Below, piece by piece: positions 1 to 64,000 of a DNA stretch of 64,000 nucleotides; the first letter of the stretch is position 1; the number at the start of each line of letters is the position of its first letter. The DNA comes from an uncultured Chloroflexia bacterium (GTDB lineage Bacteria > Chloroflexota > Limnocylindria > Limnocylindrales > CSP1-4). The position numbers and the translations under genes are program-made. The DNA is taken from assembly GCA_963743855.1 (NCBI GenBank), contig CAVURK010000006.1, positions 106,382 through 170,381 on the forward strand. Direction: 5' to 3'. The notes under the pieces were generated by a model. It had not been told where the DNA came from. It searched no databases and saw nothing but the letters and a program-made list of their open reading frames with translations.

Positions 1-166
1 TGATGCGGACCTCGCCGGCCGCGATCGAGCTGATGGTGGAGGTGGACGTGTCGGCGACCTGGATGAGCGATCGGTAGTCGCGCATCCCGCGTCCGAGGAG
101 GACAAGGCCCGCGACGACCCCGAATCCGGCGAACACGGTCAGCCAGACGGACGACTGTGGATCCAC
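1..166 (-). CDS. Partial CDS (N-terminal part in window, continues past window start): predicted membrane protein, probable GTG start at 164-166
   Basis: Reverse-strand translation VDPQSSVWLTVFAGFGVVAGLVLLGRGMRDYRSLIQVADTSTSTISSIAAGEVRI has one hydrophobic helix and no stop to the window edge; it lies directly downstream of, and co-oriented with, the PspC gene. It is not in the ORF track because it runs off the edge. Confidence 0.3.
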   Translation of the reverse strand, partial: MDPQSSVWLTVFAGFGVVAGLVLLGRGMRDYRSLIQVADTSTSTISSIAAGEVRI

Positions 167-191
167 GGCCCCATCGTACGGGACCGGCCCC

Positions 192-626
192 TCAGCTCGA
201 GCGCCGCGGAGCGACGGCCATGACGATGAGCAGGATCCCCAGACCGATGGCGGCGATCGGCCACCACAGCCCGAGATCGAGCGCGGGGATGAGCTCTCGG
301 ATGAGGAACAGGACGCCGACGACCACCAGCACGGCGCCGATGACGAAGCCCGCCCGCGCACGGTCGGCCGGGTCGCGTCGCTGCCGGCCGGGGGCCGTGG
401 AGACGCCAGCCGACGACGGCGGCGTCCCGCCACCCGGCGCAGCACCCGCTGGGTGTACGCGAGGTCCAAGGTCGGTCGGCCGTTCGGGGACCACGATGGC
501 CATCACGATGTACACGAGGAGACCGACCCCGCCGGTCAGGATGGCGACCAGCGCCCAGACGATCCGGATGATCGACGGATCGATGTCGAACAGCTCGGCG
601 ACGCCGCCGGCGACACCGGCCAGCAT
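192..626 (-). CDS. PspC-domain protein (phage-shock-protein C family, membrane)
   Basis: ERLYRSRDDRMLAGVAGGVAELFDIDPSIIRIVWALVAILTGGVGLLVYIVMAIVVPE is a PspC N-terminal domain plus TM helix. I trimmed the start to the internal ATG at 624-626, because the track start at 845 would overlap the upstream gene by 190 nt. Confidence 0.7.
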   Translation of the reverse strand: MLAGVAGGVAELFDIDPSIIRIVWALVAILTGGVGLLVYIVMAIVVPERPTDLGPRVHPAGAAPGGGTPPSSAGVSTAPGRQRRDPADRARAGFVIGAVLVVVGVLFLIRELIPALDLGLWWPIAAIGLGILLIVMAVAPRRSS

Positions 627-654
627 CCGGTCGTCGCGCGATCGATAGAGTCGT

Positions 655-1635
655 TCAGTCACAGCCGTCCTCCGGGTCGAGCGTGAACGAGCCCGCGTTG
701 GCCGTCGTCTGGAGCTCGATCTGGACCGCCGCCGACTCGAAGCCGGGGGTCGTCCAGGTCGACCCGTCCTTGACCACCCCGTGTCCGTCGTACGCATAGC
801 TGCCGACGATGCCCTCGCCAGTCTCCAGCTTGAGTGCGGCGCCATCCGGCGCGCACAGCTTCACGGCGCCGGCGTTGGCTTCGATCGTGCCGTGCAGCGA
901 GAGGTTCGGGAGAGTCAGTCCGAGCGACCCGGCATTGAGGCTCGCGTCGAGCCCATCGATGGCCTTGATCGATCCGAGATCGACTGTCGCCGACGCTGCG
1001 TTGAGTTCGAGATCCACGCCGCCAAGGGTGGCTCCGCCGAGGTCGATCGTCGTCCCGCCGGCGTTGACGTGAAGGCCGAGGTCCAGGGTCGAGAGATTCG
1101 GCACCGCGACGTCCCACCGATCGCGTTGGCCGAACGCCCAGAACGGGCCGTGGTGGTCATTCCGCGAACGGACGCTGAGTGACGCGTCGGTCGTCGTGAT
1201 CTCGGGTCCGATCCCGTCGGCGTCGGTGCCTCCGACGTGCCAGCCGTCGTCGGAGGCCACCGAGACCGTCATGTTTCCGCAGTCGAGCTGGAGGTCGATC
1301 GTGCCGCCGGTCGCGAACGTGCCGTCGCGTGCCGGGAACGCGACCGACCCATCGTTCCCTCCGCAGATGCCGGTCGATAGCGGCAGGAACCCGACGCTGA
1401 GCAGCCCGCCGACCATCGCCCCGAGCGTTGCGGCGACGATCAGGCCACCGACGAAATCGAGTCGCGTGCGGCCGAGGATCAGGCCGACACCGATCCCGAC
1501 CAGGATGAGCGGCCACAGCTGCCAGAGCCGGCCGACCTGGTCGGCATCGAGGGCGCCCGACCTGACCAGCAGCGGGATGGCGCCTGCCAGGATGAGGAAG
1601 ACGCCCCACCCCAGGAAGCCGCGACGGATATGCAT
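655..1635 (-). CDS. DUF4097 / LiaG-like putative adhesin (membrane-anchored beta-helical repeat protein)
   Basis: N-terminal hydrophobic helices are followed by repetitive G/D/L/T/A-rich beta-strand repeats (LDLGLHVNAGGTTIDLGGATLGGVDLELNAASATVDLGSIKAIDGLDASLNAGSLGLTLPNLSL...); the gene is operonic with the PspC gene. Confidence 0.6.
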   Translation of the reverse strand: MHIRRGFLGWGVFLILAGAIPLLVRSGALDADQVGRLWQLWPLILVGIGVGLILGRTRLDFVGGLIVAATLGAMVGGLLSVGFLPLSTGICGGNDGSVAFPARDGTFATGGTIDLQLDCGNMTVSVASDDGWHVGGTDADGIGPEITTTDASLSVRSRNDHHGPFWAFGQRDRWDVAVPNLSTLDLGLHVNAGGTTIDLGGATLGGVDLELNAASATVDLGSIKAIDGLDASLNAGSLGLTLPNLSLHGTIEANAGAVKLCAPDGAALKLETGEGIVGSYAYDGHGVVKDGSTWTTPGFESAAVQIELQTTANAGSFTLDPEDGCD

Positions 1636-1768
1636 GCCGCAACGGTAGCCGACGGCTCGTCCCGGGCGAGGCCGAATGTCGTGGTCTTGCGGTGACGGCC
1701 GTGTGCTAGCCTCGTCACGAGGTCAGGGGAGGCGTTCCCTGGACGAGCGATCGGCAGACGGAGGCTCG

Positions 1769-2299
1769 ATGCGACTCAGCGAGTGGCGGGCGAAGGCACC
1801 CAGCAAGGATGCGGTCGCGCCCAAGGTCGTCGCCGTGATCGAACAGGCCCTGCTGGCGCTCGGCGGCGATCAGGACCCGGAGTGCTGGGTCGCCTGGGGG
1901 GATGATCCCGGAATCCGGTATCTGGTCCTCGTGCCGACGCCCGCCGGGATGCTCCAGATCAGCGTCCGCGTGATGGTCCCGGGCGAAGGCCCGCGTGCGG
2001 CCGGGAAGATCATTCGCTGGGCACGCCTCCAGCTGGGCGAGCTGGCGGTCGAGATCCAGGGTGGACACCGGCTCGTGACCTTCCAGGTCGAGAGCCTCGT
2101 CCTGACCGGCGCCGATGCGGCGGCCGACGGGATCTCTGCCTTCGCCCAGGCCCTGTTCGCCGCGGCCGATGGACGGGTGCCACCACCCGCCAAGCGCTCG
2201 ACCGGTCGACCAGCGACGGCGACGAAGAGCGTCGCGACCGCGAGCGCCGCCACCAGGGGCACTGCCGGTGTCCCGCGGTCACCCGCCAGCAAGCGATAG
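1769..2299 (+). CDS. Hypothetical protein (C-terminal disordered Ala/Thr/Ser tail)
   Basis: ORF 1676..2299 trimmed to the ATG at 1769, which has GGAGG 6 nt upstream; coding-like composition, no recognised domain. Confidence 0.45.
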   Translation: MRLSEWRAKAPSKDAVAPKVVAVIEQALLALGGDQDPECWVAWGDDPGIRYLVLVPTPAGMLQISVRVMVPGEGPRAAGKIIRWARLQLGELAVEIQGGHRLVTFQVESLVLTGADAAADGISAFAQALFAAADGRVPPPAKRSTGRPATATKSVATASAATRGTAGVPRSPASKR

Positions 2300-2357
2300 C
2301 GCGACCGGAGGTGCCGGAGCGTCCGAGCGACCTCGTCCCGTCAGGCAGCGTCGCGGC

Positions 2358-3161
2358 ATGACGATCCGCCGGGACCGCACGGCATTGCCGGGACCGGCCA
2401 TCAGCCCGATCCGTCGCACGATCCGCTACTGGCTCGCGCGCCTGATGGCCGCAGCCGTGACCCGTGCCTACATGCGCGTCCGGCTCGATGGACGCGAACG
2501 GCTGCCGCCAGGCCCCGCCATCTACTGCTTCAACCACATGAGCTGGGCGGATCCGTTCGTCCTGATGGCGACGCTCCCGTTCCGGCCGCGCCTCTGGTTC
2601 TTCGGCCCCAAGGAGGAGGACATGGGCGTCGGAGGCCGTAACCGGCTGATGATCTGGACCGGCACGACGATCCCGTACAAGCCGGCCAAGAACGACCTCC
2701 TCGATGCGACGCGCCGAGTCGGCGCGGTCGTGGCCACCGGAGCGGTCGTCGCGATCGCCGGGGAGGGGCGGATCCACGCCGGCGAGTCCGACCTCCTGCC
2801 GCTCAGCGAGGGTGCCGCGTACTTCGCCCTGAGATCGGGGATCCCGCTTGTGCCGATCGCGATCGCCGGGACGAGCTGGTTGCGCTTCGGTGGCCGGATC
2901 AGGGTCCGGGTGGGGGAGCCCATCCCGATCGCCAGCCGGCCGACTCGCGAGGCAGTGGACGAGGTCACGGCCGCTCTGTCGCTGGCCCTCCACGACCTCG
3001 TCGCCGACGCCCCGGACCTCGCGCCGCCCGGACGGTTCGGACGCTGGCTCACGGAGCTGTTCAACGACTGGCCGGAGGGATCGCGCGAGGCGGCCGGCGC
3101 GGCCTCGCTGGCCCCCGGTCTGGCATACTTCGACCCGCCCGAAGCGACGGAGGCGACGTAG
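2358..3161 (+). CDS. plsC: 1-acyl-sn-glycerol-3-phosphate acyltransferase (PlsC family)
   Basis: NHMSWADP (HX4D acyltransferase motif) followed by the PEGTR-like region ...AIAGEGRIH...; start set at ATG 2358 within ORF 2115..3161. Confidence 0.8.
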   Translation: MTIRRDRTALPGPAISPIRRTIRYWLARLMAAAVTRAYMRVRLDGRERLPPGPAIYCFNHMSWADPFVLMATLPFRPRLWFFGPKEEDMGVGGRNRLMIWTGTTIPYKPAKNDLLDATRRVGAVVATGAVVAIAGEGRIHAGESDLLPLSEGAAYFALRSGIPLVPIAIAGTSWLRFGGRIRVRVGEPIPIASRPTREAVDEVTAALSLALHDLVADAPDLAPPGRFGRWLTELFNDWPEGSREAAGAASLAPGLAYFDPPEATEAT

Positions 3162-3169
3162 GAGGACCC

Positions 3170-3535
3170 GTGGCAGCGACCGGACTCTCGGCCAACCCGA
3201 AGCAATACCGCGTCCGCCTCCGCGACCAGAGCGATGACCAGATCGACGCCTGGGCCGCCGAGCTGATGCGCGATGTCGCGATCCGGCGCGGGGTGGTCAA
3301 GGTGGTCGACGACTTTCGCCGCGCAGGTCGGCTCGACGAACGGAGTTTCGAACGCGTGTTCGCATCCGGCGGTGGCCCGCCGGCCGTCATCGGGCGGGAT
3401 GCCAAGGGCCGCCTGATGGTCCCGGCGATCACGCTGTTCGCGCTCGTGCCCGGGATCCGCGCCCAGGTCCCCGACGGGCGCGACCGGCTGATCGAGTACC
3501 TCCTCGAGAACTTCGACGAGATCGTCTACGTCTGA
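3170..3535 (+). CDS. Hypothetical protein (121 aa), co-transcribed with plsC
   Basis: Starts 9 nt after the plsC stop; clean coding composition; no domain I can name. Confidence 0.5.
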   Translation: MAATGLSANPKQYRVRLRDQSDDQIDAWAAELMRDVAIRRGVVKVVDDFRRAGRLDERSFERVFASGGGPPAVIGRDAKGRLMVPAITLFALVPGIRAQVPDGRDRLIEYLLENFDEIVYV

Positions 3536-3623
3536 CGGACCGGCCGGCGGTCGCGGCCGGCTGGCACGCATCGGCGGTCTCGTCCGGCTCACCCACCCGT
3601 TTCCGTGTCTGCTCGATGGCCTC

Positions 3624-4400
3624 GTGGTGGGTGTCGTCGCGGCGATCGCCGGTGCCGACGGCTCGACCGCCCTGCGGCTCGGGGTCGCGATGACCCTCCT
3701 CCAGGCCTCGATCGGGTCGCTCAACGACCTGGTCGACGCGCCCCACGACGCAGGCCGAAAGCAGGGCAAGCCGATCCCAGCCGGTCTCGTCTCGCCCGAT
3801 GGAGCTCGTGTCGCGATCGTGACCGCCGGGGTCGCCGGGGTGGCCCTGTCCGTGCCATCCGGGCCGGCGACCATTGCCCTCGCCGTCGTCGTCCTCGCGA
3901 TCGGCTACGCCTACGACCTCCGGTTCAAGGGAACGGCCTGGTCGTGGATCCCCTTCGCGCTCGGGATCCCGCTCCTCCCGGTCTTCGGCTGGCTCGGGGC
4001 GACGGGCGGGCTGGTCGCCCCGTTCGCCATCCTGCTGCCGACCGCCATGCTCGCCGGCGCCGCGCTGGCCATCGCCAATGCGCTGGCGGACATCGACCGT
4101 GATGCGGCTGCGGGCGTCGACTCGGTGGCACGCCGGCTCGGCCCAGGGCGAGCCTGGGCGACGCATGCGGTCCTGCTCGCGGTCGTGGTCGGCGTCGCGT
4201 TGAGCTCCCTGGCGTTGGCCGGTCGGGGCGGACCGGGGCCTGTCGCCGCGGCGATCGTCGCGTGCCTGATCGTCGCCGCGGGCATCGCCCTCGGCCGACG
4301 TGGCGACGCCGCACGCCGGGAACGGGCGTGGGAGCTCGAGGCCGTCGGTGTCGGCCTGCTCGCGGCGGCCTGGCTGGCAGGCGTTCCGCTGGGCGGCTAA
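3624..4400 (+). CDS. UbiA-family prenyltransferase (possibly DPPR-synthase-like); N-terminus may be truncated by an indel
   Basis: NDLVDAPHDAGRKQGKPIPAGLVS is a UbiA-superfamily Asp-rich motif, followed by several TM helices. GTG start at 3624; the motif lies only about 33 aa from the start, which is unusually close. Confidence 0.6.
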   Translation: MVGVVAAIAGADGSTALRLGVAMTLLQASIGSLNDLVDAPHDAGRKQGKPIPAGLVSPDGARVAIVTAGVAGVALSVPSGPATIALAVVVLAIGYAYDLRFKGTAWSWIPFALGIPLLPVFGWLGATGGLVAPFAILLPTAMLAGAALAIANALADIDRDAAAGVDSVARRLGPGRAWATHAVLLAVVVGVALSSLALAGRGGPGPVAAAIVACLIVAAGIALGRRGDAARRERAWELEAVGVGLLAAAWLAGVPLGG

Positions 4401-4434
4401 ACGTCCGCTCTGGTCGCCCGGCTAGATACCGCCG

Positions 4435-5446
4435 TCAGTTGCCGCCGTCCTCGCTCCGCACCATCGCGATCGCGTTCTCCAGGCGGAGCTTGGCGATGGT
4501 CAGGTACTTCGCCAGGTTGGCCCGATCCGTCGCGCCGATCGAACGGACCTCGGCGCTCCCCAGGACCCCGACCAGCTCGTCGACCGCGTCGACGAGGCTC
4601 TGCTTCGCGTTGACCAGGGAGTCATCCGAGATCTCGCGGGGTGGGGGACTGGCCTCGGACGTCCACACGCCCTGTTCCTCGGACGTGTCGGCGTCGGCCG
4701 CCTCCGCGATGCGCGGCTCCGGGACGTCCACGCCGTCATCGACCTCGGTCCCGGGCCGCGCCCGTCGCCCCTCGATCTTGTCGCGCAGCTTGATCAGAGT
4801 CAGCTCACCGCGCGCGACCTGCTCGGCCAGACGCCGGCGCTTCTTGGGGTCCTCGACCTTCATCAGCTCGTAGGCATGGGACAGACTGTCCTTGCGCAAA
4901 GACACCAGCTCGCGGATCTCGGGCGGAGCATCCGCCAGGCGGAGCCGGTTCTCCAGGTATCCCTTGTCCTTGCCCAGCTTGTCCGCCAGCTTGCGGATGC
5001 TGTAGCCGTGTTCGTGGACCATCCGGTCATACATCGCGGCTTCATCGAGCGGCGTCAGGTCCTCGCGCTGGAGGTTCTCGATGATCGCGATCTCCAGCGC
5101 GGTGTCGTCGTCGATGTCCTCGATCAATGCCGGGATGGTCTCGAGACCCGCCAGACGCGAGGCTCGCCATCGACGCTCGCCGGCAACGATCTGGTAGGTG
5201 TTCGGGCCGAGCGGTCGGACAAGGATCGGCTGGAGGACCCCATGCTCGCGGATCGACGCCGCGAGCTCGTCGAGCGCCGCGGGCTCGAAGACCAACCTCG
5301 GCTGTTCCGGGTTCGGCTCGATGTGATCGACGTGGACGATGCGGACTCCGACCGAACGCGTCGGACTGTCCGGCGTCAGCAGGCTGACGATCGCCGGCGA
5401 GAGCTCGGTGTCCTCGGACAGCCGCCGTGCGGCTGCGGCGCGGAAG

Positions 5447-5460
<14 letters not shown>
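4435..5460 (-). CDS. parB: Chromosome partitioning protein ParB/Spo0J
   Basis: [43 protein letters not shown]...[11 protein letters not shown] (ParB box) plus an HTH region; start overlaps the parA stop. Confidence 0.9.
4888..4903. promoter_or_regulatory. 16-bp palindrome GTCCTTGCGCAAAGAC inside the parB coding sequence (third copy of the GTCTTTGCGCAAAGAC motif)
   Basis: Read directly from the sequence; it is the reverse-complement orientation of the copy at 6446-6461 and shares flanks (CTG...ACCAG). Confidence 0.5.
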
Positions 5461-6217
<757 letters not shown>

Positions 6218-6316
6218 CGGGGCATCACCTCAGGATTCTGACGGGCGGCCGGGGCCGTCGGGGGAGGGGAACGAGTCCGTTCATCGTACGCGCCCCGGTC
6301 GGTTTCTGGCACCCGG

Positions 6317-6359
6317 TTATCCACACGCTTCGCGAGTTGTTCACCGAATCTGTGGATAT
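6317..6359. promoter_or_regulatory. Inverted pair of DnaA boxes (TTATCCACA at 6317-6325; TGTGGATAT at 6351-6359) in the parA / pccB divergent intergenic region
   Basis: First box matches the DnaA-box consensus exactly; second matches its reverse complement at 8 of 9 positions; about 25 bp apart. Confidence 0.55.
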
Positions 6360-6445
6360 CCGAGCCGTCCGGACGCTGTCCGTGGAGCGACGGATACGTG
6401 GCGTTCTCCGTCCGAACGAGCCGAGATGCGTGGCTATGATGCAGC

Positions 6446-6461
6446 TGTCTTTGCGCAAGGA
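6446..6461. promoter_or_regulatory. Putative operator: 16-bp palindrome GTCTTTGCGCAAGGAC between a TATGAT -10-like hexamer (6434-6439) and the AGGAGG RBS of pccB
   Basis: Palindrome read from the sequence; it sits 21 nt upstream of the pccB GTG start and is repeated at 8045-8060 and 4888-4903. Confidence 0.6.
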
Positions 6462-6481
6462 CACCAGGAGGTCCGATCCCC

Positions 6482-8036
6482 GTGTCGACGAATGAAGAGC
6501 GGCTCGACCGGCTCGAGCAGATGCGCGTCGAGTCGCAGCTTGGCGGCGGAGCTGTCCGGATCGAACGACAGCACGCGTCAGGAAAGCTGACGGCGCGCGA
6601 ACGGCTCGAGCTGTTGCTCGACCCGGGTTCGTTCGTCGAGCTCGATGCGTTCGTCACCCATCGCGCGACCGGGTTCGGGTTGTCGGAAGAGCACATCCTC
6701 GGTGATGGAGTCGTGACCGGACACGGGACGATCGACGGCCGTCTCGTCTTCGTCTTCAGCCAGGACTTCACAGTCTTCGGCGGATCGTTGTCCGAGGCAT
6801 ATGCCGAGAAGATCTGCAAGGTCATGGATCTGGCGATGCGCGTCGGCGCGCCGATCATCGGTCTCAACGATTCGGGCGGGGCGCGGATCCAGGAAGGCGT
6901 CGCATCGTTGGGCGGCTATGCCGACATCTTCCTGCGCAATGTCCTGGCCTCGGGCGTGGTGCCGCAGATCTCCGTGGTGATGGGGCCGTGCGCCGGTGGC
7001 GCCGTGTACTCGCCGGCGATGACGGACTTCACGATCATGGTCGAGCACACGAGCTACATGTTCGTCACGGGACCGAACGTCGTGAGGACGGTCACCCACG
7101 AAGAAGTGGATTCGGAATTCCTTGGCGGCGCCATGACGCATACGACGAAGAGTGGGGTCGCACATCTCGCCGCAACCGATGAAGCCGAAGCGCTCGACTC
7201 GGCCCGTCGGATCCTTGCCTACCTGCCGCAGAACAATCTGGGTGACGCGCCCTCGGTCGTCTCCACCGATCCCGCCGACCGGATGGATGTCGCGCCTCGA
7301 CCGGATCGTCCCCGACGATCCGCGGACGCCGTATGACATGCACGACGTGATCCGCGGGATCGTCGACGACGGCGCGTTCCTCGAGATCCAACCGGGTTGG
7401 GCGCCGAACATCCTCATCGGCTACGCGCGACTCGGCGGTCGGAGTGTCGGCATCGTCGCCCAGCAGCCGGCGGTCCTCGCCGGGGCGCTGGACATCGATG
7501 CGTCGATCAAGGCGGCGCGGTTCGTCCGCACCTGTGATTGCTTCAATGTCCCGCTGGTCACCTTCGTCGATGTCCCGGGGTTCCTGCCGGGCGTCGCGCA
7601 GGAACACGGCGGGATCATCAAGCACGGCGCAAAGCTGCTGTACGCCTATTGCGAAGCGACGGTCCCGAAGCTGACGGTGATCACCCGCAAGGCGTACGGC
7701 GGCGCCTACGACGTCATGAGCAGCAAGCACATCCGGGCCGACATGAACTTCGCGTGGCCGACCGCCGAGATCGCCGTCATGGGCGCGGCCGGCGCGGTCA
7801 GCATCATCTTCAAGGATGCGATCAGCGCCGCCGACGACCCTGCCGCCGAGGAGGCCCGTCTGGTCGCGGCCTACGAGACCGAGTTCGCGAACCCCTACAT
7901 CGCCGCGTCGCGCGGATATGTCGATGAGGTCATCAAGCCGTCCGAGACACGGCCGCGGCTCATCCGTTCGCTCGAGGTTCTTGCCGACAAGCAGCAGACG
8001 AACCCGAGGAAGAAGCATGGCAACATCCCGCTCTGA
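6482..8036 (+). CDS. pccB: Propionyl-CoA / acyl-CoA carboxylase carboxyltransferase beta subunit (PccB/AccD5-like); one frameshift near 7290
   Basis: N-half ORF 6482..7336 (biotin-dependent carboxyltransferase N-domain, ...[14 protein letters not shown]...) and C-half ORF 7152..8036 (...[19 protein letters not shown]...GGAYDVM...KHGNIPL) are contiguous halves of one ~520-aa protein in different frames. Confidence 0.85.
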
Positions 8037-8044
8037 GGGAACCC

Positions 8045-8060
8045 GTCTTTGCGCAAAGAC
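8045..8060. promoter_or_regulatory. Putative operator: perfect 16-bp palindrome GTCTTTGCGCAAAGAC in the 33-bp pccB-accA spacer
   Basis: Perfect palindrome 10 nt upstream of the accA GTG start (8070); it overlaps the TTG at 8049 that the ORF track used as a start. Confidence 0.6.
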
Positions 8061-8069
8061 GGTCGCTCA

Positions 8070-10304
8070 GTGACGGGTCCGCCGTTCAACCGGGTGCTGG
8101 TGGCCAACCGCGGGGAGATCGCGGTCCGCATCATCCGGGCGTGCCACGAGCTCGGGATGGAGGCCGTGGCGGTCTATAGCGATGCCGACGTCGGCGGCCC
8201 AGCACGTCCGGCTCGCCGATACCGCGGTCCGGATCGGACCGCCGGCACCGACCGAGAGCTACCTGCGGATCGACCGGATCATCCAGGCTGCCCTGGACAC
8301 GGGCGCCGAGGCGATCCATCCGGGCTACGGCTTCCTGGCGGAGCGGGCCGCCTTCGCACGTGCGGTGGAGGATGCGGGACTCGTCTTCGTCGGGCCGTCG
8401 TCGGCGACGATCGACGCGCTCGGCGACAAGCTCCATGCCCGACGGACCGCCCGGGACGTCGGGGTCGCGGCCGTGCCGGGGACCCTCGAGCCGGCACCCG
8501 TCGACCGACCAGACCAGGTCGCGGCGATCGTGGCCGAGGCCGAGGCGATCGGCTTTCCCTTGCTGGTCAAGGCCGCGGCCGGTGGTGGCGGCCGCGGGAT
8601 GCGCCGGGTCGTGGCGGCCAGCGGATCTGCCGGCCGCCCTGGCCGATGGATCGCGCGAGGCGGCATCGGCTTTCGGTGACGGGTCGGTCTATCTCGAGCG
8701 CGAGATCGTCCCGGCGCGCCACATCGAGGTCCAGCTGCTCGGCGATGCCACGGGGCGGGTCGTGGCCATCGGCGAGCGCGACTGCTCGCTCCAGCGGCGC
8801 CACCAGAAGCTGGTCGAGGAGGCACCGGCGCCGGGGCTCTCCGTGGACGAGCGCCGTGAGCTGCACGCGATGGCGGTCAAGGTCGCGACGGCGGCCGGCC
8901 TCCAGAATGCAGCGACCGCGGAGTTCCTCCGAGGCGCCGACGGCTCCTTCTGGTTCCTCGAGGTCAACACCCGACTCCAGGTCGAGCATGGCGTCACCGA
9001 GCTGGTGTCGGGGCTCGACATCGTCCGCGAGCAGTTCTGGTTGGCTGCCGGGCGGCCGCTGTCGGACGACGCGCTCGCCGCCGCCGAGCGGGCGACCGAG
9101 CCGACGGGCCACGCGATCGAGGTCCGGATCGCGGCCGAAGACCCGTCCCGAGACTTCGCCCCGACGCCGGGTCGGGTCGCGGCGGTGGGTGATGCCGGCC
9201 GGTCCTGGCGTCCGTGTCGATACCGGGATCGAGGCCGGCGACCGGGTCCCGGCCGAGTACGACAATCTGATCGCCAAGGTCCTGGTCCACGCCGGGGACC
9301 GCGGAGCGGCGATCGCGCGTCTTCGCCGGGCGCTCGACGAGACCGAGATCGGGGGCATCCAGACGACGCTTCCCTTCCATCGCTTCGTGGCGCGCAGCCC
9401 GTCCTTCGCCGCTGCCGAGCTGTCGACGGGCTGGGTGGACGAGCAGTGGGATGGACCGACCGCGTTCGGTCGGGCTGCCCGTGTCGCGCTGCTGGCGGCC
9501 GGGCTCGACGCCATCACGAGCGGCCACGCGATCGCGACCGGGGGACCGCCCACGTCGCCAGCGGCCGGTCCCGGTGGGGCAGGGGACGACGGCTGGCGCC
9601 GGGCGGCCCGGGAAGCCGCCACCGACCGGTGGCCGCGGTGAGCACCCAGCCGATCCGTGAGACCGATGCCGGGGGCGACGACGCCAGCGACCCGGGCGCC
9701 GGTCCGACGGCCGAACCCGCCGCGGATCGGATCGTCGACCCTCGGGCCATCCGGGTCGCGCTGGGACCCGCGGGAGGGCACACGGGCGTCCCGCCTGTCG
9801 TCATCGGACCGGGGCCTGCCGCCGACGACGGGGTCGTCATCGTCGATGGCGAACCCCGTCAGCTCCGGCTCGAGCGGTTCGATCCCGTCCACACCATCCT
9901 TGTCGAGGTCCTCGACGACCCGACCCGGACGCCGGTCCTGCTCCTGGCCGATGATGGCCCGGCCGGCCAGGGCGGCCGTCGCCAGGTCGTGGTCGACGGC
10001 TGGCTGGTCGAGGTGGAGGTCGGATCCGAGCGCCACGCACTCCCTTCGCGAACGCGCTCGTCGAGGCGGGTCGGCGACCTCGCACGACGGACCGACCGAG
10101 GTCCGTGCCATCATCCCGGGCCGGGTGGTGTCGGTGTCGGTCGTCGCAGGCGACGCCGTGCTGGCCGGCGAGCAGCTCCTGGTCGTGGAGGCGATGAAGA
10201 TGCAGAACGAGCTCCGGGCGCCACGGGACGGGGTCATCTCGCGGGTCGCCGTCGGGGCCGGCCAGACCATCGACGTCGGTGACGTCATGGTGGTCCTCAC
10301 GTGA
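8070..10304 (+). CDS. accA: Acyl-CoA carboxylase alpha subunit (biotin carboxylase + C-terminal biotin carboxyl carrier domain, EAMKMQNE); at least 4 frameshifts
   Basis: [32 protein letters not shown] (frame 0), [47 protein letters not shown]...[17 protein letters not shown] (frame 1), [21 protein letters not shown]...[16 protein letters not shown] (frame 2), [32 protein letters not shown]... (frame 0), then the biotinyl domain ...[12 protein letters not shown]... ending at 10304. Confidence 0.8.
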
Positions 10305-12020
10305 GCCCCGCCGACGAGCGTCCGGCACGGCATGCCAGGCCGGCCGATCGGCCGACCGGCGAAGCACCCGACCCCGGACGGGACCGCTGGCGCGAGACCC
10401 TCCGGGCCAAGGCCGTCGCGGGCGCCCCCGAGCGGCGCGAACCCTTCGAGACCTCGTCGGGGATCGTCATCCGCGATCTCTACACGCCGGCGGACACGGC
10501 GGGCCTCGACGAGGCTCGCGACCTCGGCCGGCCGGGGGAGTACCCGTTCACCCGCGGGCGTCCAGCCGACGATGTACCGGAGCCGATTCTGGACGATGCG
10601 CCAGTACGCCGGCTTCGCGACCGCCGAGGAGACCAACCGGCGCTTCCGCTACCTGCTCGAGCAGGGCCAGACCGGGTTGTCGGTCGCCTTCGACCTGCCG
10701 ACCCAGATGGGCTACGACTCCGATGCCCCGGACGCGGAGGGCGAGGTCGGGCGGGTCGGCGTCCCGATCTCCAGCCTGGCCGACATGGCCGTCCTCCTCG
10801 ATGGACTGCCGCTCGGCGAGGTCAGCACCTCGATGACGATCAACGCCACGGCCCCGATCCTGCTTGCGCTGTACGTCGCCGCGGCCGAGGCCCAGGGGGT
10901 CCCGCGCTCGGCGATCGGCGGCACGACCCAGAACGACATCCTCAAGGAGTACATCGCCCGCGGCACCTACATCTTCCCGCCGCGACCCTCGATGCGCCTC
11001 GTGACCGATGTCTTCGAGTTCTGCGCCGCCGAGCTTCCCAAGTGGAACACGATCTCGATCTCGGGTTACCACATGCGCGAGGCCGGTGCGACGGCCGCCC
11101 AGGAGCTCGCCTTCACGCTCGCCGACGCCATCGCGTATGTCGACGCGGCCGTCGCCCGCGGGCTCGACGTCGACGACTTCGCCGGGCGCCTGTCGTTCTT
11201 CTTCGCCGCCTGGTCCGAGCTGTTCGAGGAGGTCGCCAAGTTCCGGGTGGCGCGGCGGATGTGGGCGACGATCATGCGCGACCGGTTCGGGGCGACCAAC
11301 CCGCGCTCGTGGGTCTGCCGCTTCCACGTCCAGACCGCCGGATCGAGCCTGACCGCCCAGTCGGTCGACAACAACGTGGTCCGGACGACGATCCAGGCGC
11401 TCGCGGCGGTCCTCGGCGGCGCCCAGAGCCTGCACACGAACTCGCGCGACGAGGCGCTCGCCCTGCCGACCGAGGAGGCGGCCCGGCTCGCCCTGCGAAC
11501 ACAGCAGATCATCGCCTACGAGGCCGGCGTCACCGAGACGCCCGACCCGCTGGCGGGCTCCTACTACGTCGAGAGCCTGACCAACGAGCTCGAGGCAGCG
11601 GCGTGGGCATATCTCGACGAGATCGAGGCGATGGGCGGGACCCTGGCGGCGATCGAGGGCGGCTTCCAGCAGCGCCAGATCCAGGAGGCCGCCTACCGCG
11701 TCCAGCGGTCGATCGAGTCGGGCGACCAGGTCGTCGTCGGGGTCAACCGCTTCCGCGACGACGAGGTGACGACCCCGCCGCTCCACCGGATCGATCCCGA
11801 TGGCGAGCGCCGCCAGATCGAGCGCGTCCGGCGGGTCCGTGCCGAGCGCTCGGCCGAGGCGTGGACGACCGCCATGGATCGCCTCGAGGCGATCGCCCGA
11901 GGGGACGGAAACCTGATGCCGGCGATCCTCGACGCCGTCCGGGCCTACGCCACGGTCGGCGAGATCAGCGACAGGCTCCGCGTGGCGTGGGGCGAGCACC
12001 GCGAGCTGATCACGGTCTGA
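10301..12020 (+). CDS. Methylmalonyl-CoA mutase, catalytic (N-terminal) domain only, no B12-binding domain (split-type large subunit); one frameshift near 10560 in a GGG run
   Basis: ...[27 protein letters not shown] (frame 2) continues in frame 0 as [55 protein letters not shown]...; the protein ends ...[13 protein letters not shown] without a cobalamin-binding domain. Confidence 0.85.
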
Positions 12021-12534
12021 CCCCGAGCCGGATCCGCCAGCGACCGTGCCAGCGTCCGGTGCCGTCCTCGACCAGCAGCTCCATCGCGCTGACCCGCCTG
12101 GCGAACGGCAGGCCGCGGCGGGCCTCCGCGGCGATCGGATCGAGATCGAGCGTCGTCGACTCGACGAGCGTCAGATGCGGAATGACCTCGTCGAACGCGC
12201 CCTCGTACGGCGGATGGTCCGGGAAGCGCTCCACGATGGCCGCGGTCAAGCCCGCAAACGGCGCCGAGGGCTCTGGGACCAGGTAAACGGCACCGGGAAA
12301 GCGGTCGACCCGGGCGAAGCGGACCTCGAACGGCTCGACCCTCGTTGCGATCTCGGCCAGCTCGCCCCGGACCGCCGGACCGAGCCGATCGACCGGGACG
12401 AACGGGAACAGGAGCGTGACGTGGGGTGGCACCCCGACCGATGCCATGCGATCGTCGCGTGCCCGAAGGCGGGCGAGCGCTGCCGGGAGTCGCACCCGGA
12501 CGACCACGCCGCTGGTCGGATCTGCCGTCGCCAT
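12010..12534 (-). CDS. 2H-phosphoesterase / LigT-like 2'-5' RNA ligase family protein
   Basis: Two H-x-T/S-x motifs (HVTLLF..., HLTLV...); trimmed to ATG 12534; the 3' end overlaps the mutase stop convergently. Confidence 0.6.
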
Positions 12535-12624
12535 GGGCGACAGGGTACGCTGCGCCGATGCCGCCCATGCCACCCAGCGAGGGGCTTCCCGACCCGATCC
12601 GCTCGCATCGGGCGCGTCCACCAC

Positions 12625-13032
12625 GTGGCCCTGATCGTGAGCTCGATCGACGAATCACTCGGGCTGTGGCGCGATGCGCTCCACCTCGACCTCGAGACCG
12701 TGATGGACATCCCCGACGACCGGGTCCGGATCGCCTTCCTCGGGGTCGGGGAGTCCAAGATCGAGCTCGTCGAGCCGACCGACGACACCACGGGCGTCGC
12801 CCGCTTCCTCGCGAACAAGGGCGAGGGCTTCCACCACGTCTGCTTCGAGGTCGCGAACCTCGCCGAGGCGCTGCTTCGCCTCGAGATCGACGGTATCGAG
12901 CTCATCGATTCGGCGCCACGCCGCGGCGCCGAGGGACCGGTCGCCTTCCTCCATCCGCGATCGTGCCACGGGGTCCTGGTCGAGCTCATCGAGGCGCCGG
13001 GCGGCCCGGCCTGGACGTCGCTCGGCTTCTAG
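12625..13032 (+). CDS. mce: Methylmalonyl-CoA epimerase (VOC/glyoxalase family); N-terminal start codon uncertain
   Basis: VHHVALIV...GFHHVCFEV...HGVLVELIE is the canonical epimerase signature. There is no ATG/GTG/TTG upstream of the first metal-ligand His in frame, so I placed the start at GTG 12625 (just inside that motif), which suggests a local indel. Confidence 0.65.
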   Translation: MALIVSSIDESLGLWRDALHLDLETVMDIPDDRVRIAFLGVGESKIELVEPTDDTTGVARFLANKGEGFHHVCFEVANLAEALLRLEIDGIELIDSAPRRGAEGPVAFLHPRSCHGVLVELIEAPGGPAWTSLGF

Positions 13033-13048
13033 CGACCGATCGCGACGG

Positions 13049-13894
13049 TCAGACCGGCTTCGTCGCCAGCAGCGAGAACATCAGTGGCAGCTCGCCGCCG
13101 GCGTCGGGCGGCAGCCGCCACATCCCCTCGACCTCGTCGTCCTCCACGAGGAACTCGAGCTGCCAGTCGAGGAACGGGTGCTCGACAAGTGTCTCGACCC
13201 GTAACCCGGCGTCGATCAGCGCCGACACGATCTCGCCGAGCCCATGGTCCCAGCCATGCTCGGCCTGCTCGCCGACGTCCGCATCGCGGTCGGCATAGGA
13301 GCCCTTGACCTCGAAGATGAGCGGTTCCTGATGCTCCCAGTACGGGTAGCGCAGCCGGAGCTCGCCCGGCCCGACACCCTCGTCGGCGAACGCCTGGACG
13401 ACCGGGTGGATCTCGGTGATGAAGAACCTCCCGCCAGGGGCGAGGAAGTGCGCAACGACCCGCGCCCATCCGCGGATGTCGGGGAGCCAGCCGAGCACGC
13501 CGCGCGAGGTGTAGACGATGTCGAAGTCGCCGTCGAGCGCGGCCGGCAGGTCGTACAGGTTCGACTGCACGAAGCGCGCGTCCGGGAAGCCGAGCTCGTC
13601 GGCCAGCGAGCGGGCCAGCTCGACCGCGGCGGGTGACAGGTCGGCGCCGGTGACTCGGGCGCCGAGCCGAGCCCACGACAGCGTGTCGATCCCGAAATGG
13701 CATTGCAGGTGGAGGAGCGAACGGCCCGCGACGTCACCGATCATCTCGATCTCGTACGGCCGGAGCCGGATGCCGCCGGCCTTGAAGCCGTCGAGGTCGT
13801 AGAAATCGCCTGCGGCATGGACCGCCGTCCAGGCGTCCCACAGGGACCGATTGGCCGCGAACGACGCCTCGTGATCGGGCGTCGCGTCGGTCAC
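13049..13894 (-). CDS. Class I SAM-dependent methyltransferase
   Basis: ...LLHLQCHFGIDTLSWARLGARVTGADLSP..., the SAM-binding motif I region; 281 aa, intact. Confidence 0.7.
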   Translation of the reverse strand: MTDATPDHEASFAANRSLWDAWTAVHAAGDFYDLDGFKAGGIRLRPYEIEMIGDVAGRSLLHLQCHFGIDTLSWARLGARVTGADLSPAAVELARSLADELGFPDARFVQSNLYDLPAALDGDFDIVYTSRGVLGWLPDIRGWARVVAHFLAPGGRFFITEIHPVVQAFADEGVGPGELRLRYPYWEHQEPLIFEVKGSYADRDADVGEQAEHGWDHGLGEIVSALIDAGLRVETLVEHPFLDWQLEFLVEDDEVEGMWRLPPDAGGELPLMFSLLATKPV

Positions 13895-14364
13895 CGCAGC
13901 GACCAGGCGAAGAGCACGTCCGGGGCGCGGTCGGCCGCCTGGCAGAACGTCACGAGGCGGCCGGTCAGGTCGCGGATCCAGGGCTTCTCCTCGCGCGGCA
14001 GCCCGCCCAGCTCGTCCTCGACGAGCTCGATCCAGCGCCCGGCGATCGCGCCGAGCTCGTGGTCGGGGATCATCGCCACGGTCGTGATCCAGGTCGGGTC
14101 GACGCGCTCGATCGTGCGCTCGTCGCCGTCACCCGGGCCCTCGAGCTCGAGCCGGGCGTCGATGAAGTCGACCGGTCCGTCGCCGCCGGTCACGTTGCGG
14201 ACCGCCTCGGCGAACAGGTCCAGCCAGGTCGGGTCGAGCCCGCTCCCGAGGGCGAGGTGGGCCGTGAACCGCCCGCGATCGTCGAGCCCGGCCAGATCGT
14301 CGAGACCGATCGCCATCAGGATCGCCGGCGCATCGCCCGCCACCAGGTCCATCAGGCGGCTCAT
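13891..14364 (-). CDS. Hypothetical protein (157 aa)
   Basis: Intact ORF between the DinB-like and methyltransferase genes with 4-nt overlaps; no domain recognised. Confidence 0.5.
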   Translation of the reverse strand: MSRLMDLVAGDAPAILMAIGLDDLAGLDDRGRFTAHLALGSGLDPTWLDLFAEAVRNVTGGDGPVDFIDARLELEGPGDGDERTIERVDPTWITTVAMIPDHELGAIAGRWIELVEDELGGLPREEKPWIRDLTGRLVTFCQAADRAPDVLFAWSLR

Positions 14365-14847
14365 CGCGTCTCGGCCGCCAGCGATTCGGCGTAGAAGATC
14401 ATGTCGAGCTCACCCGGCGAGCGGCCGGCTGCGGTCAGCAGCGCGGCCGCCTCGGAGCGGTGCTGGGTGCCGTGGTTGACGACGTGGGCGAGCGCCTGCC
14501 ACAGCGTGACGCCGCCCTCGGACTGATTCATCGACGCGTCATCGAGCCGTGGCGAGCCAGGCGTCGAGCGCGGACCCATTCGTCCTCCCAGGCCGCGCGC
14601 AGCTCCTCGACGGTCGGGCAGCGGCTCGTCCTCCGGCGTCGGGAAGCGGCTCTGATCCGCCGGACAGGCCGTGGCGCCAGCGCTGGTGCGCGCCGAGCGC
14701 GTGGACCAGGATGCCGCCGAGGCCGCGCTCGCCGATCGCGTTCGGTGCCGCCCACGTCGCCTCGTCGATCCCGGCCGCCGCATCGAAGACCAGGTTGGTC
14801 GCCCAGCGGTCGTAGTCGAACAGGTAGCGGATGTCGGAGTGCAGCAT
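14361..14847 (-). CDS. DinB/YfiT-like metal-dependent hydrolase family protein; one frameshift near 14560-14600
   Basis: N-part [35 protein letters not shown]...[12 protein letters not shown] (frame of ORF 14539..15741) and C-part ...[27 protein letters not shown]... (ORF 14361..14783). Confidence 0.6.
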
Positions 14848-14854
14848 CGCCGGG

Positions 14855-15741
14855 TCAGCCGCGGTAGCCCGCGTCGCGCAGGAGAGCCGGCAGCTCGGTC
14901 GGGGAGCCGGCGACGCGGAACCCGGCGGCCTCGAGCGCGGCGACCTTGGACGCTGCCGTCCCGGCTCCGCCCGAGATGATCGCCCCGGCGTGGCCCATCC
15001 GCTTGCCCTCGGGCGCGGTCCGGCCGGCGATGAAGGCGACCTTGGGGATGTCGCGCGAGGTGCTCCGCCGCCCATGCCGCGGCCGTCTCCTCGGCGGCGC
15101 CGCCGATCTCGCCGATGAGGACGATCGCGTCGGTCGCGTCGTCCGCGGCGAAGCAGCTGGAGGACGTCGAGGAATGTCGTCCCGATGATCGGGTCGCCGC
15201 CGATCCCGACGCACGTCGACTGGCCGACCCCGGCGTCGGTCATCGCCTGGACCGCCTCGTAGGTGAGCGTGCCGGAGCGGCTGACGACGCCGACCCGGCC
15301 CTCGCGATGGATCGAGCCCGGGATGATCCCGACCTTGGCCGAGCCGGGCGAGGTGGCGCCCGGGCAGTTCGGTCCGATCAGGCGCGCGCCGGCGCGCTTG
15401 ACCATCTCGACCGCCGGGATCATGTCGAGGGCGGGGATCCCCTCGGTGATGCAGAAGATCGTGGCGATCCCCGCCGCGGCGGCCTCCATCACGGCGTCCG
15501 GCGCGCCGGCGGCCGGGACGAAGATGCAGGACGTGTTCGCGCCGGTCTCGCGGACGGCCTCGGCGACGGTGTCGTAGACCGGGACGCTGCCGTCGAGCGC
15601 GGTCTGGCCGCCCTTGCCCGGCGTCACGCCGGCGACGATCCGGGTCCCGTAGGCCTGCATCGCCCGGCTGTGGAAGTCGCCCTCGCGCCCGGTGATGCCC
15701 TGGACGACGAGCCGCGTCTCGGGTCCGACGAGGATGCTCAT
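14855..15741 (-). CDS. sucD: Succinyl-CoA ligase alpha subunit; one frameshift near 15180
   Basis: [45 protein letters not shown]...IGPNCPG...[11 protein letters not shown] (ORF 14539..15741) continues as ...[25 protein letters not shown]...VAALEAAG (end of ORF 14855..16261). Confidence 0.85.
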
Positions 15742-16918
15742 GCGGCCGCTCCCCGGGATGCCGCCACGGCCTTCGCCGCCGCGTCGTCCAGCGAGGCCGC
15801 CGTCGCGAAGTTGGCCTGCCTCGAGCAGGACGGCAGCCTCGGCGGCGTTGGTGCCCGACGATCCGGACGATCATCGGCACGTCGCGCTCCTGGACCGCCC
15901 GCGCCTCGATCAGGCCCCGCGCGACCTCGTCGCCGCGGGTGATCCCGCCGAAGATGTTGACGAGGATGGCGTTGACCTTCGGGTCGGCCAGGATGATCCG
16001 CATCGCCGCCGCGACCTTGTCGGCCCGCGCGCCGCCGCCGATGTCGAGGAAGTTGGCCGGCTCGCCGCCGGCCCGCTTGACGAGGTCCATCGTGGTCATC
16101 GCCAGGCCCGCGCCGTTGACCATGCAGCCGATCGTGCCGTCGAGCTTGATGAACGTCAGCCCGGCCTCGCGCGCCTCGCGATCGGCCGGGTCCTCCTCGT
16201 CGGGGTCGCGCAGCTCCTCGAGACCGGGATGGCGGGGGAGCGCGGAGTCGTCGAGCGTCACCTTGGCGTCGAGGCAGACGAGCCGCTCGACGGCGGCGCC
16301 GTCGGCGCCCGGTCTCGCGGACGATCGCCAGCGGGTTGATCTCGACGAGGTCGGCGTCGTAGGCGAGCATCGTCCGGACGAGGCCCTTGGCGATCGCGAC
16401 GGCCGCCTTGAGGTGCCCGCCGAGACCCATCGCGAAGGCGAACTCGCGCGCCTGGAAGTCGAGCAGCCCGAGGAGCGGGTCGGCGTGGTGGCGGATGATC
16501 GCCTCGGGATGGTCGACGGCGACCTGCTCGATCTCGACGCCGCCCTCCGCCGAGCCCATCAGCAGGATCCGGCCGGCGGCCCGGTCGAGGACGGCCGACA
16601 TGTAGAACTCGCGGACGATGTCGGCCGCCGGCGGCGACCAGCACCTTGCGGACGGTGATGCCCTTGATGTCCATGCCGAGGATCGCCGCGGCGACGCGCT
16701 CGGCCTCGTCGGCGTCGAGGCGAGCTTGACGCCGCCGGCCTTGCCGCGGCCACCGACGAGGACCTGGGCCTTGATCACGACCGCCGTCGGCGCCGCCGGC
16801 CAGGATCCGCTCCGCGGCGGCGCGCGCCTCGGCCGCGGTGTGGGCGACCTCCCAGGCGGGGACCGGGCAGGCCCTGGGCGACGAGCAGGGATTTGGCGTC
16901 GGCTTCCTGGATCTTCAC
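15738..16918 (-). CDS. sucC: Succinyl-CoA ligase beta subunit; several frameshifts (three frames used)
   Basis: N-terminus [18 protein letters not shown] (GTG 16918, tail of ORF 16775..17392); middle [20 protein letters not shown]...[15 protein letters not shown]...[15 protein letters not shown] (ORF 15738..16778); stop overlaps the sucD ATG. Confidence 0.75.
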
Positions 16919-17074
16919 GGGCGGATCAGGCTCCAGCGTGCGTCGGTGCGGGGAGAGGCGATGGTACCGCGTCGAACGGCCGCCGGACGGATTCGGAACG
17001 AACGGATGCGCGACCGACTCCTCGGAGGCCGCTCGCCGGCGTCGAGTCGCCCGCCGCGCCGCTAGAATGGCCGC

Positions 17075-18101
17075 ATGACCCACCGAGTCACCCTGATCCC
17101 CGGCGACGGCATCGGTCCGGAGCTGGCGGAGGCGACCACCCGCGTCCTCGACGCCACCGGGATCGACTTCGAATGGGAGACCGTCGAGGCCGGCGAGGCC
17201 GACGATCGCCCAGTACGGGACACCGCTCCCGGAGCACGTCCTCGAGTCGGTCCGGCGCAACCGGGTCGCGCTCAAGGGCCCGATCACGACGCCGGTCGGC
17301 GGCGGCTTCCGGAGCGTCAACGTCACGCTCCGCCAGGCGCTCGACCTGTACGCCAACCTCCGGCCGGCGCGGTCGATGGTCGGCCTCGACACGCGCTACG
17401 AGGACGTCGACCTCGTCATCGTCCGCGAGAACACCGAGGACCTCTACGCCGGCATCGAGCACATGGTCGGACCCGATGCCGCCGAGAGCATCAAGATCAT
17501 CACCCGGGCCGCGTCCGAGCGGATCGCCCGCTTCGCCTTCGAGTACGCCGTCGCCAACGGCCGCCATCGAGGTCACGGCGGTCCACAAGGCCAACATCAT
17601 GAAGCTGTCCGACGGCCTCTTCCTCGAGAGCTGCCGGACGGTCGCCGCCGAGTACGACGGCCGGATCGAGTTCGAGGATCGCATCGTCGACAACATGTGC
17701 ATGCAGCTGGTCCAGAAGCCGTCGCTGTACGACGTCCTGGTCCTGCCGAACCTGTACGGCGACATCGTCAGCGACCTGTGCGCCGGGCTGGTCGGCGGTC
17801 TCGGCGTCGCGCCGGGCGCCAACATCGGGATCGAGGCCGCCGTCTTCGAGCCGGTCCACGGCTCGGCGCCCAAGTACGCCGGCCTCGACAAGGCGAACCC
17901 GACCGCGATGATCCTGTCCGGGGCGCTGATGCTCCGCCACCTCGGCTATCCGGACGCGGCGACCGATCTCGAGAACGCCGTCCGCGACGTCATCGCCGAA
18001 GGCCGTGTCGACCACCTACGACCTGGGCGGGACCGACCGGGACCGCGGGCTTCGCCGACGCGGTGATCGCCCGGCTGGCCGCCACGCCCGCGCCGCGATG
18101 A
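17075..18101 (+). CDS. NAD-type isocitrate dehydrogenase (isocitrate/isopropylmalate dehydrogenase family); at least 2 frameshifts
   Basis: [41 protein letters not shown]; middle ...[21 protein letters not shown]...; C-part ...[19 protein letters not shown]...[12 protein letters not shown]...DVIAEGRV...TYDLGG; a TAGAAT -10-like hexamer sits 8 nt upstream of the ATG. Confidence 0.75.
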
Positions 18102-18904
18102 CCGACCTTCCCGCCAGCCTGCGCATCCCGCGCAAGCCGCCCGGCACGGCGCCGACCGGGCTCGGGATCACCAAGCGGGTCGACCGCTGGTGGGTCGCCC
18201 CGGGCGTCCAGGGCGCGCTGTTCACGATCTGCGCCACGTACCTGTTCATCAGCGGCATCCTGCTGACGCCGCTGTTCGGGACGCCCTACGAGGCCGACGG
18301 CTACCTGTCGCCGTTGTTCTCCCCGTTGATCACCCCCGACTGGCTGCCGACCTGGTTCAGCCCGGGCATCTTCATCCTGTGGATCCCGCTCGGCTTCCGG
18401 GCGACCTGCTACTACTACCGCAAGGCCTACTACCGCTTCTACTTCGCGGACCCACCCGGCTGCGCGGTCGGCGAGCCGCCGATCCACAAGCGCTACCGGA
18501 TGGAGACGGCGCTCCCGTTCATCCTCCAGAACGCCCACCGATTCTTCCTGTATCTCGCGTTCGTCCCGCTCTTCTTCCTGTGGGTCGACGCGGCGTCCTC
18601 GTTGCAGGTCGACGGACAGTGGCGGATCGGGCTCGGCGTCTTCATCCTCGGGTTCAATGCCCTGCTGCTGACGGGTTATTCGCTGTCGTGTCATTCGCTC
18701 CGCCACCTGGTCGGCGGCCGGATCGACTGCTTCTCGTGCACGCGCCGGACGCAGGTCCGCCACGGGCTGTGGCAGCGGCTGACGAGCCTGAACCGCCACC
18801 ACATGGCGTGGGCCTGGGCGAGCCTCATCACGGTCACCCTGGCCGACGTCTACGTGCGCCTCCTCGCGGTGGGCGTCATCGTCGACCCGTCGATCCGCTT
18901 CTAG
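18098..18904 (+). CDS. sdhC: Succinate dehydrogenase membrane anchor subunit (Sdh1-type, Rv0249c-like, multi-TM)
   Basis: [17 protein letters not shown]... with five predicted TM helices; the ATG overlaps the IDH stop (ATGA) and the gene is immediately followed by the flavoprotein gene. Confidence 0.65.
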   Translation: MTDLPASLRIPRKPPGTAPTGLGITKRVDRWWVAPGVQGALFTICATYLFISGILLTPLFGTPYEADGYLSPLFSPLITPDWLPTWFSPGIFILWIPLGFRATCYYYRKAYYRFYFADPPGCAVGEPPIHKRYRMETALPFILQNAHRFFLYLAFVPLFFLWVDAASSLQVDGQWRIGLGVFILGFNALLLTGYSLSCHSLRHLVGGRIDCFSCTRRTQVRHGLWQRLTSLNRHHMAWAWASLITVTLADVYVRLLAVGVIVDPSIRF

Positions 18905-18911
18905 GCGATCG

Positions 18912-20742
18912 ATGCTCCAAGCCCCGCCGACGAAACCGCAGATCCGCCCGCACGACGTCCTCGTCATCGGCGCCGGCGGGGCCGGCCTGCGCGCCGCGAT
19001 CGAGGCGAAGACCGCCGGCGCGGACGTCGGGCTGGTCTGCAAGTCGCTGCTCGGCAAGGCCCACACGGTCATGGCCGAGGGCGGCGTGGCGGCTGCCATG
19101 GCGCACGTGGCGGCGGCCGACACGTGGCAGATCCACTTCCGCGACACGATGGTCGGCGGCAAGCTCCTCAACAATCCGCGGATGGCGCAGCTCCACGCCC
19201 TCGAGGCCCCGGACCGCGTCCGCGAGCTCGAGTACTGGGGCGCCGTCTTCGACCGGACCGCCGACGGCCGGATCCTGCAGCGCCCGTTCGGCGGTCACTC
19301 GCACCCGCGCCTCGCCCACGTCGGTGACCGGACCGGCCTCGAGATGATCCGGACCCTCCAGGATCGGGCGGTCGCGCTCGGGATCCAGGTCTACATGGAA
19401 TGCACGATCACCAGGCTCGTGACCGGGCAGGCCGGCGTGACCGGCGCCGTCGGCTATTGGCGGACGACCGGCCAGCCGATCACCTTCCCGGCCAAGTCGA
19501 TCGTCCTCGCGACGGGCGGCATCGGCAAGGCGTACGAGGTCACCTCGAACTCGTGGGAGTACAGCGGCGACGGCCAGGCCCTCGCCTACGAGGCCGGGGC
19601 CGACCTGATCGACATGGAGTTCGTCCAGTTCCACCCGACCGGGATGGTCTGGCCACCCGGCGTCCGCGGGCTGCTCGTGACCGAGGCGGTCCGCGGCGAG
19701 GGCGGGATCCTGCGCAACAAGGACGGCGAGCGGTTCATGTGGACCTACCTCCCCGAGGATCGGCGCGACGAGTACGCAGCGACCGACGACGAGGCGGCCC
19801 AGTGGGTGACGGCCCTGTCGGAGGGCCGCGAGACCGACGGCCCGCCGACCGCCCGAGCTGTCGACCCGGGACAACGTCGCGCGGGCCATCTACACCGAGG
19901 TCAAGGAGGGTCGTGGCTCGCCGCACGGCGGCGTCTTCCTCGACATCAGCTACCTGCCGGCCGAGACCGTCCGGCGCAAGCTGCCCTCGATGTACGAGCA
20001 GTTCAAGGAGCTGGCCGACGTCGACATCACGACCGGGCCGATGGAGGTCGGACCGACCACCCACTACGTGATGGGTGGCATCCGGGTCGACGCCGAGACC
20101 GGCCGAACCTCCGTCGCCGGTCTGTATGCCGCGGGCGAGGTGGCCGGCGGGATGCACGGCGCCAACCGGCTGGGTGGCAACTCGCTGTCGGACCTGCTCG
20201 TCTTCGGCGCACGGACCGGCAGCGCGGCAGCAGCCTTCGCGGCCGACGCCCCGGAGCCGTACATGGATCCGGTCCAGGTCCAGACGGCGGTCACCGCCCT
20301 CGGCGCGCCGCTCGACCGCGAGGAGGGCGACGACCCGTACGCGATCCAGCGCGACCTGCAGGAGCTGATGCAGCGTCTCGTCGGGATCTTCCGGGTCGAG
20401 GCCGACCTCGATGCGGCCCTGGTCGGACTCGCCGAGCTGCGCCGACGCTGGACGACGGTCCGCGCCGCCGGCGGGCGGACCTACAACCCGGGCTGGAACC
20501 TCGTCTTCGAGCTCGACCATCTGCTGACCGTCTCGGAGGCGATCACGCTCAGCGCAAAGCTGCGGACCGAGAGCCGCGGCGCGCACAGCCGGCTCGACTA
20601 CCCGGCAACCGACGACACGCGCTGGAACGCGGTCAACAGCGTGATCTCACGGGCCGTCGACGGAACGATGGGGGTCACCACGGCGCCCCTTCCACCGATG
20701 ACCGACGAGCTGCGCGGCCTGCTGCGCAGCGGCGACCACTGA
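18912..20742 (+). CDS. sdhA: Succinate dehydrogenase / fumarate reductase flavoprotein subunit; one frameshift near 19850 (C-rich run)
   Basis: VLVIGAGGAGLRAAIEA... (FAD GxGxxG), HTVMAEGG, ...FHPTGMVWPPGVRGLLVTEAVRGEGG... (frame 0), then ...PELSTRDNVARAIYTEVKEGRGSPHGGVFLDISYLP...MYEQFKEL...HYVMGGIRVD...GANRLGGNSL... (frame 1) ending at 20742. Confidence 0.85.
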
Positions 20743-20756
20743 CGACGGAGGCACCG

Positions 20757-21575
20757 ATGCCCGACGCACACCTGAAGGTCTTCCGCGGCAGCCCCGGCGA
20801 AGAGGGTCACTTCGACGAGTTCGACGTCCCGGTCGAGGAGGGGATGGTCGTCCTCGACGCGCTCCACTGGATCCAGGGGCACGAAGCACCCGATCTCGCC
20901 GTCCGCTGGAACTGCAAGGCCGCCAAGTGCGGGTCGTGCAGCGCCGAGGTCGACGGCCGGCCGAGCCTGACCTGCAAGACGCGGCTGTCGGACTTCGACC
21001 TGGAGCAGCCGATCACGGTCGAGCCGATGCGCGCGTTCCCGCTGATCCGCGACCTGGTCACCGACGTGTCCTGGAACTACGAGGTCAACAAGACCATCAC
21101 GCCGTTCACGCCGCCGACCGACATCCCGCAGGAGGACTGGCGGTGGCAGCAAGGGGACGTCGAGCGGGTCCAGGAATATCGCAAGTGCATCGAGTGCTTC
21201 CTGTGCCAGGACGTCTGCCACGTCCTGCGCAACCACGAGACCGAGAAGCCGTTCATGGGACCGCGCTTCCTCGTCCGCGCGGCCGGGCTCGAGATGCACC
21301 CGATCGACCAGGCCGACCGGCGCGAGTACCTCAAGGACAGCGGCGGGATCGGCTACTGCAACATCACCAAGTGCTGCACCGAGGTGTGTCCCGAGCACAT
21401 CAAGATCACCGATAACGCGATCATCCCGCTCAAGGAGCGGGTCGCGGACAAGTACTACGACCCGATCCAGTGGGTCTGGAGCAAGGTCCGCGGCGGCTCA
21501 GGATCCGGTTCGAATGCCGGCGTCGAGCTGCCCGTGCTCCAGGGATCGCCACCGCCCGACCAGGCGCCCGATTGA
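20757..21575 (+). CDS. sdhB: Succinate dehydrogenase iron-sulfur subunit
   Basis: MPDAHLKVFRGSPGEEGHFDEF..., 2Fe-2S and 4Fe-4S Cys clusters (CKAAKCGSCSAEVDG..., CIECFLCQDVC..., CNITKCCTEVCP); GGAGG RBS; intact. Confidence 0.88.
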   Translation: MPDAHLKVFRGSPGEEGHFDEFDVPVEEGMVVLDALHWIQGHEAPDLAVRWNCKAAKCGSCSAEVDGRPSLTCKTRLSDFDLEQPITVEPMRAFPLIRDLVTDVSWNYEVNKTITPFTPPTDIPQEDWRWQQGDVERVQEYRKCIECFLCQDVCHVLRNHETEKPFMGPRFLVRAAGLEMHPIDQADRREYLKDSGGIGYCNITKCCTEVCPEHIKITDNAIIPLKERVADKYYDPIQWVWSKVRGGSGSGSNAGVELPVLQGSPPPDQAPD

Positions 21576-21658
21576 GCGACCCGTTCTTCCCCGAGCTCGC
21601 GGGCGATCCGGGGAAGGACGCGGCGCGGGATGCCGAGGCCCGTCGACCGCGTGGCTTC

Positions 21659-22114
21659 GTGATCCGGACCGACGGGGCAGCGCGCGGCAACCCCGGTCCG
21701 GCCTCGCTGGGCGCCGCATTGTTCGACCTGTCGCGCGCCGACGCCCGCGATGACCGAGCCGTCCCGGACGCCTCGATCTCCGACTACCTCGGGATCCAGA
21801 CGAACAACGTGGCCGAGTACACGGGCGTGGTGCGCGCGCTCGACCTCGCCCGGGACCTGGGCGCGCGCGAGGTCCATCTGCTGCTCGACTCGAAGCTCAT
21901 CGTCGAGCAGCTGGCCGGTCGCTGGCGGGTCAAGGACGCCAAGCTCATCCCGCTGTGGAGCGCGGCGCGCGCGACGCTCGGCGGGTTCGACCGCTGGTCC
22001 GCGATCCACGTGCCGCGGGCGCTGAACACCGTCGCCGACAGGCTGGCCAACGAGGCCATCGACCGCGTCGCGACGGGTGGCCCGGCATCGGTGGTCCGTC
22101 GACCGGGCGACTGA
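21659..22114 (+). CDS. rnhA: Ribonuclease HI (alternative TTG start at 21572 overlapping the sdhB stop would add 29 aa)
   Basis: VIRTDGAARGNPGPASLGAAL...NNVAEYTGVVRALDLA...HLLLDSKLIVEQLAGRWRVKD... is an RNase H fold with the DEDD catalytic residues. Confidence 0.75.
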   Translation: MIRTDGAARGNPGPASLGAALFDLSRADARDDRAVPDASISDYLGIQTNNVAEYTGVVRALDLARDLGAREVHLLLDSKLIVEQLAGRWRVKDAKLIPLWSAARATLGGFDRWSAIHVPRALNTVADRLANEAIDRVATGGPASVVRRPGD

Positions 22115-22162
22115 GCCGGCGGGTCGCCCGGCTCGTCTCGTGCGCCGCGGGTAGGATGGTCG

Positions 22163-22545
22163 GGTCAGCGAGGCGGTCGGATGGCTGCGCGTCGACGACG
22201 GGGCGACCCGTCGGGTGGCGTGAGGAAAGTCCGAGCTCCGCAGCGCAGGGTGGCGGGTAACGCCCGCCCGCCGTGAGGCGAGGACCAGTGCCACAGTGAC
22301 GATGCCGGCCGGCGGCGCAAGCCGACGGCCGGAGTGAAACGGGCAAACTCCACCCGGAGCAAGGCCAAATAGGAGGGCGCAACTCGCGGATGGGCAACCG
22401 TCGGCGAGGGAGAGGTGCGCTGCCCAGCCCTCGGGTCGGCCGCATGAGCCGTCGGGCGACCGGCGGCCCCAGATGGATGGCCATCCCCGTCATGCCGCAA
22501 GGCGCGACGGGACAGAACTCGGCTTACAGACCGCCTCGCTGACAT
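22163..22545 (+). ncRNA. rnpB: RNase P RNA, bacterial type A
   Basis: P1 helix GTCAGCGAGGCGGTC (22165-22179) pairs with GACCGCCTCGCTGAC (22529-22543). Conserved GGAAAGTCCGAGCTCC, CAGGGTGGCGGGTAACGCC, AGTGAAACGGGCAAACTCCACCCGGAGCAAGGCCAAATAGG and ACAGAACTCGGCTTACAG motifs are all present. Confidence 0.93.
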
Positions 22546-22606
22546 CGATCGCCGACCTGGCGGGCCATCCCGCGTCGCCGGCGATCGGGTCATGCCGAGC
22601 GCGTGG

Positions 22607-22849
22607 TCAGTCTTCGTCAGGCCGGAAGGTGTGCGGGGCGACGCAGGCGTTGCAGATCGGCGTCGCCGCTTCGAGGTCACCGAGAGGGATCGGGACCTTG
22701 CGGTCCGGGTAGAGGCATTCGACGTCGTAGACCCGCTCGGCGCCCATCTCCACGTTGATCAGTCGCCGGAACGTGCAGCGCTTGATCCGGTGCGGCGCCA
22801 GGTGAAAGGCGTCCGGCTGGGGCGGGATGACCGGGAGCGGGAGCGCCAT
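22607..22849 (-). CDS. Small conserved-looking Cys4 protein (80 aa), possible zinc-ribbon
   Basis: MALPLPVIPPQPDAFHLAPHRIKRCTFRRLINVEMGAERVYDVECLYPDRKVPIPLGDLEAATPICNACVAPHTFRPDED; noticeably lower-GC, non-Arg-rich composition compared with the spurious ORFs; divergent from the LysM gene. Confidence 0.5.
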   Translation of the reverse strand: MALPLPVIPPQPDAFHLAPHRIKRCTFRRLINVEMGAERVYDVECLYPDRKVPIPLGDLEAATPICNACVAPHTFRPDED

Positions 22850-23001
22850 GCTGCGGTCGTGAAGCCTCGGGGACTCGGGTCGAATGGACGGTCCAGTCGA
22901 CTCTGGCGGCGGAGCCTAGCATCGCCCCCGGCACTACGGCAACACGCGAAAGGTACTAGACTCCGCGCCGTTCCACCCAGCGGGGGGCAGACGGAGGGCG
23001 C

Positions 23002-23898
23002 GTGCACGACGATCCGGGGACGAGGGTCCCCGCCGCCAGCCTCCGGCGGTGCCTGGCGATTCGCCTGGTGCCGCAGTCGCCGACACTCCGCGTCCGGCGA
23101 CGATCGAGCGAGGCCCGATCGCCCAACACGTGGGTCTGCCCGTTCCTCCGGGCGATCGACGACGACGGACTGCTCGGACGTCCCGATCGAGGGACCGGAT
23201 CCGGTCAATCGCTGCGCCGCCCTCGCCGAGCCCGTCCCGCAATCGCTTCGCCAGCAGGAGCTGGTCTGCCTGACCAGCGGCCACGTCAACTGCCCGCGCT
23301 ACCTGCGCGGATCGATGGGCACGCCGGAGGCGCTCGAACGCGTGCGCGCGTCGCGGACCCTGACACCGGCGACCGTCGGCGCGCTGTCGTTGTTCGTCCT
23401 GGCCTTCGCGCTGTCGCTCGCGTTCGTGGTCGCGCAATGGGGGGCTGGCCCTGACCGCGGCCGCACCGACGCCGACCGCCGCCGGCAGCGTCCTCGGGCG
23501 AGGTGGCGACCGCAGCCGCCCGCGACGCCTCGGCGCACGCCGACGCCGACGCCGACGGCGACCTCCGAGCCGACCCCGAGCCCGTCTGCGAGCCCTTCGC
23601 CGACGCGCCAGCCCGACCACCACGCCGAGCCCCAGCCCGAGCCCGACCCCCACGCCCGCCCCGACGCCGAAGCCGACCCCGAAGCCGCCGTCGGGGGCCA
23701 GCGCGAGCCGGCTCGCGCTGCTGAAGCCGTGCCCGGACACGCCGGACTGCTACGTCTACGTCGTTCGCTCGGGCGACAACCTGTCCAGCATCGCCAACTA
23801 CTTCGGCGTGTCGTTGACCAAGGTCAAGGCGATGAACCCGTGGGTCAGCAACGGCCTGACCATCGGCCGCGGACTCCGGATCCCGCCGCCGACCCGCT
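23002..23898 (+). CDS. LysM-domain membrane protein: Cys-rich N-terminal cytoplasmic domain, one TM helix, Pro/Thr/Ser-rich linker, C-terminal LysM; at least 3 frameshifts
   Basis: GTG 23002 with GGAGGG RBS; ...WVCPFLRAIDDDGLL / ...NRCAALAEPVPQSLRQQELVCLTSGHVNCPRYLRG...TLTPATVGALSLFVLAFALSLAFVVAQ (TM); PT-rich tract 23480-23700 read in two frames; LysM CYVYVVRSGDNLSSIANYFGVSLTKVKAMNPWV...IGRGLRIPPPTR ends at 23898. Confidence 0.65.
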
Positions 23899-24051
23899 AG
23901 GCAGTCGCCCGCTCGCGGGTCCTCGCGACCGCCTGGCAGCGGCTCGCAGTCCCGAGCGCCGAGTCAGGCCAGGCGTCCAGCCGCCCCGGCACCGTCGGCC
24001 CCGACGCTCGGCCCCGAGCGAATCGCCGGACCCTCGACCGCCAATTCCGTC

Positions 24052-24079
24052 TTGACGTGCGCCGTTTCGCCGCTATAGT
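24052..24079 (+). promoter_or_regulatory. Pmra promoter: TTGACG (24052-24057), 16-nt spacer, TATAGT (24074-24079)
   Basis: Near-consensus sigma-70/sigA hexamers about 90 nt upstream of the mraZ GTG. Confidence 0.7.
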
Positions 24080-24085
24080 GCAGCG

Positions 24086-24111
24086 AAGTGGCACAAAGTG
24101 GTGAGAAGTGG
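24086..24111 (+). promoter_or_regulatory. Three direct AAGTGG repeats at 10-bp phasing (MraZ-box-like operator) immediately downstream of the -10
   Basis: AAGTGG at 24086, 24096 and 24106; MraZ proteins bind phased GTGG/GTGGG direct repeats that overlap their own promoter. Confidence 0.7.
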
Positions 24112-24169
24112 GGAATCCCAGGTCCCCTCGACCGCCCAGGCCAAGCCGACACAGGGGTAGACCCGACAA

Positions 24170-24600
24170 GTGTTCACCGGCGAGTACCGGCACACGGTGG
24201 ACGACAAGGGACGGATCGCCGTCCCTGTCAAGTTCCGCGCGCAGCTCGACCCGGGATCGATGGTCTCGGGCTGGCTCGACGACTGCCTCGCGATCCACAC
24301 CAAGACCGCCTGGGAGGAGCTGTCGCGAGAAGGTCGCGCGCCCTGCCGATCAGCGATCAGCGAGCACGCAGCTTCCAGCGCTACGTGTTCTCGACGGCCA
24401 GCGAGGCGCAGATGGACAAGCAGGGCCGGATCCTGCTGCCGGCCAGCATCCGCGCCTTCGTCGGGCTGACCGACGAGGCCGTCTTCGTCGGCTCACGCGA
24501 TCACGCGGAGATCTGGGCGCCCGACCGGTGGGATGCCTACCGGAAGACGCTCGACGACCCGCAGGAGCTGGCCAGGGCCTTCGAGGGCATCGGGATCTAG
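24170..24600 (+). CDS. mraZ: Transcriptional regulator MraZ; two closely spaced indels near 24320-24345
   Basis: VFTGEYRHTVDDKGRIAVPVKFRAQLDPGSMVSGWLDDCLAIHTKTAWEELS (frame A) and ...LPISDQRARSFQRYVFSTASEAQMDKQGRILLPASIRAFVGLTDEAVFVGSRDHAEIW... (ORF 24088..24600); these are the two DXXXR half-domains. Confidence 0.85.
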
Positions 24601-24662
24601 CTCGCGACCACATGCGCTTCCAGGATCCGCTCGGGATCCGATTCGTTCGGGATGGAGGAGAG

Positions 24663-25610
24663 ATGAACGAAGGGCACCTGCCGGTGCTGTTGGAGGAGGT
24701 CATCGCGATGCTCGCCCCGGCTGCCGGCAGCCTTCACATCGATACCACCCTGGGCGGCGGTGGGCACACCGAGCGGATCCTGGAGGCCGCCAACCCAGAC
24801 GGCCGGCTCCTCGGGCTCGACGCCGATCCGGCGGCGATCGCCCGGGTCGAGGCCCGGCTCCGTCCGCGGTTCGGCGATCGGCTCGTCCTCCGCCAGGCGA
24901 ACTTCCGCGACCTGGCGACCGTGGCGCCGGCGGCCGGCTTCGGGGCCGTCGACGGCTGCCTGTTCGATCTCGGGCTGTCGAGCTTCCAGCTGGCCGACAC
25001 CGACCGCGGCTTCGGCTTCCGGGCCGGCGGTCCGCTCGACATGCGCTTCGACACGAGCCGTGGCGTCCCGGCCGCCGAGCTGCTCGCGACCCTCGACACC
25101 GGCGAGCTGACGGCTCTCTTCCGACGCTACGGCGAGGAGCCGAAGGCGCCACGGATCGCCCGGGCCATCGTCGACGCGCGACGGGTCGCGCCGGTCTCGA
25201 CCGCCGAGGAGCTGGCCGCGCTCGTCGAGCGCGTCGCCCCGCCGAACCCGCGGATCCGCCGCCGGACCCACCCCGCGACGCGCGTCTTCCAGGCCCTGCG
25301 GATCGCCGTCAACGAGGAGCTCGAGGCGCTCCAGGCCGGTCTCGCCGCCGCCCTCGACCTGCTCCGACCGGGCGGCCGGCTCGTCGTCCTGAGCTACCAC
25401 TCGCTCGAGGACCGGATCGTCAAGCGGTTCTTCCAGGCCGAGCGGCGCGGCTGCGTCTGCCCGCCCGAGGTGCCGGTCTGCGTCTGCGGCCGGAACCCGC
25501 GCCTGCGGCTGGTGACCAGCCCGTCGCTGACGCCGACCGAGGCCGAGATCGCCGCCAACCCCCGAGCTCGGAGCGCCCGACTGCGGGCCGCCGAGCGTCT
25601 CGCCGCATAG
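24663..25610 (+). CDS. rsmH: 16S rRNA (cytosine1402-N4)-methyltransferase RsmH (MraW)
   Basis: MNEGHLPVLLEEVIAML...DTTLGGGGHTERIL...FDLGLSSFQLADTDRGFGFRAGGPLDMRF...; GGAGGAG RBS; intact. Confidence 0.9.
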   Translation: MNEGHLPVLLEEVIAMLAPAAGSLHIDTTLGGGGHTERILEAANPDGRLLGLDADPAAIARVEARLRPRFGDRLVLRQANFRDLATVAPAAGFGAVDGCLFDLGLSSFQLADTDRGFGFRAGGPLDMRFDTSRGVPAAELLATLDTGELTALFRRYGEEPKAPRIARAIVDARRVAPVSTAEELAALVERVAPPNPRIRRRTHPATRVFQALRIAVNEELEALQAGLAAALDLLRPGGRLVVLSYHSLEDRIVKRFFQAERRGCVCPPEVPVCVCGRNPRLRLVTSPSLTPTEAEIAANPRARSARLRAAERLAA

Positions 25611-25636
25611 CCCCGCACCGGAAGGAGGAGCCCACG

Positions 25637-26222
25637 ATGAGCAAGCGTCATCCAGTCCAGCCGTCGCAAGACCTACGGGCGCCGCCAGCACGAGGTGCGC
25701 GAGCGGCAGCGATCGCGGCCAGCACAGCGAGGGCTTCGAGTTCGAGCTCGGCGAGTGGGGCTCGGCCGCCCAGGCCGATCCGCTCGGCTTCCTCGATCCG
25801 CGCAGCCCGCGCATCCGCTTCGCGCTCGGCGACTGATCGATGGCCGTCTACGAGGGCGCCCGTCCTCGCACCATCGCGACTGCCGCGCGGTCCGCGGATC
25901 GCCGAGGGACCGACGCTCGACCGCCGCCGGGTCCGTGGCGCGTTCCGTGCCGGACGCCGGACGAACCGGCTCGGGCTCGTCCTCGGGGCGATCGTCGTGG
26001 CGTTCATGCTCGCGTTCTTCTCGCTCGCCCAGCAGGTCCGCGTGTCGGCGACCGGGCTCGACATCGGCCGGCTCGAGCTCGACCGCCAGCGGTCTCGACG
26101 ACCGGCGGCCGAGCTCCGGTCCGACCTGAACCGGCTCGGTCGCGAGCCGGCCGATCCGCAAGCAGGCCATCGACGCGGGTCTCGGGCAGCTGTCCGAGCC
26201 GATCGTCCTGACGCCGCGCTAG
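25637..26222 (+). CDS. ftsL: Cell division protein FtsL-like (TM + coiled coil); frameshifted
   Basis: ATG 25637 with GAAGGAGGAG RBS; ...NRLGLVLGAIVVAFMLAFFSLAQQVRVSATGLDIGRLELDRQR...ELRSDLNRLGREPA...; the product runs in two frames and stops at 26220-26222. Confidence 0.6.
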
Positions 26223-26237
26223 ACGATCGCGCGACCG

Positions 26238-28123
26238 ATGCTGGGCCGTACCGATTCGCGCCGCCGGCTCCTCTTCCTGCTCGTCGTCTTCGTGCGTCGG
26301 TTCGTGCCTGCTGACCGCGCGCCTCGCCTACTGGCAGGTCATCGATCGCGATCGGCTGGCCGCCGAGGCTCAGTCCCAGACGACGTCACGCTCGACGACG
26401 CCGAGCAAGCGCGGCGACATCTACGACCGGACCGGGACCGTCGTCCTGGCCACGACCGTCCAGCGCGAGCGCCTCGTCGCGGCACCCGGACCAGCTGACC
26501 CCGGACAGCAGCGCAAGGCGACCGTCGCCGACGCTGACCGGGATCCTCGGGCTCGACGACGCGGACGCCGCGGCCCTCCGCGACAAGCTGAGCGGCGACG
26601 CCAAGTACGTCATCCTCCGCCACGGCCTCGACCGCGCCGTCGCCGACCAGATCCGCGCCGCGATCGCGGCCAAGACGGTCGTCGCCGTCTCGCTCGAGCC
26701 CGAACCCGAGCGCGTCTACCCGCAGACGGGCGGCGGCCCGGACTCGAGCCTCGCCGCGCACCTGCTCGGCTTCGTCAACCGCGAGGGCGAGGGCCAGTAC
26801 GGCGTCGAGCAGGCAATACCAGTCGACGCTCGCCGGCCAGCCGCGGATCGTCGTCGCCGACCGCGACGCGAGCGGCCAGCCGATCCTCGACGACGCGACG
26901 GTCGTCCAGCCGCGGCGAGCCCGGCACGGACCTGACGCCTGACCATCGACGCCGGTCTCCAGCTGCGCGTCGAGCAGGAGCTCCTGGCGGCGTGGGTCGC
27001 CGACAAGGCCAAGCGCGCCTCGGCCGTCGTGATGGATCCGTACACCGGCGAGGTCTACGCCGATGGCGACCTATCCCGTCGTACGACGGCAACGACTACA
27101 AGGCGATCGCCGCGAGCCGATCCGTCGCGCTTCATCGATCCGGTCGTGGCCAGCGTCTACGAGCCCGGGTCGGTGTTCAAGATGATGACCGCGGCGGCCG
27201 CCCTCGACGAACGGCACCGTCACGCCGATGACCCGGATCAAGGACGTCGGGACGCTCCACCTGGACAAGGGCAAGACCAAGATCGACGACGCCGACCGCA
27301 AGGGCATGGGCTGGATGACGTTCGAGGACGGCGTCGCCTATTCGCGCAACGTCGTGGCGGCCAAGGTCGCGCTCGGGCTCGGCAAGAGCACACGGGAGTC
27401 GTCCGCGATCCTCTACGACATGTGGCGCGGCTCGGCTACGGGCAGCCGACCGGGATCGACGTCGCCGGCGAGGTCGGCGGCCTGGTGCGCGACCCGGGGC
27501 TCACGCCGTGGCGCCAGATCGACCTCGCCAACGGCGCCTTCGGGCAGGGCGTCGCGGTCACCCCGATCCAGCTGGCGACGGCCTACGCGGCGCTCGACAA
27601 CGGCGGGACGCTCGTCCAGCCGCACGTCGTCAAGTCGATCGGCGACCGCGAGGTCCAGGTCCCGGCCACGCGCGACCGCGGTCATCGATCCGTCCGTGTC
27701 GCACGACGCTGATCAAGATGATGCAGCACGTCATCACCGAGGTGCCCGTTCTACCGCGACCGGACCCTCGTCCCGGGCTACGACGTCGGCGGCAAGACCG
27801 GCACCGCGCAGATCTGGGACCCGAAGGCGAACCACGGCCGCGGCGCCTGGAAGAACAACCTGTTCAACTACTCGTTCGTCGGCTACATCGGCCGCCAGAC
27901 CGGCGTCCCGGACCTCGTCGTGGCGATCCAGATCGAGGAGGGGACACCGACCGTCGCTCCGGGTCGGCCACCTCGAGATGCCGGTGATGTCCTTCGAGCT
28001 CTTCCGGCGCATCGCGACCGATGCGATCACCACCCCCGACCTGCTGCCGACCGCGCCGACCGGCGACCCTGGCCACAGCCCCGGACCGGTGACGCACGGC
28101 CTGTGCGACACTGGCGACCGTGA
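26238..28123 (+). CDS. ftsI: Penicillin-binding protein FtsI / PBP2B-like transpeptidase; many frameshifts (more than 6)
   Basis: MLGRTDSRRRLLFLLVVFV... (TM), ...TSKRGDIYDRTGTVVLATT..., ...VMDPYTGEVYA..., ...ASVYEPGSVFKMMTAAAAL (SxxK), ...RNVVAAKVA..., ...GYDVGGKTGTAQ (KTG), ...PVMSFELFRRIATDAI; assembled across all three frames. Confidence 0.7.
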
Positions 28124-29568
28124 CCGACGTCGATCCGTCGACCCCGGCTCCGGGGCAGCCCCCGGCGCCCGCCTTCACGGCCGACGACCTGGTCCGCCTG
28201 ACCGGCGGCCGGCTCCTCGCCCGGTCCGACCGACCCATCCGCGGCGCCGCCGTCGATTCGCGCGCTGGTCCGACCCGGCGAGGTGTTCGTGGCGCTGCCC
28301 GGCGAGCGCATCGATGGGCACGCCTATCCTCGCCGACGCGGTCGCCCGGGAGCGGCCGCGCTCGTCGTCGACCCGCCAGGTCGCCGACCCGTCGACTGCT
28401 CGACGACGTGACCGTCATCCGCGTCGCCGAGCCGCTGGCCGCACTCGGGGCGCTGGCCGCCGGCTGGCGTCGCCGGTTCGATCCGCTCGTCGTCGGGGTG
28501 ACCGGGAGCATCGCCAAGACCTCGACCAAGGAGGCCATCGCGGCCGTCCTGGCCGGTCGCTTTCGGACGCTGCGCAACGAGGGCAACCAGAACAACGAGG
28601 TCGGCCTGCCGCTGACGCTCCTCCGGCTCGGGCCGGAGCACGAGGCCGCCGTCCTCGAGATGGGGATGTACGTCGGCGGCGAGATCGCCGAGCTGGCACG
28701 GATCGCCCGGCCCCGGATCGGGGTGGTGACCGCGGTCCAGCCGGTCCACCTGTCCCGGATCGGATCGCTCGAGGCGATCGAGGCGGCCAAGGGCGAGCTG
28801 CTCGAGGCGCTCCCGCCCGACGGCACCGCGATCCTCAACGCCGACGACCCGATCGTCCGCCGGATGGGCTCGCGGTCCGCGGCCCGCAGCCATCAGCTAC
28901 GGCTTCGCCGACGACGCCGACGTCGGCGCCGAGGCGGTCAGCTCGGCCGGTCTCGACGGGATGCGCTTCACGCTCCGCGCCGAGGGCACGCGCCGGCCAG
29001 TGACGATCCCGACGCTCGGGCGACTGTCGGTCCACAACGCGCTCGCGGCCGCGGCCGTCGGTCGCGCGGCCGGCCTGACGCTCGACGAGATCGAGGCGGG
29101 TCTCGCGGGCGGCTGGTCCGCGCCGCATCGGGTCCAGCTCGTCCGTCTCGGAGCCGTGACGCTGGTCGACGACACGTACAACGCCTCGCCCCGATCCGTG
29201 GTGGCCGCCCTCGAGCTGCTGGCCGGGCTGCCGGGCCGGCGGGCCGCGGTCCTCGGCGAGATGCTCGAGCTGGGCGAGGCCAGCGACGAGGGCCACCGCG
29301 TCGTCGGCGAGGCGGCCGCCCGCACGGTCGACTGGCTGGTGGTCGTCGGTCGCGGGCGCCGCCGGGATCGCCGACGGGCGCCCTGGCCGCGGGTCTCGAC
29401 CCGAGCCGCGGATCCTCCGCGTCGCCGACGCGGAGACGCGCCCGCGATGCCGTCCTGCCGCGACTGCGCGACGGCGACGTCGTCCTGGTCAAGGCCTCGC
29501 GCGGGATCGGGCTCGATCGCCTGGTCGACGGGCTCCGACACGACCTCGGCGAGCGCACCGCTCGATGA
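28120..29568 (+). CDS. murF: UDP-N-acetylmuramoyl-tripeptide--D-alanyl-D-alanine ligase MurF; frameshifted
   Basis: ...LVRLTGGRLL...GAAVDSR..., VGVTGSIAKTSTKEAIAAVL...LRNEGNQNNEVGLPLTLL (MurF NxGNxNN motif), ...AILNADDPIV..., ...LVKASRGIGLDRLVDGL...; no murE gene lies between ftsI and murF. Confidence 0.8.
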   Translation: MTDVDPSTPAPGQPPAPAFTADDLVRLTGGRLLARSDRPIRGAAVDSRAGPTRRGVRGAARRAHRWARLSSPTRSPGSGRARRRPARSPTRRLLDDVTVIRVAEPLAALGALAAGWRRRFDPLVVGVTGSIAKTSTKEAIAAVLAGRFRTLRNEGNQNNEVGLPLTLLRLGPEHEAAVLEMGMYVGGEIAELARIARPRIGVVTAVQPVHLSRIGSLEAIEAAKGELLEALPPDGTAILNADDPIVRRMGSRSAARSHQLRLRRRRRRRRRGGQLGRSRRDALHAPRRGHAPASDDPDARATVGPQRARGRGRRSRGRPDARRDRGGSRGRLVRAASGPARPSRSRDAGRRHVQRLAPIRGGRPRAAGRAAGPAGRGPRRDARAGRGQRRGPPRRRRGGRPHGRLAGGRRSRAPPGSPTGALAAGLDPSRGSSASPTRRRARDAVLPRLRDGDVVLVKASRGIGLDRLVDGLRHDLGERTAR

Positions 29569-30550
29569 CCATCGAGCTGATCCAGGGCCTCCTCCTCGCC
29601 TTCGCCCTGATGGTCATCCTGATGTCGCCGTACATCCGGCTGCTCCACGCGCTCGGCTTCGGCAAGCGGATCCGCCAGGACGGCCCGGAGAGCCACTACA
29701 TCAAGGAAGGCACGCCCACGATGGGCGGCCTGCTGATCGTCGTGGTCGTCATCGGGATCTACTTCTTCCTCCGCGAGGGCCCCGGACGCGGCGACCTTCG
29801 CCCCGCTCGCGGCGCTGGCCGGCGTCGGGCGCGCTGGGCGCCTTCGACGACTACCTCAACGCCCGGACCGGGGAGGGGATCCGTGCCCGCCAGAAGCTGA
29901 TCTGGCTGACCGTCGTCGCCGTCGTCGCGGCCTGGCAGATCCAGCAGACCTACGACATCACGGCCATCGCGGTCCCGTTCGTCGGCGCGGTCTCGGTCGA
30001 CCCGCGGATCTACGTGCTGTTCGCCGCCTTCGCGATCGTCGCCGCGGCCAACGGCGTCAACATCACCGACGGCCTCGACGGGCTGTCGGGCGGGACGGTC
30101 GCCATCGCGTTCGTCGCCTACATGCTCATCGCGCTGCTCAACACGCCGGCCCAGCCGAACCTCGCGCTCCTGTGCGCGCTGATCATCGGTGCGCTGCTCG
30201 GGTTCCTGTGGTTCAACGTCCATCCCGGCGCAGATCTTCATCGGCGACTCCGGGGCGCTGTCGCTGGGTGCCACGCTGGCGGTCACCGCGCTGATCACCG
30301 GCCAGATCCTGGTCCTCCCGCTGATCGGGATCATCTTCGTCATCGAGACCGCGTCGGTCATCCTCCAGGTCTGCGTACTTCAAGGCTGTCCGGGGGCAAG
30401 CGGCTCTTCCGGATGAGCCCGATCCATCACCACTTCGAGCTCGGCGGCTGGGACGAGGAGAAGATCACGATCCGGTTCTGGATCGTCGGCATCCTCGCCG
30501 CGCTCCTCGGCGTGACGCTCTTCCTGGCCTCGGTGGATCGGCTGCGGTGA
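29565..30550 (+). CDS. mraY: Phospho-N-acetylmuramoyl-pentapeptide transferase MraY; at least 3 frameshifts
   Basis: [59 protein letters not shown]..., ...[15 protein letters not shown]..., ...[16 protein letters not shown]..., ...[25 protein letters not shown]... Confidence 0.8.
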
Positions 30551-32123
30551 CGACGATGACGACGACCGCGACCGATCGACCTCGACCGCCTGACGATCGA
30601 CGCGATCCGTGCCGGCGCTCTGCGCGACCGGCCGGTGACGGTCCTCGGCCTCGCTCGCAGCGGTCTGGCGCTGGCCCGCTTCCTGGCCGATGCCGGGGCG
30701 CGCGTGACGATCTACGACGGCCGGTCCGCGGACGAGCTGGGCGACGCGATCGCGGCCCTGGGTGGACGGCCCGTGAGCGCTTGCCCTCGGACCGGACGTC
30801 GATCCTGCGTCGACCTGGGCCGCGGCCGAGCTGGTCGCCACCTCGCCCTCGATCACGCCCGACTACCCGACGACCGAGCCACGTCTGCGCGGCGGCGCTC
30901 CGAGCCCTGGTCGATGCCCGCGCCGGCGGCGACACGACGGTCCCGGCGCTCGTGTCCGAGGCCGACCTCTTCCTGCGGCTCTGCCCGGCCCCGACGATCG
31001 GGGTCACCGGGACCAAGGGCAAGACGACGACCGTCATCGCTTGACCGCGGCGCTCCTGGCAGCCGACCCGGGCCATCCGGTCGTCCTCGGCGGGAACATC
31101 GGGATCCCGATCGTCGAGCGACTCCTCGAGCTGACGCCCGACCATCGCGTCGTCGACGAGCTGTCCGAGCTCCAGCTGCCGACGCTGTCGCGCGGGACGA
31201 CGGTCGCGGTCTACACGAACGTCACCTCGGACCATCTCGATCGGCACGGGTCGCTCGAGGGCTACCGGCGGGTCAAGCGCCGGCTGGCCGAGCTGGTCGA
31301 TCCGACCGGCGCGCTCGTCCTCAACGCCGAGGACCCGATCGTCGCAGGCTACGCGGGTCCGGAGGGCGTGCGGACCATCCGCTACCGCCGCGACAGCCCG
31401 GCGCCCGGCGGCCTCGGCGTGGTCGACGGCTGGATCGTGGCGGACGGCGTGGGGCGGCTGGCAGTGGCCGGCGGCGGACCCGCGACGGCGACGACCAGCG
31501 GCCGGATCATGCCGGTCGACGAGCTGGCGATCCCCGGCGCGCACAACGTCTCGAACGCCCTGGCCGCGATCGCGGTCGCGCTCCTCTTCGGCGTCGAGCC
31601 GGAGGCCATCCGAGCGGCCGGCGGCGGCGTTCCACGGGCGTCGAGCACCGGCTCGAGCCCGTCGCGCTCGATCGACGGTGTCCGGTTCGTCAACGATTCG
31701 CAGGGAACCCAGCCCGACGCCGTCATCGCGGCGCTGCGCGCGTTCGACGCCCCGATCGTCCTGATCGCCGGCGGCCGCGACAAGGGGATCGACCTGACCG
31801 ACCTCGCCCCGGTCGTCGCCGAACGGGCCGCCGCCGCGGTCCTCATCGGCGAGAGCGGCCCGACGCTCGAGAGCTCGTTCCGGGCGGCCGGGCTCACCCG
31901 CACGGCACGCGCCGCGACCCTCGAGGAGGCCGTCGCGGCGGCGGATGCGATCGCGCGCGACCTCCTGGCCGGCGACCACGACGGCCCGCGCCGGGCCACC
32001 GTCCTGCTCAGCCCGGCCGCCGCCAGCTTCGACATGTTCGTGGACTATGCCGCCCGCGGCCGGGCGTTCAAGGCAGCCGTCGCGGCGCTCGCCGCCACAC
32101 GAGCCAGGGAGGGGGACCGATGA
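30547..32123 (+). CDS. murD: UDP-N-acetylmuramoylalanine--D-glutamate ligase MurD; frameshifted (N-terminus in two frames plus one internal)
   Basis: ...RPVTVLGLARSGLALARFLADAGARVTIYDGR..., ...IGVTGTKGKTTTV (P-loop), then ORF 31041..32123 ...HPVVLGGNIGIPIV...NVTSDHLDRHGSLEGY...LLSPAAASFDMF...; the stop overlaps the ftsW ATG. Confidence 0.8.
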
Positions 32124-33431
32124 ACCTCGCGCCACCGATCCCACGCCTCGAGCGGCCGCGTCGCGAGCCGATCGCCAAGGGAGACGATCGGACGACGGCC
32201 AACCGGACGCCGGTCAAGAGCCGCGCCGGGGCCGTCCGCCGCGAGCGCCACCAGGCCGACTACGTGATCCTCGTGGTCGTCGTCGCCCTGACCGCGGTCG
32301 GGATCCTGATGGTCTACTCGTCGTCCGCGCTCAAGGGCTACCTGTCGCAGGACGCCGACACGTTCGCGACCGTCGGGCCGCAGATCCAGTGGGCGATCCT
32401 CGGCATCGTCGCGATGCTCCTGATGATGCGGGTCGACTACCGCTACCTGCGCCTCGTGTCGGTGCCGTTCTACCTGTTCGCCATCGTCCTGCTCGTGCTC
32501 GTCTTCGTCCCGAGCCTCAACATCGTCGTCGGCGGGTCGGCGCGCTGGCTCAAGCTCGGGCCGCTGCCGGCGATCCATCCGGCCGAGATCGCCAAGCTCG
32601 CCCTCGTCATCTACCTGGCCCACTGGTTCGCCAAGCGCGGGAGCGGCATCCGCGGCTTCTGGGGCGGGACCGTCCCGTTCCTGATCATCGTCACGCCGAT
32701 CCTCGTCCTCGTCTTCAAGGAGCCGGACCTGGGCACGACCGGGGTCATCACGCTCACCGCGTTCACGATGTTCTTCGTCGCCGGGGCGAACATCATGCAT
32801 CTCGCGGTCATGGCCGCCGGCGGAGCGATGGCGATGATCGTCGTCGGGCTGCGCGGCTACCAGATGCAGCGGATCCTGGTCTGGCAGGACCCCTGGCTCG
32901 ACCGTCTCGGCGCCGGCTTCCACACCGTCCAGGGGCTCCTGGCGCTCGGCGTCGGCGGACTGCTCGGGACGGGTCTCGGCGGGAGCCGGGTGTCGGTGCC
33001 CAACGCGTTCAACGACTTCATCTTCGCCGAGGTCGGCCAGGAGTTCGGGATGCTCGGGCGGGATCGTCGTGATCGCCCTGTTCCTCCTGCTGGCCTACTC
33101 GGGGATCCGCATCGCGCTGTCGGCGCCCGACACGTTCGGGGCGTTGCTCGCGGCCGGGATCACCGCCTGGATCTGTCTCCAGGCGTTCGTCAACATCGGG
33201 GTGGTCGTGGCGCTGCTGCCGATCACCGGGATCACCCTGCCGTTCATCAGCGCCGGCGGGTCATCCCTCATCATCAGCTTTGCCGCGATCGGGATCCTGT
33301 TATCGATCTCGCGCGAGACCGTGGAGAAGGGGACGTGGAACGACGATGCGATTGCTGATCGCGGCGGGCGGAACGGGCGGACACATCTACCCGGCGCTCG
33401 CCGTCGCCCGCTCGCTCGGCACGACGCCTGA
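32120..33431 (+). CDS. ftsW: Peptidoglycan glycosyltransferase FtsW (SEDS family); one frameshift near 33060; the annotated 3' end overlaps murG by 86 nt, so the true stop is probably earlier
   Basis: MNLAPPIPRLE...YVILVVVVALTAVGILMVYSSSAL...; C-part ...LLAYSGIRIALSAPDTFGALLAAGITAWICLQAFVNIGVVVALLPITGITLPFISAGGSSLII... Confidence 0.8.
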
Positions 33432-34507
33432 CGCCCCCGAGCTGCGCTGGCTCGGCGGCCATCGCGGTCTGGAGGCGACGCTCGTCCCGGCGGCGCACAT
33501 CCCCCTGCGCCGCCTCGCCGCACGCTCGCTCCGGACGACCGAGGCCGACGTCCACGCCGTCCTCGACCCGATCCGCCTCGGCCTGTCCGTCCCGCAGGCG
33601 ACGGCCATCCTGCTCGCGGAGCGACCGGCCGCGATCTTCACGACCGGCGGCTACGTCGCGGTCCCGGTCCTCATCGCCGCCGCCCCGCTCGGGATCCCGG
33701 TCGTGCTGTGGGACGGCAACGTGATCCCGGGCCGCGCGGTCCGTGCCACGGCCCGACTGGCTGCGGCGCTCGCCGTCTCGTTCGACGCGACGTGCCGGGC
33801 GCTGGCCGGCGCGGCACCGGGCCGGCCGTGCTACGTGACCGGCACGCCGATCCGCGACATCCGCGCCACCGACCGGGCGGCGGCCCGGCTGCGGATGGGG
33901 ATCGCGGACGATGAGCGGGTCCTGCTCATCTTCGGCGGCTCGCAGGCCGTCCGCCGGTTCAACGCCGCCGTGGCCGAGGCCCTGCCCCGGCTGGTCGAGC
34001 GGGTGACGGTCATCCACGTCACCGGCGACGACGGCTACGCGGCCGCCCTGGCCGGGCGCGAGGGCCTCCCCGAACCGATCCGGCAGCGCTATCGGCCGTA
34101 CCCGTTCCTGCGCGACGAGATGCTGGCCGCACTCGCGGCGGCCGACCTGGTCGTCGGGCCGGGCCGGCTCATCGACGCTCGCCGAGGTGACCGCGCTGGG
34201 CCTGCCGATGGTCGTCGTGCCGTATCCGCACGCCGCCGGCCACCAGCGGGCGAACGCCGCGAGCCTGGTCGCCGCCGGGGCCGCGCGCCTGGTCGATGAC
34301 GAGGCCTTCGACGCCGGGGCGCTCGTCGAGGCCGCTGGACTCCTCGACGACCCGGTCACGCACGCGGCGATGTCGGCCGCGGCCCGGGGCCTCGGCCGGC
34401 CCGGCGCGGCCGACGCCGTCGCGGAGCTCGTCCTCGCGGCGGCGGCCCGGCTGCCCTTTCCCGAGCCGACCGAGATCGAGCGCCGCGCCCGGGGCCAGGC
34501 GGCGTGA
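33346..34507 (+). CDS. murG: UDP-N-acetylglucosamine--N-acetylmuramyl-(pentapeptide) pyrophosphoryl-undecaprenol GlcNAc transferase MurG; one frameshift near 34170
   Basis: MRLLIAAGGTGGHIYPALAVA... (G-loop 1), ...ERVLLIFGGSQAVRRFN..., C-part ...LGLPMVVVPYPHAAGHQRANAASLV... Confidence 0.85.
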
Positions 34508-35468
34508 TCGCCGGCTTCGACGCGATCGCGACCGGGACGGACATCCAGCGCCGGATCGGCGTCAAGACGTCGCGCGACGAGCCGCTCGCCCGGTTCACGA
34601 CGATGCGGGTCGGCGGCCCGGCCGACCTGTTCGCCACGGTCCACAACGCCCACGAGCTGCGCGCCCTCGTCCGCTTCGCCCGGACCCGCGGACTGCCGCA
34701 TTTCGTGCTGGGGCGGGGGAGCGACCTGGTCATCGCCGACGCCGGGATCCGCGGCCTCGTCATCCAGGTCCGGGCCGAGGGATCGCGCACCGACGGCGAA
34801 CGCTACACGGCCGAGGCCGGCATGCAGATGGCCCGCGCCGCGACCGAGACCCAGCACGCCGGCCTGACCGGTCTCGAGTTCGGGCTGGCGATCCCGGGGA
34901 CGGTCGGCGGTGCCGTCTGGGCCAACGCCGGCGCCCACGACGCCGACATCGCGGCGGTCCTCGAGTCGGCCCGCGTCCTCGCGGCCGACGGGACCGAGAC
35001 GATCGTCCCGGCCGCCGAGCTCGGGCTGTCCTATCGCGACAGCCGGTTCAAGGCGTCCGACGACGGGGCGCCGCCCGAAACGCCGCGCGATGTCGTCGTC
35101 GACGCGACATTCCGGCTCGCCGCCGCCGACCCGGACGTGATCAAGGCGACGGCTCGACGAGATCCGGCACTGGCGACAGGCACATCAGCCGCTCGGGCTG
35201 CCGTCGGCCGGGAGCGTCTTCCGCAACCCGCCGGGCGACTCGGCCGGCCGGCTGATCGAGGCGGCCGGACTCAAGGGGCTGCGGATCGGCGGCGCGGTCG
35301 TCTCCGAGAAGCACGCCAACTTCATCGTCAACGACCAGAAGGGCCGGGCGGCCGACGTCCGCCGGCTGGGCGAGCGGGTCCGGGCCGAGGTCCTCGCCCG
35401 GCACGGGGTGACGCTGGCCTTCGAGATCGAGTTCGTCGGTGACTGGACCGGCTGGGAGGCGGCGCCAT
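34504..35468 (+). CDS. murB: UDP-N-acetylenolpyruvoylglucosamine reductase MurB; frameshift near 35190
   Basis: ...RFTTMRVGGPADLFATVHNAHEL...FVLGRGSDLVIAD..., C-part ...SVFRNPPGDSAGRLIEAAGLKGLRIGGAVVSEKHANFIVN...; GTG overlaps the murG stop. Confidence 0.8.
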
Positions 35469-36587
35469 GACCGAACGGCCGCCGATCGTGGTCCTGCTCG
35501 GCGGTCCGTCGGCCGAGCACGACGTCTCGATCGTGTCCGGGACCGCGATCGCCGCGGCACTGGCCGACGAGGGCTTCGCCGTCGAGCAGGTCCTGATCGA
35601 CCTCGACGGCGCGCTGGTGGTGGCTGCCCGCCGGACATCGGCGGGACGACCGGCCGGGCGCCGCCTACGACGACCCGCCGGCGCTCGGGGCGACGGGTCC
35701 GGTCACGCTCGGTGCGGCCATCGACCGCCTGGCGGCCGCGCGGCCCGCGCCGGTCGTGGTCATCGCTCTCCACGGTCCGTTCGGCGAGGACGGCACCGTC
35801 CAGGCACTCCTCGAGGCGGCCGGGCTGGCCTACACCGGCTCGGGCGTGGCCGCCTCGGCGATCGGGATGGACAAGACGATCTTCAAGCGGCTGTGCCGCG
35901 GGATCGGCCTGCCGGTCGTCGACTGGCGCGAGGTCCATGCCGCGCGCTGGGCGAACGACCCGGCCGCCGTTCGCGCCGAGCTGACGGCCTTCACCGCCGC
36001 GACGGGCGATCCGCGGCTGATGGTCAAGCCGGCCCGCCTCGGGAGCTCGGTCGGGATCACTCTCGTCCACGATCCATCCGAGCTCGACGCCGCGCTCGAG
36101 ACGGCGTTCCGACACGACACGCTGGCACTCGTCGAGACGTACCTGGCCGGCGCCCGCGACCTCGAGGTCTCGGTCATCGGCAACGGCCCGGGAGACCTCG
36201 AGCTGTACGGACCGGGCGAGATCATCTCGGGCCACGAGTTCTACGACTATGCCGCGAAGTACACGGCCGGCCTGTCCGAGACCTCGACCCGCGCCGAGGT
36301 CACCGATCGCCAGCGGGTGACGATGCAGAAGATCGCGCGCGACGCCTACCGGGCGATCGGCGCCGAGGGGTTCGCCCGCGTCGATTTCCTGCTGGCCGGC
36401 GAGACGATCATCCTGTCCGAGATCAACACGATCCCCGGGCTTCACGCCGATCAGCCTCTTCCCGACGATGCCGGCCGAGGGCGGCTACACGTTCGGCTCG
36501 GTCTGCACCCGGATCGTCGAGCTGGCGATCGAGCGTCACGCCGCCCGGGCCGGCCGGCGCCTGACCGCCGCGGACCTGCCGCGATGA
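35467..36587 (+). CDS. ddl: D-alanine--D-alanine ligase; frameshifted
   Basis: MTERPPIVVLLGGPSAEHDVSIVSGTAIAAAL... then ...VIALHGPFGEDGTVQALLEAAGLAYTGSGVAASAIGMDK...ARVDFLL...EINTIPG(F)T...; the ATG overlaps the murB stop. Confidence 0.8.
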
Positions 36588-37456
36588 ACGGACGCCCCGT
36601 CGCGCGACGGAGTCGTGCGCCACTCCCCGGACGCCGGTCACGGCCGGTCCGCCGGGCATCGGCCGGCCTGTCCGGGGCGCGCGCCGGTGCGGGCCTCGCG
36701 ATGCTCGTGACGGCTGCGGCGATCTACGGCGTCGGTGCCTCGTCGGCCTTCGACTACCGGACGCTCGAGGTCGCGGGCGCCCGTTACACGAACACGAGCG
36801 CGGTCGAGTCGGCGCTCGCGGTGGCGCGCGGCGAGAACCTGTTCGTGCTCTCGACCAAACCGCTGCTCGCCGCGCTCGACTCGCTCCCGACCGTCCGCGC
36901 GGCCCAGGTCGACGTCCGACTGCCGGGCACGCTGGCGGTCAGCATCGATGAGCGCGTCCCGGTCATGGTCTGGCAGGTCGGTGACCGCCGCTACCTCGCC
37001 GACGCGGACGGGACCCTGTTCGCCCTGATGCCCGCCCAGCCGCCGGCCGACGCCGCCGCGCTGCCGGTCATCGACGATCGGCGGATCGAGTCGATCAACC
37101 TCGATGTCGGCAAGAGCCTCGACCCGGTCGACCTCGACGCAGCGACCCGTCTGGCGTCGCTCGTCCCGGCCGACGTCGGCAGCTCCGCGGTCTCGCTGGG
37201 TGTCAGCGTCACCGACGCCAACGGCTTCGTGGTCGCGACGCGTCCGGGCGGCTGGTCCGCGGTCTTCGGGTTCTACACGCCGAGCCTGCGGACGACCGCG
37301 ATGATCCCCGACCAGGTCCGCCTTCTGCGCAGCCTGCTCGTCGGCCGCGAGCCCGAGGTCCAGCGCGTGATCCTCGCGTCGGGGACCGACGGGACATACA
37401 CGCCGCGAGCCACGCCTCCAGCGTCGCCATCGCCCAAGCCGAGCAAGGCGCGGTGA
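36584..37456 (+). CDS. ftsQ: Cell division protein FtsQ/DivIB (TM + POTRA)
   Basis: MNGRPVARRSR...GLAMLVTAAAIYGVGASSAFDYRTLEVAGARYTNTSAVESAL...VRAAQVDVRLPGTLAVSIDERVPVMVWQVGDRRYLADADG...; the ATG overlaps the ddl stop. Confidence 0.75.
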   Translation: MNGRPVARRSRAPLPGRRSRPVRRASAGLSGARAGAGLAMLVTAAAIYGVGASSAFDYRTLEVAGARYTNTSAVESALAVARGENLFVLSTKPLLAALDSLPTVRAAQVDVRLPGTLAVSIDERVPVMVWQVGDRRYLADADGTLFALMPAQPPADAAALPVIDDRRIESINLDVGKSLDPVDLDAATRLASLVPADVGSSAVSLGVSVTDANGFVVATRPGGWSAVFGFYTPSLRTTAMIPDQVRLLRSLLVGREPEVQRVILASGTDGTYTPRATPPASPSPKPSKAR

Positions 37457-37520
37457 GTTGGCGGAGCGGGTCGCCGTCGGGTAGCCTTGCCCAAACCATT
37501 GGAGCGAGGACGACCACCCC

Positions 37521-37844
37521 GTGCTGTTACCCCTGCTCGGACTCCTCGTGGGTGTCCTGCTGGGGCTCGTCCTCAACGTCAACGTCGGGTTCGAACTCAG
37601 TCGCTATTCGGCCGTGGCGATCCTCGCCGCGCTCGATTCGGTCCTCGGCGCAGTCCGGGCCGAGCTCGACGGGGTCTACGACAATCGGATCTTCATCAGC
37701 GGGTTCCTGGTCAATGCCATCGTCGCGGTGCTCCTGACGTTCATCGGTGATCGTCTCGGTCTCGACCTGTACCTGGTGGCTCTCATCACGTTCGGCCTGC
37801 GCATCTTCGATAACGTAGCTCTCATCCGGCGCCACTTCCTGTAA
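37521..37844 (+). CDS. sbp: Small basic protein Sbp (DUF1290), membrane
   Basis: MLLPLLGLLVGVLLGLVLNVNVGFELSRYSAVAILAALDSVLGAVRAELDGVYDNRIFISGFLVNAIVAVLLTFIGDRLGLDLYLVALITFGLRIFDNVALIRR is full-length similar to B. subtilis Sbp/YlxX, which sits between divIB and ftsA. Confidence 0.75.
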   Translation: MLLPLLGLLVGVLLGLVLNVNVGFELSRYSAVAILAALDSVLGAVRAELDGVYDNRIFISGFLVNAIVAVLLTFIGDRLGLDLYLVALITFGLRIFDNVALIRRHFL

Positions 37845-37895
37845 GACCGCGACAGCGTCAACCGCGACAGCCCTTTAACGGAGACGAACGGAACG

Positions 37896-39129
37896 GTGGA
37901 ACGAGAAGCGGTCCTGGTCGGCATCGACGTCGGCACGAGCAAGGTCTGTGCGCTCATCGGCGAGGTGAGTCGCGACGGCCGGCTGACGATCATGGGCCAC
38001 GGCACCGTGCCCGCGTCCGGGCTCAAGAAGGGCGTCGTCATCAACATCGACCAGACGGTCCGCTCGATCGCGGACGCGGTCGAGCGCGCCGAGCGGCTGT
38101 CGGGCTGGAAGATCGACCGTGCCTTCGTGGGCGTCGGCGGCCAGCACGTCGAGAGCCTCAACTCGCGCGGACAGGTGGCCGTCACCGCGCACCATCGCGA
38201 GGTCACCCGCGAGGACGTCAACCGTGCGATCGAGGTCGCCCGGGCCGTCTCGATCCCGTCCAACCGGGACGTCCTCCACGTCGAGCGGCGCGGCTTCACG
38301 GTCGACGGCCAGGAGGGGGTCAAGGATCCGCTCGGGATGAGCGCGCTGCGGCTCGAGGTCGAGACGCACATCGTCACGGCGTCGGCGACCGCGGTCCAGA
38401 ACCTGACCAAGTGCGTCGCCGCGGCCGGCGTCAAGATCGACGAGCTGGTCGTGGATTCGCTCGCCTCAGCCGAGGCCGTCCTGTCCGAGACCGAGAAGGA
38501 GCTCGGGGTGGCGGTCGCCGACATGGGCGCCGGCACGATCGACCTCGCGCTCTTCCAGGACGGCTCGCCGTTCCACACGCGGGTCCTGCCGGTCGGTGGC
38601 GCGAACGTCACCAACGACGTCGCGATCGGGCTCAAGACGAGCATCCAGGTCGCCGAGGAGCTCAAGATCAAGCACGGCACGTGCGACCTCCGCCAGATCA
38701 ACCGAGGACGAGCAGATCAGCGTCTCGGTCCTCGGCGAGGACGCCGGCCGGACGGTCAGCCGGCTCGAGGTGTCGCAGATCATCGAGGCGCGGATGCGCG
38801 AGACGTTCGAGCTGTTGCGCAACGAGATCCGGGCCGCCGGGGTCGGGATGCTCCCGGCCGGGGTGATCCTGACCGGTGGCGCGTCGCAGCTGTCGGGCGC
38901 CGCCGAGCTCGGCCGCGAGGTCCTCCAGATGCCGGTCCGGGTCGCGGCACCGGCGGGGATCGGCGGGTTGGTCGACACGCTCCTCAACCCGAGCTACAGC
39001 ACCGCGGTCGGTCTTCTCCAGTGGGGCGCCGCGTCGCTCTCCGCCGGCGAGCCGAACCGCTACGAATCGGCTCCGGTGGGCGGCGGGATCGGCCGGCTGC
39101 GGGACGCGATCCGGAACATCTTCCCGTAG
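37896..39129 (+). CDS. ftsA: Cell division protein FtsA; one frameshift near 38700
   Basis: VLVGIDVGTSKVCALIGEV... (actin-fold phosphate-1), ...DMGAGTIDLALFQDG..., C-part ...AGVILTGGASQLSGAAELGREVLQMPVRVAAP... Confidence 0.85.
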
Positions 39130-39542
39130 ACACGCTCGAGCTGACGGTCCGGACCGGTCGCGGTCGCGGGCTCGTGGACCTGACCGCCGACTGCGCACGG
39201 TTCGCCGCCGACGCGTCGGGCGGCGGGGACGGACTCCTGTCGATCTTCGTCCCGCATGCGACCGCGGGCCTGGTCGTGGTCGAGGTGGGTGCGGGCTCGG
39301 ACGAGGACCTGCTTGCCGCGCTCGACCGTCTCCTGCCGCGCGACGAGGGGCTCTACCGCCATCGCCATGGGTCGCCCGGCCACGGTGCGGATCACGTCCT
39401 GCCGCTTCTCGCCCCGCCGTCGCTGACCGTCCCGGTCGTCGCCGGACGGCTCGGGCTCGGGACGTGGCAGTCGATCTGCCTGCTCGATCCGAACGCCGAC
39501 AACGAGGTCCGGACCGTCCGTCTTGCGTTGATCCCGGGCTGA
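39129..39542 (+). CDS. yjbQ: YjbQ/UPF0047 family protein inserted between ftsA and ftsZ; no canonical start codon visible at its 5' end
   Basis: [27 protein letters not shown]...[17 protein letters not shown]...LLP...[19 protein letters not shown]...[15 protein letters not shown]...R.VRLALIPG matches the YjbQ signature; the frame is open straight from the ftsA stop. Confidence 0.6.
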
Positions 39543-39762
39543 CCGCGCATGGTGCCTCGGACCTGTCGCCGGCCGGTGCACCGGGGCACCACTCCGGGGC
39601 CGAAAAGAGGCCCGAACGGCGAGGTTGGGCCACCCACCGAGCCCCGTCGGGCGGTATACTCCCGCCAACCCAACGGACCCGCTCAGCACCGGGAAAGGCC
39701 ACCCGGGTCCACACGAGCCACCGTCGCGCAGAATCCCAACGTGGGTCGCTGAGGAGAGCCCG

Positions 39763-41010
39763 ATGCCGTTGCGTTCCGATTCCGAGAACTTCGCGCTGAT
39801 CCGCGTCATCGGCGTCGGCGGCGGAGGGAGCAACGCCGTCAACCGGATGATCCGGGCGGAGATGATGGGGGTCGAGTTCATCGCCCTCAACACCGACGCG
39901 CAGGCGCTGCTCCAGGCGGACGCACCGCACAAGATCCGGATCGGCGACAAGATCACCCGGGGCCTCGGGGCCGGCGGTGATTCGTCGATCGGACAACGCG
40001 CCGCGGAAGAGGACTCGGAGAAGATCAGCGCGGCGCTCGTCGACTCGGACATGGTCTTCATCACCGCGGGGCTCGGTGGCGGCACCGGCTCGGGCGCGGC
40101 CCCGGTGGTCGCCCAGATCGCCAAGGAGACAGGTGCGCTGACGATCGGCGTGGTGACCAAGCCGTTCACCTTCGAGGGCGCCAAGCGCAAGCTCGTGGCC
40201 GAGAAGGCCGCTGAAGAGCTCAAGGCGCAGGTCGACACCCTGATCACGATCCCCAACGACCGGCTGAAGGACGTCGTCCAGAAGGACACCAGCATCCTCG
40301 ACGCGTTCCGCGTCGTCGACGACGTCCTGCGCCAGGGCGTCCAGGGCATCAGCGACATCATCACCATGCCAGGACTCATCAATCTCGATTTCGCCGACGT
40401 CCGCGCGATCATGCGCGACGCGGGCTCCGCCCTCATGGGGATCGGCCGGGCGTCGGGCGAGAACCGCGCCGTCGAGGCGGCCCGCCAGGCCATCGCCAGC
40501 CCGTTGCTCGAGGTCGACATCGCCGGCGCCCAGGGCATCCTGTTCAACATCACCGGCTCGTCGACGCTCAGCCTGTTCGAGGTCACCGAGGCGGCCGAGG
40601 AGATCCGCGCCGCCGCCGATCCGGAGGCGAACATCATCTTCGGGACGAGCTTCAACGAGCGGCTCGGCGACGAGGTCATGATCACCGTCATCGCGACCGG
40701 CTTCGATGGTGGCAAGAAGCGCCACGTCAACCGTCACGAGGCGACCGCGGTGATGGACTCGAGTGCCACCGCCCGACCGTCCCGCGAGCGCGACTTCCTC
40801 GAGGAGCTCCAGCGCCAGCGCGAGGAAGTCGCCGACGGCGGCTCCTATCCGTCCTCGACCCCGACGTCGTCGCCGCTCGACGATCAGGCGGCCGCCGTGC
40901 TCGCGGCGCCTCGCGTCGAACGATCGGTCGGGGAGCCGACGCCGGCCAAGCGGTCGACCACGTACGACGCGGACGATCTCGAGATCCCGAGCTTCCTCCG
41001 CCGCAAGTGA
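39763..41010 (+). CDS. ftsZ: Cell division GTPase FtsZ (intact)
   Basis: [30 protein letters not shown]...[17 protein letters not shown]...[18 protein letters not shown] (tubulin signature)...; GAGGAG RBS. Confidence 0.93.
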
Positions 41011-41041
41011 GCCAGGCCGGCGACCGGCCGGCCAGTCGCGC

Positions 41042-41872
41042 ATGAGCAGCCCGCAGACGCGCATCGAGGCGTATCGGGCCGCCCGCGAACGGGTTCTCGG
41101 CCGGATCGCGGACGCCTGCGCTCGCGCCGGCCGGGCACCCGACGATGTCACCCTCGTGGCGGTCTCGAAGACCGTCGCGGCCGAAGCCCTGCGGGACGCG
41201 GTGGCGGCCGGCCTCGATCTCCTGGGCGAGAATCGGGTCCAGGAAGGCGTCGCCAAGGCCTCCGAGGTGCCCGGCGCGCGCTGGCAGCTGATCGGTCCAC
41301 TCCAGTCGAACAAGGCGCGACGGGCGCTGGACGTCTTCGAATCGATCCAGACCGTGGACTCCGTCGACCTCGCTCGGCGGCTCGACCGGCTCGTGCCCGA
41401 GGTGCAACCAGGTCGGCCCTATCCGGTCCTGCTCCAGGTCAACGTCGATCTCGATCCGGCGAAGGCCGGCTTCGCGGCGGACGAGCTCGAGGCGGCCCTC
41501 GACGAGATCCTTGCGCTCTCGCACCTGGCGGTCGGCGGTCTGATGACCGTCGGGCGGCTGACGAGCGAGCCGGCCGAGGCGCGATCCACGTTCCGCGGTC
41601 TGCGCGAGCTCTCGGAGCAGTTCCGCGGACGGTGGCCAGGGCTCGGACCGGCCCTCTCGATGGGGATGACCGACGACTTCGAGCTGGCGGTCGAAGAGGG
41701 CGCCACGATCGTCCGGGTCGGGCGCGCGCTGTTCGGTGAACGCGCGCCATCACGAACCTGGATCGCCGGCCGCCTGATCGGCCGTCGGCGGGTCTTCATG
41801 CGCTCGGCTGGTAGACTCGGGTCGATGCCGTTCGCCCATGACGCCCCCATGGCGCGCCTTCCGAGGTCTTGA
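41042..41872 (+). CDS. yggS: YggS-family PLP homeostasis protein (alanine-racemase-N-fold); C-terminus possibly extended by an indel
   Basis: ...VTLVAVSKTVAAEALRDAVAAGLDLLGENRVQE...WQLIGPLQSNKAR...LLQVNVD...KAGF...LAVGGLMTVG...MGMTDDFELAVEEGATIVRVGRALFG. Confidence 0.8.
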   Translation: MSSPQTRIEAYRAARERVLGRIADACARAGRAPDDVTLVAVSKTVAAEALRDAVAAGLDLLGENRVQEGVAKASEVPGARWQLIGPLQSNKARRALDVFESIQTVDSVDLARRLDRLVPEVQPGRPYPVLLQVNVDLDPAKAGFAADELEAALDEILALSHLAVGGLMTVGRLTSEPAEARSTFRGLRELSEQFRGRWPGLGPALSMGMTDDFELAVEEGATIVRVGRALFGERAPSRTWIAGRLIGRRRVFMRSAGRLGSMPFAHDAPMARLPRS

Positions 41873-42150
41873 GCTTCCCCACCGCCCGCTTCGCCGTCCG
41901 CCTGACGCCGCGGTCCGCGGTCGAGCGCGTCGAGGAGGTGGTCGACGGCGTCCTCAAGGTCCGGGTGATGGCACCGGCGGTGGAAGGCGCCGCCAACGCC
42001 AGCCTGATCCGGTTGCTGGCCGACGAGCTGGGGGTCGCACGGCGGGACGTGCGCATCGTCGCCGGCGGGTCGAGTCGCCAGAAGCTGGTCGTCGTCGACG
42101 GGCTCGATCCCGAGGTGATCGTTGCCCACTGGCCGGGCCTGAAGGTATGA
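41869..42150 (+). CDS. DUF167 (YggU-like) protein
   Basis: ...VRLTPRSAVERVEEVVDGVLKVRVMAPAVEGAANASLIRLLADELGVARRDVRIVAGGSSRQKLVVVDGLD is the DUF167 signature; TTG start. Confidence 0.65.
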   Translation: MSFPTARFAVRLTPRSAVERVEEVVDGVLKVRVMAPAVEGAANASLIRLLADELGVARRDVRIVAGGSSRQKLVVVDGLDPEVIVAHWPGLKV

Positions 42151-42230
42151 TCCGCGGGCGGATGGCTCGCACGCGGCGTCGCCTCCGCCTTCCGAACGTC
42201 ATGAGCCGGTCCGACGGCTCGACGGTTCCT

Positions 42231-42307
<77 letters not shown>

Positions 42308-42325
42308 ATCGTGACCCCGAGCAGT

Positions 42326-42352
42326 GCAGGGCCTTTGGGCCCTGTTTCTGTC
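42326..42352 (+). terminator. Rho-independent terminator after tRNA-Val: CAGGGCC-TTTG-GGCCCTG followed by TTTCTGTCT
   Basis: 7-bp GC-rich stem with a 4-nt loop and a T-rich tail, read from the sequence. Confidence 0.6.
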
Positions 42353-42539
42353 TCCGGACCATCGATCGCCGGGGGCAGGGGAGGGCGCTGAGGTCGCCGC
42401 CTCACCTGCGTGGATGAAGACGAAACACCATCACGAGACGACGCGACATGCCGCATGCTGCGGCTCCCATCGATCGGACGATCTCGGAGCTGCGCCCCAT
42501 GAGCTGCCCCATCCACCGCCAGTCGTAGTGGCCTGACAG

Positions 42540-43316
42540 ATGCCCACACGAGCCGCCGCTGCGGCCCGCCGCAGCTGGATCACTTCCCGCCTCGAGGAGC
42601 GCGACGACTACGGCGTCGTCCTGCTCCTCATCCTGGCCACGATCGTCATGGTCTCGGTCGGGTTCGGGTCGGTCGGCGAGTTCCTCAGCGTCTGCCTCAG
42701 CGGTTTCACCCTGCTCTTCGTCCTCCACACCTCGGACGCTCGACGACGGACGTTCCGGATCTCGGCTGTGGTCGTCGCGGTCGCTGTGGCCGCAGCTGCC
42801 GTGGGTTTCCTGAGCGGCGAAGAGGAGGGTTCGGTGGCGGCCGGCCTGATCGGGCTGCTGCTCGCGTTCGCCGCGCCCGTGATCATCCTGTTGCGGATCT
42901 TCCATTCCCCGAGGATCACCGTCCGCCTGGTCCTGGGCGCGCTCGCCATCTACCTCCTGCTTGGCCTGACCTACGCGTATCTCTACCCGGTCATCGGCGT
43001 CCTGACCGGCGAACCGTTCTTCGTTCAGACGGAGAAGGCAGGATCGATCGACTTCGTCTATTTCAGCTACGTGACCCTGACGACCGTCGGGTACGGCGAT
43101 TTCACCGCGTCCACGAGTGCGGGGCGGATCTTCGCGGTCTCCGAGGCCCTGACTGGGCAGCTCTACCTTGTGTCGGCGGTTGCCCTGCTCGTCGGCAACA
43201 TCGGTCAGACGATCTCGCGCGGCGATACGCCCGGTGACATCTCCATCGCGCGATCCGATGTGACCGAGACGACGAGCGATGCGGTCGATCCAGTCGATCC
43301 TGCGGATGCGAGCTGA
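42540..43316 (+). CDS. Potassium channel family protein (Ion_trans_2 pore with TVGYGD selectivity filter)
   Basis: ...FSYVTLTTVGYGDFTAS... is the canonical K+ selectivity filter; several TM helices. Confidence 0.75.
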   Translation: MPTRAAAAARRSWITSRLEERDDYGVVLLLILATIVMVSVGFGSVGEFLSVCLSGFTLLFVLHTSDARRRTFRISAVVVAVAVAAAAVGFLSGEEEGSVAAGLIGLLLAFAAPVIILLRIFHSPRITVRLVLGALAIYLLLGLTYAYLYPVIGVLTGEPFFVQTEKAGSIDFVYFSYVTLTTVGYGDFTASTSAGRIFAVSEALTGQLYLVSAVALLVGNIGQTISRGDTPGDISIARSDVTETTSDAVDPVDPADAS

Positions 43317-43480
43317 GCCCGCTCGACCCGGGACGGAAAACGTCCGATTCCTACGTCACGTCCGTGTGTGGCTGCGCGTCAGAAGAGGCAACACAGCCTG
43401 CTCCTCCGCGTAGAAGCCCTCGGTTCCTCCCCCGAGGGCTTCTTCGTGTCCGTGACACGCCCGGATCGGCGACCGCCGAC

Positions 43481-46232
<2,752 letters not shown>

Positions 46233-46409
46233 GACGCGCCTCCTTCATCGACCGCGCGTGTGCGCGGGGTCAGTCGGCGCCGGGCGGGTGCGCCCGCCCC
46301 GGGTCGAGGTTGCTTCGAGTATAGCGCGTGGCCCCCGACCGCCCCGGGACGACCGCTACACTCGACGCGTGCACGTCCGACGATCCAGGTCAGCCCGCGG
46401 ACGACCCCG

Positions 46410-47489
46410 ATGAAGGCGTGGGGCGACCTGCCCGGCGACGATCCCGAACGCGAAAAGGCGACCGATCGCGCAGAGACGGCAGCCGCCATCGAGGCGGCCG
46501 GCATCGACCTCCATCCGCCGGCGCCAGGCTCGCATCGTGACGACGACCCGGCCCACCCCAGCGACCACGCCCACCCGCATCTCCACGCCGGTCCCGGCCA
46601 GCCGCCGATCACCGGGATCGTCGGCGCCGGCGCGGTCGGGACCGCGCTCGCTGTCGCCCTCACTCGGGGCGGCTGGCCGATCCACGCGGTCGCCAGCCGG
46701 GATGCCGGGCGGCGCGAGCGGTTCCGCTCGCTCGTCGACGTCACCCGCGTCTTCGCCGACCCGGAACCGATCCTCGACGAAGTCGAGCTGATCGTGCTGG
46801 CCGTCCCCGACGACGTCATCGGGCCGTTGGCCGCCTCGCTGCGGATGTACAGCGGCCAGGCGATGATCCATACAAGCGGGGCGCTCGGGGCCGAGGTCCT
46901 CACCCCGGCGATGGCCGCCGGGACGCAGATCGGCTCGTTCCATCCATTGGTCGCCTTCGCGGACACGGAGCGGGCGGTCGCCGCGCTCCACGGGGCGACC
47001 GTGGCGATCGAGGGCGACGACCAGCTGGCAGCGCTGCTGGCCGACATGGCCGACGCCGTCGGCGCGACGGCCGTCCGTCTCGCACCGGGGTCGAAGGCGG
47101 CCTACCACGCGGCCGCGGTCCTGGCCGCGGGCGGCTTCGTGGCGCTCCTCGACGCCATCGCCGAGCTTGGTCGCGTGGCCGGGCTCGACGAGGCCGGCGC
47201 GTTGGCCATCTACGGGCCTCTCATCGAAGGAACGCTCGGCAACGCGCGAGCCCTCGGGATCCGCGACGCGCTGACCGGTCCGATGACCCGCGGCGACGTC
47301 GGGACGCTCGAGGCCCACCTCGCGACACTCCGGGAGCACGCGCCGGGCGTCCTCGACCTGTACGTCGCGGCTGCGCACCGCGAGATCGACCTCGCCGAGC
47401 AACGTGGCGCCCTGGCACCGGACGTCGCGGAGAAGATGCGCGTCGTGCTCGCATCGGCCTTGCAAGCCCCCGCCGAACCGGTACCATAG
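46410..47489 (+). CDS. Rossmann-fold oxidoreductase with DUF2520-like C-terminus; about 60-aa His/Pro/Asp-rich N-terminal extension
   Basis: ...ITGIVGAGAVGTALAVALTRGGWPIHAVASRD... (GxGxxG), ...LIVLAVPDDVIGPL..., preceded by HPPAPGSHRDDDPAHPSDHAHPHLHAGPG. Confidence 0.6.
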   Translation: MKAWGDLPGDDPEREKATDRAETAAAIEAAGIDLHPPAPGSHRDDDPAHPSDHAHPHLHAGPGQPPITGIVGAGAVGTALAVALTRGGWPIHAVASRDAGRRERFRSLVDVTRVFADPEPILDEVELIVLAVPDDVIGPLAASLRMYSGQAMIHTSGALGAEVLTPAMAAGTQIGSFHPLVAFADTERAVAALHGATVAIEGDDQLAALLADMADAVGATAVRLAPGSKAAYHAAAVLAAGGFVALLDAIAELGRVAGLDEAGALAIYGPLIEGTLGNARALGIRDALTGPMTRGDVGTLEAHLATLREHAPGVLDLYVAAAHREIDLAEQRGALAPDVAEKMRVVLASALQAPAEPVP

Positions 47490-47749
47490 CCTCCCATGGA
47501 TCACAGCATCGCGGCCAAGTACGCGGCCCGACCGGCGGCCCATTTCGTTCGCCCCTCGACCCGCGTCAGGGAGCGTCGGCTCGGCCTGCGCCCGTCGGGC
47601 TCGTTCCATGCCCAGGGTCTTCGCCCGACGGTCCTGCACGGCCCGGAGGTCGCGCCCCTCGCCCGCGTGCGGGCGAGCTGGCGAGCGATCCAGCCGGCGG
47701 TGGCGCGACGGCGGCCGAACGGTCGCCCGGGCCCGGCCGTGATCATGCA

Positions 47750-48292
47750 GTGGGCCAGGTCCGGGCGCCCCGGCACGGCCCGCCCGGGCGCCTCGTCGGC
47801 GCCGTGGCCAGGCTGAGGACGTCGACCGCCACCTCCGCCGGCGGGATCGTCGTTCGGTACGAATTGGACCAGCCGTGGCTGGTCGTCGGCAGCCGGCGCC
47901 GTGAGCGAGACGGCCGGACGTGGACCCTCCCCAAGGGAACGCCCAACGCCGGCGAGACGCGTGAGCAGACCGCACTCCGCGAGGTCCGCGAGGAGACGGG
48001 GCTCGAGGTCCGGATCACCGGTCCGCTCGATTCGATCGAGTACTGGTTCGTCCAGTCCGGGACGCGGATCCACAAGACGGTCCACTACTTCCTGATGGAG
48101 CCGGTCGGCGGCGACCTGGCCGCCCACGACCACGAGTTCGACGAGGTGCGCTGGATCCCGTTCGCGACCGCCCCGTCGATGCTCACCTTCGAGACCGAGC
48201 GGGCGCTCGTCGCCCGGGCGTCCGAGATCATCGCCGGCGCGGGTGCCGGGGACCGCACGGCGTCCGGTGCGTCCGCCGAGAGCGCTTCGTGA
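47750..48292 (+). CDS. NUDIX hydrolase (first gene of the gcv operon); start uncertain
   Basis: ...LPKGTPNAGETREQTALREVREETGLEV matches the Nudix box GX5EX7REUXEEXGU; GTG start; the frame stays open back to 47480, so the protein could be longer (a frame-0 ORF 47496..47816 overlaps). Confidence 0.7.
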   Translation: MGQVRAPRHGPPGRLVGAVARLRTSTATSAGGIVVRYELDQPWLVVGSRRRERDGRTWTLPKGTPNAGETREQTALREVREETGLEVRITGPLDSIEYWFVQSGTRIHKTVHYFLMEPVGGDLAAHDHEFDEVRWIPFATAPSMLTFETERALVARASEIIAGAGAGDRTASGASAESAS

Positions 48293-49404
48293 CCGACGCC
48301 GTGGACCCGGCCATCCATCTCACCCCGCTCGCGGACGCGCACCGAGCGCTCGGCGCGCGGCTGATCGAGTTCAGCGGCTGGCTGATGCCGGTCCAGTACG
48401 GCTCGATCCTCGAGGAGCACCGGACCGTCCGCGAGCGCGTCGGCCTGTTCGACCTGTCGCACATGGGCGAGCTCTATGTCGAAGGGCCGGAGGCCGGCCA
48501 CGCCCTGGCCGCGGCGCTCGTCTCCGACCCCCCGAGCCTCGCCGTCGGGCGCGCCCAGTACTCGATGATCTGCGTCCCGGGCGGCGGGATCATCGACGAC
48601 CTGATCGTCTACCGGCTCGGCGAGACGCGCTTCCTGGTGGTCGCCAACGCCGGGAACGCGCCGACCGTCTCGGACGCGCTGGCGGAGCGGCTCACCGGGT
48701 TCGCGGCGGTGCTCGACGATCGGTCGCTGGCCATGGGCCTGCTGGCAGTCCAGGGACCGCGCGCCGTGGAGGTCCTTGCTCCACTGACGGACGTGGACCT
48801 TGCGGGGCTGCGCTACTACGCCTCGGCCGAGGGGAAGGTCGCCGGGATCGATGCGCTGGTCGCGCGGACCGGCTACACCGGCGAGGACGGGTTCGAGGTG
48901 TTCGTGGACACGACGCGGACCCCCGAGCTGTGGGAGGTCCTGCTCGAGGCGGTCCTCGCGCACGACGGGCTGCCGATCGGCCTCGGGGCTCGCGACACGC
49001 TCCGGCTCGAGGCCGGGATGCCGCTCTACGGCAACGAGCTCGACCTCGACACCGATCCCTACGAGGCCGGTCTCGGGCGCGTCGTCAAGCTGACCAAGCC
49101 CGGCGATTTCGTCGGCCGCGCCGCGCTCGAGAAGGTCGCCCGCGAGGGGCCGAAACGAAAGCTCGTCGGGCTGATCGTCGAGGGCCGCGGGATCGCCCGG
49201 CACGGCTACCCGGTCTGGTCGGGTGACCGACGAACCGGGATCGTGACCAGCGGGACGCAGTCGCCGACCCTCGGCGTCCCGATCGCGATGGCGTACGTCG
49301 CGCCGAACGACGCAGAGCCGGGTACCGTTGTCGATGTCGAGATCCGCGATGCCCGCGTTCCGGCGCGTGTCGTCGCCCTGCCGTTCTACAGGAGGGACGC
49401 CTGA
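48289..49404 (+). CDS. gcvT: Glycine cleavage system aminomethyltransferase T (intact)
   Basis: ...SGWLMPVQYGSILEEHRTVRERVGLFDLSHMGELYVEG...TGYTGEDGFEV...; GTG overlaps the NUDIX stop. Confidence 0.9.
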   Translation: MTDAVDPAIHLTPLADAHRALGARLIEFSGWLMPVQYGSILEEHRTVRERVGLFDLSHMGELYVEGPEAGHALAAALVSDPPSLAVGRAQYSMICVPGGGIIDDLIVYRLGETRFLVVANAGNAPTVSDALAERLTGFAAVLDDRSLAMGLLAVQGPRAVEVLAPLTDVDLAGLRYYASAEGKVAGIDALVARTGYTGEDGFEVFVDTTRTPELWEVLLEAVLAHDGLPIGLGARDTLRLEAGMPLYGNELDLDTDPYEAGLGRVVKLTKPGDFVGRAALEKVAREGPKRKLVGLIVEGRGIARHGYPVWSGDRRTGIVTSGTQSPTLGVPIAMAYVAPNDAEPGTVVDVEIRDARVPARVVALPFYRRDA

Positions 49405-49408
49405 TCCC

Positions 49409-49789
49409 ATGGTGCCGACCGACCTCCGCTATACCAAGGACCACGAATGGGTCCGCATCGATGGCGACGACGCGACCATCGGCATCACCGCCTACGCGGC
49501 GGAGCAGCTCGGTGACATCGTCTTCGTGGAGCTGCCCGAGACCGGGCGGGCCCTCGAACAGTTCGCGGCGTTCGGGGTCGTCGAATTGGTCAAGGCGGTC
49601 AGCGACCTCTTCGCCCCGCTCAGTGGCGAGGTGACCGAGACGAACGCCGATCTAGGCCCCAAACCAGAGCTCGTCAACAGCGACCCGTACAGCGGTGGCT
49701 GGATGATCCGGGTCCGCCTGGCCGACGCGGCCCAGGTCGACGCCCTGCTCGACCCCGACGCATACGACGCCCTGATCGCGGCCGGCTGA
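49409..49789 (+). CDS. gcvH: Glycine cleavage system H protein (lipoyl carrier)
   Basis: MVPTDLRYTKDHEWVRIDGDDATIGITAYAAEQLGDIVFVELPETG...VVELVKAVSDLFAPLSGEV (lipoyl-Lys motif); AGGAGGGA RBS. Confidence 0.9.
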   Translation: MVPTDLRYTKDHEWVRIDGDDATIGITAYAAEQLGDIVFVELPETGRALEQFAAFGVVELVKAVSDLFAPLSGEVTETNADLGPKPELVNSDPYSGGWMIRVRLADAAQVDALLDPDAYDALIAAG

Positions 49790-49796
49790 GCCGTCG

Positions 49797-51182
49797 ATGC
49801 CGTACGGTCCACACACGGCCGACGACCGGGCGAGGATGCTCGGGGCGCTCGGCCTGACATCGGTCGACCAGCTCTTCGAGGACATCCCGGTCGCGCTGCG
49901 AGCCTCGCACCTCGACCTGCCCGATCCCGAGCCCGAGCTCGAGCTCGCCGCGCGGCTGTCCGGTCTGGCCGCCCGCAACCGGACCGACCTGGCCTCGTTC
50001 CTCGGCGCCGGCGTCTATCGCCACTGGAGCCCGCCCGCGGTCGACCAGCTTCTCCTTCGTGGTGAGTGGTACACGGCCTACACGCCGTACCAGCCCGAGA
50101 TCAGCCAGGGGACGCTGCAGAGCATCTACGAGTACGAGTCGCTGCTTGCCGAGCTGGTCGACCTCGACGTCGTCTCGGCATCGCACTACGACGGCGCCGC
50201 CGCCACCGCCGAGGCCGCGCTGATGACCTGTCGGGCGACCCGGCGCGAGCGCGTCCTCATCTCGCGTGGCGTCCACCCGCACTACCGGGAGACGACCCGG
50301 ACGTACTTCAAGGGCGGACTCGAGCTCGAGGAGATCCCCCTCGTCACCGAGGGCGAGGCCGCCGGCACGACCGACCTGGCGGCGCTCGAGCGGATGCTCG
50401 CCGAGCCTGGACGCCCGGTCGCCGGGGTCATCGCCGCCCAGCCCGACTTCCTCGGGCTGCTCGAGCCGATGCCCGAGATCGGCCGGCTCGCCCACGCCGC
50501 CGGCGCCCTGTTCGTCGCCGTCGTGGAGCCGGTCAGCCTGGCCGTCCTCGCGCCACCCGGAGCCTACGGTGCCGACATCGCGGCCGGCGAAGGCCAGCCG
50601 CTCGGCATCGCGCCGCAGTACGGCGGCCCGTATCTTGGGATCCTGGCCTCGACCGACGCGCTCGTCCGCCAGATCCCGGGTCGCCTCGTCGGGATGACGA
50701 CGGACCTCGACGGTCGACGCGCCTTCGTGATGACGATGCGTGCGCGTGAGCAGGACATCCGCCGCGACAAGGCGGCCAGCAACATCTGCACCAACCAGGC
50801 GCTCCTCGCGCTGGCGGCGTCGATCTACCTCGCCACGATCGGGCCGCACGGGCTGCGCGACGTCGCGGCGCTCGGCGCAAGCAAGGCTGCCGAGCTCGAA
50901 GCGGCGCTGGCCGCGGTCGGTGCCGAACGGCTCCATCCGGGCGCCTATCTCAATGAGTTCGTCGTGCGCGTGCCCGACGCGCGGACCGTCCATCGCCGCC
51001 TGCTCGACGACGGTGTCCTGGCCGGCCTGGTCCTGGCCGATGCGGAGCCCGACGACCCGTCGCTTGCCGATGGGCTCCTGGTGTGCGCCACCGAGGTCAC
51101 CACCTCGGCCGAGATCGTCCGTTTCGCGGGCGCCATGTCCGCCGTGTTGGGCCACACCGACATCCCGGTCGCGGCTCGATGA
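49797..51182 (+). CDS. gcvPA: Glycine dehydrogenase (decarboxylating) subunit 1 (intact)
   Basis: MPYGPHTADDRARMLGALGLTSVDQLFEDIP..., 461 aa. Confidence 0.9.
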   Translation: MPYGPHTADDRARMLGALGLTSVDQLFEDIPVALRASHLDLPDPEPELELAARLSGLAARNRTDLASFLGAGVYRHWSPPAVDQLLLRGEWYTAYTPYQPEISQGTLQSIYEYESLLAELVDLDVVSASHYDGAAATAEAALMTCRATRRERVLISRGVHPHYRETTRTYFKGGLELEEIPLVTEGEAAGTTDLAALERMLAEPGRPVAGVIAAQPDFLGLLEPMPEIGRLAHAAGALFVAVVEPVSLAVLAPPGAYGADIAAGEGQPLGIAPQYGGPYLGILASTDALVRQIPGRLVGMTTDLDGRRAFVMTMRAREQDIRRDKAASNICTNQALLALAASIYLATIGPHGLRDVAALGASKAAELEAALAAVGAERLHPGAYLNEFVVRVPDARTVHRRLLDDGVLAGLVLADAEPDDPSLADGLLVCATEVTTSAEIVRFAGAMSAVLGHTDIPVAAR

Positions 51183-52678
51183 GCGTCACCGGCGAGCGGC
51201 TCCAGCCGACCATCTTCGAGCGCGGCCGCCCGGGTCGCGGCGGCGGCAAGATCCCGCACCCGCCGAAGGACGCGCTCGACCGGATCCCGGTGGCGGCCCG
51301 ACGGACGACCGGCCCGGCCCTGCCGGAGATGAACGAGCCGGACGTGGTCCGCCACTACGTCAACCTGTCGCAGCTGAACTACGCGGTGGACACCGGCTTC
51401 TATCCGCTCGGCTCGTGCACCATGAAGTTCAACCCGAAGCTCAACGAATGGGCCGCCCGGCTGCCGGGCTTCGCCAACCTCCACCCGATGGCACCCGACG
51501 AGATCGCCCAGGGCACACTCCAGCTGTTGTGGGAGCTGGAGCACGACCTGGCCGAGATCTCCGGGATGCGGGCAGTCTCGCTCCAGCCCGCCGCCGGCGC
51601 CCAGGGCGAGCTGACCGGGATCCTGATGATCCGGGCCTACCACCGGGCACGCGGCGAGGCCGATCGCGACGAGGTGCTCGTCCCGGATTCGAGCCACGGG
51701 ACGAACCCGGCCACCGCGTCGATGGCAGGCTACCGGACGATCACCGTCCCCTCGGCGGCGGACGGTGGCGTCGACCTCGACGCGTTCCGCGCGGCGCTCG
51801 GTCCGCGGACCGCGGCGGTGATGATCACCAACCCATCGACCCTCGGCCTGTTCGAGGCGCGGATCGGCGAATTGCTCGACGCGGTCCACGCCGCGGGCGC
51901 GCTTGCCTACATGGACGGCGCGAACCTCAACGCCATCCTCGGCCGGTTCAAGCCGGGCGAGGCGGGCTTCGACGTGATGCATTTCAATGTCCACAAGACG
52001 TTCTCGACGCCGCATGGCGGCGGCGGGCCGGGCGCGGGCCCGGTCGGGGTCGGCGAGATCCTGGTCCCGTACCTCCCGTCGCCGCGGGTCCTGCGCAACG
52101 ACGACGGGACGTTCCGGCTCGAACGGGACGGGGAGCGACCGACCTCGATCGGGCGCCTGCGCAGCTTCGTCGGCAATACCGGTGTCCTCGTGCGCGCGTA
52201 CGCGTACATCCGGGCCCACGGCGGGCCGGGCCTGCGCGAGGTCAGCGACGACGCGGTCCTGGCGGCCAACTACCTGAAGCATCGCCTCGCCGGGACGTAC
52301 GACATCCCGTATGACCGCGCCTGCAAGCACGAGTTCGTGGCGTCGGCCGCCACGATCAAGAAGCGGACGGGGGTCCGGACGCTCGACATCGCCAAGCGCC
52401 TGATCGACTACGGCTACCACCCGCCGACGATCTACTTCCCGTTGATCGTGGAGGAGGGGATGCTCATCGAGCCGACCGAGACCGAATCGGTCGAGACGCT
52501 CGATGCCTTCGCGGATGCGCTGATCGCGATCGCCGCCGAGACCGACGCCACGCCGGAGCTCGTGACGAGCGCTCCGCACAGCGCGCCGGTCCGACGGCTT
52601 GACGAGGCGATGGCCGCACGACAGCCGAATCTGCGCTGGCGGGCGATGGCCGGCGACGTGATGCCGTGCCCCGATTGA
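51179..52678 (+). CDS. gcvPB: Glycine dehydrogenase (decarboxylating) subunit 2 (intact, PLP-Lys)
   Basis: ...DVMHFNVHKTFSTPHGGGGPG... is the PLP-binding Lys region; the ATG overlaps the gcvPA stop. Confidence 0.9.
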   Translation: MSVTGERLQPTIFERGRPGRGGGKIPHPPKDALDRIPVAARRTTGPALPEMNEPDVVRHYVNLSQLNYAVDTGFYPLGSCTMKFNPKLNEWAARLPGFANLHPMAPDEIAQGTLQLLWELEHDLAEISGMRAVSLQPAAGAQGELTGILMIRAYHRARGEADRDEVLVPDSSHGTNPATASMAGYRTITVPSAADGGVDLDAFRAALGPRTAAVMITNPSTLGLFEARIGELLDAVHAAGALAYMDGANLNAILGRFKPGEAGFDVMHFNVHKTFSTPHGGGGPGAGPVGVGEILVPYLPSPRVLRNDDGTFRLERDGERPTSIGRLRSFVGNTGVLVRAYAYIRAHGGPGLREVSDDAVLAANYLKHRLAGTYDIPYDRACKHEFVASAATIKKRTGVRTLDIAKRLIDYGYHPPTIYFPLIVEEGMLIEPTETESVETLDAFADALIAIAAETDATPELVTSAPHSAPVRRLDEAMAARQPNLRWRAMAGDVMPCPD

Positions 52679-52720
52679 GCCCTCGTGGAAGAGCCGACCG
52701 AACGTTTGTTAGGTCGCGAG

Positions 52721-52749
52721 TTGACAGTCCACGAAACGCTGTGGATAGT
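52721..52749 (+). promoter_or_regulatory. Strong sigma-70-type promoter TTGACA-17 nt-GATAGT upstream of the ABC transporter SBP gene, with a ~170-nt leader
   Basis: Consensus -35 TTGACA (52721-52726) and -10 GATAGT (52744-52749) with a 17-nt spacer, read from the sequence. Confidence 0.6.
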
Positions 52750-52921
52750 ACCGGCAGCGCACCGACCCGATCCGTGCTGGCGCCACGGCTCGCCCATCGG
52801 CCGAACGAGCGGGAGGCTCGATCCGGACCAAAGCGAGCACATGAGTAGTGACGTTGAGATGTGCGGCGGAACGCGGTAGCGAGAGAGTCATCGGGCAGCA
52901 AACCCGTTCGGAGGAGAACCC

Positions 52922-54672
52922 ATGCAGAAACGTCTCTTTGGCATCGTAGCCAGCATCGCCGTCATCGCGGCGGCATGCGGCGGTGCCACAACCTCGTCGC
53001 CGCCGGCGGCGACCGCAGGTGGCGCTTCGAGCGCTCCGGCGGCCTCCGCCTCGGCCGGCGAATTCGGGCGCGCCGAGCGCAGCGGCCCCGTCGGGCGCGA
53101 CGGGCCCGGTCGATCCCGCCGGGATCCTTCACGTGTCCCTGGGCTCTGAAGACCCGGACACGCTCGACCCGTCGAAGGCGTCGACCAGCACGGACATCTC
53201 CGTGCTCCACGCACTCGGCCGCGGTCTCCTGTATCTCGACAAGGACCTCAACGTCGTGCCGGCGCTGGCGACAGCCATGCCGACCGTCTCGGCGGATGGG
53301 ATGACCTACACGTTCACGCTCCGAGACGCGAAGTACAGCAACGGCGACCCGATCGTCGCTGGTGACATCGTCTACGCCTGGCAGCGGCTCATCGATCCGC
53401 GCCTTGCGACGTACTACCAGCAGTTCCTCGAGCCGGTCAAGGGCGCTGCCGACATCCTCAAGCTGAACGGCACCAAGGCGAGCGACGCGACGATCGACGC
53501 CGCCCTCGCAGAAGCTCGGCGTCTCGGCCCCGGACGACAAGACGTTCGTCCTGCAACTGGCCCACCCGAGCTCCTACATCCTCGACATCGTCGCTCTGTG
53601 GGGCACCGCGCCCATGCAGAAGAAGTGGATCACCAGCCCGAACGCGACCGAGGCTGCCAACTTCGTCAGCTCCGGCCCGTTCATGATGAAGAGCTGGACC
53701 CACCAGGCTGAGATCACGCTCGTCCCGAACCCGAACTGGTACGGGACCAAGCCGCAGCTCAGCGAGATCGACATGAAGATCGGTGGCGATCCGGCCGCTG
53801 ATCAGGCCACCTTCGAGGCCGGCCAGCTCGACGACCTGGCGGCCAGCCCGCCTGACGTCCCGCGGATCAAGGCCGACCCGACCCTCGGGCCACAGGTCAC
53901 GACCACCCCGGTCCTCGTCTTCGACTACTGGGGCTTCAACGCCAAGACCGGCCCGACCACGAACGTGCACTTCCGCCGTGCGCTGTCGATGGCCATCGAC
54001 AAGGACACCATGATGCAGACCGTCTACGGCGGTCAGGGACTTGTCGCCGGCAGCCCGATCCCGCCCGGCATGCCGGGCCACCAGGGCGACATCGGCCTCA
54101 AGTACGACGTTGCCGGAGCCAAGACCGAGCTCGCGCAGGCTCTCACCGAGCTGGGCGTTGCTGACGTCACGAAGCTCCCGCCGCTGTCGTTCGGCTTCAA
54201 CACCAACGCCGGCCACGAGCTGCCTGCCGCGTTCATGCAGGACCAGTGGCGCCGGAACCTCGGTGTCCAGACCACCCTCGTCGGCGAGACCTTCGACCAG
54301 TTCGTTCCCGACCGGCTTGCCGGCAAGTTCACGATCACTCGTGACGCATGGGGCTCGGACTATCCGCATCCGGACGACTTCCTGCGGGCGCTGTTCGGCA
54401 CCGGATCGAACAACAACGACGAGAGCTACTCGAACCCCGCGTTCGATGCGCTGATCGCCCAGGCCGGCGCCGAGACCGACGTCGCCAAGTCCATCGCTCT
54501 CTACAACCAGGCGCAGTCGCTCCTCGTCGAGGACGCCCCCGCCGTCTTCACCCGCTGGCGCGTCGCCAACTACGAGATCGCTCCGTACGTGACCGGCATC
54601 ACCGGCACCGTGCAGGACTCGGTCTTCTATGGCGACACGTTCCCGGAGACCATCGCCATCGTGCAGCACTAG
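52922..54672 (+). CDS. ABC transporter substrate-binding lipoprotein, family 5 (peptide/nickel, Opp/Dpp-like); 2 frameshifts
   Basis: Signal peptide plus lipobox MQKRLFGIVASIAVIAAACGG; ...YTFTLRDAKYSNGDPIVAGDIVYAWQRL...; C-part ORF 53614..54672 ...FNAKTGPTTNVHFRRALSMAIDKDTM... Confidence 0.8.
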
Positions 54673-54701
54673 ACGAGGGCCGCACAGGCTTTCGTCTGAA
54701 G

Positions 54702-54728
54702 CTGGGGGCCGGCCCGTCCGGCCCCCAG
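54702..54728 (+). other. GC-rich intercistronic stem-loop after the SBP gene (CTGGGGGCCGG-CCCGT-CCGGCCCCCAG)
   Basis: 11-bp perfect inverted repeat with a 5-nt loop and no U-tract. Confidence 0.5.
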
Positions 54729-54816
54729 GCAGCCCGGGCCCAGGACGCCTCGCGATCCGGGGCCCGGGATCATCCGTACCTTCGTATCGGCGTCAGCAAC
54801 AGGCAAGGGGATCGAG

Positions 54817-55736
54817 ATGATCGGGTATATCGCACGACGGTTCCTCTGGATCATCCCCGTCCTTTTCGTCGTCTCGCTGATCACCTTCACGCTCATGCAC
54901 GCCGTCCCCGGCGGACCGTGGGCGCGTGACAAGGCGCTCGCGCCCAGCCTGGTCGCGACCCTGAACCAGAAATACGGGCTCGACCAGCCCGTCTACCAGC
55001 AGTACGCGACCTGGGTGACCAACCTTCTCCAGGGCAACCTCGGTCCCTCCTACAAGTTCACGGACCGCAGTGTCAACGACATCGTCGGCGGCGGCATCTG
55101 GACGACCGTCCAGCTCGGCCTGATGGCCTTCGCGTTGTCCGTCCTGGTCGGTATCCCGCTCGGGGTGATCGCCGCGTTAGGTCACAATCGGTGGCCCGAC
55201 TACCTGTCGACCGGGATCTCGGTCATCGGCATCTCCATGCCCAGCTTCGTCCTGGCGCTGCTGTTGATCGTGTTCTTCGGGGTGACCCTCAAGGCCTTAC
55301 CAACCCAAGGTTGGAAGGGTCCTGACACGTGGATCCTGCCGACGATCGCGCTGGCCGCTTTCCCGATCGCCGTGATCGCGCGCTACACACGCGCGTCGAT
55401 GCTCGAGGTGACCCGCAAGGACTACATCCGGACGGCCCAGAGCAAGGGCGTCGCCGAGCGCGCGGTCGTGACCCGACACATGATCCGCAACGCCCTGATC
55501 CCGGTCGTGACGATCCTCGGGCCGACGCTCGCGTTCCTCGTCACCGGATCGTTCATCATCGAGTACATCTTCGGCATCCCCGGGCATCGGACGCTATTAC
55601 GTCACCTCGATCGGCCAGCACGACTACGGTGTGTTGATGGCGATGACGATCCTGTATGCCTTCGTGGTGGCCTTCCTCAATCTCGCGGTCGATGTCGCCT
55701 ATGCGTTCATCGACCCGCGGATCCGGTACAGCTAGG
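54817..55736 (+). CDS. ABC transporter permease (DppB/OppB-like); one frameshift near 55580
   Basis: MIGYIARRFLWIIPVLFVVSLITFTLMHAVPGGP...; EAA-like loop ...ARYTRASMLEVTRKDYIRTAQSKGVAER...; C-terminus ...AFIDPRIRYS. Confidence 0.8.
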
Positions 55737-55747
55737 AGTCGCGAACG

Positions 55748-56689
55748 ATGGCCACCGAAACCCTTCGTGGAGGCGTCGCCCGGCCGGCAAAGGCGCCGGC
55801 AGGCCTGTGGAGCGACGCGTTCGCGCGGCTTCGCAAGAACAAGCTGTCGATGATCGGGCTGATCATGGTGATCTTCCTGCTGTTCATCGCGATCGTCGGT
55901 CCGTTCATCACGCCCTACAACTACCAGGACCAGGACCTCGTGGCGGTCGTCGCCAACAACGGCCAACCGCTGCCGCCCATGACCGGCGGCCACATCCTGG
56001 GCACGGACCAGATCGGGCGCGACCTGCTCAGCCGCCTGATGGACGGAGCCCGGATCAGCATGACCGTGGCGCTCGTCGTCCAGATGGTCGTGCTCCTGAT
56101 CGGCGTGCCGATCGGCGCGATCGCCGGCTGGATGGGCGGCCGGACGGACAACCTGCTGATGCGCTTCACGGACGTCATGTACGCCTTCCCGGACCTCCTG
56201 TTCATCATCCTGTTGACCGTCGCGTTCAAGCAGACGCCGTTCGGCCAAGCCATGGACGGGCTGTTGCTCGTGTTCGTGGCGATCGGTCTCACCAGCTGGG
56301 TGACCGTCGGTCGACTCGTCCGCGGCCAGATGCTCGCGCTCAAGGAGACGGAGTTCGTCGAGGCCGCGCGCGCGATCGGCGTCTCTGACCGCAAGATCGT
56401 GACCAAGCACCTGCTGCCGAATGGCATGGGTCCGGTCATCGTCGCCGTCACGCTCGGGATCCCGGCGGCGATCCTGGCCGAGGCGACGCTCGCCTACATC
56501 GGGATCGGCGTCCAGGCTCCGCGCGCATCGTGGGGCAGCCTCGTGGCGGATGGCCAGCAGGTCCTGCGCTCCAGCCCGTGGCTGGTTGTCTTCCCGGCCC
56601 TGTGCATCGCCACCGCGCTCATCAGCTTCACGTTCCTGGGCGACGGTCTCCGTGACGCCCTGGACCCGAAGCTCAAGGGGAAGCAATAG
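55748..56689 (+). CDS. ABC transporter permease (DppC/OppC-like), intact
   Basis: ...LKETEFVEAARAIGVSDRKIVTKHLLPNGMGPVIV..., 313 aa. Confidence 0.85.
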   Translation: MATETLRGGVARPAKAPAGLWSDAFARLRKNKLSMIGLIMVIFLLFIAIVGPFITPYNYQDQDLVAVVANNGQPLPPMTGGHILGTDQIGRDLLSRLMDGARISMTVALVVQMVVLLIGVPIGAIAGWMGGRTDNLLMRFTDVMYAFPDLLFIILLTVAFKQTPFGQAMDGLLLVFVAIGLTSWVTVGRLVRGQMLALKETEFVEAARAIGVSDRKIVTKHLLPNGMGPVIVAVTLGIPAAILAEATLAYIGIGVQAPRASWGSLVADGQQVLRSSPWLVVFPALCIATALISFTFLGDGLRDALDPKLKGKQ

Positions 56690-57796
56690 GTGGTCAGCGC
56701 CGAGGAGGATATGTCCGCCGCCGACGCCCCGACCATCGTCGAACTTTCCGCTGAGGACGTCCTCCGCGCACGGACGGAGGCAGTCGCCAAGGCAGGAGTC
56801 GGCCGCAAGGCCGACCACCTGCTCGAGGTTCGCGGCCTGTCGACGCATTTCTTCACGCCGGACGGCGTCGTCCAGGCGGTCGATGACGTCAGCTTCGACG
56901 TCGGCTACGGCGAGACGCTCGGCCTGGTCGGCGAATCCGGCTGCGGCAAGAGCGTGACCGCGCTGTCGATCGCCCGGCTCGTCCCGGATCCACCGGGCAA
57001 GATCGTCGGCCGGGTCGATCCTGTTCGACGGCATCGACGTCCTGAAGCTGAACCCCGAGGACATGCGCAAGCTGCGCGGCAAGGAGATCGGGTTCATCTT
57101 CCAGGACCCGCTGACGAGCCTCAATCCGACGCTCACGATCGGCTACCAGATCGGTGAGGCGATCCGCCAGCACATGGGCCTGTCGGACAAGGCGACCGTC
57201 GACCGGACCATCGAGCTGCTGTCCAAGGTCGGCATCCCGCGGGCCAAGGATCGGCTCAAGGACTATCCGTTCCAGTTCTCGGGCGGGATGCGCCAGCGCG
57301 TGATGATCGCCATCGCCCTGTCGTGCGACCCGAAGCTGATCCTGGCCGACGAGCCGACGACCGCGCTCGACGTGACGATCCAGGCCCAGATCCTCGAGCT
57401 GATCCAGAAGCTGTCGAGCGAGTTCGGGACGGCCGTCCTGATGATCACCCATGACCTCGGCATCGCCGCCGGCATGTGCGATCGGGTCAACGTCATGTAC
57501 GCCGGGCGCATCGTGGAGACCGGGACCGTCGACGAACTCTTCGAGGAGCCGCGGATGCCGTATTCCTGGGGTCTGCTCGATTCGCTGCCGCGGATCGACG
57601 ACGTCCGCGGCGACCGGCTGCGGACGATCGAGGGTCTGCCGCCAGTGCTGATCCGACCCCCGGACGCGTGCCGCTTCAACCCACGCTGCGTCTACGCCCG
57701 CGACATCTGCCGTGCCGACGAGCCCGAGCTGACCGCCCGCGGCACCACCGGCCACCTGGCCCGCTGCTGGGCGACCGAGCCCGAAGGCTGGATCGG

Positions 57797-57800
<4 letters not shown>
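56690..57800 (+). CDS. ABC transporter ATP-binding protein (DppD/OppD-like); one frameshift near 57010
   Basis: ...[16 protein letters not shown]... (Walker A); C-part ...[19 protein letters not shown]...[13 protein letters not shown]... (signature + Walker B)...CRFNPRC... Confidence 0.85.
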
Positions 57801-59106
<1,306 letters not shown>

Positions 59107-59110
<4 letters not shown>

Positions 59111-60198
59111 CGTTCGCGCGACTCTCGGAGTTCCGCTGCTAGGTCCTGCCCGACCGCCAGGCGCTGCCGGCTCGTCGACCCTGCCGCCGCCGGCTGACGG
59201 AAGTGGCAGGCGCACAGGTGGTCGTCGCCGATGTCGATGAGCGGCGGGATGGCCTCGGCACAGATCGCCGGGTTGCCCAGCTGCTCGCGCAACGGGCAGC
59301 GCGGATGGAAGCGGCAGCCGGTCGGCGGGTTGACCGGGCTCGGCACGTCGCCCTTGAGGATGACCCGCGTCCGGCGGATGGTCGGGTCGGGGACCGGGAT
59401 CGCCGACATGAGGGCGGTCGTGTACGGGTGTTCCGGCGTCCTTGAACAGGGCGCGCCGATCGGCCAGCTCGGCCACCCGGCCGAGGTACATGACCGCCAC
59501 CCGATCGCTGATGTGCTCGACGACGCCCATGTTGTGGGCCACGAACAGGTAGGTCAGCCCGAGCTCCTGCTGGAGCTGCTTGAGCAGGTTGAGCACCTGG
59601 GCCTGGATCGACACGTCGAGGGCCGAGACCGGCTCGTCGCAGACGACCAGGTCGGGCTCCAGGACGAGCGCCCGGGCGATGCCGATGCGCTGGCGCTGGC
59701 CGCCGGAGAACTCGTGCGGGTAGCGACTGGCGTGCCACGGCGCCAGCCCGACGAGGTCCATCATCCGCCGGACCTTCTCCGCACGCTCCGCGGACGTCCC
59801 GATCCCGTGGACCCGGAGGCCCTCGCCGATGCTGTCGGCGATCGGCGTCCGCGGGTCGAGGCTCGAGTAGGGGTCCTGGAAGATCACCTGCATCCGGCGC
59901 CGGTAGGGCTTGAGGGCCGAGCCCTTGAGGGCCGTGAGCTCCGTCCCGTCGAACCGGATCGAGCCCGCCGTCGGTTCGATCAGGCGCAGCAGCAGCCGTC
60001 CGACGGTCGTCTTGCCACAGCCCGACTCGCCGACGAGGCCAAGGGTCTCGCCCTTGCGGATGTCGAGATCGACCCCGTCGACCGCCTGGACCATCCCGAT
60101 CGTCCGCTGGAGGACGCCGCCCCGGATCGGGAAGTGCTTGACCAGGCCGCGGATCTGGACGAGTGGCTCGGCCTCTGCGCCGACGGCGATCCGGCCAT
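59107..60198 (-). CDS. ABC transporter ATP-binding protein (OppF/DppF-like) of the second, convergent transporter; frameshifted
   Basis: ...[16 protein letters not shown]...[19 protein letters not shown]..., ...[19 protein letters not shown]...[15 protein letters not shown]..., C-terminus ...[40 protein letters not shown]...; its stop (rev-comp of CTA at 59107-59109) overlaps the stop of the plus-strand ATPase in the tetramer CTAG. Confidence 0.75.
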
Positions 60199-60263
60199 AG
60201 GGACCGGCGCCACGCCGCCCGCCCGGCTCGGGTCGGACGGCTCCGGATCGCGTGGCATGGCGG

Positions 60264-61388
60264 TCACGTCGCGACCTCCGGCCGGGCGATCGGCCGGCCG
60301 TCCTGATCGTGGTAGAGCCAGCACCGGACGTCGTGGCCCGCGCGACCGACAGCAGCTCCGGGATGGGCCTCGGTCGCCAGGGTCACGTCCTGCTCGATCC
60401 GGGTCAGGCAGCGCGGGGCGAATCGGCAGCCGACCGGCAGGTTGACGAGGCTCGGGACGTTGCCGGGGATGACCGCCAGCGTGTCCTTGACGTCGCCGAC
60501 GAGCGGGATCGAGGCGATCAGCCCGCGGGTGTAGGGGTGCAGCGGCTTGGCGAACAGCGTCCCGACATCGGTCTGCTCGACGATCTCGCCGGCGTACATG
60601 ACCGCCACCCGGTCGCACATCTCGGCGACCACGCCGAGGTCGTGGGTGATCAGGATGATCGATGTCCCGAACTCGTCGCGGAGCGTCGCGCATCAGGTCG
60701 AGGATCTGGGCCTGGATGGTGACGTCGAGGGCTGTCGTCGGCTCGTCGGCGATGAGCAGGTCCGGCTCGCAGGCGAGCGCCATCGCGATCATCACCCGCT
60801 GGGCCATGCCGCCCGACAGCTCGTGCGGGAACGACTTCGAGTCGCCGTTCCGGGTCCGGGATGCCGACCATCCGGAGGAGCTCGAGGGCCCGGCCGTGCG
60901 CGGCGTCGCCGCTCATCTTGCGATGCAGCTCGAGAACCTCGCTGATCTGCCAGTCGACGTCCCGCACCGGGTTCAGCGACGAGGTCGGCTGCTGGAAGAT
61001 CATCGAGATCCGGTCGCCCCGGATCTTGCGCATCTCGTCGCTCGAGAGGCTCATCAGGTCCGTGCCGTCGAACAGGATCTCGCCGGCGTCGATCGTGCCC
61101 GGCGACGGCGACCAGGCGCAGGATCGACAGGCTGGTGACGCTCTTGCCGCAGCCGGATTCGCCGACGAGACCCATGATCTCGCCGCGTCCGACCGTGAAG
61201 TCGATGCCGTCGACGGCCTTGACGACGCCTTCGCGGGTCTTGAACGAGGTCCGCAGGCCCTTGACCTCGAGGAGCGGCCTGCCGTCTCGCGGCCGCGGCG
61301 GCTTGCGTGCCGACGCCGGCACGAGCTCCTCGATCGTCGTCTCGTCGAGCGGCGCGCCGAGACGCTCGGGCACGTGGGCCCCGGTCAT
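60264..61388 (-). CDS. ABC transporter ATP-binding protein (OppD/DppD-like); frameshifted
   Basis: ...[54 protein letters not shown]...; middle ...[16 protein letters not shown]...; C-part ...[20 protein letters not shown]...GCRFAPRC... Confidence 0.75.
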
Positions 61389-62341
61389 CGATTGAGCCGT
61401 GGGTCGAGCGCGTCGCGCAGCCCGTCGCCGAGCAGGTTGAAGGCGAAGACGGTCAGGGTGAGGGCGATGCCCGGGAACAGGATCAGGTGCGGGGCCGTGA
61501 ACAGCTTGTCGCTGTTCTGGCCGATCATCGAGCCCCATTCGGCCATCGGTGGCTGGGCGCCCAGGCCGAGGAACGACAGGGCCGCCACGTCCAGGACGGC
61601 TCCGGCGATGCCGAGCGTCCCGGCCACGATCAACGGCGTGATGGAGTTCGGCAGGATCCGTCGGAACAGGATCCCCCGGGCGCCCTCGCCCAGTGCCCGC
61701 GACGCGGTGACGAAGTCGCCTTCCTTCGTCGACAGCACGGCGGCGCGCATGATCCGGGCGTAGATGGGGATGGCGACGATGACGATCGCCAGCTGGGCCG
61801 TCAGCAGGCCCTGACCGATGGCGGTGACGATCCCGATGGCCAGGAGCAGGGCGGGAAAGACCAGCAGGATGTCCATGATCCGCATCAGCAGGTTATCGGT
61901 CCAGCCGGCCGCGTAGCCGGCCACCAGGCCGATCAGCGCCCCGATCCCGATCGCGAATCCGACCGTGACGAAGCCGACGAAGAGCGACACCCGGGCGCCG
62001 TGCACGACCCGGCTGAAGACGTCGCGGACGTTCGGGTCGGTGCCCATCAGGAACTGGGGCTGGTCGGCCGGGCAACCGAGGACGTGGATGCACGGCGGGG
62101 ACGACTTCTTGGCCCCGTCGACGACCCCGATGAGGACCTGGTCGGGCGGGTACTGGGCGAGCTGGTCGGCGAACAGGGCGCACAGGCCCAGGAAGACCAG
62201 GATCGTCAGGCCGACGAGCGCGTTGCGCTGGTGGAGGATGTTCCGGCCGGTGCCGCGCCAGACGCCGATCTGGCGGACCTCCTGGTCGACCGCCTTGTCC
62301 AGCCCGGCGTGGAGGTTGCCCTGGAAGCTGGGTACGGTCAT
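61385..62341 (-). CDS. ABC transporter permease (OppC/DppC-like), intact
   Basis: 318 aa; EAA loop ...[36 protein letters not shown]... Confidence 0.85.
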
Positions 62342-62351
62342 CGTCCGATCC

Positions 62352-63428
62352 TCATGCGAGCCGGATCCGCGGATCGAGCCAGGCGTACGAGATGTCGACG
62401 ATCAGGTTGGCGATCAGGTAGCCGACCGCGATGACCAGGACGAACCCCTGGACGACGGCGTAGTCGCGGCTCTGGATCCCCTCGGTGACCGCCCGGCCGA
62501 CGCCGGCCAGGCCGAAGACGGTCTCGGTCAGGACCGCGCCGGCGAGCAGGCTGCCGAGCTGGATGCCGATGATGGTGATGACCGGCAACATCGAGTTCGG
62601 GAGGCCGTGGCTCCGCACGACCGCCCGGTCGCTCAGGCCCTTCGCCTGGGCCGTGCGGATGTAGTCGAGGCCCATCACGTCGAGCAGGCTCGAGCGGGTG
62701 ATCCGGGCGATGATCGCGAGCGGGACGGTGGCCAGGACGAGGGCCGGCAGGATCATGTGCCGGAACGCGTCGAAGAAGATGTCCCAGCGCAGGGTCAGGA
62801 TCCCGTTGAGGGTGTAGATGTTCGAGACGAAGTCGACGATCCCGCGCGGCGGTCCGCTCAGGCCCTGGAGGCCCCAGGCGGTCGCCAGCGGCGTCGGATC
62901 GAGTCCCGGCGTGAGCCGGCCGCCCGACGGCAGGGCGAACGGGCTGCCCTTCAGCAGGATCGCGAAGATGAAGATCATGATCGGGCCGAGCACGAAGATC
63001 GGGATCGACACCCCGAGGTTGGCGCCGGCCATGGTCCCGACGTCGATGCTCGAGTTGCGCCGGCGCGCCGAGATGATCCCCAGCAGGACGCCGACCGGGA
63101 TCGCGATCAGGAGCGCGTAGAAGGCCAGCTCGATGGTCGTCGGCAGGCGCGAGATGAGCATGTCGGTGACCGGCTGCGATGCCTTGATCGAGGTCCCGAG
63201 GTCGCCCCGGAGCAGGGCGGCAAGGAAGTCGACGTACTGCACGGGGATCGGCCGGTCGAAGCCGTGGGCGTGGTCGTAGGCGGCGCACGCTGCCGGTGAG
63301 GTGTGCTCGCCGAGGATGGCGGCACATTGCGAGCCGGGCAGCAGGTGCCCCATCACGAAGACGAGCGTCACGACCCCGATCAGGACCGGGATCGTGAGCA
63401 GGATGCGGCGGAAGATGTACCGAGTCAT
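62352..63428 (-). CDS. ABC transporter permease (OppB/DppB-like), intact
   Basis: MTRYIFRRILLTIPVLIGVVTLVFVMGHLLPG...; EAA loop ...DYIRTAQAKGLSDRAVVRSHGLPNSMLPV... Confidence 0.85.
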   Translation of the reverse strand: MTRYIFRRILLTIPVLIGVVTLVFVMGHLLPGSQCAAILGEHTSPAACAAYDHAHGFDRPIPVQYVDFLAALLRGDLGTSIKASQPVTDMLISRLPTTIELAFYALLIAIPVGVLLGIISARRRNSSIDVGTMAGANLGVSIPIFVLGPIMIFIFAILLKGSPFALPSGGRLTPGLDPTPLATAWGLQGLSGPPRGIVDFVSNIYTLNGILTLRWDIFFDAFRHMILPALVLATVPLAIIARITRSSLLDVMGLDYIRTAQAKGLSDRAVVRSHGLPNSMLPVITIIGIQLGSLLAGAVLTETVFGLAGVGRAVTEGIQSRDYAVVQGFVLVIAVGYLIANLIVDISYAWLDPRIRLA

Positions 63429-63455
63429 CCGGTCCTTCGAGGTTCCGGGTGGTCA

Positions 63456-63486
63456 AAGGGGGCGTCGCGGGTCGCGACGCCCCCTT
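63456..63486 (-). other. Strong 14-bp GC-rich intercistronic stem-loop between the SBP and permease genes of the second transporter
   Basis: AAGGGGGCGTCGCG-GGT-CGCGACGCCCCCTT, perfect inverted repeat read from the sequence. Confidence 0.55.
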
Positions 63487-63509
63487 GGTTCACGATGCGG
63501 GGGTCAGGA

Positions 63510-64000
63510 TCACGACTTGGGCAGGAACCCGCCCCACAGGGCTCCCCAGTAGTCGAACGTGCCGCCGTTGCCGACGTGCAGCGGGTTGTTGGGGTCCCAC
63601 TGGACCGCGAGCGACGTGACGACGTCGTTGGCGTCCAGGGCTGACCCGTCCGCGAACTTCACGTTGTCCTGCAGCTTGCAGGTCCAGATCGTGCCGTCCG
63701 TGTTCGCCGATCGCAGCTGGTCGCCAGGCTCGGGACCGTCGTCGGTCCCGCCGATCTTGTACGCGTAGAGCGTGTCGTAGACCTGCTCGCAGTTGCGCAG
63801 CGAGTCGCCGTCACTCTCGTCGCCGCAGTACAGGCCGGAGGTCTCGGCGTTCTGGTCGAAGACGATCTGCGTGGCGGTCGCCGGGCTCGACGACCGAGAA
63901 GATGTCGACGCCCAGCGGCGAGGCCTGCGCACCGGTGACGTCCGCCTTGTACGCAGCCGCGGAGGCGGCGTGGTTGAGCGGGATCATCGGGACGTGCTGC
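63510..64000 (-). CDS. ABC transporter substrate-binding protein family 5 (C-terminal part; N-terminus beyond window end); one frameshift near 63890
   Basis: ...NVKFADGSALDANDVVTSLAVQWDPNNPLHVGNGGTFDYWGALWGGFLPKS* (ORF 63510..63932); upstream codons continue in another frame to the window edge. Confidence 0.7.

Follow-up and report, generated by a model that had tools for sequence, protein, structure and literature searches.

One-base insertions that interrupt genes in a 64-kb stretch of a Limnocylindria contig are probably long-read consensus errors

The window (the whole 64-kb stretch of DNA analysed here, from a MAG of an uncultured soil bacterium, Candidatus Limnocylindria, Chloroflexota) carries 103 supported frameshift events. 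These are best explained as consensus errors of a long-read metagenome assembly rather than mutations in the organism, with a probability of about 0.93. The assembly is very probably Nanopore-only, its platform and pipeline being deduced from the sources of the record and the behaviour of sister contigs. The deposited sequence would then contain about 100 spurious extra bases, in patches, each shifting the frame of an intact gene under normal purifying selection.

Number, type and distribution of the frameshifts

Frameshifts were located by frameshift-aware protein-to-DNA alignment, with intact orthologues from 11 related loci as references, and indel positions were fixed by nucleotide alignments to the relatives. 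The 103 events comprise 92 one-base insertions, four two-base insertions, six one-base deletions and one two-base insertion in an intergenic spacer; a strict, nucleotide-level subset holds 75 one-base insertions, four two-base insertions and four one-base deletions. At least four further events, beyond the 103, lie in the partial substrate-binding protein (SBP) gene at 63.4–64 kb. One-base insertions outnumber one-base deletions by 92 to 6 (binomial p = 4e-19), and all events are 1–2 nt in size. Dozens of within-gene frame switches were also found by Viterbi segmentation of codon usage. Illumina-assembled relatives, put through the same alignment procedure, gave 0–1 such events per 21 kb, so the signal in the window is neither chance nor alignment noise.

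Frameshifts are present in 30–31 of the 61 features. Most of the dcw cell-division cluster is affected, as are TCA-cycle genes and two Opp-type ABC transporters (Table 1). Their distribution is patchy (dispersion 6.4 in 2-kb bins), and the densest bin, 26–28 kb, holds 20 strict events and corresponds to ftsI. No frameshifts were detected by frameshift-aware alignment in nt 1–7290 (PspC-like, LiaF-like, plsC, ubiA, parB, parA), nor in nt 36440–38700, 38710–44200 and 44220–52870 (gcvT/H/PA/PB).

A preliminary description of this DNA had reported at least 35 frameshifts. That minimum holds, the true count being far higher (103 plus at least four), and all of the genes it listed are indeed frameshifted. 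The 'more than 6' given for ftsI became about 19, and both SBP genes are affected as claimed. The four or more events assigned to accA do occur, spread over two genes (three in biotin carboxylase, one in a separate biotin-carrier gene), and the ATPases said to be broken number four, i.e., all of the ABC ATPases, instead of three. Two mraZ indels placed within 20 nt of each other are 13 nt apart, and the extra G noted in the mutase is the G at 10556, which turns GG into GGG. The remark on a C-run in sdhA is also correct, as nt 19839–19852 are surrounded by CCC runs. The genes for the LysM protein (six events), the DinB-family and glyoxalase-family proteins and oppB are affected and were absent from the earlier list.

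Table 1. Features of the window that carry frameshifts, with the events assigned to each.
Feature	Coordinates	Strand	Events
pccB (carboxyltransferase)	6560–8033	+	1 one-base insertion, ~7295
Biotin carboxylase	8082–9635	+	3 one-base insertions: 8190–8193, 8620, 9179
Biotin-carrier domain protein (separate gene in relatives)	9698–10298	+	1 insertion, ~10040
Methylmalonyl-CoA mutase large subunit	10319–12017	+	1 insertion: 10556
Glyoxalase/epimerase-family gene	12558–13029	+	1 probable insertion: 12603 (two relatives only)
DinB-family gene	14379–14857	-	at least 1 insertion, ~14638 (up to 4 by single reference)
sucD	14858–15740	-	2 insertions: 15056, 15153
sucC	15741–16925	-	7 insertions: 15819, 15856, 16310, 16632, 16788, 16867, 16919; 1 deletion: 16717
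Isocitrate dehydrogenase (idh)	17075–18098	+	4 insertions: 17201, 17571, 18007, 18035
sdhA	18915–20739	+	1 insertion near 19839
LysM-domain protein	23002–23897	+	~6 insertions; four references concur on 5–6 events (gene partly low-complexity, some positions approximate)
mraZ	24164–24597	+	2 insertions: 24325, 24338
rsmH-ftsL spacer (small ORF in some relatives)	25608–25842	+	2 insertions: 25654, 25710
ftsL	25843–26219	+	3 insertions: 25877, 26090, 26151; 1 deletion: 26102
ftsI-class penicillin-binding protein	26223–28100	+	~19 events; densest gene
murF	28111–29565	+	~10 events
mraY	29553–30547	+	5 insertions: 29781–4, 29827, 30224–7, 30372–5, 30385–8
murD	30548–32120	+	7–8 insertions, including 31620/31633/31670
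ftsW	32117–33428	+	1 insertion: 33056
murG	33340–34504	+	1 insertion: 34156
murB	34495–35464	+	1 insertion: 35149
ddl	35465–36584	+	2 insertions: 35610, 36433
ftsA	37908–39126	+	1 insertion: 38703
acnA	43487–46235	-	1 insertion: 44213–44217
Opp-type substrate-binding protein 1	52940–54669	+	2–3 insertions: 53012?, 53060, 53510
oppB permease	54826–55732	+	1 insertion: 55579–55585
oppD ATPase	56696–57794	+	1 insertion: 57008
oppF ATPase	57795–59100	+	6 insertions: 57827, 58080, 58162, 58229, 58454, 59010
Second transporter's ABC ATPase	59117–60200	-	1 insertion: 59438–59440
Second transporter's other ABC ATPase	60201–61391	-	4 insertions: 60363, 60687, 60838, 61106; 1 deletion: 60340
Substrate-binding protein 2 (runs off window)	63444–64000	-	at least 4 extra bases vs L137: 63710, 63712, 63740, 63872

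Consensus error or gene decay

When the extra bases are removed, all genes are restored and show 75–97% identity to intact orthologues in frameshift-aware alignments; the comparison with orthologues proposed earlier thus recovered full-length conserved proteins by single-base edits. After a 1-nt skip, pccB aligns at 87–89% to the intact 517-aa orthologues of loci L131 and L133, and the mutase large subunit is 93–96% identical to its intact orthologues. The murF orthologue scores above the TIGR01143 cut-off. In murD, the closely spaced insertions at 31620, 31633 and 31670 leave an out-of-frame patch within a seemingly continuous ORF, and the ftsA insertion at 38703 gives rise to a 548-aa FtsA/out-of-frame/YjbQ fusion ORF (nt 37896–39542).

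The frameshifts do stand in the deposited record, and one (at 58454) is common to the window and a sister lineage, as might be seen if the organism truly carried inactivated dcw, TCA-cycle and transporter genes, whether by pseudogenisation or reductive evolution. This is highly improbable, because the essential, single-copy ftsI, murF, mraY, murD, ftsW and sucCD would together have been inactivated many times, and yet they show no nonsense codons and a normal dN/dS. The preliminary description had named in-frame stops and a Ka/Ks near 1 as signs of pseudogenes, and neither is present. With the private insertions taken out, approximately 5,200 dcw codons contain no in-frame stop, and neither does any of the frameshift-aware alignments. 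Values of dN/dS between the window and its relatives (0.15–0.24) are close to those among the intact relatives (0.12–0.21), and this agreement extends to the densest zone. With some 60 indels in 8.7 kb, decay should also have left neutral substitutions by the hundred and around 20 stops, none of which are seen; private substitutions in the window are not elevated, there are no larger deletions among the events, and the dN of the window with locus L013 is the lowest of all pairs involving the window. Bacterial mutation is usually deletion-biased, whereas 92 insertions and only 6 deletions, at non-repeat sites, make up the spectrum here. Pseudogene-rich genomes, such as Mycobacterium leprae and recent endosymbionts, resemble the window in having many frameshifted genes in a conserved operon order, but genomes of the M. 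leprae type also gain stop codons, deletions and an elevated dN/dS while their essential genes are spared. In the window, the essential genes are hardest struck and no other decay is seen.

Real frameshifts could also be overcome when the genes are expressed, through programmed ribosomal frameshifting, transcriptional slippage or editing. The gene fragments are otherwise well conserved, but nothing specific points to such a rescue. The sites have heterogeneous contexts without a common slippery or homopolymeric motif, their positions are conserved neither in relatives nor in the sister contig, and up to 19 shifts occur within one gene, a number that is incompatible with any recoding system known to us. 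The likelihood of this explanation is negligible.

Consensus error, as the origin of the frameshifts, receives further support from two comparisons between assemblies. The sister contig L137, which comes from another ENA assembly, overlaps the window by 18 kb (nt 45741–64000) at 94% nucleotide identity, and lacks 17 of the 18 window frameshifts in the overlap, which argues against pseudogenisation. L137 has +1 insertions of its own in nudix, gcvT, gcvPA, gcvPB (two) and a permease gene, all of which are intact in the window. The sole frameshift common to both is the extra G at 58454 in oppF (GACCT[G]CAAGAAACGG), which sits at one and the same variable Leu codon in both assemblies. It could be a true lesion inherited by the two lineages or an artefact that arose more than once. 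The earlier caveat that a minority of the breaks could be real has one concrete candidate. An event common to two independent assemblies is not predicted by random error.

The second comparison is of loci L136 and L135, which represent another species (1% substitutions between them) in two assemblies from the ENA series of the window. L136 carries 33 one-base insertions and three deletions in 19.8 kb while L135 carries none; that, of two assemblies of a single species, only one shows the syndrome also argues against gene decay. The error signature of L136 matches that of the window: the inserted base is G or C in 82% of cases (window, 79%), does not adjoin an identical base in 85% (window, 75%) and creates a CpG in 64% (window, 56%), and the distribution is patchy in both. 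Three relatives from Nanopore MFD MAGs (L013, L003 and L006) show 3–4 such insertions per 21 kb, compared to the 0–1 of Illumina-assembled relatives. Taken together, the restoration of the genes, dN/dS, the sister contig and the same-species assembly pair uphold the earlier proposal of consensus indel errors, not pseudogenes.

Sequence context and possible origin of the extra bases

Nearly all of the errors are +1 insertions outside homopolymers, and they are not run-length errors. Nine of the 75 strict one-base insertions (12%) end in runs of 3 or more, compared to a background of 11%, and only one in a run of 4 or more. The homopolymer context proposed in the preliminary description applies, then, to a minority of sites (10556, sdhA 19839–19852) and not to the bulk, which is at background. 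Insertions in no run amount to 56/75 (58% expected), and 19/75 touch an identical base, fewer than the 42% that a random base would give (p = 0.003). Some events do extend runs, i.e., those at 10556 (GGG), 33056, 34156, 36433 (CCCC) and 55582, but classical homopolymer-length miscalls, as known from 454, Ion Torrent, older Nanopore and PacBio data, are very unlikely to explain the set, given that contact with an identical base is rarer than expected, runs of 3 or more are at background, and deletions, which homopolymers usually produce, are few here. The classical Nanopore error class (homopolymers) differs from the pattern seen in the window, a point that weighs against the proposed Nanopore origin.

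Statistics of the sequence lead us to favour, by a small measure, an origin of most insertions at polymorphic pile-ups. The read pile-up would be polymorphic at most insertion sites, due to co-assembled strains or cross-mapped close relatives, and the consensus or polishing step would have written both alleles side by side (X/Y to XY) rather than choosing one. Alleles written in tandem would account for the events being insertions, for the avoidance of homopolymers and for the patchiness. In the dcw region of the window, the inserted base is the relatives' alternative allele at the adjoining column in 37 of 42 cases (22.6 ± 2.7 by permutation); corresponding figures are 20/32 (11.7 by permutation) for the rest of the window and 21/23 (9.9) for L136. 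Insertion sites adjoin a variable column in 90% of cases, compared to 66% of random adjacent pairs, and in most cases the partner site is the third base of a codon. If the inserted base takes the place of its neighbour, the change is synonymous in 54% of cases, whereas permutation gives 40% (p = 0.009). Two results are less favourable to a polymorphic origin. The codon-slot distribution of the insertions shows no significant non-uniformity, with the third position touched in 28/39 (67% expected), and SNP density and insertion density in L136 are weakly correlated (rho 0.36–0.48, p about 0.03).

A less probable, but plausible, alternative is that the consensus errors are random read noise left at low coverage, unrelated to population polymorphism. 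The patchy distribution, published statements that low-coverage Nanopore bins retain indel errors and the non-significant codon-slot test are consistent with random noise. Against it are the match of the inserted base to alternative alleles of the adjoining site, far above permutation in three independent sets, the excess of synonymous swaps, the depletion of homopolymer contexts and the identical insertions at one variable Leu codon in two assemblies. The tandem writing of alleles has a parallel in collapsed-haplotype consensus artefacts at heterozygous sites of polished long-read assemblies, where a mixed pile-up at a variant gives a wrong consensus and errors cluster where populations mix. 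It differs from these in its outcome, a +1 insertion from tandem alleles, which is proposed here on the strength of sequence statistics; no description of this outcome was found in the literature searched. There is about an even chance that the extra bases stem from a distinct and little-described failure mode by which consensus building goes wrong in Nanopore-only metagenomes (pipelines of the Flye/Medaka type), and a smaller chance that the oppF frameshift at 58454 is a lesion truly inherited by two lineages.

Published context and consequences

The Microflora Danica long-read catalogue was built with Flye and one round of Medaka, without short reads, and low coding density was reported in its low-coverage MAGs (PMC12313526). 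Nanopore R10.4 bins are said to require polishing when coverage falls under about 40x, and indel errors of long-read MAGs have been ascribed mainly to homopolymers (PMC9262707). In ONT soil assemblies, more frameshift errors were seen (PMC13087279). The window resembles Nanopore MAG consensus errors, as revealed by truncated-protein tests of the IDEEL type, in that single-base indels split intact genes; such errors increase in soil samples of low coverage and high complexity and are absent from short-read assemblies of relatives. Unlike the published errors, those of the window are about 94% insertions, homopolymer-depleted and linked to variable sites.

Gene calls are wrong for half of the genes in these 64 kb. 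Public collections already contain artefactual proteins, and sister contigs show the same syndrome. One public contig of 1,212,957 bp (NCBI and ENA) carries eight intact window proteins together with three frameshift products: a 548-aa FtsA-YjbQ fusion, a 245-aa OppD fragment and a 352-aa SBP fragment. The signature (+1, non-homopolymer, variable sites) is unlike the homopolymer errors that users expect and would be missed by homopolymer-aware filters, while reference-guided frameshift correction would repair such errors. If the proposed failure mode is real, it would be a recognisable and computationally correctable error class in many public long-read MAG contigs, seeding protein databases with fusion and truncated products; the window, L136, L137 and 26 out-of-frame mcm gene calls would be examples.

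The biological significance of the frameshifts is low, and their practical significance is one of data quality. In the organism itself, the genes for cell division, the TCA cycle and transporters are almost certainly intact, so this record should not be used to argue that Limnocylindria have lost genes.

Gene content of the window and its relatives

The window has a G+C content of 71% and keeps, over its whole length, the gene order of its Limnocylindria relatives; L081 is a locus syntenic with it. From left to right it carries parAB; pccB, genes for biotin carboxylase and biotin-carrier protein, and mcm (methylmalonyl-CoA mutase large subunit); sucDC, idh and sdh; RNase P RNA; the cell-division (dcw) cluster, mraZ-rsmH-ftsL-ftsI-murF-mraY-murD-ftsW-murG-murB-ddl-ftsQ-sbp-ftsA-yjbQ-ftsZ; acnA and gcvT/H/PA/PB; and two convergent Opp-type ABC transporters. 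Names of the less obvious genes were checked with NCBIfam on their intact orthologues. The closest relatives of the reconstructed MraY are Candidatus Limnocylindria/Limnocylindrales (Chloroflexota) MAGs (85–89% amino-acid identity), many of them 'MFD' Nanopore MAGs of the Microflora Danica project.

The dcw cluster includes murF and murD and lacks murE and murC. A small basic protein gene (sbp) precedes ftsA and a yjbQ-family gene lies between ftsA and ftsZ, an order kept in relatives. Between idh and sdhA, at the site expected for the succinate dehydrogenase anchor subunit, is a gene for a membrane protein of 247–268 aa, the orthologue of which has no Pfam or NCBIfam match; the related locus L133 has two Sdh_cyt genes in its place.

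Features of the window, with the private insertions of one sister contig (window numbering unless stated)
Feature	Position	Strand	Remarks
Out-of-frame mcm translation	10553–12016		+1 frame; database query
Membrane protein gene	18161–18901	+	between idh and sdhA
RNase P RNA, bacterial class A	22169–22542	+	178.6 bits
dcw cluster	24164–41006		mraZ to ftsZ
Out-of-frame patch in murD	31600–31680		insertions at 31620, 31633 and 31670
FtsA/out-of-frame/YjbQ fusion	37896–39542		548 aa; clusters with YjbQ proteins
tRNA-Val(CAC)	42232–42308	+	
SBP fragment	53614–54669		352 aa
OppD fragment	57063–57797		245 aa
Extra G in oppF	58454	+	common to the window and L137
Private +1 insertions of L137	2221, 3238, 5164, 5485, 6620, 16106		L137 numbering

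Frameshifts in the window and in sister contigs

Codon-usage Viterbi segmentation of both strands revealed dozens of within-gene frame switches, nearly all +1 steps and found on either strand. Frameshift events were identified with a purpose-written, frameshift-aware protein-to-DNA aligner, using intact orthologues from 11 related loci as references, and were positioned at the nucleotide level by multiple alignments, with 1.5-kb chunk alignments for the whole region. The merged census gives 103 supported events, which affect 30 of the 61 features and comprise 92 one-base insertions, 4 two-base insertions and 6 one-base deletions. An intergenic spacer has one further two-base insertion, and the partial substrate-binding protein (SBP) gene at the right end has at least 4 additional events. 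Counts per gene include about 19 in ftsI, about 10 in murF, 8 in sucC, 7–8 in murD, 6 in oppF and 5 in mraY. The preliminary description, which put the frameshifts at 35 or more in about 30 genes, was correct as to their spread through the window but understated their number; every gene it named is affected, mostly by more events than it gave. Inspection at the level of ORFs returns too low a count because close-set insertions can hide in a seemingly continuous ORF, as in murD, where three of them produce a short out-of-frame patch (GGGVPRASSTGSSPSRSIDGV).

Events cluster strongly in patches (dispersion index 6.4 in 2-kb bins, p = 4e-26), with 20 events in 26–28 kb and none in 1–6 kb or 46–52 kb; 23–32 kb ranks as dense and 44–53 kb as clean. 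By the same alignment procedure, Illumina-assembled relatives show 0–1 such events per 21 kb, while three Nanopore MFD MAG relatives (L013, L003 and L006) carry insertions of this type at a tenth of the window's rate.

With the private insertions left out of the alignment, each gene matches its intact orthologues over the full length at 75–97% identity and without internal stops; the approximately 5,200 projected dcw codons also contain no stop. Values of dN/dS between the window and its relatives are 0.18–0.21 in the densest zone and 0.15–0.24 elsewhere, compared with 0.12–0.21 among the intact relatives. The in-frame stops and the Ka/Ks near 1 expected of genuine pseudogenes are therefore both absent. 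About 60 indels in 8.7 kb, if neutral and real, predict hundreds of substitutions and about 20 nonsense codons, none of which are seen. In the window, columns that are otherwise invariant show no excess of private substitutions. In the dense zone 0.63 of these substitutions fall at codon positions 1 and 2, a fraction comparable with the upper end of the relatives' range (0.41–0.61), and there is no clear sign of raised substitution errors.

L137 (ENA ERZ25039457 contig_55098, 481 kb), from another ENA assembly, is 94% identical to the window over 45741–64000, and 17 of the 18 window frameshifts in this interval are absent from it. Its private +1 insertions lie in nudix, gcvT, gcvPA, gcvPB (two) and a permease gene, all of which are intact in the window. 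L135 (ERZ25039554 contig_11053) and L136 (ERZ25039502 contig_102583) represent one species (about 1% substitutions, proteins 99–100% identical), and their two assemblies belong to the same ENA series. L135 is clean; relative to it, L136 carries 33 one-base insertions and 3 deletions in 19.8 kb (L136 1700–21500), breaking acnA (aconitase), gcvT/H/PA, an SBP gene and ABC ATPase genes. This pair offers a convenient illustration of the artefact.

When lesions strike essential genes, are not shared by near-identical genomes and come with no other sign of decay, they are products of assembly. The restored reading frames, dN/dS values, private substitutions, missing collateral damage and sister-contig comparisons together support the reading, proposed earlier from the sequence alone, that the window frameshifts are consensus errors rather than gene decay.

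Eight intact window proteins occur letter for letter on one 1,212,957-bp NCBI/ENA contig. The same contig encodes three products that exist only by frameshift (the FtsA/YjbQ fusion and the OppD and SBP fragments), each found verbatim in the public protein collection. The frameshifts are thus part of the deposited record, which rules out deliberate or synthetic alteration of the window. At E ≤ 1e-50 the out-of-frame mcm translation matched 26 proteins in the database, almost all being ENA gene calls on contigs of about 8–315 kb, which suggests that frameshifted mcm genes are widespread among the ENA long-read assemblies for this lineage.

Error signature and probable source of the insertions

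The signature was taken from the 75 one-base window insertions located strictly, by nucleotide alignment, with L136 for comparison.

Sequence context of one-base insertions
Property	Window	L136	Background
No identical neighbour of the inserted base	56 (75%)	85%	58% (p = 0.003)
Resulting run of 3 or longer	9 (12%)	1/33 (3%)	11%
Resulting run of 4 or longer	1	0	3%
G or C inserted	79%	82%	71% (window G+C)
Insertion creates CpG	56%	64%	33%

Homopolymer errors are ruled out by these figures, since runs of 3 or more are hit at near the background rate and most inserted bases touch no identical base; the earlier hint that at least some shifts sit in homopolymers holds for a minority only. No private one-base insertion was detected in RNase P RNA or tRNA-Val(CAC). 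Intergenic alignments are too poor for a comparison of coding and non-coding rates.

The inserted base equals the relatives' alternative allele at an adjoining column in 37 of 42 cases in the window dcw cluster (permutation 22.6 ± 2.7), 20 of 32 in the rest of the window (11.7 ± 2.3) and 21 of 23 in L136 (9.9 ± 2.1). A variable column adjoins 90% of insertion sites compared with 66% of random pairs, and most partner sites are third codon positions. If the inserted base replaces its neighbour, the change is synonymous in 54% of cases, against 40% by permutation (p = 0.009). These allele matches suggest that the likely source of the insertions is a mixed pile-up, from co-assembled strains or cross-mapped close relatives, in which the consensus or polishing step would set down the two alleles of a SNP as adjacent bases. 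Such doubling would explain why insertions predominate, why homopolymers are avoided and why the events are patchy, as those of L136 also are. Random read noise surviving at low coverage is a simpler alternative, with about one chance in three. SNP density and insertion density are only weakly correlated in L136, and the codon-slot test (28 of 39 insertions touch a third codon position, 67% expected) is not significant and is not counted as support for allele doubling. Either process is an artefact.

The window contig likely belongs to the Microflora Danica catalogue, as it is of megabase size, has NCBI and ENA sources like those of MFD contigs, and has sister contigs in the ERZ250394xx–395xx series. 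That long-read catalogue was assembled with Flye and given one Medaka polishing round without short reads, and its authors report reduced coding density in MAGs at lower coverage (PMC12313526). Short-read metagenomes paired with the samples exist within the Microflora Danica project. Short-read polishing is said to be necessary for Nanopore R10.4 bins below about 40x (PMC9262707), and among soil assemblies frameshift errors were commoner in ONT than in HiFi data (PMC13087279).

The shared frameshift in oppF and overall meaning

The extra G at 58454 (context GACCT[G]CAAGAAACGG; frameshifted form GACCTGCAAG) is the sole frameshift common to the window and L137, and is absent from the related loci L129, L130, L135 and L136. 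The GC doublet formed by the inserted G and the next C corresponds to the Leu codons CTG and CTC of relatives. Two independent random errors would be expected to coincide here only about 0.01–0.04 times, so either the frameshift is real and both lineages inherited it, or the artefact is a recurrent one. A real loss is conceivable, because a paralogous second transporter adjoins that of oppF.

The frameshifts are no biological feature of the organism. They matter solely as a warning about data quality and for their error signature of Nanopore-only metagenome consensus, one that is possibly under-described and correctable.

Follow-up and report, generated by a model that had tools for sequence, protein, structure and literature searches.

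A conserved trio of predicted DnaA boxes beside the parA core promoter in the class Limnocylindria may place parAB under DnaA control

Two DnaA boxes facing each other had been noticed in the divergent intergenic region between the partition gene parA and pccB of an uncultured soil bacterium, which raises the question of what sites for a replication initiator may do at a partition locus with no dnaA nearby. We followed up this question in the stretch of 64,000 nucleotides in which the boxes lie (the window; base composition 70.8% GC over the 64 kb), which derives from the Chloroflexota, class Limnocylindria, a class of uncultured soil bacteria. By its gene content (dcw cluster, TCA genes, glycine-cleavage genes) the window is a main-chromosome region, and its GC skew tracks gene orientation.

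The genes flanking the boxes are those given in the preliminary description. On the minus strand, parA (5447–6217) encodes a chromosomal Soj-type ParA ATPase of 256 aa (families AAA_31, CbiA and ParA) without an N-terminal DNA-binding extension, and parB (4435–5460) a 341-aa protein in which ParB_N and HTH_ParB domains were recognised and whose recognition helix has diverged. The divergent neighbour on the plus strand is pccB (6482–8036), a carboxyltransferase gene that is split in the window by a frameshift near 7287–7336. The reported absence of dnaA, dnaN and rsmG was borne out by Pfam annotation of the window ORFs, and neither dnaA/dnaN nor an rpmH-rnpA-yidC-rsmG block occurs in the annotated window and the flanks of its relatives. 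Besides, a tblastn search, run with an approximate B. subtilis DnaA query and no positive control, gave no match to dnaA in the 64-kb window, within 10 kb of the locus in 80 genomes, or at 120 metagenome loci.

The inverted pair itself is real, with sequences, strands and positions as first described. Box 1 (6317–6325, plus strand) is TTATCCACA, with 0 mismatches to the consensus (9/9), and box 3 (6351–6359, minus strand) reads ATATCCACA on the minus strand and TGTGGATAT on the plus strand, with 1 mismatch (8/9). The two are separated by 25 nt and the pair is contained within 43 bp, while the start of box 1 lies 100 bp upstream of the parA GTG (6217), so that the approximate distances of 25 and 100 bp given earlier were also accurate. 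A third, weaker box that the preliminary description had overlooked, box 2 (TTGTTCACC, 6337–6345, plus strand), lies between the two and in the orientation of box 1. Box 2 follows box 1 downstream after an 11-bp gap and converges with box 3 across a 5-bp gap (GAATC), and the general layout of the module is box 1 (forward), 11 bp, box 2 (forward), 4–5 bp, box 3 (reverse). Box 2 matches the strict consensus TTATCCACA at 6/9 positions and departs from the relaxed form TT[A/T]TNCACA at position 3 (G) and position 9 (C), while it fits TT[A/T/G]TNCAC; a G at position 3 of the DnaA box is the usual form in high-GC bacteria. Measured against the strict or the relaxed consensus, the trio as a whole (9/9, 6/9 and 8/9) qualifies as a set of DnaA boxes.

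The preliminary description also considered a 9-mer this AT-rich to be improbable by chance, an argument that holds only in part. The counts of single boxes are not significant in this GC-rich window, since 3 matches with at most one mismatch were seen for 1.45 expected and 16 of 100 shuffles reach 3, and the third near-box of the window, at 52740, is the −10 element of a consensus promoter. The arrangement is nevertheless non-random, by the pairing within 43 bp and by its conservation.

This conservation was assessed in the parA-upstream intergenic region of 78 species-level Limnocylindria genomes. The complete chromosome OY970218.1 (3.62 Mb) carries parA near 3.365 Mb. A ParA scan of genomes, which also listed contigs of megabase size, yielded 80 Limnocylindria genomes with ParA 82–95% identical, and the best 120 ParA matches listed in a protein search were all at least 89% identical. 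The metagenome scan (120 loci) reached ParA of 66–70% identity, and 46 metagenome contigs, selected by a different motif and with ParA identity down to 67%, served as an independent sample. The preliminary description would have been abandoned had the boxes not been conserved upstream of parA in related genomes; the trio is present there in 77 of the 78 species-level relatives and in 40 of the 46 independent metagenome contigs. In 1.39 Mb of related DNA, all 58 copies of TTATCCACA and all 20 of TTGTCCACA fall inside the module, with 1.2 and 2.9 expected from base composition; the perfect TT[A/G]TCCACA is accordingly found 78/78 times in the module and 0 times elsewhere. A cluster of at least three boxes in 300 bp other than the module was not encountered in the same 1.39 Mb. 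A chance origin of the boxes is ruled out by their conservation across about 120 genomes and contigs and by the exclusivity of the motif to the module.

The geometry of the trio is as constrained as its presence. The gap between boxes 1 and 2 measures 11 bp in 76/77 species and in 40/40 metagenome modules, and that between boxes 2 and 3 is 5 bp in 55/77 and 4 bp in 22/77 species, which corresponds to start-to-start distances of 20 and of 13 or 14, respectively. Among the 77 orthologous modules, box 1 is TTATCCACA in 56, TTGTCCACA in 17, TTTTCCACA in 3 and ATATCCACA in 1; positions 2 and 4–9 are invariant, with variation at position 3 (A/G/T) and a single change at position 1 in one species. 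Box 2 is TTGTTCACC in 50 modules and TTGTGCACC in 22, with other variants in the remainder; it varies freely only at position 5 (T51/G25/C1), and also at position 9, and is directly preceded by GAG in 58/77. In the divergent lineages represented by metagenome modules box 2 is TAATCCACC or TCATCCACC, closer to the consensus. Box 3 is ATATCCACA in 47, TTATCCACC in 12, CTATCCACA in 5 and TTGTCCACA in 3, plus other variants; its positions 4–7 are invariant and 2 and 8 nearly so, the other changes being at 1, 3 and 9. T4, C6 and A7 never change in any of the three boxes of the 77 species, and C8 does so in a single box 3 sequence. The published DnaA-box consensus TTWTNCACA is degenerate at positions 3 and 5 (PMC13438810). 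Apart from single or rare exceptions, the substitutions in the trio are confined to positions that DnaA tolerates (3, 5 and partly 1 and 9). Purifying selection acts strongly on the site throughout the class, which makes it a functional element and no relic. This contradicts the suggestion that the boxes are left over from an origin-proximal arrangement, as a remnant would not stay the same base for base in a whole class.

The substitution pattern also bears on whether the protein bound here would be DnaA at all. The site could be an operator of another protein that resembles a DnaA box, either for a transcription factor or for autoregulation by ParB or ParA, and this idea gains some substance from the diverged recognition helix of ParB and from the TCCAC/TTCAC core that DnaA boxes share with parS half-sites. 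We regard it as quite unlikely. Box 1 agrees with the DnaA consensus at 9/9 positions and substitutions obey DnaA-box rules in three independent sites, while two boxes in one orientation and one opposed, with gaps of 11 bp and 4–5 bp, are a poor fit to the palindrome of a dimeric helix-turn-helix protein. ParB has a far better candidate site in a multi-copy perfect palindrome, described below, which includes a copy inside parB; ParA lacks the DNA-binding extension; and no transcription-factor gene syntenic with the module was found in the annotated window and the flanks of the relatives.

The inverted repeat extends beyond the boxes to 12 nt per arm (CGGTTATCCACA and TGTGGATATCCG), and these arms, 92% complementary, could form a DNA or RNA hairpin (a cruciform, attenuator or terminator). 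On the other hand, the arms do not covary: changes in a single arm break the pairing and are uncompensated, shuffling attains the observed covariation score in 41 of 500 cases and the percentage paired in 68 of 500, and no Rfam family was found at the site. A related thought is that the boxes are ordinary promoter hexamers, as the near-box at 52740 really is a −10 element; the −10 that box 1 would then supply, GATAAC, carries an invariant C at −7 in place of the expected T. A sigma-70 promoter of the form TGAACA-17-GATAAC on the parA strand was discarded on the grounds of this invariant last base of the −10 and of the conservation and inverted duplication of the whole 9-mer. Hairpin, chance and promoter hexamers together make up an explanation that we consider very improbable.

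A putative promoter element of parA was recognised from its conservation. The motif AT[G/C][G/C]TA on the plus strand lies 27–30 nt from box 1 in 76/77 species and would be the −10 hexamer of parA on the minus strand (6283–6288; TACGAT in the window, TAGCAT as class consensus, of the form TAnnAT), with T1, A2, A5 and T6 invariant and the middle positions variable. From this conserved −10 we infer a parA transcription start near 6276, relative to which box 1, the box nearest to the core promoter, would occupy approximately −41 to −49. A −35-like hexamer was not found at parA, and a scan for consensus promoters over 6100–6600 gave nothing. As a canonical promoter (TTGACA-17-GATAGT) does exist elsewhere in the window, the missing −35 is a feature of the parA promoter and not of the genome. 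The conservation profile further delimits a ribosome-binding region (6218–6232, minus strand; GAGGTGATGCCCC) before the GTG, and the length of the 5'-UTR varies between species.

The other gene of the divergent pair lacks such a fixed relation to the boxes. The putative −10 hexamer of pccB (TATGAT, 6435–6440, plus strand, within the conserved GCTATGATG) lies at a variable distance of 8 to 210 bp from box 3. In about 15 species this distance is only 8–11 bp, and an effect of the module on pccB is therefore conceivable. Where mcm replaces pccB as the divergent neighbour (L097, L118, L151 and L154), the module stays with parA. The boxes thus hold a fixed position beside the core promoter of parA, itself predicted from sequence, as a DnaA-regulated promoter would require. 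Among the functions put forward in the preliminary description, the comparative evidence (27–30 bp to the parA −10, 8–210 bp to the pccB −10, and the company of parA beside mcm) favours a DnaA-controlled parAB promoter, in which the part played by DnaA binding is deduced from the boxes.

Based on these observations, we consider it moderately probable that the 43 bp belong to a module of three DnaA-binding sites, which gives rise to a DnaA-dependent parAB promoter. The boxes would span about −41 to −83 of the predicted parA start and abut the parAB core promoter; DnaA would bind the trio, probably in the form of a small oligomer whose assembly starts from the consensus box 1; the level or activity of DnaA in the cell would set the transcription of parAB; and the supply of partition proteins would thereby be coupled to replication initiation. 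The box preference of the DnaA of this class is assumed from the universality of the consensus. As to the sign of the regulation, we favour activation, as a guess, since the core promoter is not covered by the boxes, which are located upstream of it, since there is no −35, and since the precedent in Pseudomonas aeruginosa is one of activation.

In that precedent, DnaA boxes upstream of the gidAB-parAB promoter p1 are bound by DnaA and increase its expression (Wawrzyniak et al. 2026, PMC13438810). The likeness consists in DnaA boxes (boxes 6–10 in oriCII in P. aeruginosa) upstream of a promoter that drives parAB, linking initiation to the supply of the segregation machinery. Both DnaA binding and positive regulation have been shown there by experiment, whereas those of the Limnocylindria module are predicted from sequence. 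The P. aeruginosa boxes, moreover, belong to an oriC-like region beside the classical origin cluster. A distance of 130 bp or more separates them from the −35 of the gidA promoter downstream, and the operon has four genes, of which parAB come last; in Limnocylindria, gidAB/rsmG and dnaA are absent nearby and the boxes abut the parA core promoter rigidly. What we describe is most likely a known kind of control, that of DnaA over partition genes, in a new group and with a new layout.

DnaA sites near promoters have other forms in E. coli, where DnaA binding in vivo prefers two direct boxes 2–3 bp apart (Stringer et al. 2024, PMC11317965). These double sites, like the classical dnaA, nrdAB, mioC and polA promoters, resemble the module in combining a consensus box with a weaker partner near a promoter. 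The module, in contrast, contains no direct pair at 2–3 bp, and its close pair is convergent at 4–5 bp, which is the geometry of DARS. Direct double boxes of the E. coli type beside box 1 or box 3 were considered and rejected, as the flanking 9-mers are unconserved.

The DARS geometry gives weight to another function that had been proposed, a datA- or DARS-like site, at which head-to-head DnaA would regenerate ATP-DnaA, or a titration site of the datA or B. subtilis cluster type that would sequester DnaA, in both cases with initiation being regulated and not parAB. The DARS1/DARS2 core of E. coli, for which Fujimitsu 2009 is reportedly the source, consists like the module of three boxes, two oriented one way and one opposed. 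Read from the E. coli chromosome, DARS1 is TTATCCACA-GGAAT-AGTGGATAA, and the convergent pair here is TTGTTCACC-GAATC-TGTGGATAT, so that boxes 2 and 3, with their gap of 5 bp (55/77) or 4 bp (22/77), correspond to boxes II and I of DARS1, and the third box is oriented as box 2, as in DARS. DARS1 is also located in a promoter region, that of uvrB, as the module is at parA, which implies that both roles can coexist. By the published definition, two head-to-head boxes with a 5-bp separation (Sugiyama et al. 2019, PMC6868365), boxes 2 and 3 would qualify. The agreement ends with the remaining box: in DARS the consensus box is the middle one, with box III in the same orientation about 3 bp away, while in Limnocylindria 11 bp separate the two boxes of like orientation, and it is the outer, promoter-proximal one that has the consensus sequence. 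The rigid spacing to the −10 hexamer would, besides, be unexpected for a pure DARS or titration site. To our knowledge, DARS are not known outside the gamma-proteobacteria, that is, beyond E. coli and its relatives.

As for titration, datA is a cluster of 4–5 boxes with an IHF site, and the three boxes found here, with no evident IHF-type AT-rich site, do not fit it. Small intergenic DnaA-box clusters away from oriC are also found in B. subtilis (Okumura et al. 2012, PMC3245932), where some of them control the genes next to them, where initiation is modulated by the clusters jointly, and where there is a functional interplay with Spo0J/Soj. Unlike the Limnocylindria module, however, the B. subtilis clusters have more boxes, are origin-proximal and include none at the soj promoter, and three boxes would make a poor sink. 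Of this earlier proposal, the resemblance of boxes 2 and 3 to DARS1 therefore stands and datA drops out, and we hold a DARS-like or titration site as the principal function to be unlikely.

Since parAB are usually near oriC and gene orientation diverges at the parA-pccB intergenic region, the module might also be oriC, half of it, or the decaying remnant of a former origin. It has only three boxes, compared with a dense cluster of usually 5 or more in an origin. The A+T content of 25-bp segments does not exceed 64% in any of the 78 intergenic regions, and the richest segment, where its position is listed, coincides in part with the boxes or the palindrome (in the window, with boxes 2 and 3). 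Outside these elements the intergenic DNA is GC-rich and differs in length. DnaA-trio arrays were not detected, with 0/78 intergenic regions containing at least three tandem trio-like triplets, and the approximate tblastn query found no dnaA within 10 kb in the 80 genomes or in the 64-kb window. An identity as oriC was rejected for want of an AT-rich unwinding element, trios, a further box cluster or a dnaA within reach, and an origin in any of these forms seems to us barely credible.

The intergenic region holds a second conserved element, which the preliminary description had likewise overlooked, an 18-bp palindrome that is not a DnaA box (TGTCTTTGCGCAAGGACA, 6446–6463), directly after the pccB −10, and which is a candidate non-canonical parS or operator. 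A second copy (4887–4904) lies inside parB at about codons 186–191 (VSLRKDS), and codon evidence points to selection of this copy at the DNA level. A third, with 2 mismatches (CGTCTTTGCGCAAAGACG, 8044–8061), is located between pccB and pccA. The orthologous third copy occurs 1.8–1.95 kb from parA in many relatives, and in L096 it is upstream of a biotin carboxylase gene. The canonical 16-bp parS TGTTNCACGTGNAACA was found neither in the window, where up to 3 mismatches were allowed, nor in the 1.39 Mb, where up to 2 were, and the multi-copy palindrome is probably a non-canonical parS, the best candidate of the class. The module itself was rejected as parS, as it forms no compact palindrome, the arms of boxes 1 and 3 being 25 bp apart and boxes 2 and 3 non-identical.

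The module is flanked by two copies of the palindrome (4887 and 6446, with the third at 8044), and such a position between copies of the best parS candidate would suit a Caulobacter-like, centromere-linked site. DnaA bound beside the parS-like palindrome, 60–250 bp away, would then license or trigger ParABS segregation, instead of or besides controlling transcription. In C. crescentus, DnaA is described as binding boxes in the parS region (PMC6399470), and translocation of the centromere as depending on DnaA-ATP even when there is no replication (Mera et al. 2014, as related in that review). The resemblance lies in initiator sites that adjoin the partition site at parAB and are not part of the origin itself. 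The C. crescentus parS is about 8 kb from Cori. Licensing of centromere movement has been shown there, and its parS is canonical, whereas here parS is a candidate and the fixed spacing is to a promoter element, the parA −10; the distance to the palindrome varies widely, with 8–210 bp to the adjacent pccB −10. A centromere-linked site is thus a possible explanation, to which we attach some weight but which we do not expect to be correct.

A more far-reaching proposal can be built on the same elements. The parAB genes of Limnocylindria, uncoupled from the dnaA/rsmG cluster, may have become a self-contained control point of segregation, at which the diverged ParB would load at the 18-bp palindrome (TGTCYTTGCGCAARGACA) as a non-canonical parS, with the copy in parB maintained by DNA-level selection. 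The adjacent trio of DARS geometry would there either act on the nucleotide state of DnaA, by recycling or sensing it at the centromere, or give the licence for segregation, as in Caulobacter. We put this forward as speculation, with a small but appreciable chance of being right; if true, the trio would extend DARS-like or centromere-coupled DnaA sites beyond the Proteobacteria for the first time. The palindrome and the diverged helix of ParB would make parS/ParB co-evolution accessible to study on a chromosome, bearing on how the specificity of ParB may change without loss of segregation.

Returning to the DnaA-dependent parAB promoter, it is only very recently that DnaA was shown to act as a transcription factor for partition genes, and this in a single proteobacterium, P. 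aeruginosa. The same logic would operate here in a deeply branching class of uncultured soil bacteria, with a rigid trio in at least 77 species and with parAB away from the classical origin cluster. This suggests that bacteria have repeatedly come to couple the supply of ParAB, or the function of the centromere, to the initiator, and that such coupling is selected independently of gene order. Besides, the conserved geometry, with its gaps of 11 bp and 4–5 bp and its head-to-head pair, would represent a natural experiment on the arrangement of DnaA protomers outside an origin. A cis region upstream of parAB is also found in D. radiodurans, where cisII and cisMP on the secondary replicons bind DnaA and ParB (PMC7671480). 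These are AT-rich iteron arrays that act as origins of secondary replicons, whereas the Limnocylindria module is on the main chromosome, with neither iterons nor AT-rich DNA. The module has three boxes, and four in L010 and L020.

In the window, parA (5447-6217, minus strand), followed by parB (4435-5460, minus strand), is divergent from the carboxyltransferase gene pccB (start at 6482, plus strand), and the 264-bp intergenic region between parA and pccB contains the DnaA-box motifs. As stated in the preliminary description, TTATCCACA is found at 6317-6325 (plus strand; box 1) and TGTGGATAT, i.e., ATATCCACA on the minus strand, at 6351-6359 (box 3), 25 nt apart. The inverted repeat that they form extends to 12 nt per arm. 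This site had been described as an inverted pair, which is correct for these two boxes, but our alignment of 78 intergenic regions revealed three conserved elements in the segment. Box 2 (6337-6345, GAG-TTGT[T/G]CACC) lies between boxes 1 and 3 in the orientation of box 1, so that box 1 is followed by 11 bp, box 2, 5 bp, and the oppositely oriented box 3. The ParA search yielded 80 species-representative genomes with ParA 82-95% identical, nearly all of them labeled as Chloroflexota or Candidatus Limnocylindria/Limnocylindrales MAGs, and the order parB-parA with divergent pccB was kept in all 77 relatives with enough sequence.

The alignment contained five conserved islands amid variable GC-rich DNA, namely the box segment itself, the ribosome-binding region of parA (6218-6232), the hexamer AT[G/C][G/C]TA (6283-6288), GCTATGATG with the TATGAT -10 element for pccB (6435-6440), and an 18-bp palindrome (6446-6463). 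Read as TAnnAT on the parA strand, the hexamer has invariant T1, A2, A5, and T6 and a variable centre, the signature pattern of a -10 element. We infer a parA transcription start near 6276, with boxes 1, 2, and 3 at about -41 to -49, -61 to -69, and -75 to -83, respectively, and no -35-like hexamer was found at this promoter in the aligned intergenic regions or by a consensus promoter scan. Tabulated over 77 species, the gap between boxes 1 and 2 was 11 bp in 76, the gap between boxes 2 and 3 was 5 bp in 55 and 4 bp in 22, and the distance from box 1 to the -10 hexamer was 27-30 nt in 76, while box 3 was 8 to 210 nt from the pccB -10 element and box 1 was 81 to 148 nt from the parA start codon. 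The comparison with relatives proposed in the preliminary description has thus shown the boxes to be conserved upstream of parA.

Four lines of evidence indicate, as far as is possible short of a binding experiment, that the three elements are DnaA boxes. Box 1 matches the consensus at 9 of 9 positions, and its variants (TTATCCACA in 56 species, TTGTCCACA in 17, TTTTCCACA in 3, and ATATCCACA in 1) differ at position 3 only, save for the last, which has A at position 1. In box 2, nearly all changes fall at position 5 (T in 51, G in 25, and C in 1), and in box 3 most fall at positions 1, 3, and 9, while each of the three boxes keeps T4 and the C6-A7-C8 core with little or no variation. The published consensus TTWTNCACA, as cited in PMC13438810, is degenerate at positions 3 and 5, and the substitution pattern over the 77 species is that expected for DnaA boxes. 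In more divergent lineages, box 2 is nearer to the consensus (TAATCCACC in contig L143 and TCATCCACC in L132). Besides, all 58 occurrences of TTATCCACA and all 20 of TTGTCCACA in the pooled Limnocylindria parAB regions (1.39 Mb) fall inside the module, with composition-based expectations of 1.2 and 2.9. The claim that such motifs are improbable by chance proved weaker than proposed for the window (GC content 70.8%), which holds three boxes with at most one mismatch against 1.45 expected, a count reached by 16 of 100 shuffles; function is supported instead by the comparison with relatives, on which the case rests. The third near-consensus box of the window, CTATCCACA (52740-52748, minus strand), coincides with the -10 element of a strong consensus promoter (TTGACA-17-GATAGT, 52721-52749, plus strand) that precedes a peptide-binding-protein gene, and a role as a DnaA site is improbable.

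As an independent replication, metagenomes were scanned with the neighbouring palindrome, instead of the boxes, as the key, which yielded 120 contigs. All three boxes, at unchanged spacing, were present in 40 of the 46 contigs with enough parA upstream sequence, at ParA identities down to 67%; the remaining six were mostly variant forms, one (L105) ended at the contig edge, and another (L124) is low in GC and unrelated (ParA 40% identical). Four contigs from divergent Limnocylindria-like lineages (L097, L118, L151, and L154; ParA 66-73% identical) lack pccB and pccA and have the methylmalonyl-CoA mutase gene divergent from parA, with the trio and the palindrome retained beside parA. Considering that the trio stays by parA with the mutase gene as its neighbour, we conclude that the module belongs to parA. 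In L171, a lineage-specific variant, the palindrome lies between boxes 1 and 2, and the sequence beyond resembles the start of a tRNA gene. One relative, L008, is without the module owing to a deletion that joins TTATC of box 1 to GCAAGGACA of the palindrome and leaves a 141-bp intergenic region (L008:4675-4845), either a real event or a MAG assembly artefact.

The palindrome, TGTC[C/T]TTGCGCAA[A/G]GACA, occurs in 1-4 copies in 79 of 81 Limnocylindria pieces. In the window, copies are located directly after the pccB -10 element (6446-6463), inside parB (4887-4904), and, with 2 mismatches, between pccB and pccA (8044-8061), and no further copies with up to 3 mismatches were found in the 64 kb. 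The relatives' flanks (L001-L080) have them at about +1313, -230, -1.8 kb, and -3.3 to -3.9 kb from the parA start. The copy inside parB falls on identical codon positions (VSLRKD[T/S]) in 76 of 78 genes and has been retained contrary to the codon usage of the gene: leucine is encoded there by TTG in 58 of 62 cases versus 7% of leucines in parB overall, and serine by TCT in 39 of 76 versus 4%, with TCG and AGC used 0 times. No canonical parS (up to 2 mismatches) was detected within 10 kb on either side of parAB in 81 genomes (1.39 Mb). The DNA-recognition region of ParB (341 aa; residues about 160-200) is diverged at residues conserved in parS-binding ParBs and Noc, with a recognition helix ...SLSHAYEL versus LGKSRPHIANHLRLLTLP...SMGHGRTL in B. 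subtilis Spo0J, which Thermus ParB resembles. The simplest reading is that the palindromes form a candidate non-canonical parS cluster, and the papers searched contained no description of such a site. An operator of a propionyl-CoA regulon would agree with the copies preceding pccB, pccA, and mcm, but leaves the copy inside parB unexplained. High-GC metagenome matches lie nearly all in the parB-parA-pccB-pccA-mcm stretch, with outlying copies downstream of der-gpsA (L100) and near a gene with an NrS-1-type polymerase domain (L094), while low-GC matches look like chance.

The palindrome also bears on whether the boxes are a ParA or ParB operator mimicking DnaA boxes, as it offers ParB a better candidate site; ParA, a Soj-type ATPase of 256 aa, carries no DNA-binding extension. 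The boxes could also be the operator of another transcription factor, against which stand a three-site geometry ill-suited to a dimeric palindrome binder and the lack of a regulator gene syntenic with the module. A hairpin was rejected, as the arms do not covary and one-arm changes leave mismatches (the covariation score was reached by 41 of 500 shuffles, the percentage paired by 68 of 500); no Rfam family matched at the module.

An origin of replication was likewise rejected. Across the 78 intergenic regions, no 25-bp stretch exceeds 64% A+T, and the richest stretches, where listed, overlap the boxes or the palindrome (boxes 2 and 3 in the window); no DnaA-trio arrays occur in these regions, and no other clusters of at least three boxes in the 1.39 Mb. 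As previously noted, dnaA, dnaN, and rsmG are absent from the window; its annotated genes include no other origin-block gene either, and tblastn with a B. subtilis DnaA sequence, run without a positive control, gave 0 matches in the window and 80 flanks of 10 kb on either side. The suggestion of a vestigial origin-proximal arrangement is incompatible with base-for-base conservation across the class. The window has the gene content of an ordinary chromosomal region, with GC skew tracking gene orientation: PspC/LiaF, acyltransferase, UbiA, parB, and parA are followed on the divergent side by pccB, pccA, methylmalonyl-CoA mutase, epimerase, succinate dehydrogenase subunits, and RNase H, then by the dcw cell-division cluster (mraW to ftsZ, 24663-41010), aconitase, glycine-cleavage genes, and peptide ABC transporters. 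The dcw cluster lies ~18-35 kb from parAB on the opposite strand, and the relatives' flank beyond parB carries PspC, LemA, histidine phosphatase, and T2SSE ATPase. Because several window genes are broken by frameshifts (pccB in 2 pieces, pccA in 3, sucD, murF-mraY, ddl-ftsQ, and ftsA-UPF0047, split or fused at 7287-7336, 8182-10304, 14539-15741, 28961-30550, and 35756-39542), indel errors of long-read assembly are suggested rather than real pseudogenes.

Extra-oriC DnaA boxes that control adjacent genes are well known, and DnaA can activate or repress, as at nrdAB. The trio would exert its effect at the parAB promoter via RNA polymerase, mainly because its spacing is rigid to the -10 element and free on every other side. 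As the sign of regulation by the predicted DnaA binding at this putative promoter, activation is more likely, still as a guess, since the sites lie upstream of the core promoter, the -35 element is missing though a canonical TTGACA promoter is present in the genome, and in P. aeruginosa DnaA binds boxes upstream of gidAB-parAB p1 and raises expression, with box deletion lowering ParB (PMC13438810). We also keep open a DARS-like role, as boxes 2 and 3 share the convergent orientation and 5-bp spacing of boxes II and I in E. coli DARS1 (read from the chromosome as TAATACACA-tgg-TTATCCACA-ggaat-AGTGGATAA), a head-to-head pair that drives ADP release in DARS (PMC6868365). On the other hand, the third DARS box is 3 bp away, whereas that of the module is 11 bp away, with the consensus box outermost; the direct pairs 2-3 bp apart of E. 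coli regulon sites (PMC11317965) are absent from the module. A centromere-linked role is kept open as well, by analogy with Caulobacter, where DnaA binds at the centromere (Mera et al. 2014, via PMC6399470). The module indeed sits among copies of the probable partition site. Promoter, DARS-like, and centromere roles are not mutually exclusive; the uvrB promoter region is where DARS1 is found. To our knowledge, there is one experimental precedent for DnaA control of parAB (P. aeruginosa, 2026) and one for DnaA at a centromere (Caulobacter). New here are the phylum, a location detached from the origin gene block, and the layout, in which the trio, with its DARS-type head-to-head pair, abuts the putative parA core promoter. 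In two relatives (L010 and L020), as a lineage-specific variant, two extra one-mismatch boxes flank the trio, at about -162 and -93 from parA.

Follow-up and report, generated by a model that had tools for sequence, protein, structure and literature searches.

A probable dcw operon of Candidatus Limnocylindria, ordinary for its lineage, with a yjbQ gene that lacks a recognisable start codon

The window, a 64-kb stretch of DNA analysed here as a whole, carries a dcw cluster on its + strand at 24170–41010, in the order mraZ-rsmH-ftsL-ftsI-murF-mraY-murD-ftsW-murG-murB-ddl-ftsQ-sbp-ftsA-yjbQ-ftsZ. The original prediction had given this order, and Pfam, tblastn and junction reading confirm it. Gene spans were taken from Pfam searches of stop-to-stop segments, tblastn with the proteins of a clean relative (L005) and direct reading of the junctions, and gene identities from Pfam on the window and NCBIfam on a set of clean orthologs. 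1-nt indels break up most of the genes, so that their coding sequence runs through two or three frames. The first gene, mraZ (24170–24600; GTG 24170, TAG 24598–24600; Pfam MraZ, 50 bits), is broken near 24326/24339 and is matched by tblastn in frames 2 and then 1, and rsmH (mraW; 24612–25610) is an intact ORF with no stop in its translation (Methyltransf_5, 340 bits; 80% identity to the L005 protein, residues 1–331). The FtsL-like region that follows (25611–26239) has several frame breaks and a weak identity: L005 ORFs match at 25614–25833 and 25880–26152 by tblastn, and the L005 ortholog reaches just 30.9 bits with FtsL_Actino, short of the cutoff of 55. The class B PBP gene ftsI (~26240–28092, start approximate; TGA 28090–28092) has many frame breaks and is recognised through fragments of Pfam Transpeptidase.

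Downstream of ftsI lie murF (28089–29568; frame breaks; Mur_ligase_M and _C), which it overlaps as GTGA (GTG 28089–28091, TGA 28090–28092); mraY (29565–30550; frame breaks, three tblastn frames; MraY_sig1 and Glycos_transf_4), joined to murF by ATGA; and murD (30556–32123; breaks near 30574 and 30779; MurD-like_N, Mur_ligase_M and _C, and tblastn), whose ortholog passes TIGR01087 at 326 bits. An ATGA overlap leads from murD into ftsW (32120–33431; break near 33059; FTSW_RODA_SPOVE in two frames), followed by murG (33346–34507; ATG 33346; break near 34159; N- and C-terminal Glyco_transf_28 domains) and, through a GTGA at 34504–34507, murB (34504–35470; break near 35148; FAD_binding_4 and MurB_C). 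Two further ATGA overlaps introduce ddl (35467–36587; breaks near 35612 and 36440; Dala_Dala_lig_N and _C, three tblastn frames) and the divIB-like ftsQ (36584–37456; POTRA_1, 37 bits; junction and stop read). Next are sbp (DUF1290; 37521–37844), which is intact (116 bits; 85% identity to L005; dN/dS 0.01–0.03), and ftsA (37896–39129; TAG 39127–39129; SHS2_FTSA and FtsA), which has one +1 insertion near 38702, tblastn matches in frames 3 and then 1, and a conserved tail ending in RNIFP. The cluster closes with yjbQ (UPF0047; 39126–39542; 80 bits), intact over 138 codons from a GTA at 39126–39128, and ftsZ (39763–41010; Tubulin and FtsZ_C), intact over 415 aa. Its flanks are unrelated housekeeping genes.

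The close packing of these genes recurs in related loci. Canonical 4-nt overlaps are found at ftsI/murF in 62 of 69 loci, at murF/mraY in 68 loci and at murD/ftsW in 76 loci, and the murG/murB junction is ATGA or GTGA in 65 of 72; the murG start overlaps the 3′ end of ftsW by 86 nt, and a long overlap is seen here in 74 loci. Because most of the dcw genes are packed tightly by 4-nt ATGA/GTGA stop/start overlaps, we infer that they are co-transcribed and translationally coupled. Toward the end of the cluster, ftsZ had been proposed to start at the first TTG of its ORF (39625), but the actual start is ATG 39763, where both the ATG and the Shine–Dalgarno sequence are conserved; the ribosome-binding site, AGGAGA, lies 7 nt upstream. 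A conserved TATACTCC box at 39655–39662, a candidate −10 element, recurs in 42 loci at 77–140 nt upstream of the ftsZ ATG, although a sigma-70 consensus scan called no promoter for want of a −35 match. With its own ribosome-binding site and the conserved upstream TATACT box, ftsZ probably has an additional promoter.

The gene between ftsA and ftsZ had been described as a yjbQ with no recognisable start, and its N-terminus indeed contains no ATG, GTG or TTG. It occupies this position in 49 of the 57 related loci covering the stretch from ftsA to ftsZ, and is intact across the clade (135–140 codons), with an N-terminus conserved from codon 2 and a median dN/dS of 0.22 over 190 pairs. Judged from these sequence comparisons, yjbQ is a real gene under purifying selection. 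As in YjbQ/UPF0047 proteins of known structure (PDB 2p6h, 1xbf, 1vmh, 1ve0), the product is a single domain of ~135 aa with full-length homology, and these structures match from residue 3. The family is named by NCBIfam TIGR00149 as a “secondary thiamine-phosphate synthase enzyme”; no link of the family to cell division has been reported, and a literature search pairing YjbQ with ftsZ yielded nothing relevant.

The conserved YjbQ N-terminus starts from GTA, or in one case ATA, in the window and in at least 21 genomes related to it, and this first codon lies over the ftsA stop as GTAG, GTAA or ATAG, the window having GTAG. The GTA/ATA aligns exactly with the ATG, GTG or TTG of relatives whose yjbQ has its own start, and the spacer between ftsA and yjbQ forms a series in relatives (72, 6 and −4 nt, in that order). 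No conserved canonical start was found upstream or downstream in the 22 genomes of the GTA/ATA group. The RTA codon opens with a purine in 22 of 22, compared with 7 pyrimidines in 32 other genomes, a bias whose one-sided p of ~0.02 is valid only if phylogeny is ignored. A GGAG motif lies 9 nt upstream of the GTA, but it may reflect phylogenetic inertia because clade-mates without yjbQ share it.

We tentatively favor a reading in which yjbQ is made by termination–reinitiation at a degenerate start, a proposal drawn from sequence that may well be wrong. In the clade of the window, yjbQ has lost its own start codon and the spacer by deletion, so that it now opens on GTA, or on ATA in a single genome, placed over the stop of ftsA; a ribosome ending ftsA would then restart 2 nt upstream at this RUA codon, probably with low efficiency. 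Overlaps of −4 nt of the ATGA/GTGA type are known to couple genes by termination–reinitiation (PMC6728339, PMC10666635, PMC12548453), and six other junctions in the same operon are of this canonical type. The ftsA/yjbQ junction resembles them in that the downstream first codon starts 1 nt before the upstream stop, whereas it differs in having TAG or TAA in place of a TGA stop, which makes the overlapping codon GTA or ATA instead of NTG. The −4 overlaps described in the literature are ATGA/GTGA only (PMC10666635), and we found no documented case of a natural GUA start. The class of GTA/ATA-over-stop overlaps falls outside what surveys and gene callers consider. Against reinitiation, only the middle base of GUA is cognate to the initiator anticodon.

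Initiation at another codon is unlikely, although public annotations use all three candidates: a GTG 105 nt upstream within ftsA (173 aa, chosen by some gene callers), the CTG at codon 6 (133 aa, NCBI) or a downstream GTG. A GTG at −105 or −102 does occur in 20 of the 22 genomes, but it is a by-product of the FtsA LLQWGA motif and equally frequent in genomes without yjbQ; it is cut off by an in-frame stop in two loci (L017 and L069), and the 35-aa extension it would add is Arg/Gly/Pro-rich out-of-frame sequence. The CTG is present in only ~9 of the 22, ~10 having CTC instead. Farther downstream, the first canonical codon ranges from codon 15 to 101, with none in L056, and truncation would cost part of the fold, since structural homologs align from residue 3.

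Rather improbable is an FtsA–YjbQ fusion, in which the ribosome would pause at a slow Pro-stop (CCG-UAG) and the peptidyl-tRNA-Pro would slip −1 on C-CCG to continue in the yjbQ frame. As in programmed −1 frameshifting of the dnaX type, the downstream frame is −1 (always exactly so, with no stop between) and an SD-like GGAG lies upstream; moreover, TTC-CCG provides the C-CCG run in 21 of the 22 genomes. Unlike the dnaX type, however, this shift would need to take place on a stop codon, the X-XXY-YYZ heptamer is absent except in L036, and no conserved RNA structure was found downstream of the junction. The TTT-CCA of L039 slips poorly, yet it gives ATA, a recognised rare start, and the codon that slips best, CCC, is never found in this group, though it is in others. 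The relatives make YjbQ separately, from a start of its own and after spacers that vary, and FtsA ends in an amphipathic helix that a C-terminal fusion would bury.

The frame breaks in the other genes had been suspected to be sequencing errors, and they are present as 1-nt indels that leave gene content unchanged. We count at least 15 frame switches and, by multiple alignment, 61 window-unique non-3n indels as candidate events in 17 kb, a number raised by noise in the alignment of variable regions; relatives score 7–43 by the same method. About 50 of the 61 are +1 insertions. Because the dN/dS between the window and its relatives equals that between clean relatives in every gene (0.24–0.27 against 0.23–0.29 for ftsI; 0.10–0.12 against 0.10–0.13 for mraY), the breaks are insertion-type assembly or sequencing errors rather than biology. 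That they are real, with the mur and fts genes becoming pseudogenes as peptidoglycan synthesis is lost, is very improbable. Insertions outnumber deletions ~7:1, contrary to the deletion bias usual in bacterial genomes, and ftsA and mraZ are broken too. Such decay does have a precedent in Dehalococcoidia, which lost dcw genes and retained mraZ-rsmH and ftsA-ftsZ (PMC10608941), and the breaks cluster in ftsI, murF, mraY and murD, with rsmH, sbp, yjbQ and ftsZ intact.

Relative to Escherichia coli (mraZ-rsmH-ftsL-ftsI-murE-murF-mraY-murD-ftsW-murG-murC-ddlB-ftsQ-ftsA-ftsZ), the cluster has the same boundaries (mraZ-rsmH to ftsA-ftsZ), order of shared genes, single strand and many overlaps, but it lacks murE and murC, adds sbp and yjbQ, and includes murB, which lies outside the E. 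coli cluster. In Bacillus subtilis, the corresponding order is ...murE-mraY-murD-spoVE-murG-murB-divIB-ylxW-ylxX-sbp-ftsA-ftsZ. Shared with it are murB after murG, the lack of murC in the cluster and sbp directly upstream of ftsA-ftsZ; in contrast, Bacillus has murE inside and murF and ddl elsewhere, while the present cluster includes murF and ddl but not murE, ylxW/ylxX are absent, and yjbQ is absent from the Bacillus cluster.

The cluster had been viewed as combining actinobacterial and firmicute features; this does not stand, as the organism belongs to neither group. Nearly all of the 80 best MurD matches come from Chloroflexota/Candidatus Limnocylindria MAGs (≤77% amino-acid identity), and the comparison with Chloroflexi that had been suggested gives an identical gene order in 80 of these 80 species-level loci. 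Collinearity with related loci extends over all 17 kb at 79–85% nucleotide identity, locus L001 reaching ~85% throughout. The GC of the region (0.70–0.76) is not odd, because the class Limnocylindria averages 68.9% (PMC10608941). The region is thus very probably the chromosomal dcw operon of the class Candidatus Limnocylindria (Chloroflexota), in the arrangement standard for that class. An unusual Actinobacterium, a high-GC Firmicute or a mosaic of both might be suggested by the high GC and the Bacillus-like sbp-ftsA-ftsZ, but we give this almost no credence when the close homologous loci are all Chloroflexota/Limnocylindria MAGs and the YjbQ homologs carry the NCBI names Candidatus Limnocylindrales or Chloroflexota.

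The lack of murE and murC, anticipated from ftsI running directly into murF and murG into murB, is borne out by the two GTGA overlaps, neither junction leaving space for a 1.4–1.5 kb ligase gene, and neither gene was found anywhere within the window. Between ftsI and mraY, MurF is the sole ligase: the L005 ortholog scores 361 bits with TIGR01143 (cutoff 288.6) and 106 bits with the MurE model, under the cutoff of 257, and E. coli MurF aligns with the window in three frames at 44–46% identity. E. coli MurE and MurC have no match in the window outside murF and murD, and tblastn with these, MurF and MurD found no third Mur ligase in the window or any related locus. The boundary check that had been proposed shows the 1.85-kb ftsI aligning end to end with relatives’ FtsI and hiding no second gene. 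Although frameshifts throughout make ORF lengths alone unreliable, the idea that errors mask murE or murC, with the long ftsI or another stretch being two genes, has a vanishingly small probability and is refuted by the domain map, with only a single Mur-ligase M and C domain set between ftsI and mraY and L005 FtsI residues 25–609 covering 26311–28088 in three tblastn frames immediately before MurF, and by the finding of these direct junctions in 69–72 related loci, including GTGA in clean short-read relatives. Since the remaining pathway genes are under purifying selection, murE and murC must presumably be encoded elsewhere in the genome; that genes such as murC leave the dcw cluster is a common variation already described (PMC8871954, PMC10214165).

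In all likelihood, the cluster encodes the lipid II steps MurB, MurD, MurF, Ddl, MraY and MurG, the septal synthase pair FtsW/FtsI, the divisome proteins FtsL, FtsQ, FtsA and FtsZ, and the regulator/methyltransferase pair MraZ/RsmH, along with the small lineage-typical additions Sbp and YjbQ. It is unusual only against textbook organisms, being ordinary and typical of its lineage, and its one odd feature is the start of yjbQ, a small translational curiosity.

The region is GC-rich (70-76%), and because this composition gives rise to many spurious ORFs, genes were placed by three methods: third-position GC, Pfam searches of stop-to-stop segments and tblastn with the proteins of a clean short-read relative (L005). 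On the + strand throughout, we resolve mraZ, rsmH, an FtsL-like region, ftsI, one Mur ligase, mraY, murD and ftsW, continuing with murG, murB, ddl, ftsQ, sbp (DUF1290), ftsA, yjbQ (UPF0047) and ftsZ; a YggS/YlmE-type PLP protein and then YggU lie 3′ of ftsZ. The Pfam and tblastn map bears out the gene order of the original prediction, whose coordinates, 24170-41010, are exact. The same map places mraZ-rsmH at the 5′ boundary and ftsA-ftsZ at the 3′ boundary of a single-stranded array, and the internal order ftsL-ftsI-...-murF-mraY-murD-ftsW-murG-...-ddl-ftsQ is kept, matching the E. coli record and 80 related loci. In its defining features, this is a dcw cluster.

Many of the junctions, read directly, are 4-nt overlaps on the + strand. 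ATGA joins murF to mraY (29565-29568), murD to ftsW (32120-32123), murB to ddl (35467-35470) and ddl to ftsQ (36584-36587), while GTGA joins ftsI to murF (28089-28092) and murG to murB (34504-34507). murG begins (ATG) within ftsW and shares its final 86 nt (33346-33431); this long overlap (~90 nt) is found in all 74 related loci that span the junction, the other overlaps being 4 nt. The start of murD is apparently the ATG at 30556, 5 nt past the mraY stop.

At the two GTGA junctions the genes abut too closely to admit murE (ftsI/murF) or murC (murG/murB), as had been claimed from the sequence. Between ftsI and mraY, Pfam finds a single set of Mur-ligase middle and C-terminal domains. The L005 ortholog of this ligase scores 360.9 bits against the MurF model TIGR01143 (cutoff 288.6) and 106 bits against the MurE model (cutoff 257), and three frame-separated segments of the window align with E. 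coli MurF from the annotated K-12 record (44-46% identity); by these matches, the ligase is MurF. The cluster therefore holds murD and murF only of the murC/murD/murE/murF set. E. coli MurE and MurC match nothing outside murF and murD in the 64-kb window or in the 80 related loci, and with MurF/MurD paralog queries added, no third Mur ligase is found within ~10 kb in any related locus, so we rejected a hidden third ligase. Nor does the long ftsI conceal a second gene, the outcome that was to have overturned the prediction, since residues 25-609 of L005 FtsI align across 26311-28088, end-on to murF. The flanks of the window carry unrelated housekeeping genes (methylmalonyl-CoA mutase, succinyl-CoA synthetase, succinate dehydrogenase, aconitase, glycine cleavage and a peptide ABC transporter).

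To find relatives, one genome per species (GTDB) was scanned with the intact part of MurD, and the best 80 loci were kept. Their labels are, with few exceptions, Chloroflexota, Chloroflexia or Candidatus Limnocylindria/Limnocylindrales; MurD amino-acid identities are 67-77%, and the best relative (L001) has 85% DNA identity across the whole 17 kb. Five contigs deposited as Saccharimonadales, Verrucomicrobiia or Anaerolineaceae MAGs (L064, L072, L004, L024 and L026; MurD identity 70-75%) carry a Limnocylindria-type cluster and are probably mis-binned or mislabelled. Judged by depositors' MAG labels and DNA collinearity, the window organism belongs to Chloroflexota, class Candidatus Limnocylindria (formerly Ellin6529), whose genomes average 68.9% GC (PMC10608941). 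Gene order is identical in every related locus, as far as each extends; the ftsI/murF and murG/murB 4-nt overlaps are kept in 62 of 69 and 65 of 72 loci, respectively, and of the 57 loci that reach from ftsA to ftsZ, 49 have yjbQ in between.

Compared with the E. coli cluster, that of the window lacks murE and murC and has murB, sbp and yjbQ as extra genes. The Bacillus dcw cluster likewise contains murB and sbp-ftsA-ftsZ and lacks murC, but it keeps murE, in place of which the window cluster retains murF and ddl. The suggestion that the locus is a hybrid of actinobacterial and firmicute features does not hold, because its order and junctions are shared by the related Limnocylindria loci of Chloroflexota. 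Across the loci compared, the cluster is the standard dcw layout of Limnocylindria, and the "missing" murE and murC represent the normal layout of the class rather than an anomaly. Such variation has parallels: departure of murC, murB and ddl from the dcw cluster is common, the ligase set is variable and the Chloroflexi ancestor has been described with dcw sub-clusters (PMC8871954), while dcw gene order is unconserved in Gram-positive or non-rod species (PMC10214165). Our literature search found no description of the Limnocylindria layout, which, with murF and ddl inside, murE and murC outside, and sbp and yjbQ added, provides a data point for dcw evolution in Terrabacteria.

Reading frames in the window are heavily interrupted. 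We count at least 15 net frame changes inside genes by tblastn, affecting mraZ, ftsI, murF, mraY, murD, ftsW, murG, murB, ddl and ftsA; rsmH, sbp, yjbQ and ftsZ are intact. A nine-way DNA alignment gives 61 window-unique indels of non-multiple-of-three length between 24326 and 39694, part of which are alignment noise, as the same method gives 7-43 for the relatives. About 50 of the 61 are single-base insertions, mostly outside homopolymers, and insertions outnumber deletions ~7:1 among window-specific frame-breaking indels. Roughly 48 of the 61 fall between 25.6 and 31.7 kb, with none in rsmH or ftsZ, and this local clustering may mark a low-coverage stretch of the assembly. An extra base ~18 nt after the murD ATG (30556-30580) also shifts the frame and is absent from the multiple-alignment indel list.

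Since Dehalococcoidia provide a precedent for loss of peptidoglycan genes with mraZ-rsmH and ftsA-ftsZ kept (PMC10608941), we tested for real decay by comparing dN/dS gene by gene between the window (indels ignored) and three relatives with the values among relatives. The two agree in every gene, including ftsI (0.24-0.27 for the window versus 0.23-0.29 for relatives), murF (0.19-0.23 versus 0.18-0.26) and mraY (0.10-0.12 versus 0.10-0.13), and the reading as pseudogenes or peptidoglycan loss was therefore rejected. Unrelaxed selection together with the strong insertion bias points to consensus errors of an unpolished assembly as the source of the frameshifts. The prediction of an unusual cluster is correct as an observation and ordinary in meaning: this is a lineage-typical variant in an error-laden assembly.

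Several features in and around the cluster were observed alongside. A bacterial class A RNase P RNA (Rfam RF00010, 178.6 bits, full length) lies at 22169-22542 (+), ~1.6 kb upstream of mraZ, and the 21-24 kb stretch containing it matches 20-55 related loci at the DNA level. Between this RNA and mraZ is a 487-codon ORF (22592-24055, +) that is syntenic in relatives, has no Pfam match and gives low-complexity tblastn matches to the Pro/Ala-rich FtsQ tail. A tRNA gene (Rfam RF00005, 71.5 bits) is found at 42232-42305 (+), downstream of the YggS/YggU genes, and the Rfam search returned no match inside the cluster. The Sbp/DUF1290 gene (37521-37844; Pfam PF06947, 116 bits versus a gathering score of 24.4), upstream of ftsA (37896), shows the strongest constraint in the cluster (dN/dS 0.00-0.03 versus 0.11-0.16 for ftsZ), which suggests very strong selection on this small protein in the lineage. 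Upstream of ftsZ, a TATACTCC box at 39655-39662 is conserved class-wide (42 related loci), 77-140 nt from the ftsZ ATG, and may be the -10 element of an ftsZ-proximal promoter. Although TATACT is conserved, no promoter upstream of ftsZ was called in a sigma-70 consensus scan, for want of a -35 match. In the window's subclade, the presumed ftsZ 5′ UTR contains the inverted arms GGACCCG...CGGGTCC, which lack covariation support, and no conserved RNA structure is supported there.

The remaining interest lies in the yjbQ insertion and, above all, in its conserved non-canonical stop/start overlap. The gene scores 80.3 bits against Pfam PF01894 (cutoff 27; profile positions 1-115 of 117) and matches eight family members in the PDB. 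Its L005 ortholog reaches 66.4 bits against NCBIfam TIGR00149, close to the hypothetical-equivalog cutoff of 67.75. In the window, ftsA ends ...AAC ATC TTC CCG TAG with its stop at 39127-39129, and the yjbQ frame, -1 relative to ftsA and open for 138 codons, runs from 39126 as GTA GAC ACG CTC GAG CTG ACG GTC CGG ACC GG.... The GTA (39126-39128) and TAG thus form a co-directional 4-nt overlap. The lack of a recognizable start codon noted earlier is genuine rather than a sequence error; the same arrangement recurs in at least 21 other genomes, in short-read and long-read assemblies alike. We distinguish two states of this junction. State 1, seen in ~27 genomes, has a 3-50 nt spacer and then a separate yjbQ start (ATG, GTG or TTG) in any frame relative to ftsA. 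State 2 covers at least 21 genomes besides the window; here the ftsA stop is precisely where the conserved N-terminus, x-[D/E/R]-T-R-E-L-T-V-R-T-G, starts, the frame is -1 in every case, and the codon aligned with the state-1 start is GTA in 21 genomes and ATA in one. The overlap accordingly takes the form GTAG, GTAA or ATAG and lacks a canonical NTG start. Its geometry is that of the canonical ATGA/GTGA overlap, as at the six other 4-nt junctions of the operon, at none of which the non-canonical form occurs. State-2 yjbQ has a median dN/dS of 0.22 (190 pairs; 0.15-0.16 for the window versus its nearest relatives), and purifying selection is equal in the canonical-start and GTA/ATA groups. The gene is intact, conserved and under purifying selection without a conserved canonical start.

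Close relatives with MK/VK/VN-TRELT N-termini have an ordinary ftsA stop, a 72- or 6-nt spacer and then ATG or GTG. As the 6-nt spacer matches the first 6 nt of the 72-nt spacer, the comparison suggests that the spacer shrank stepwise and that the last deletion took the start codon. An origin of GTAG as a point-mutated GTGA was rejected, the MK/VK-TRELT relatives having a TAG/TAA stop followed by the 6- or 72-nt spacer. In a neighbour-joining tree of FtsZ plus RsmH, most state-2 genomes group with the window in one large clade, within which are nested three lineages where a short insertion precedes a canonical start, as well as two from which yjbQ has been lost. Longer insertions between the ftsA stop and yjbQ occur in L025 and L049 (~2 kb each) and L021 (0.7 kb, with a 233-codon ORF), and yjbQ in all three retains its own GTG or TTG. 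In a further locus (L082; ENA contig_6801, 588 kb), yjbQ follows ftsA after a 72-nt spacer and ftsZ is not downstream; a CitMHS-family transporter lies 3′ of yjbQ on the opposite strand, so that the cluster is broken there and yjbQ stays with ftsA.

YjbQ would be produced by ribosomes that, having finished ftsA at its stop, start again on the RUA codon overlapping it, a reading that we infer tentatively and hold at slightly below an even chance. It is favoured because the RUA position coincides exactly with the ancestral start, because coupling elsewhere in the operon uses this geometry too, because the sole variant, ATA, is a recognized rare start, and because a purine occupies the first base in 22 of 22 genomes (the last FtsA codon is CCC or CCT in 7 of 32 other genomes, giving a one-sided p ~0.02 with phylogeny ignored). 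A GGAG motif lies 9 nt upstream of GTA in 19 of 22 genomes, and clade-mates without yjbQ also have it. What speaks against reinitiation is that, of the three GUA bases, only the central one pairs with the initiator anticodon. We found no documented natural GUA start in the literature; surveys give -4 overlaps only as ATGA/GTGA (PMC10666635), and GTA is unmentioned in the preprint text of Hecht et al. 2017, which concerns all 64 start codons.

Initiation of YjbQ at other sites is unlikely. The in-frame GTG 105 nt upstream was rejected as a dedicated start: it is equally present in relatives without yjbQ, as a by-product of the FtsA LLQWGA motif, and an in-frame stop separates it from yjbQ in L017 and L069. 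Downstream, the first ATG, GTG or TTG varies from codon 15 to codon 101, with none in L056, and a CTG at codon 6 is present in only ~9 of 22 genomes. Solved YjbQ structures align from residue 3, and a truncated protein would therefore lose part of the fold. With no alternative canonical start conserved, public annotations disagree, giving 173 aa (upstream GTG, with an Arg/Gly/Pro-rich out-of-frame extension), 133 aa (CTG, NCBI) or 122 aa (downstream GTG).

The main rival mechanism, in which peptidyl-tRNA-Pro would slip -1 on C-CCG at a slow Pro-stop to yield an FtsA-YjbQ fusion, is quite unlikely, and other explanations taken together are about as unlikely. The slippery heptamer X-XXY-YYZ is missing in most genomes, which read C-TTC-CCG (C-TTT-CCA in L039), and is found only in L036 (T-TTC-CCG); RNAalifold on 20 sequences finds no conserved downstream structure (-0.44 kcal/mol, no covarying pairs), and yjbQ is free-standing in relatives. 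A-to-I editing of GUA to GUI was dropped, since the motif known for TadA, UACG, does not occur at the junction, which reads UAGA.

The ftsA/yjbQ junction is a natural test case for start-codon degeneracy under coupled translation, as the same ortholog has ATG/GTG/TTG and a spacer in some species and GTA/ATA on the stop in at least 22 others, and the three pipeline answers for its length all look wrong. The broader proposal, that a large Limnocylindria clade has long translated yjbQ without a canonical start, by reinitiation on GUA/AUA over UAG/UAA, is a possibility that we consider less likely than not. If true, a "-4 overlap" class RTAG/RTAA would exist that today's surveys and gene finders rule out, such hidden genes would be systematically mis-annotated, and termination-reinitiation would relax start-codon identity far beyond NTG.
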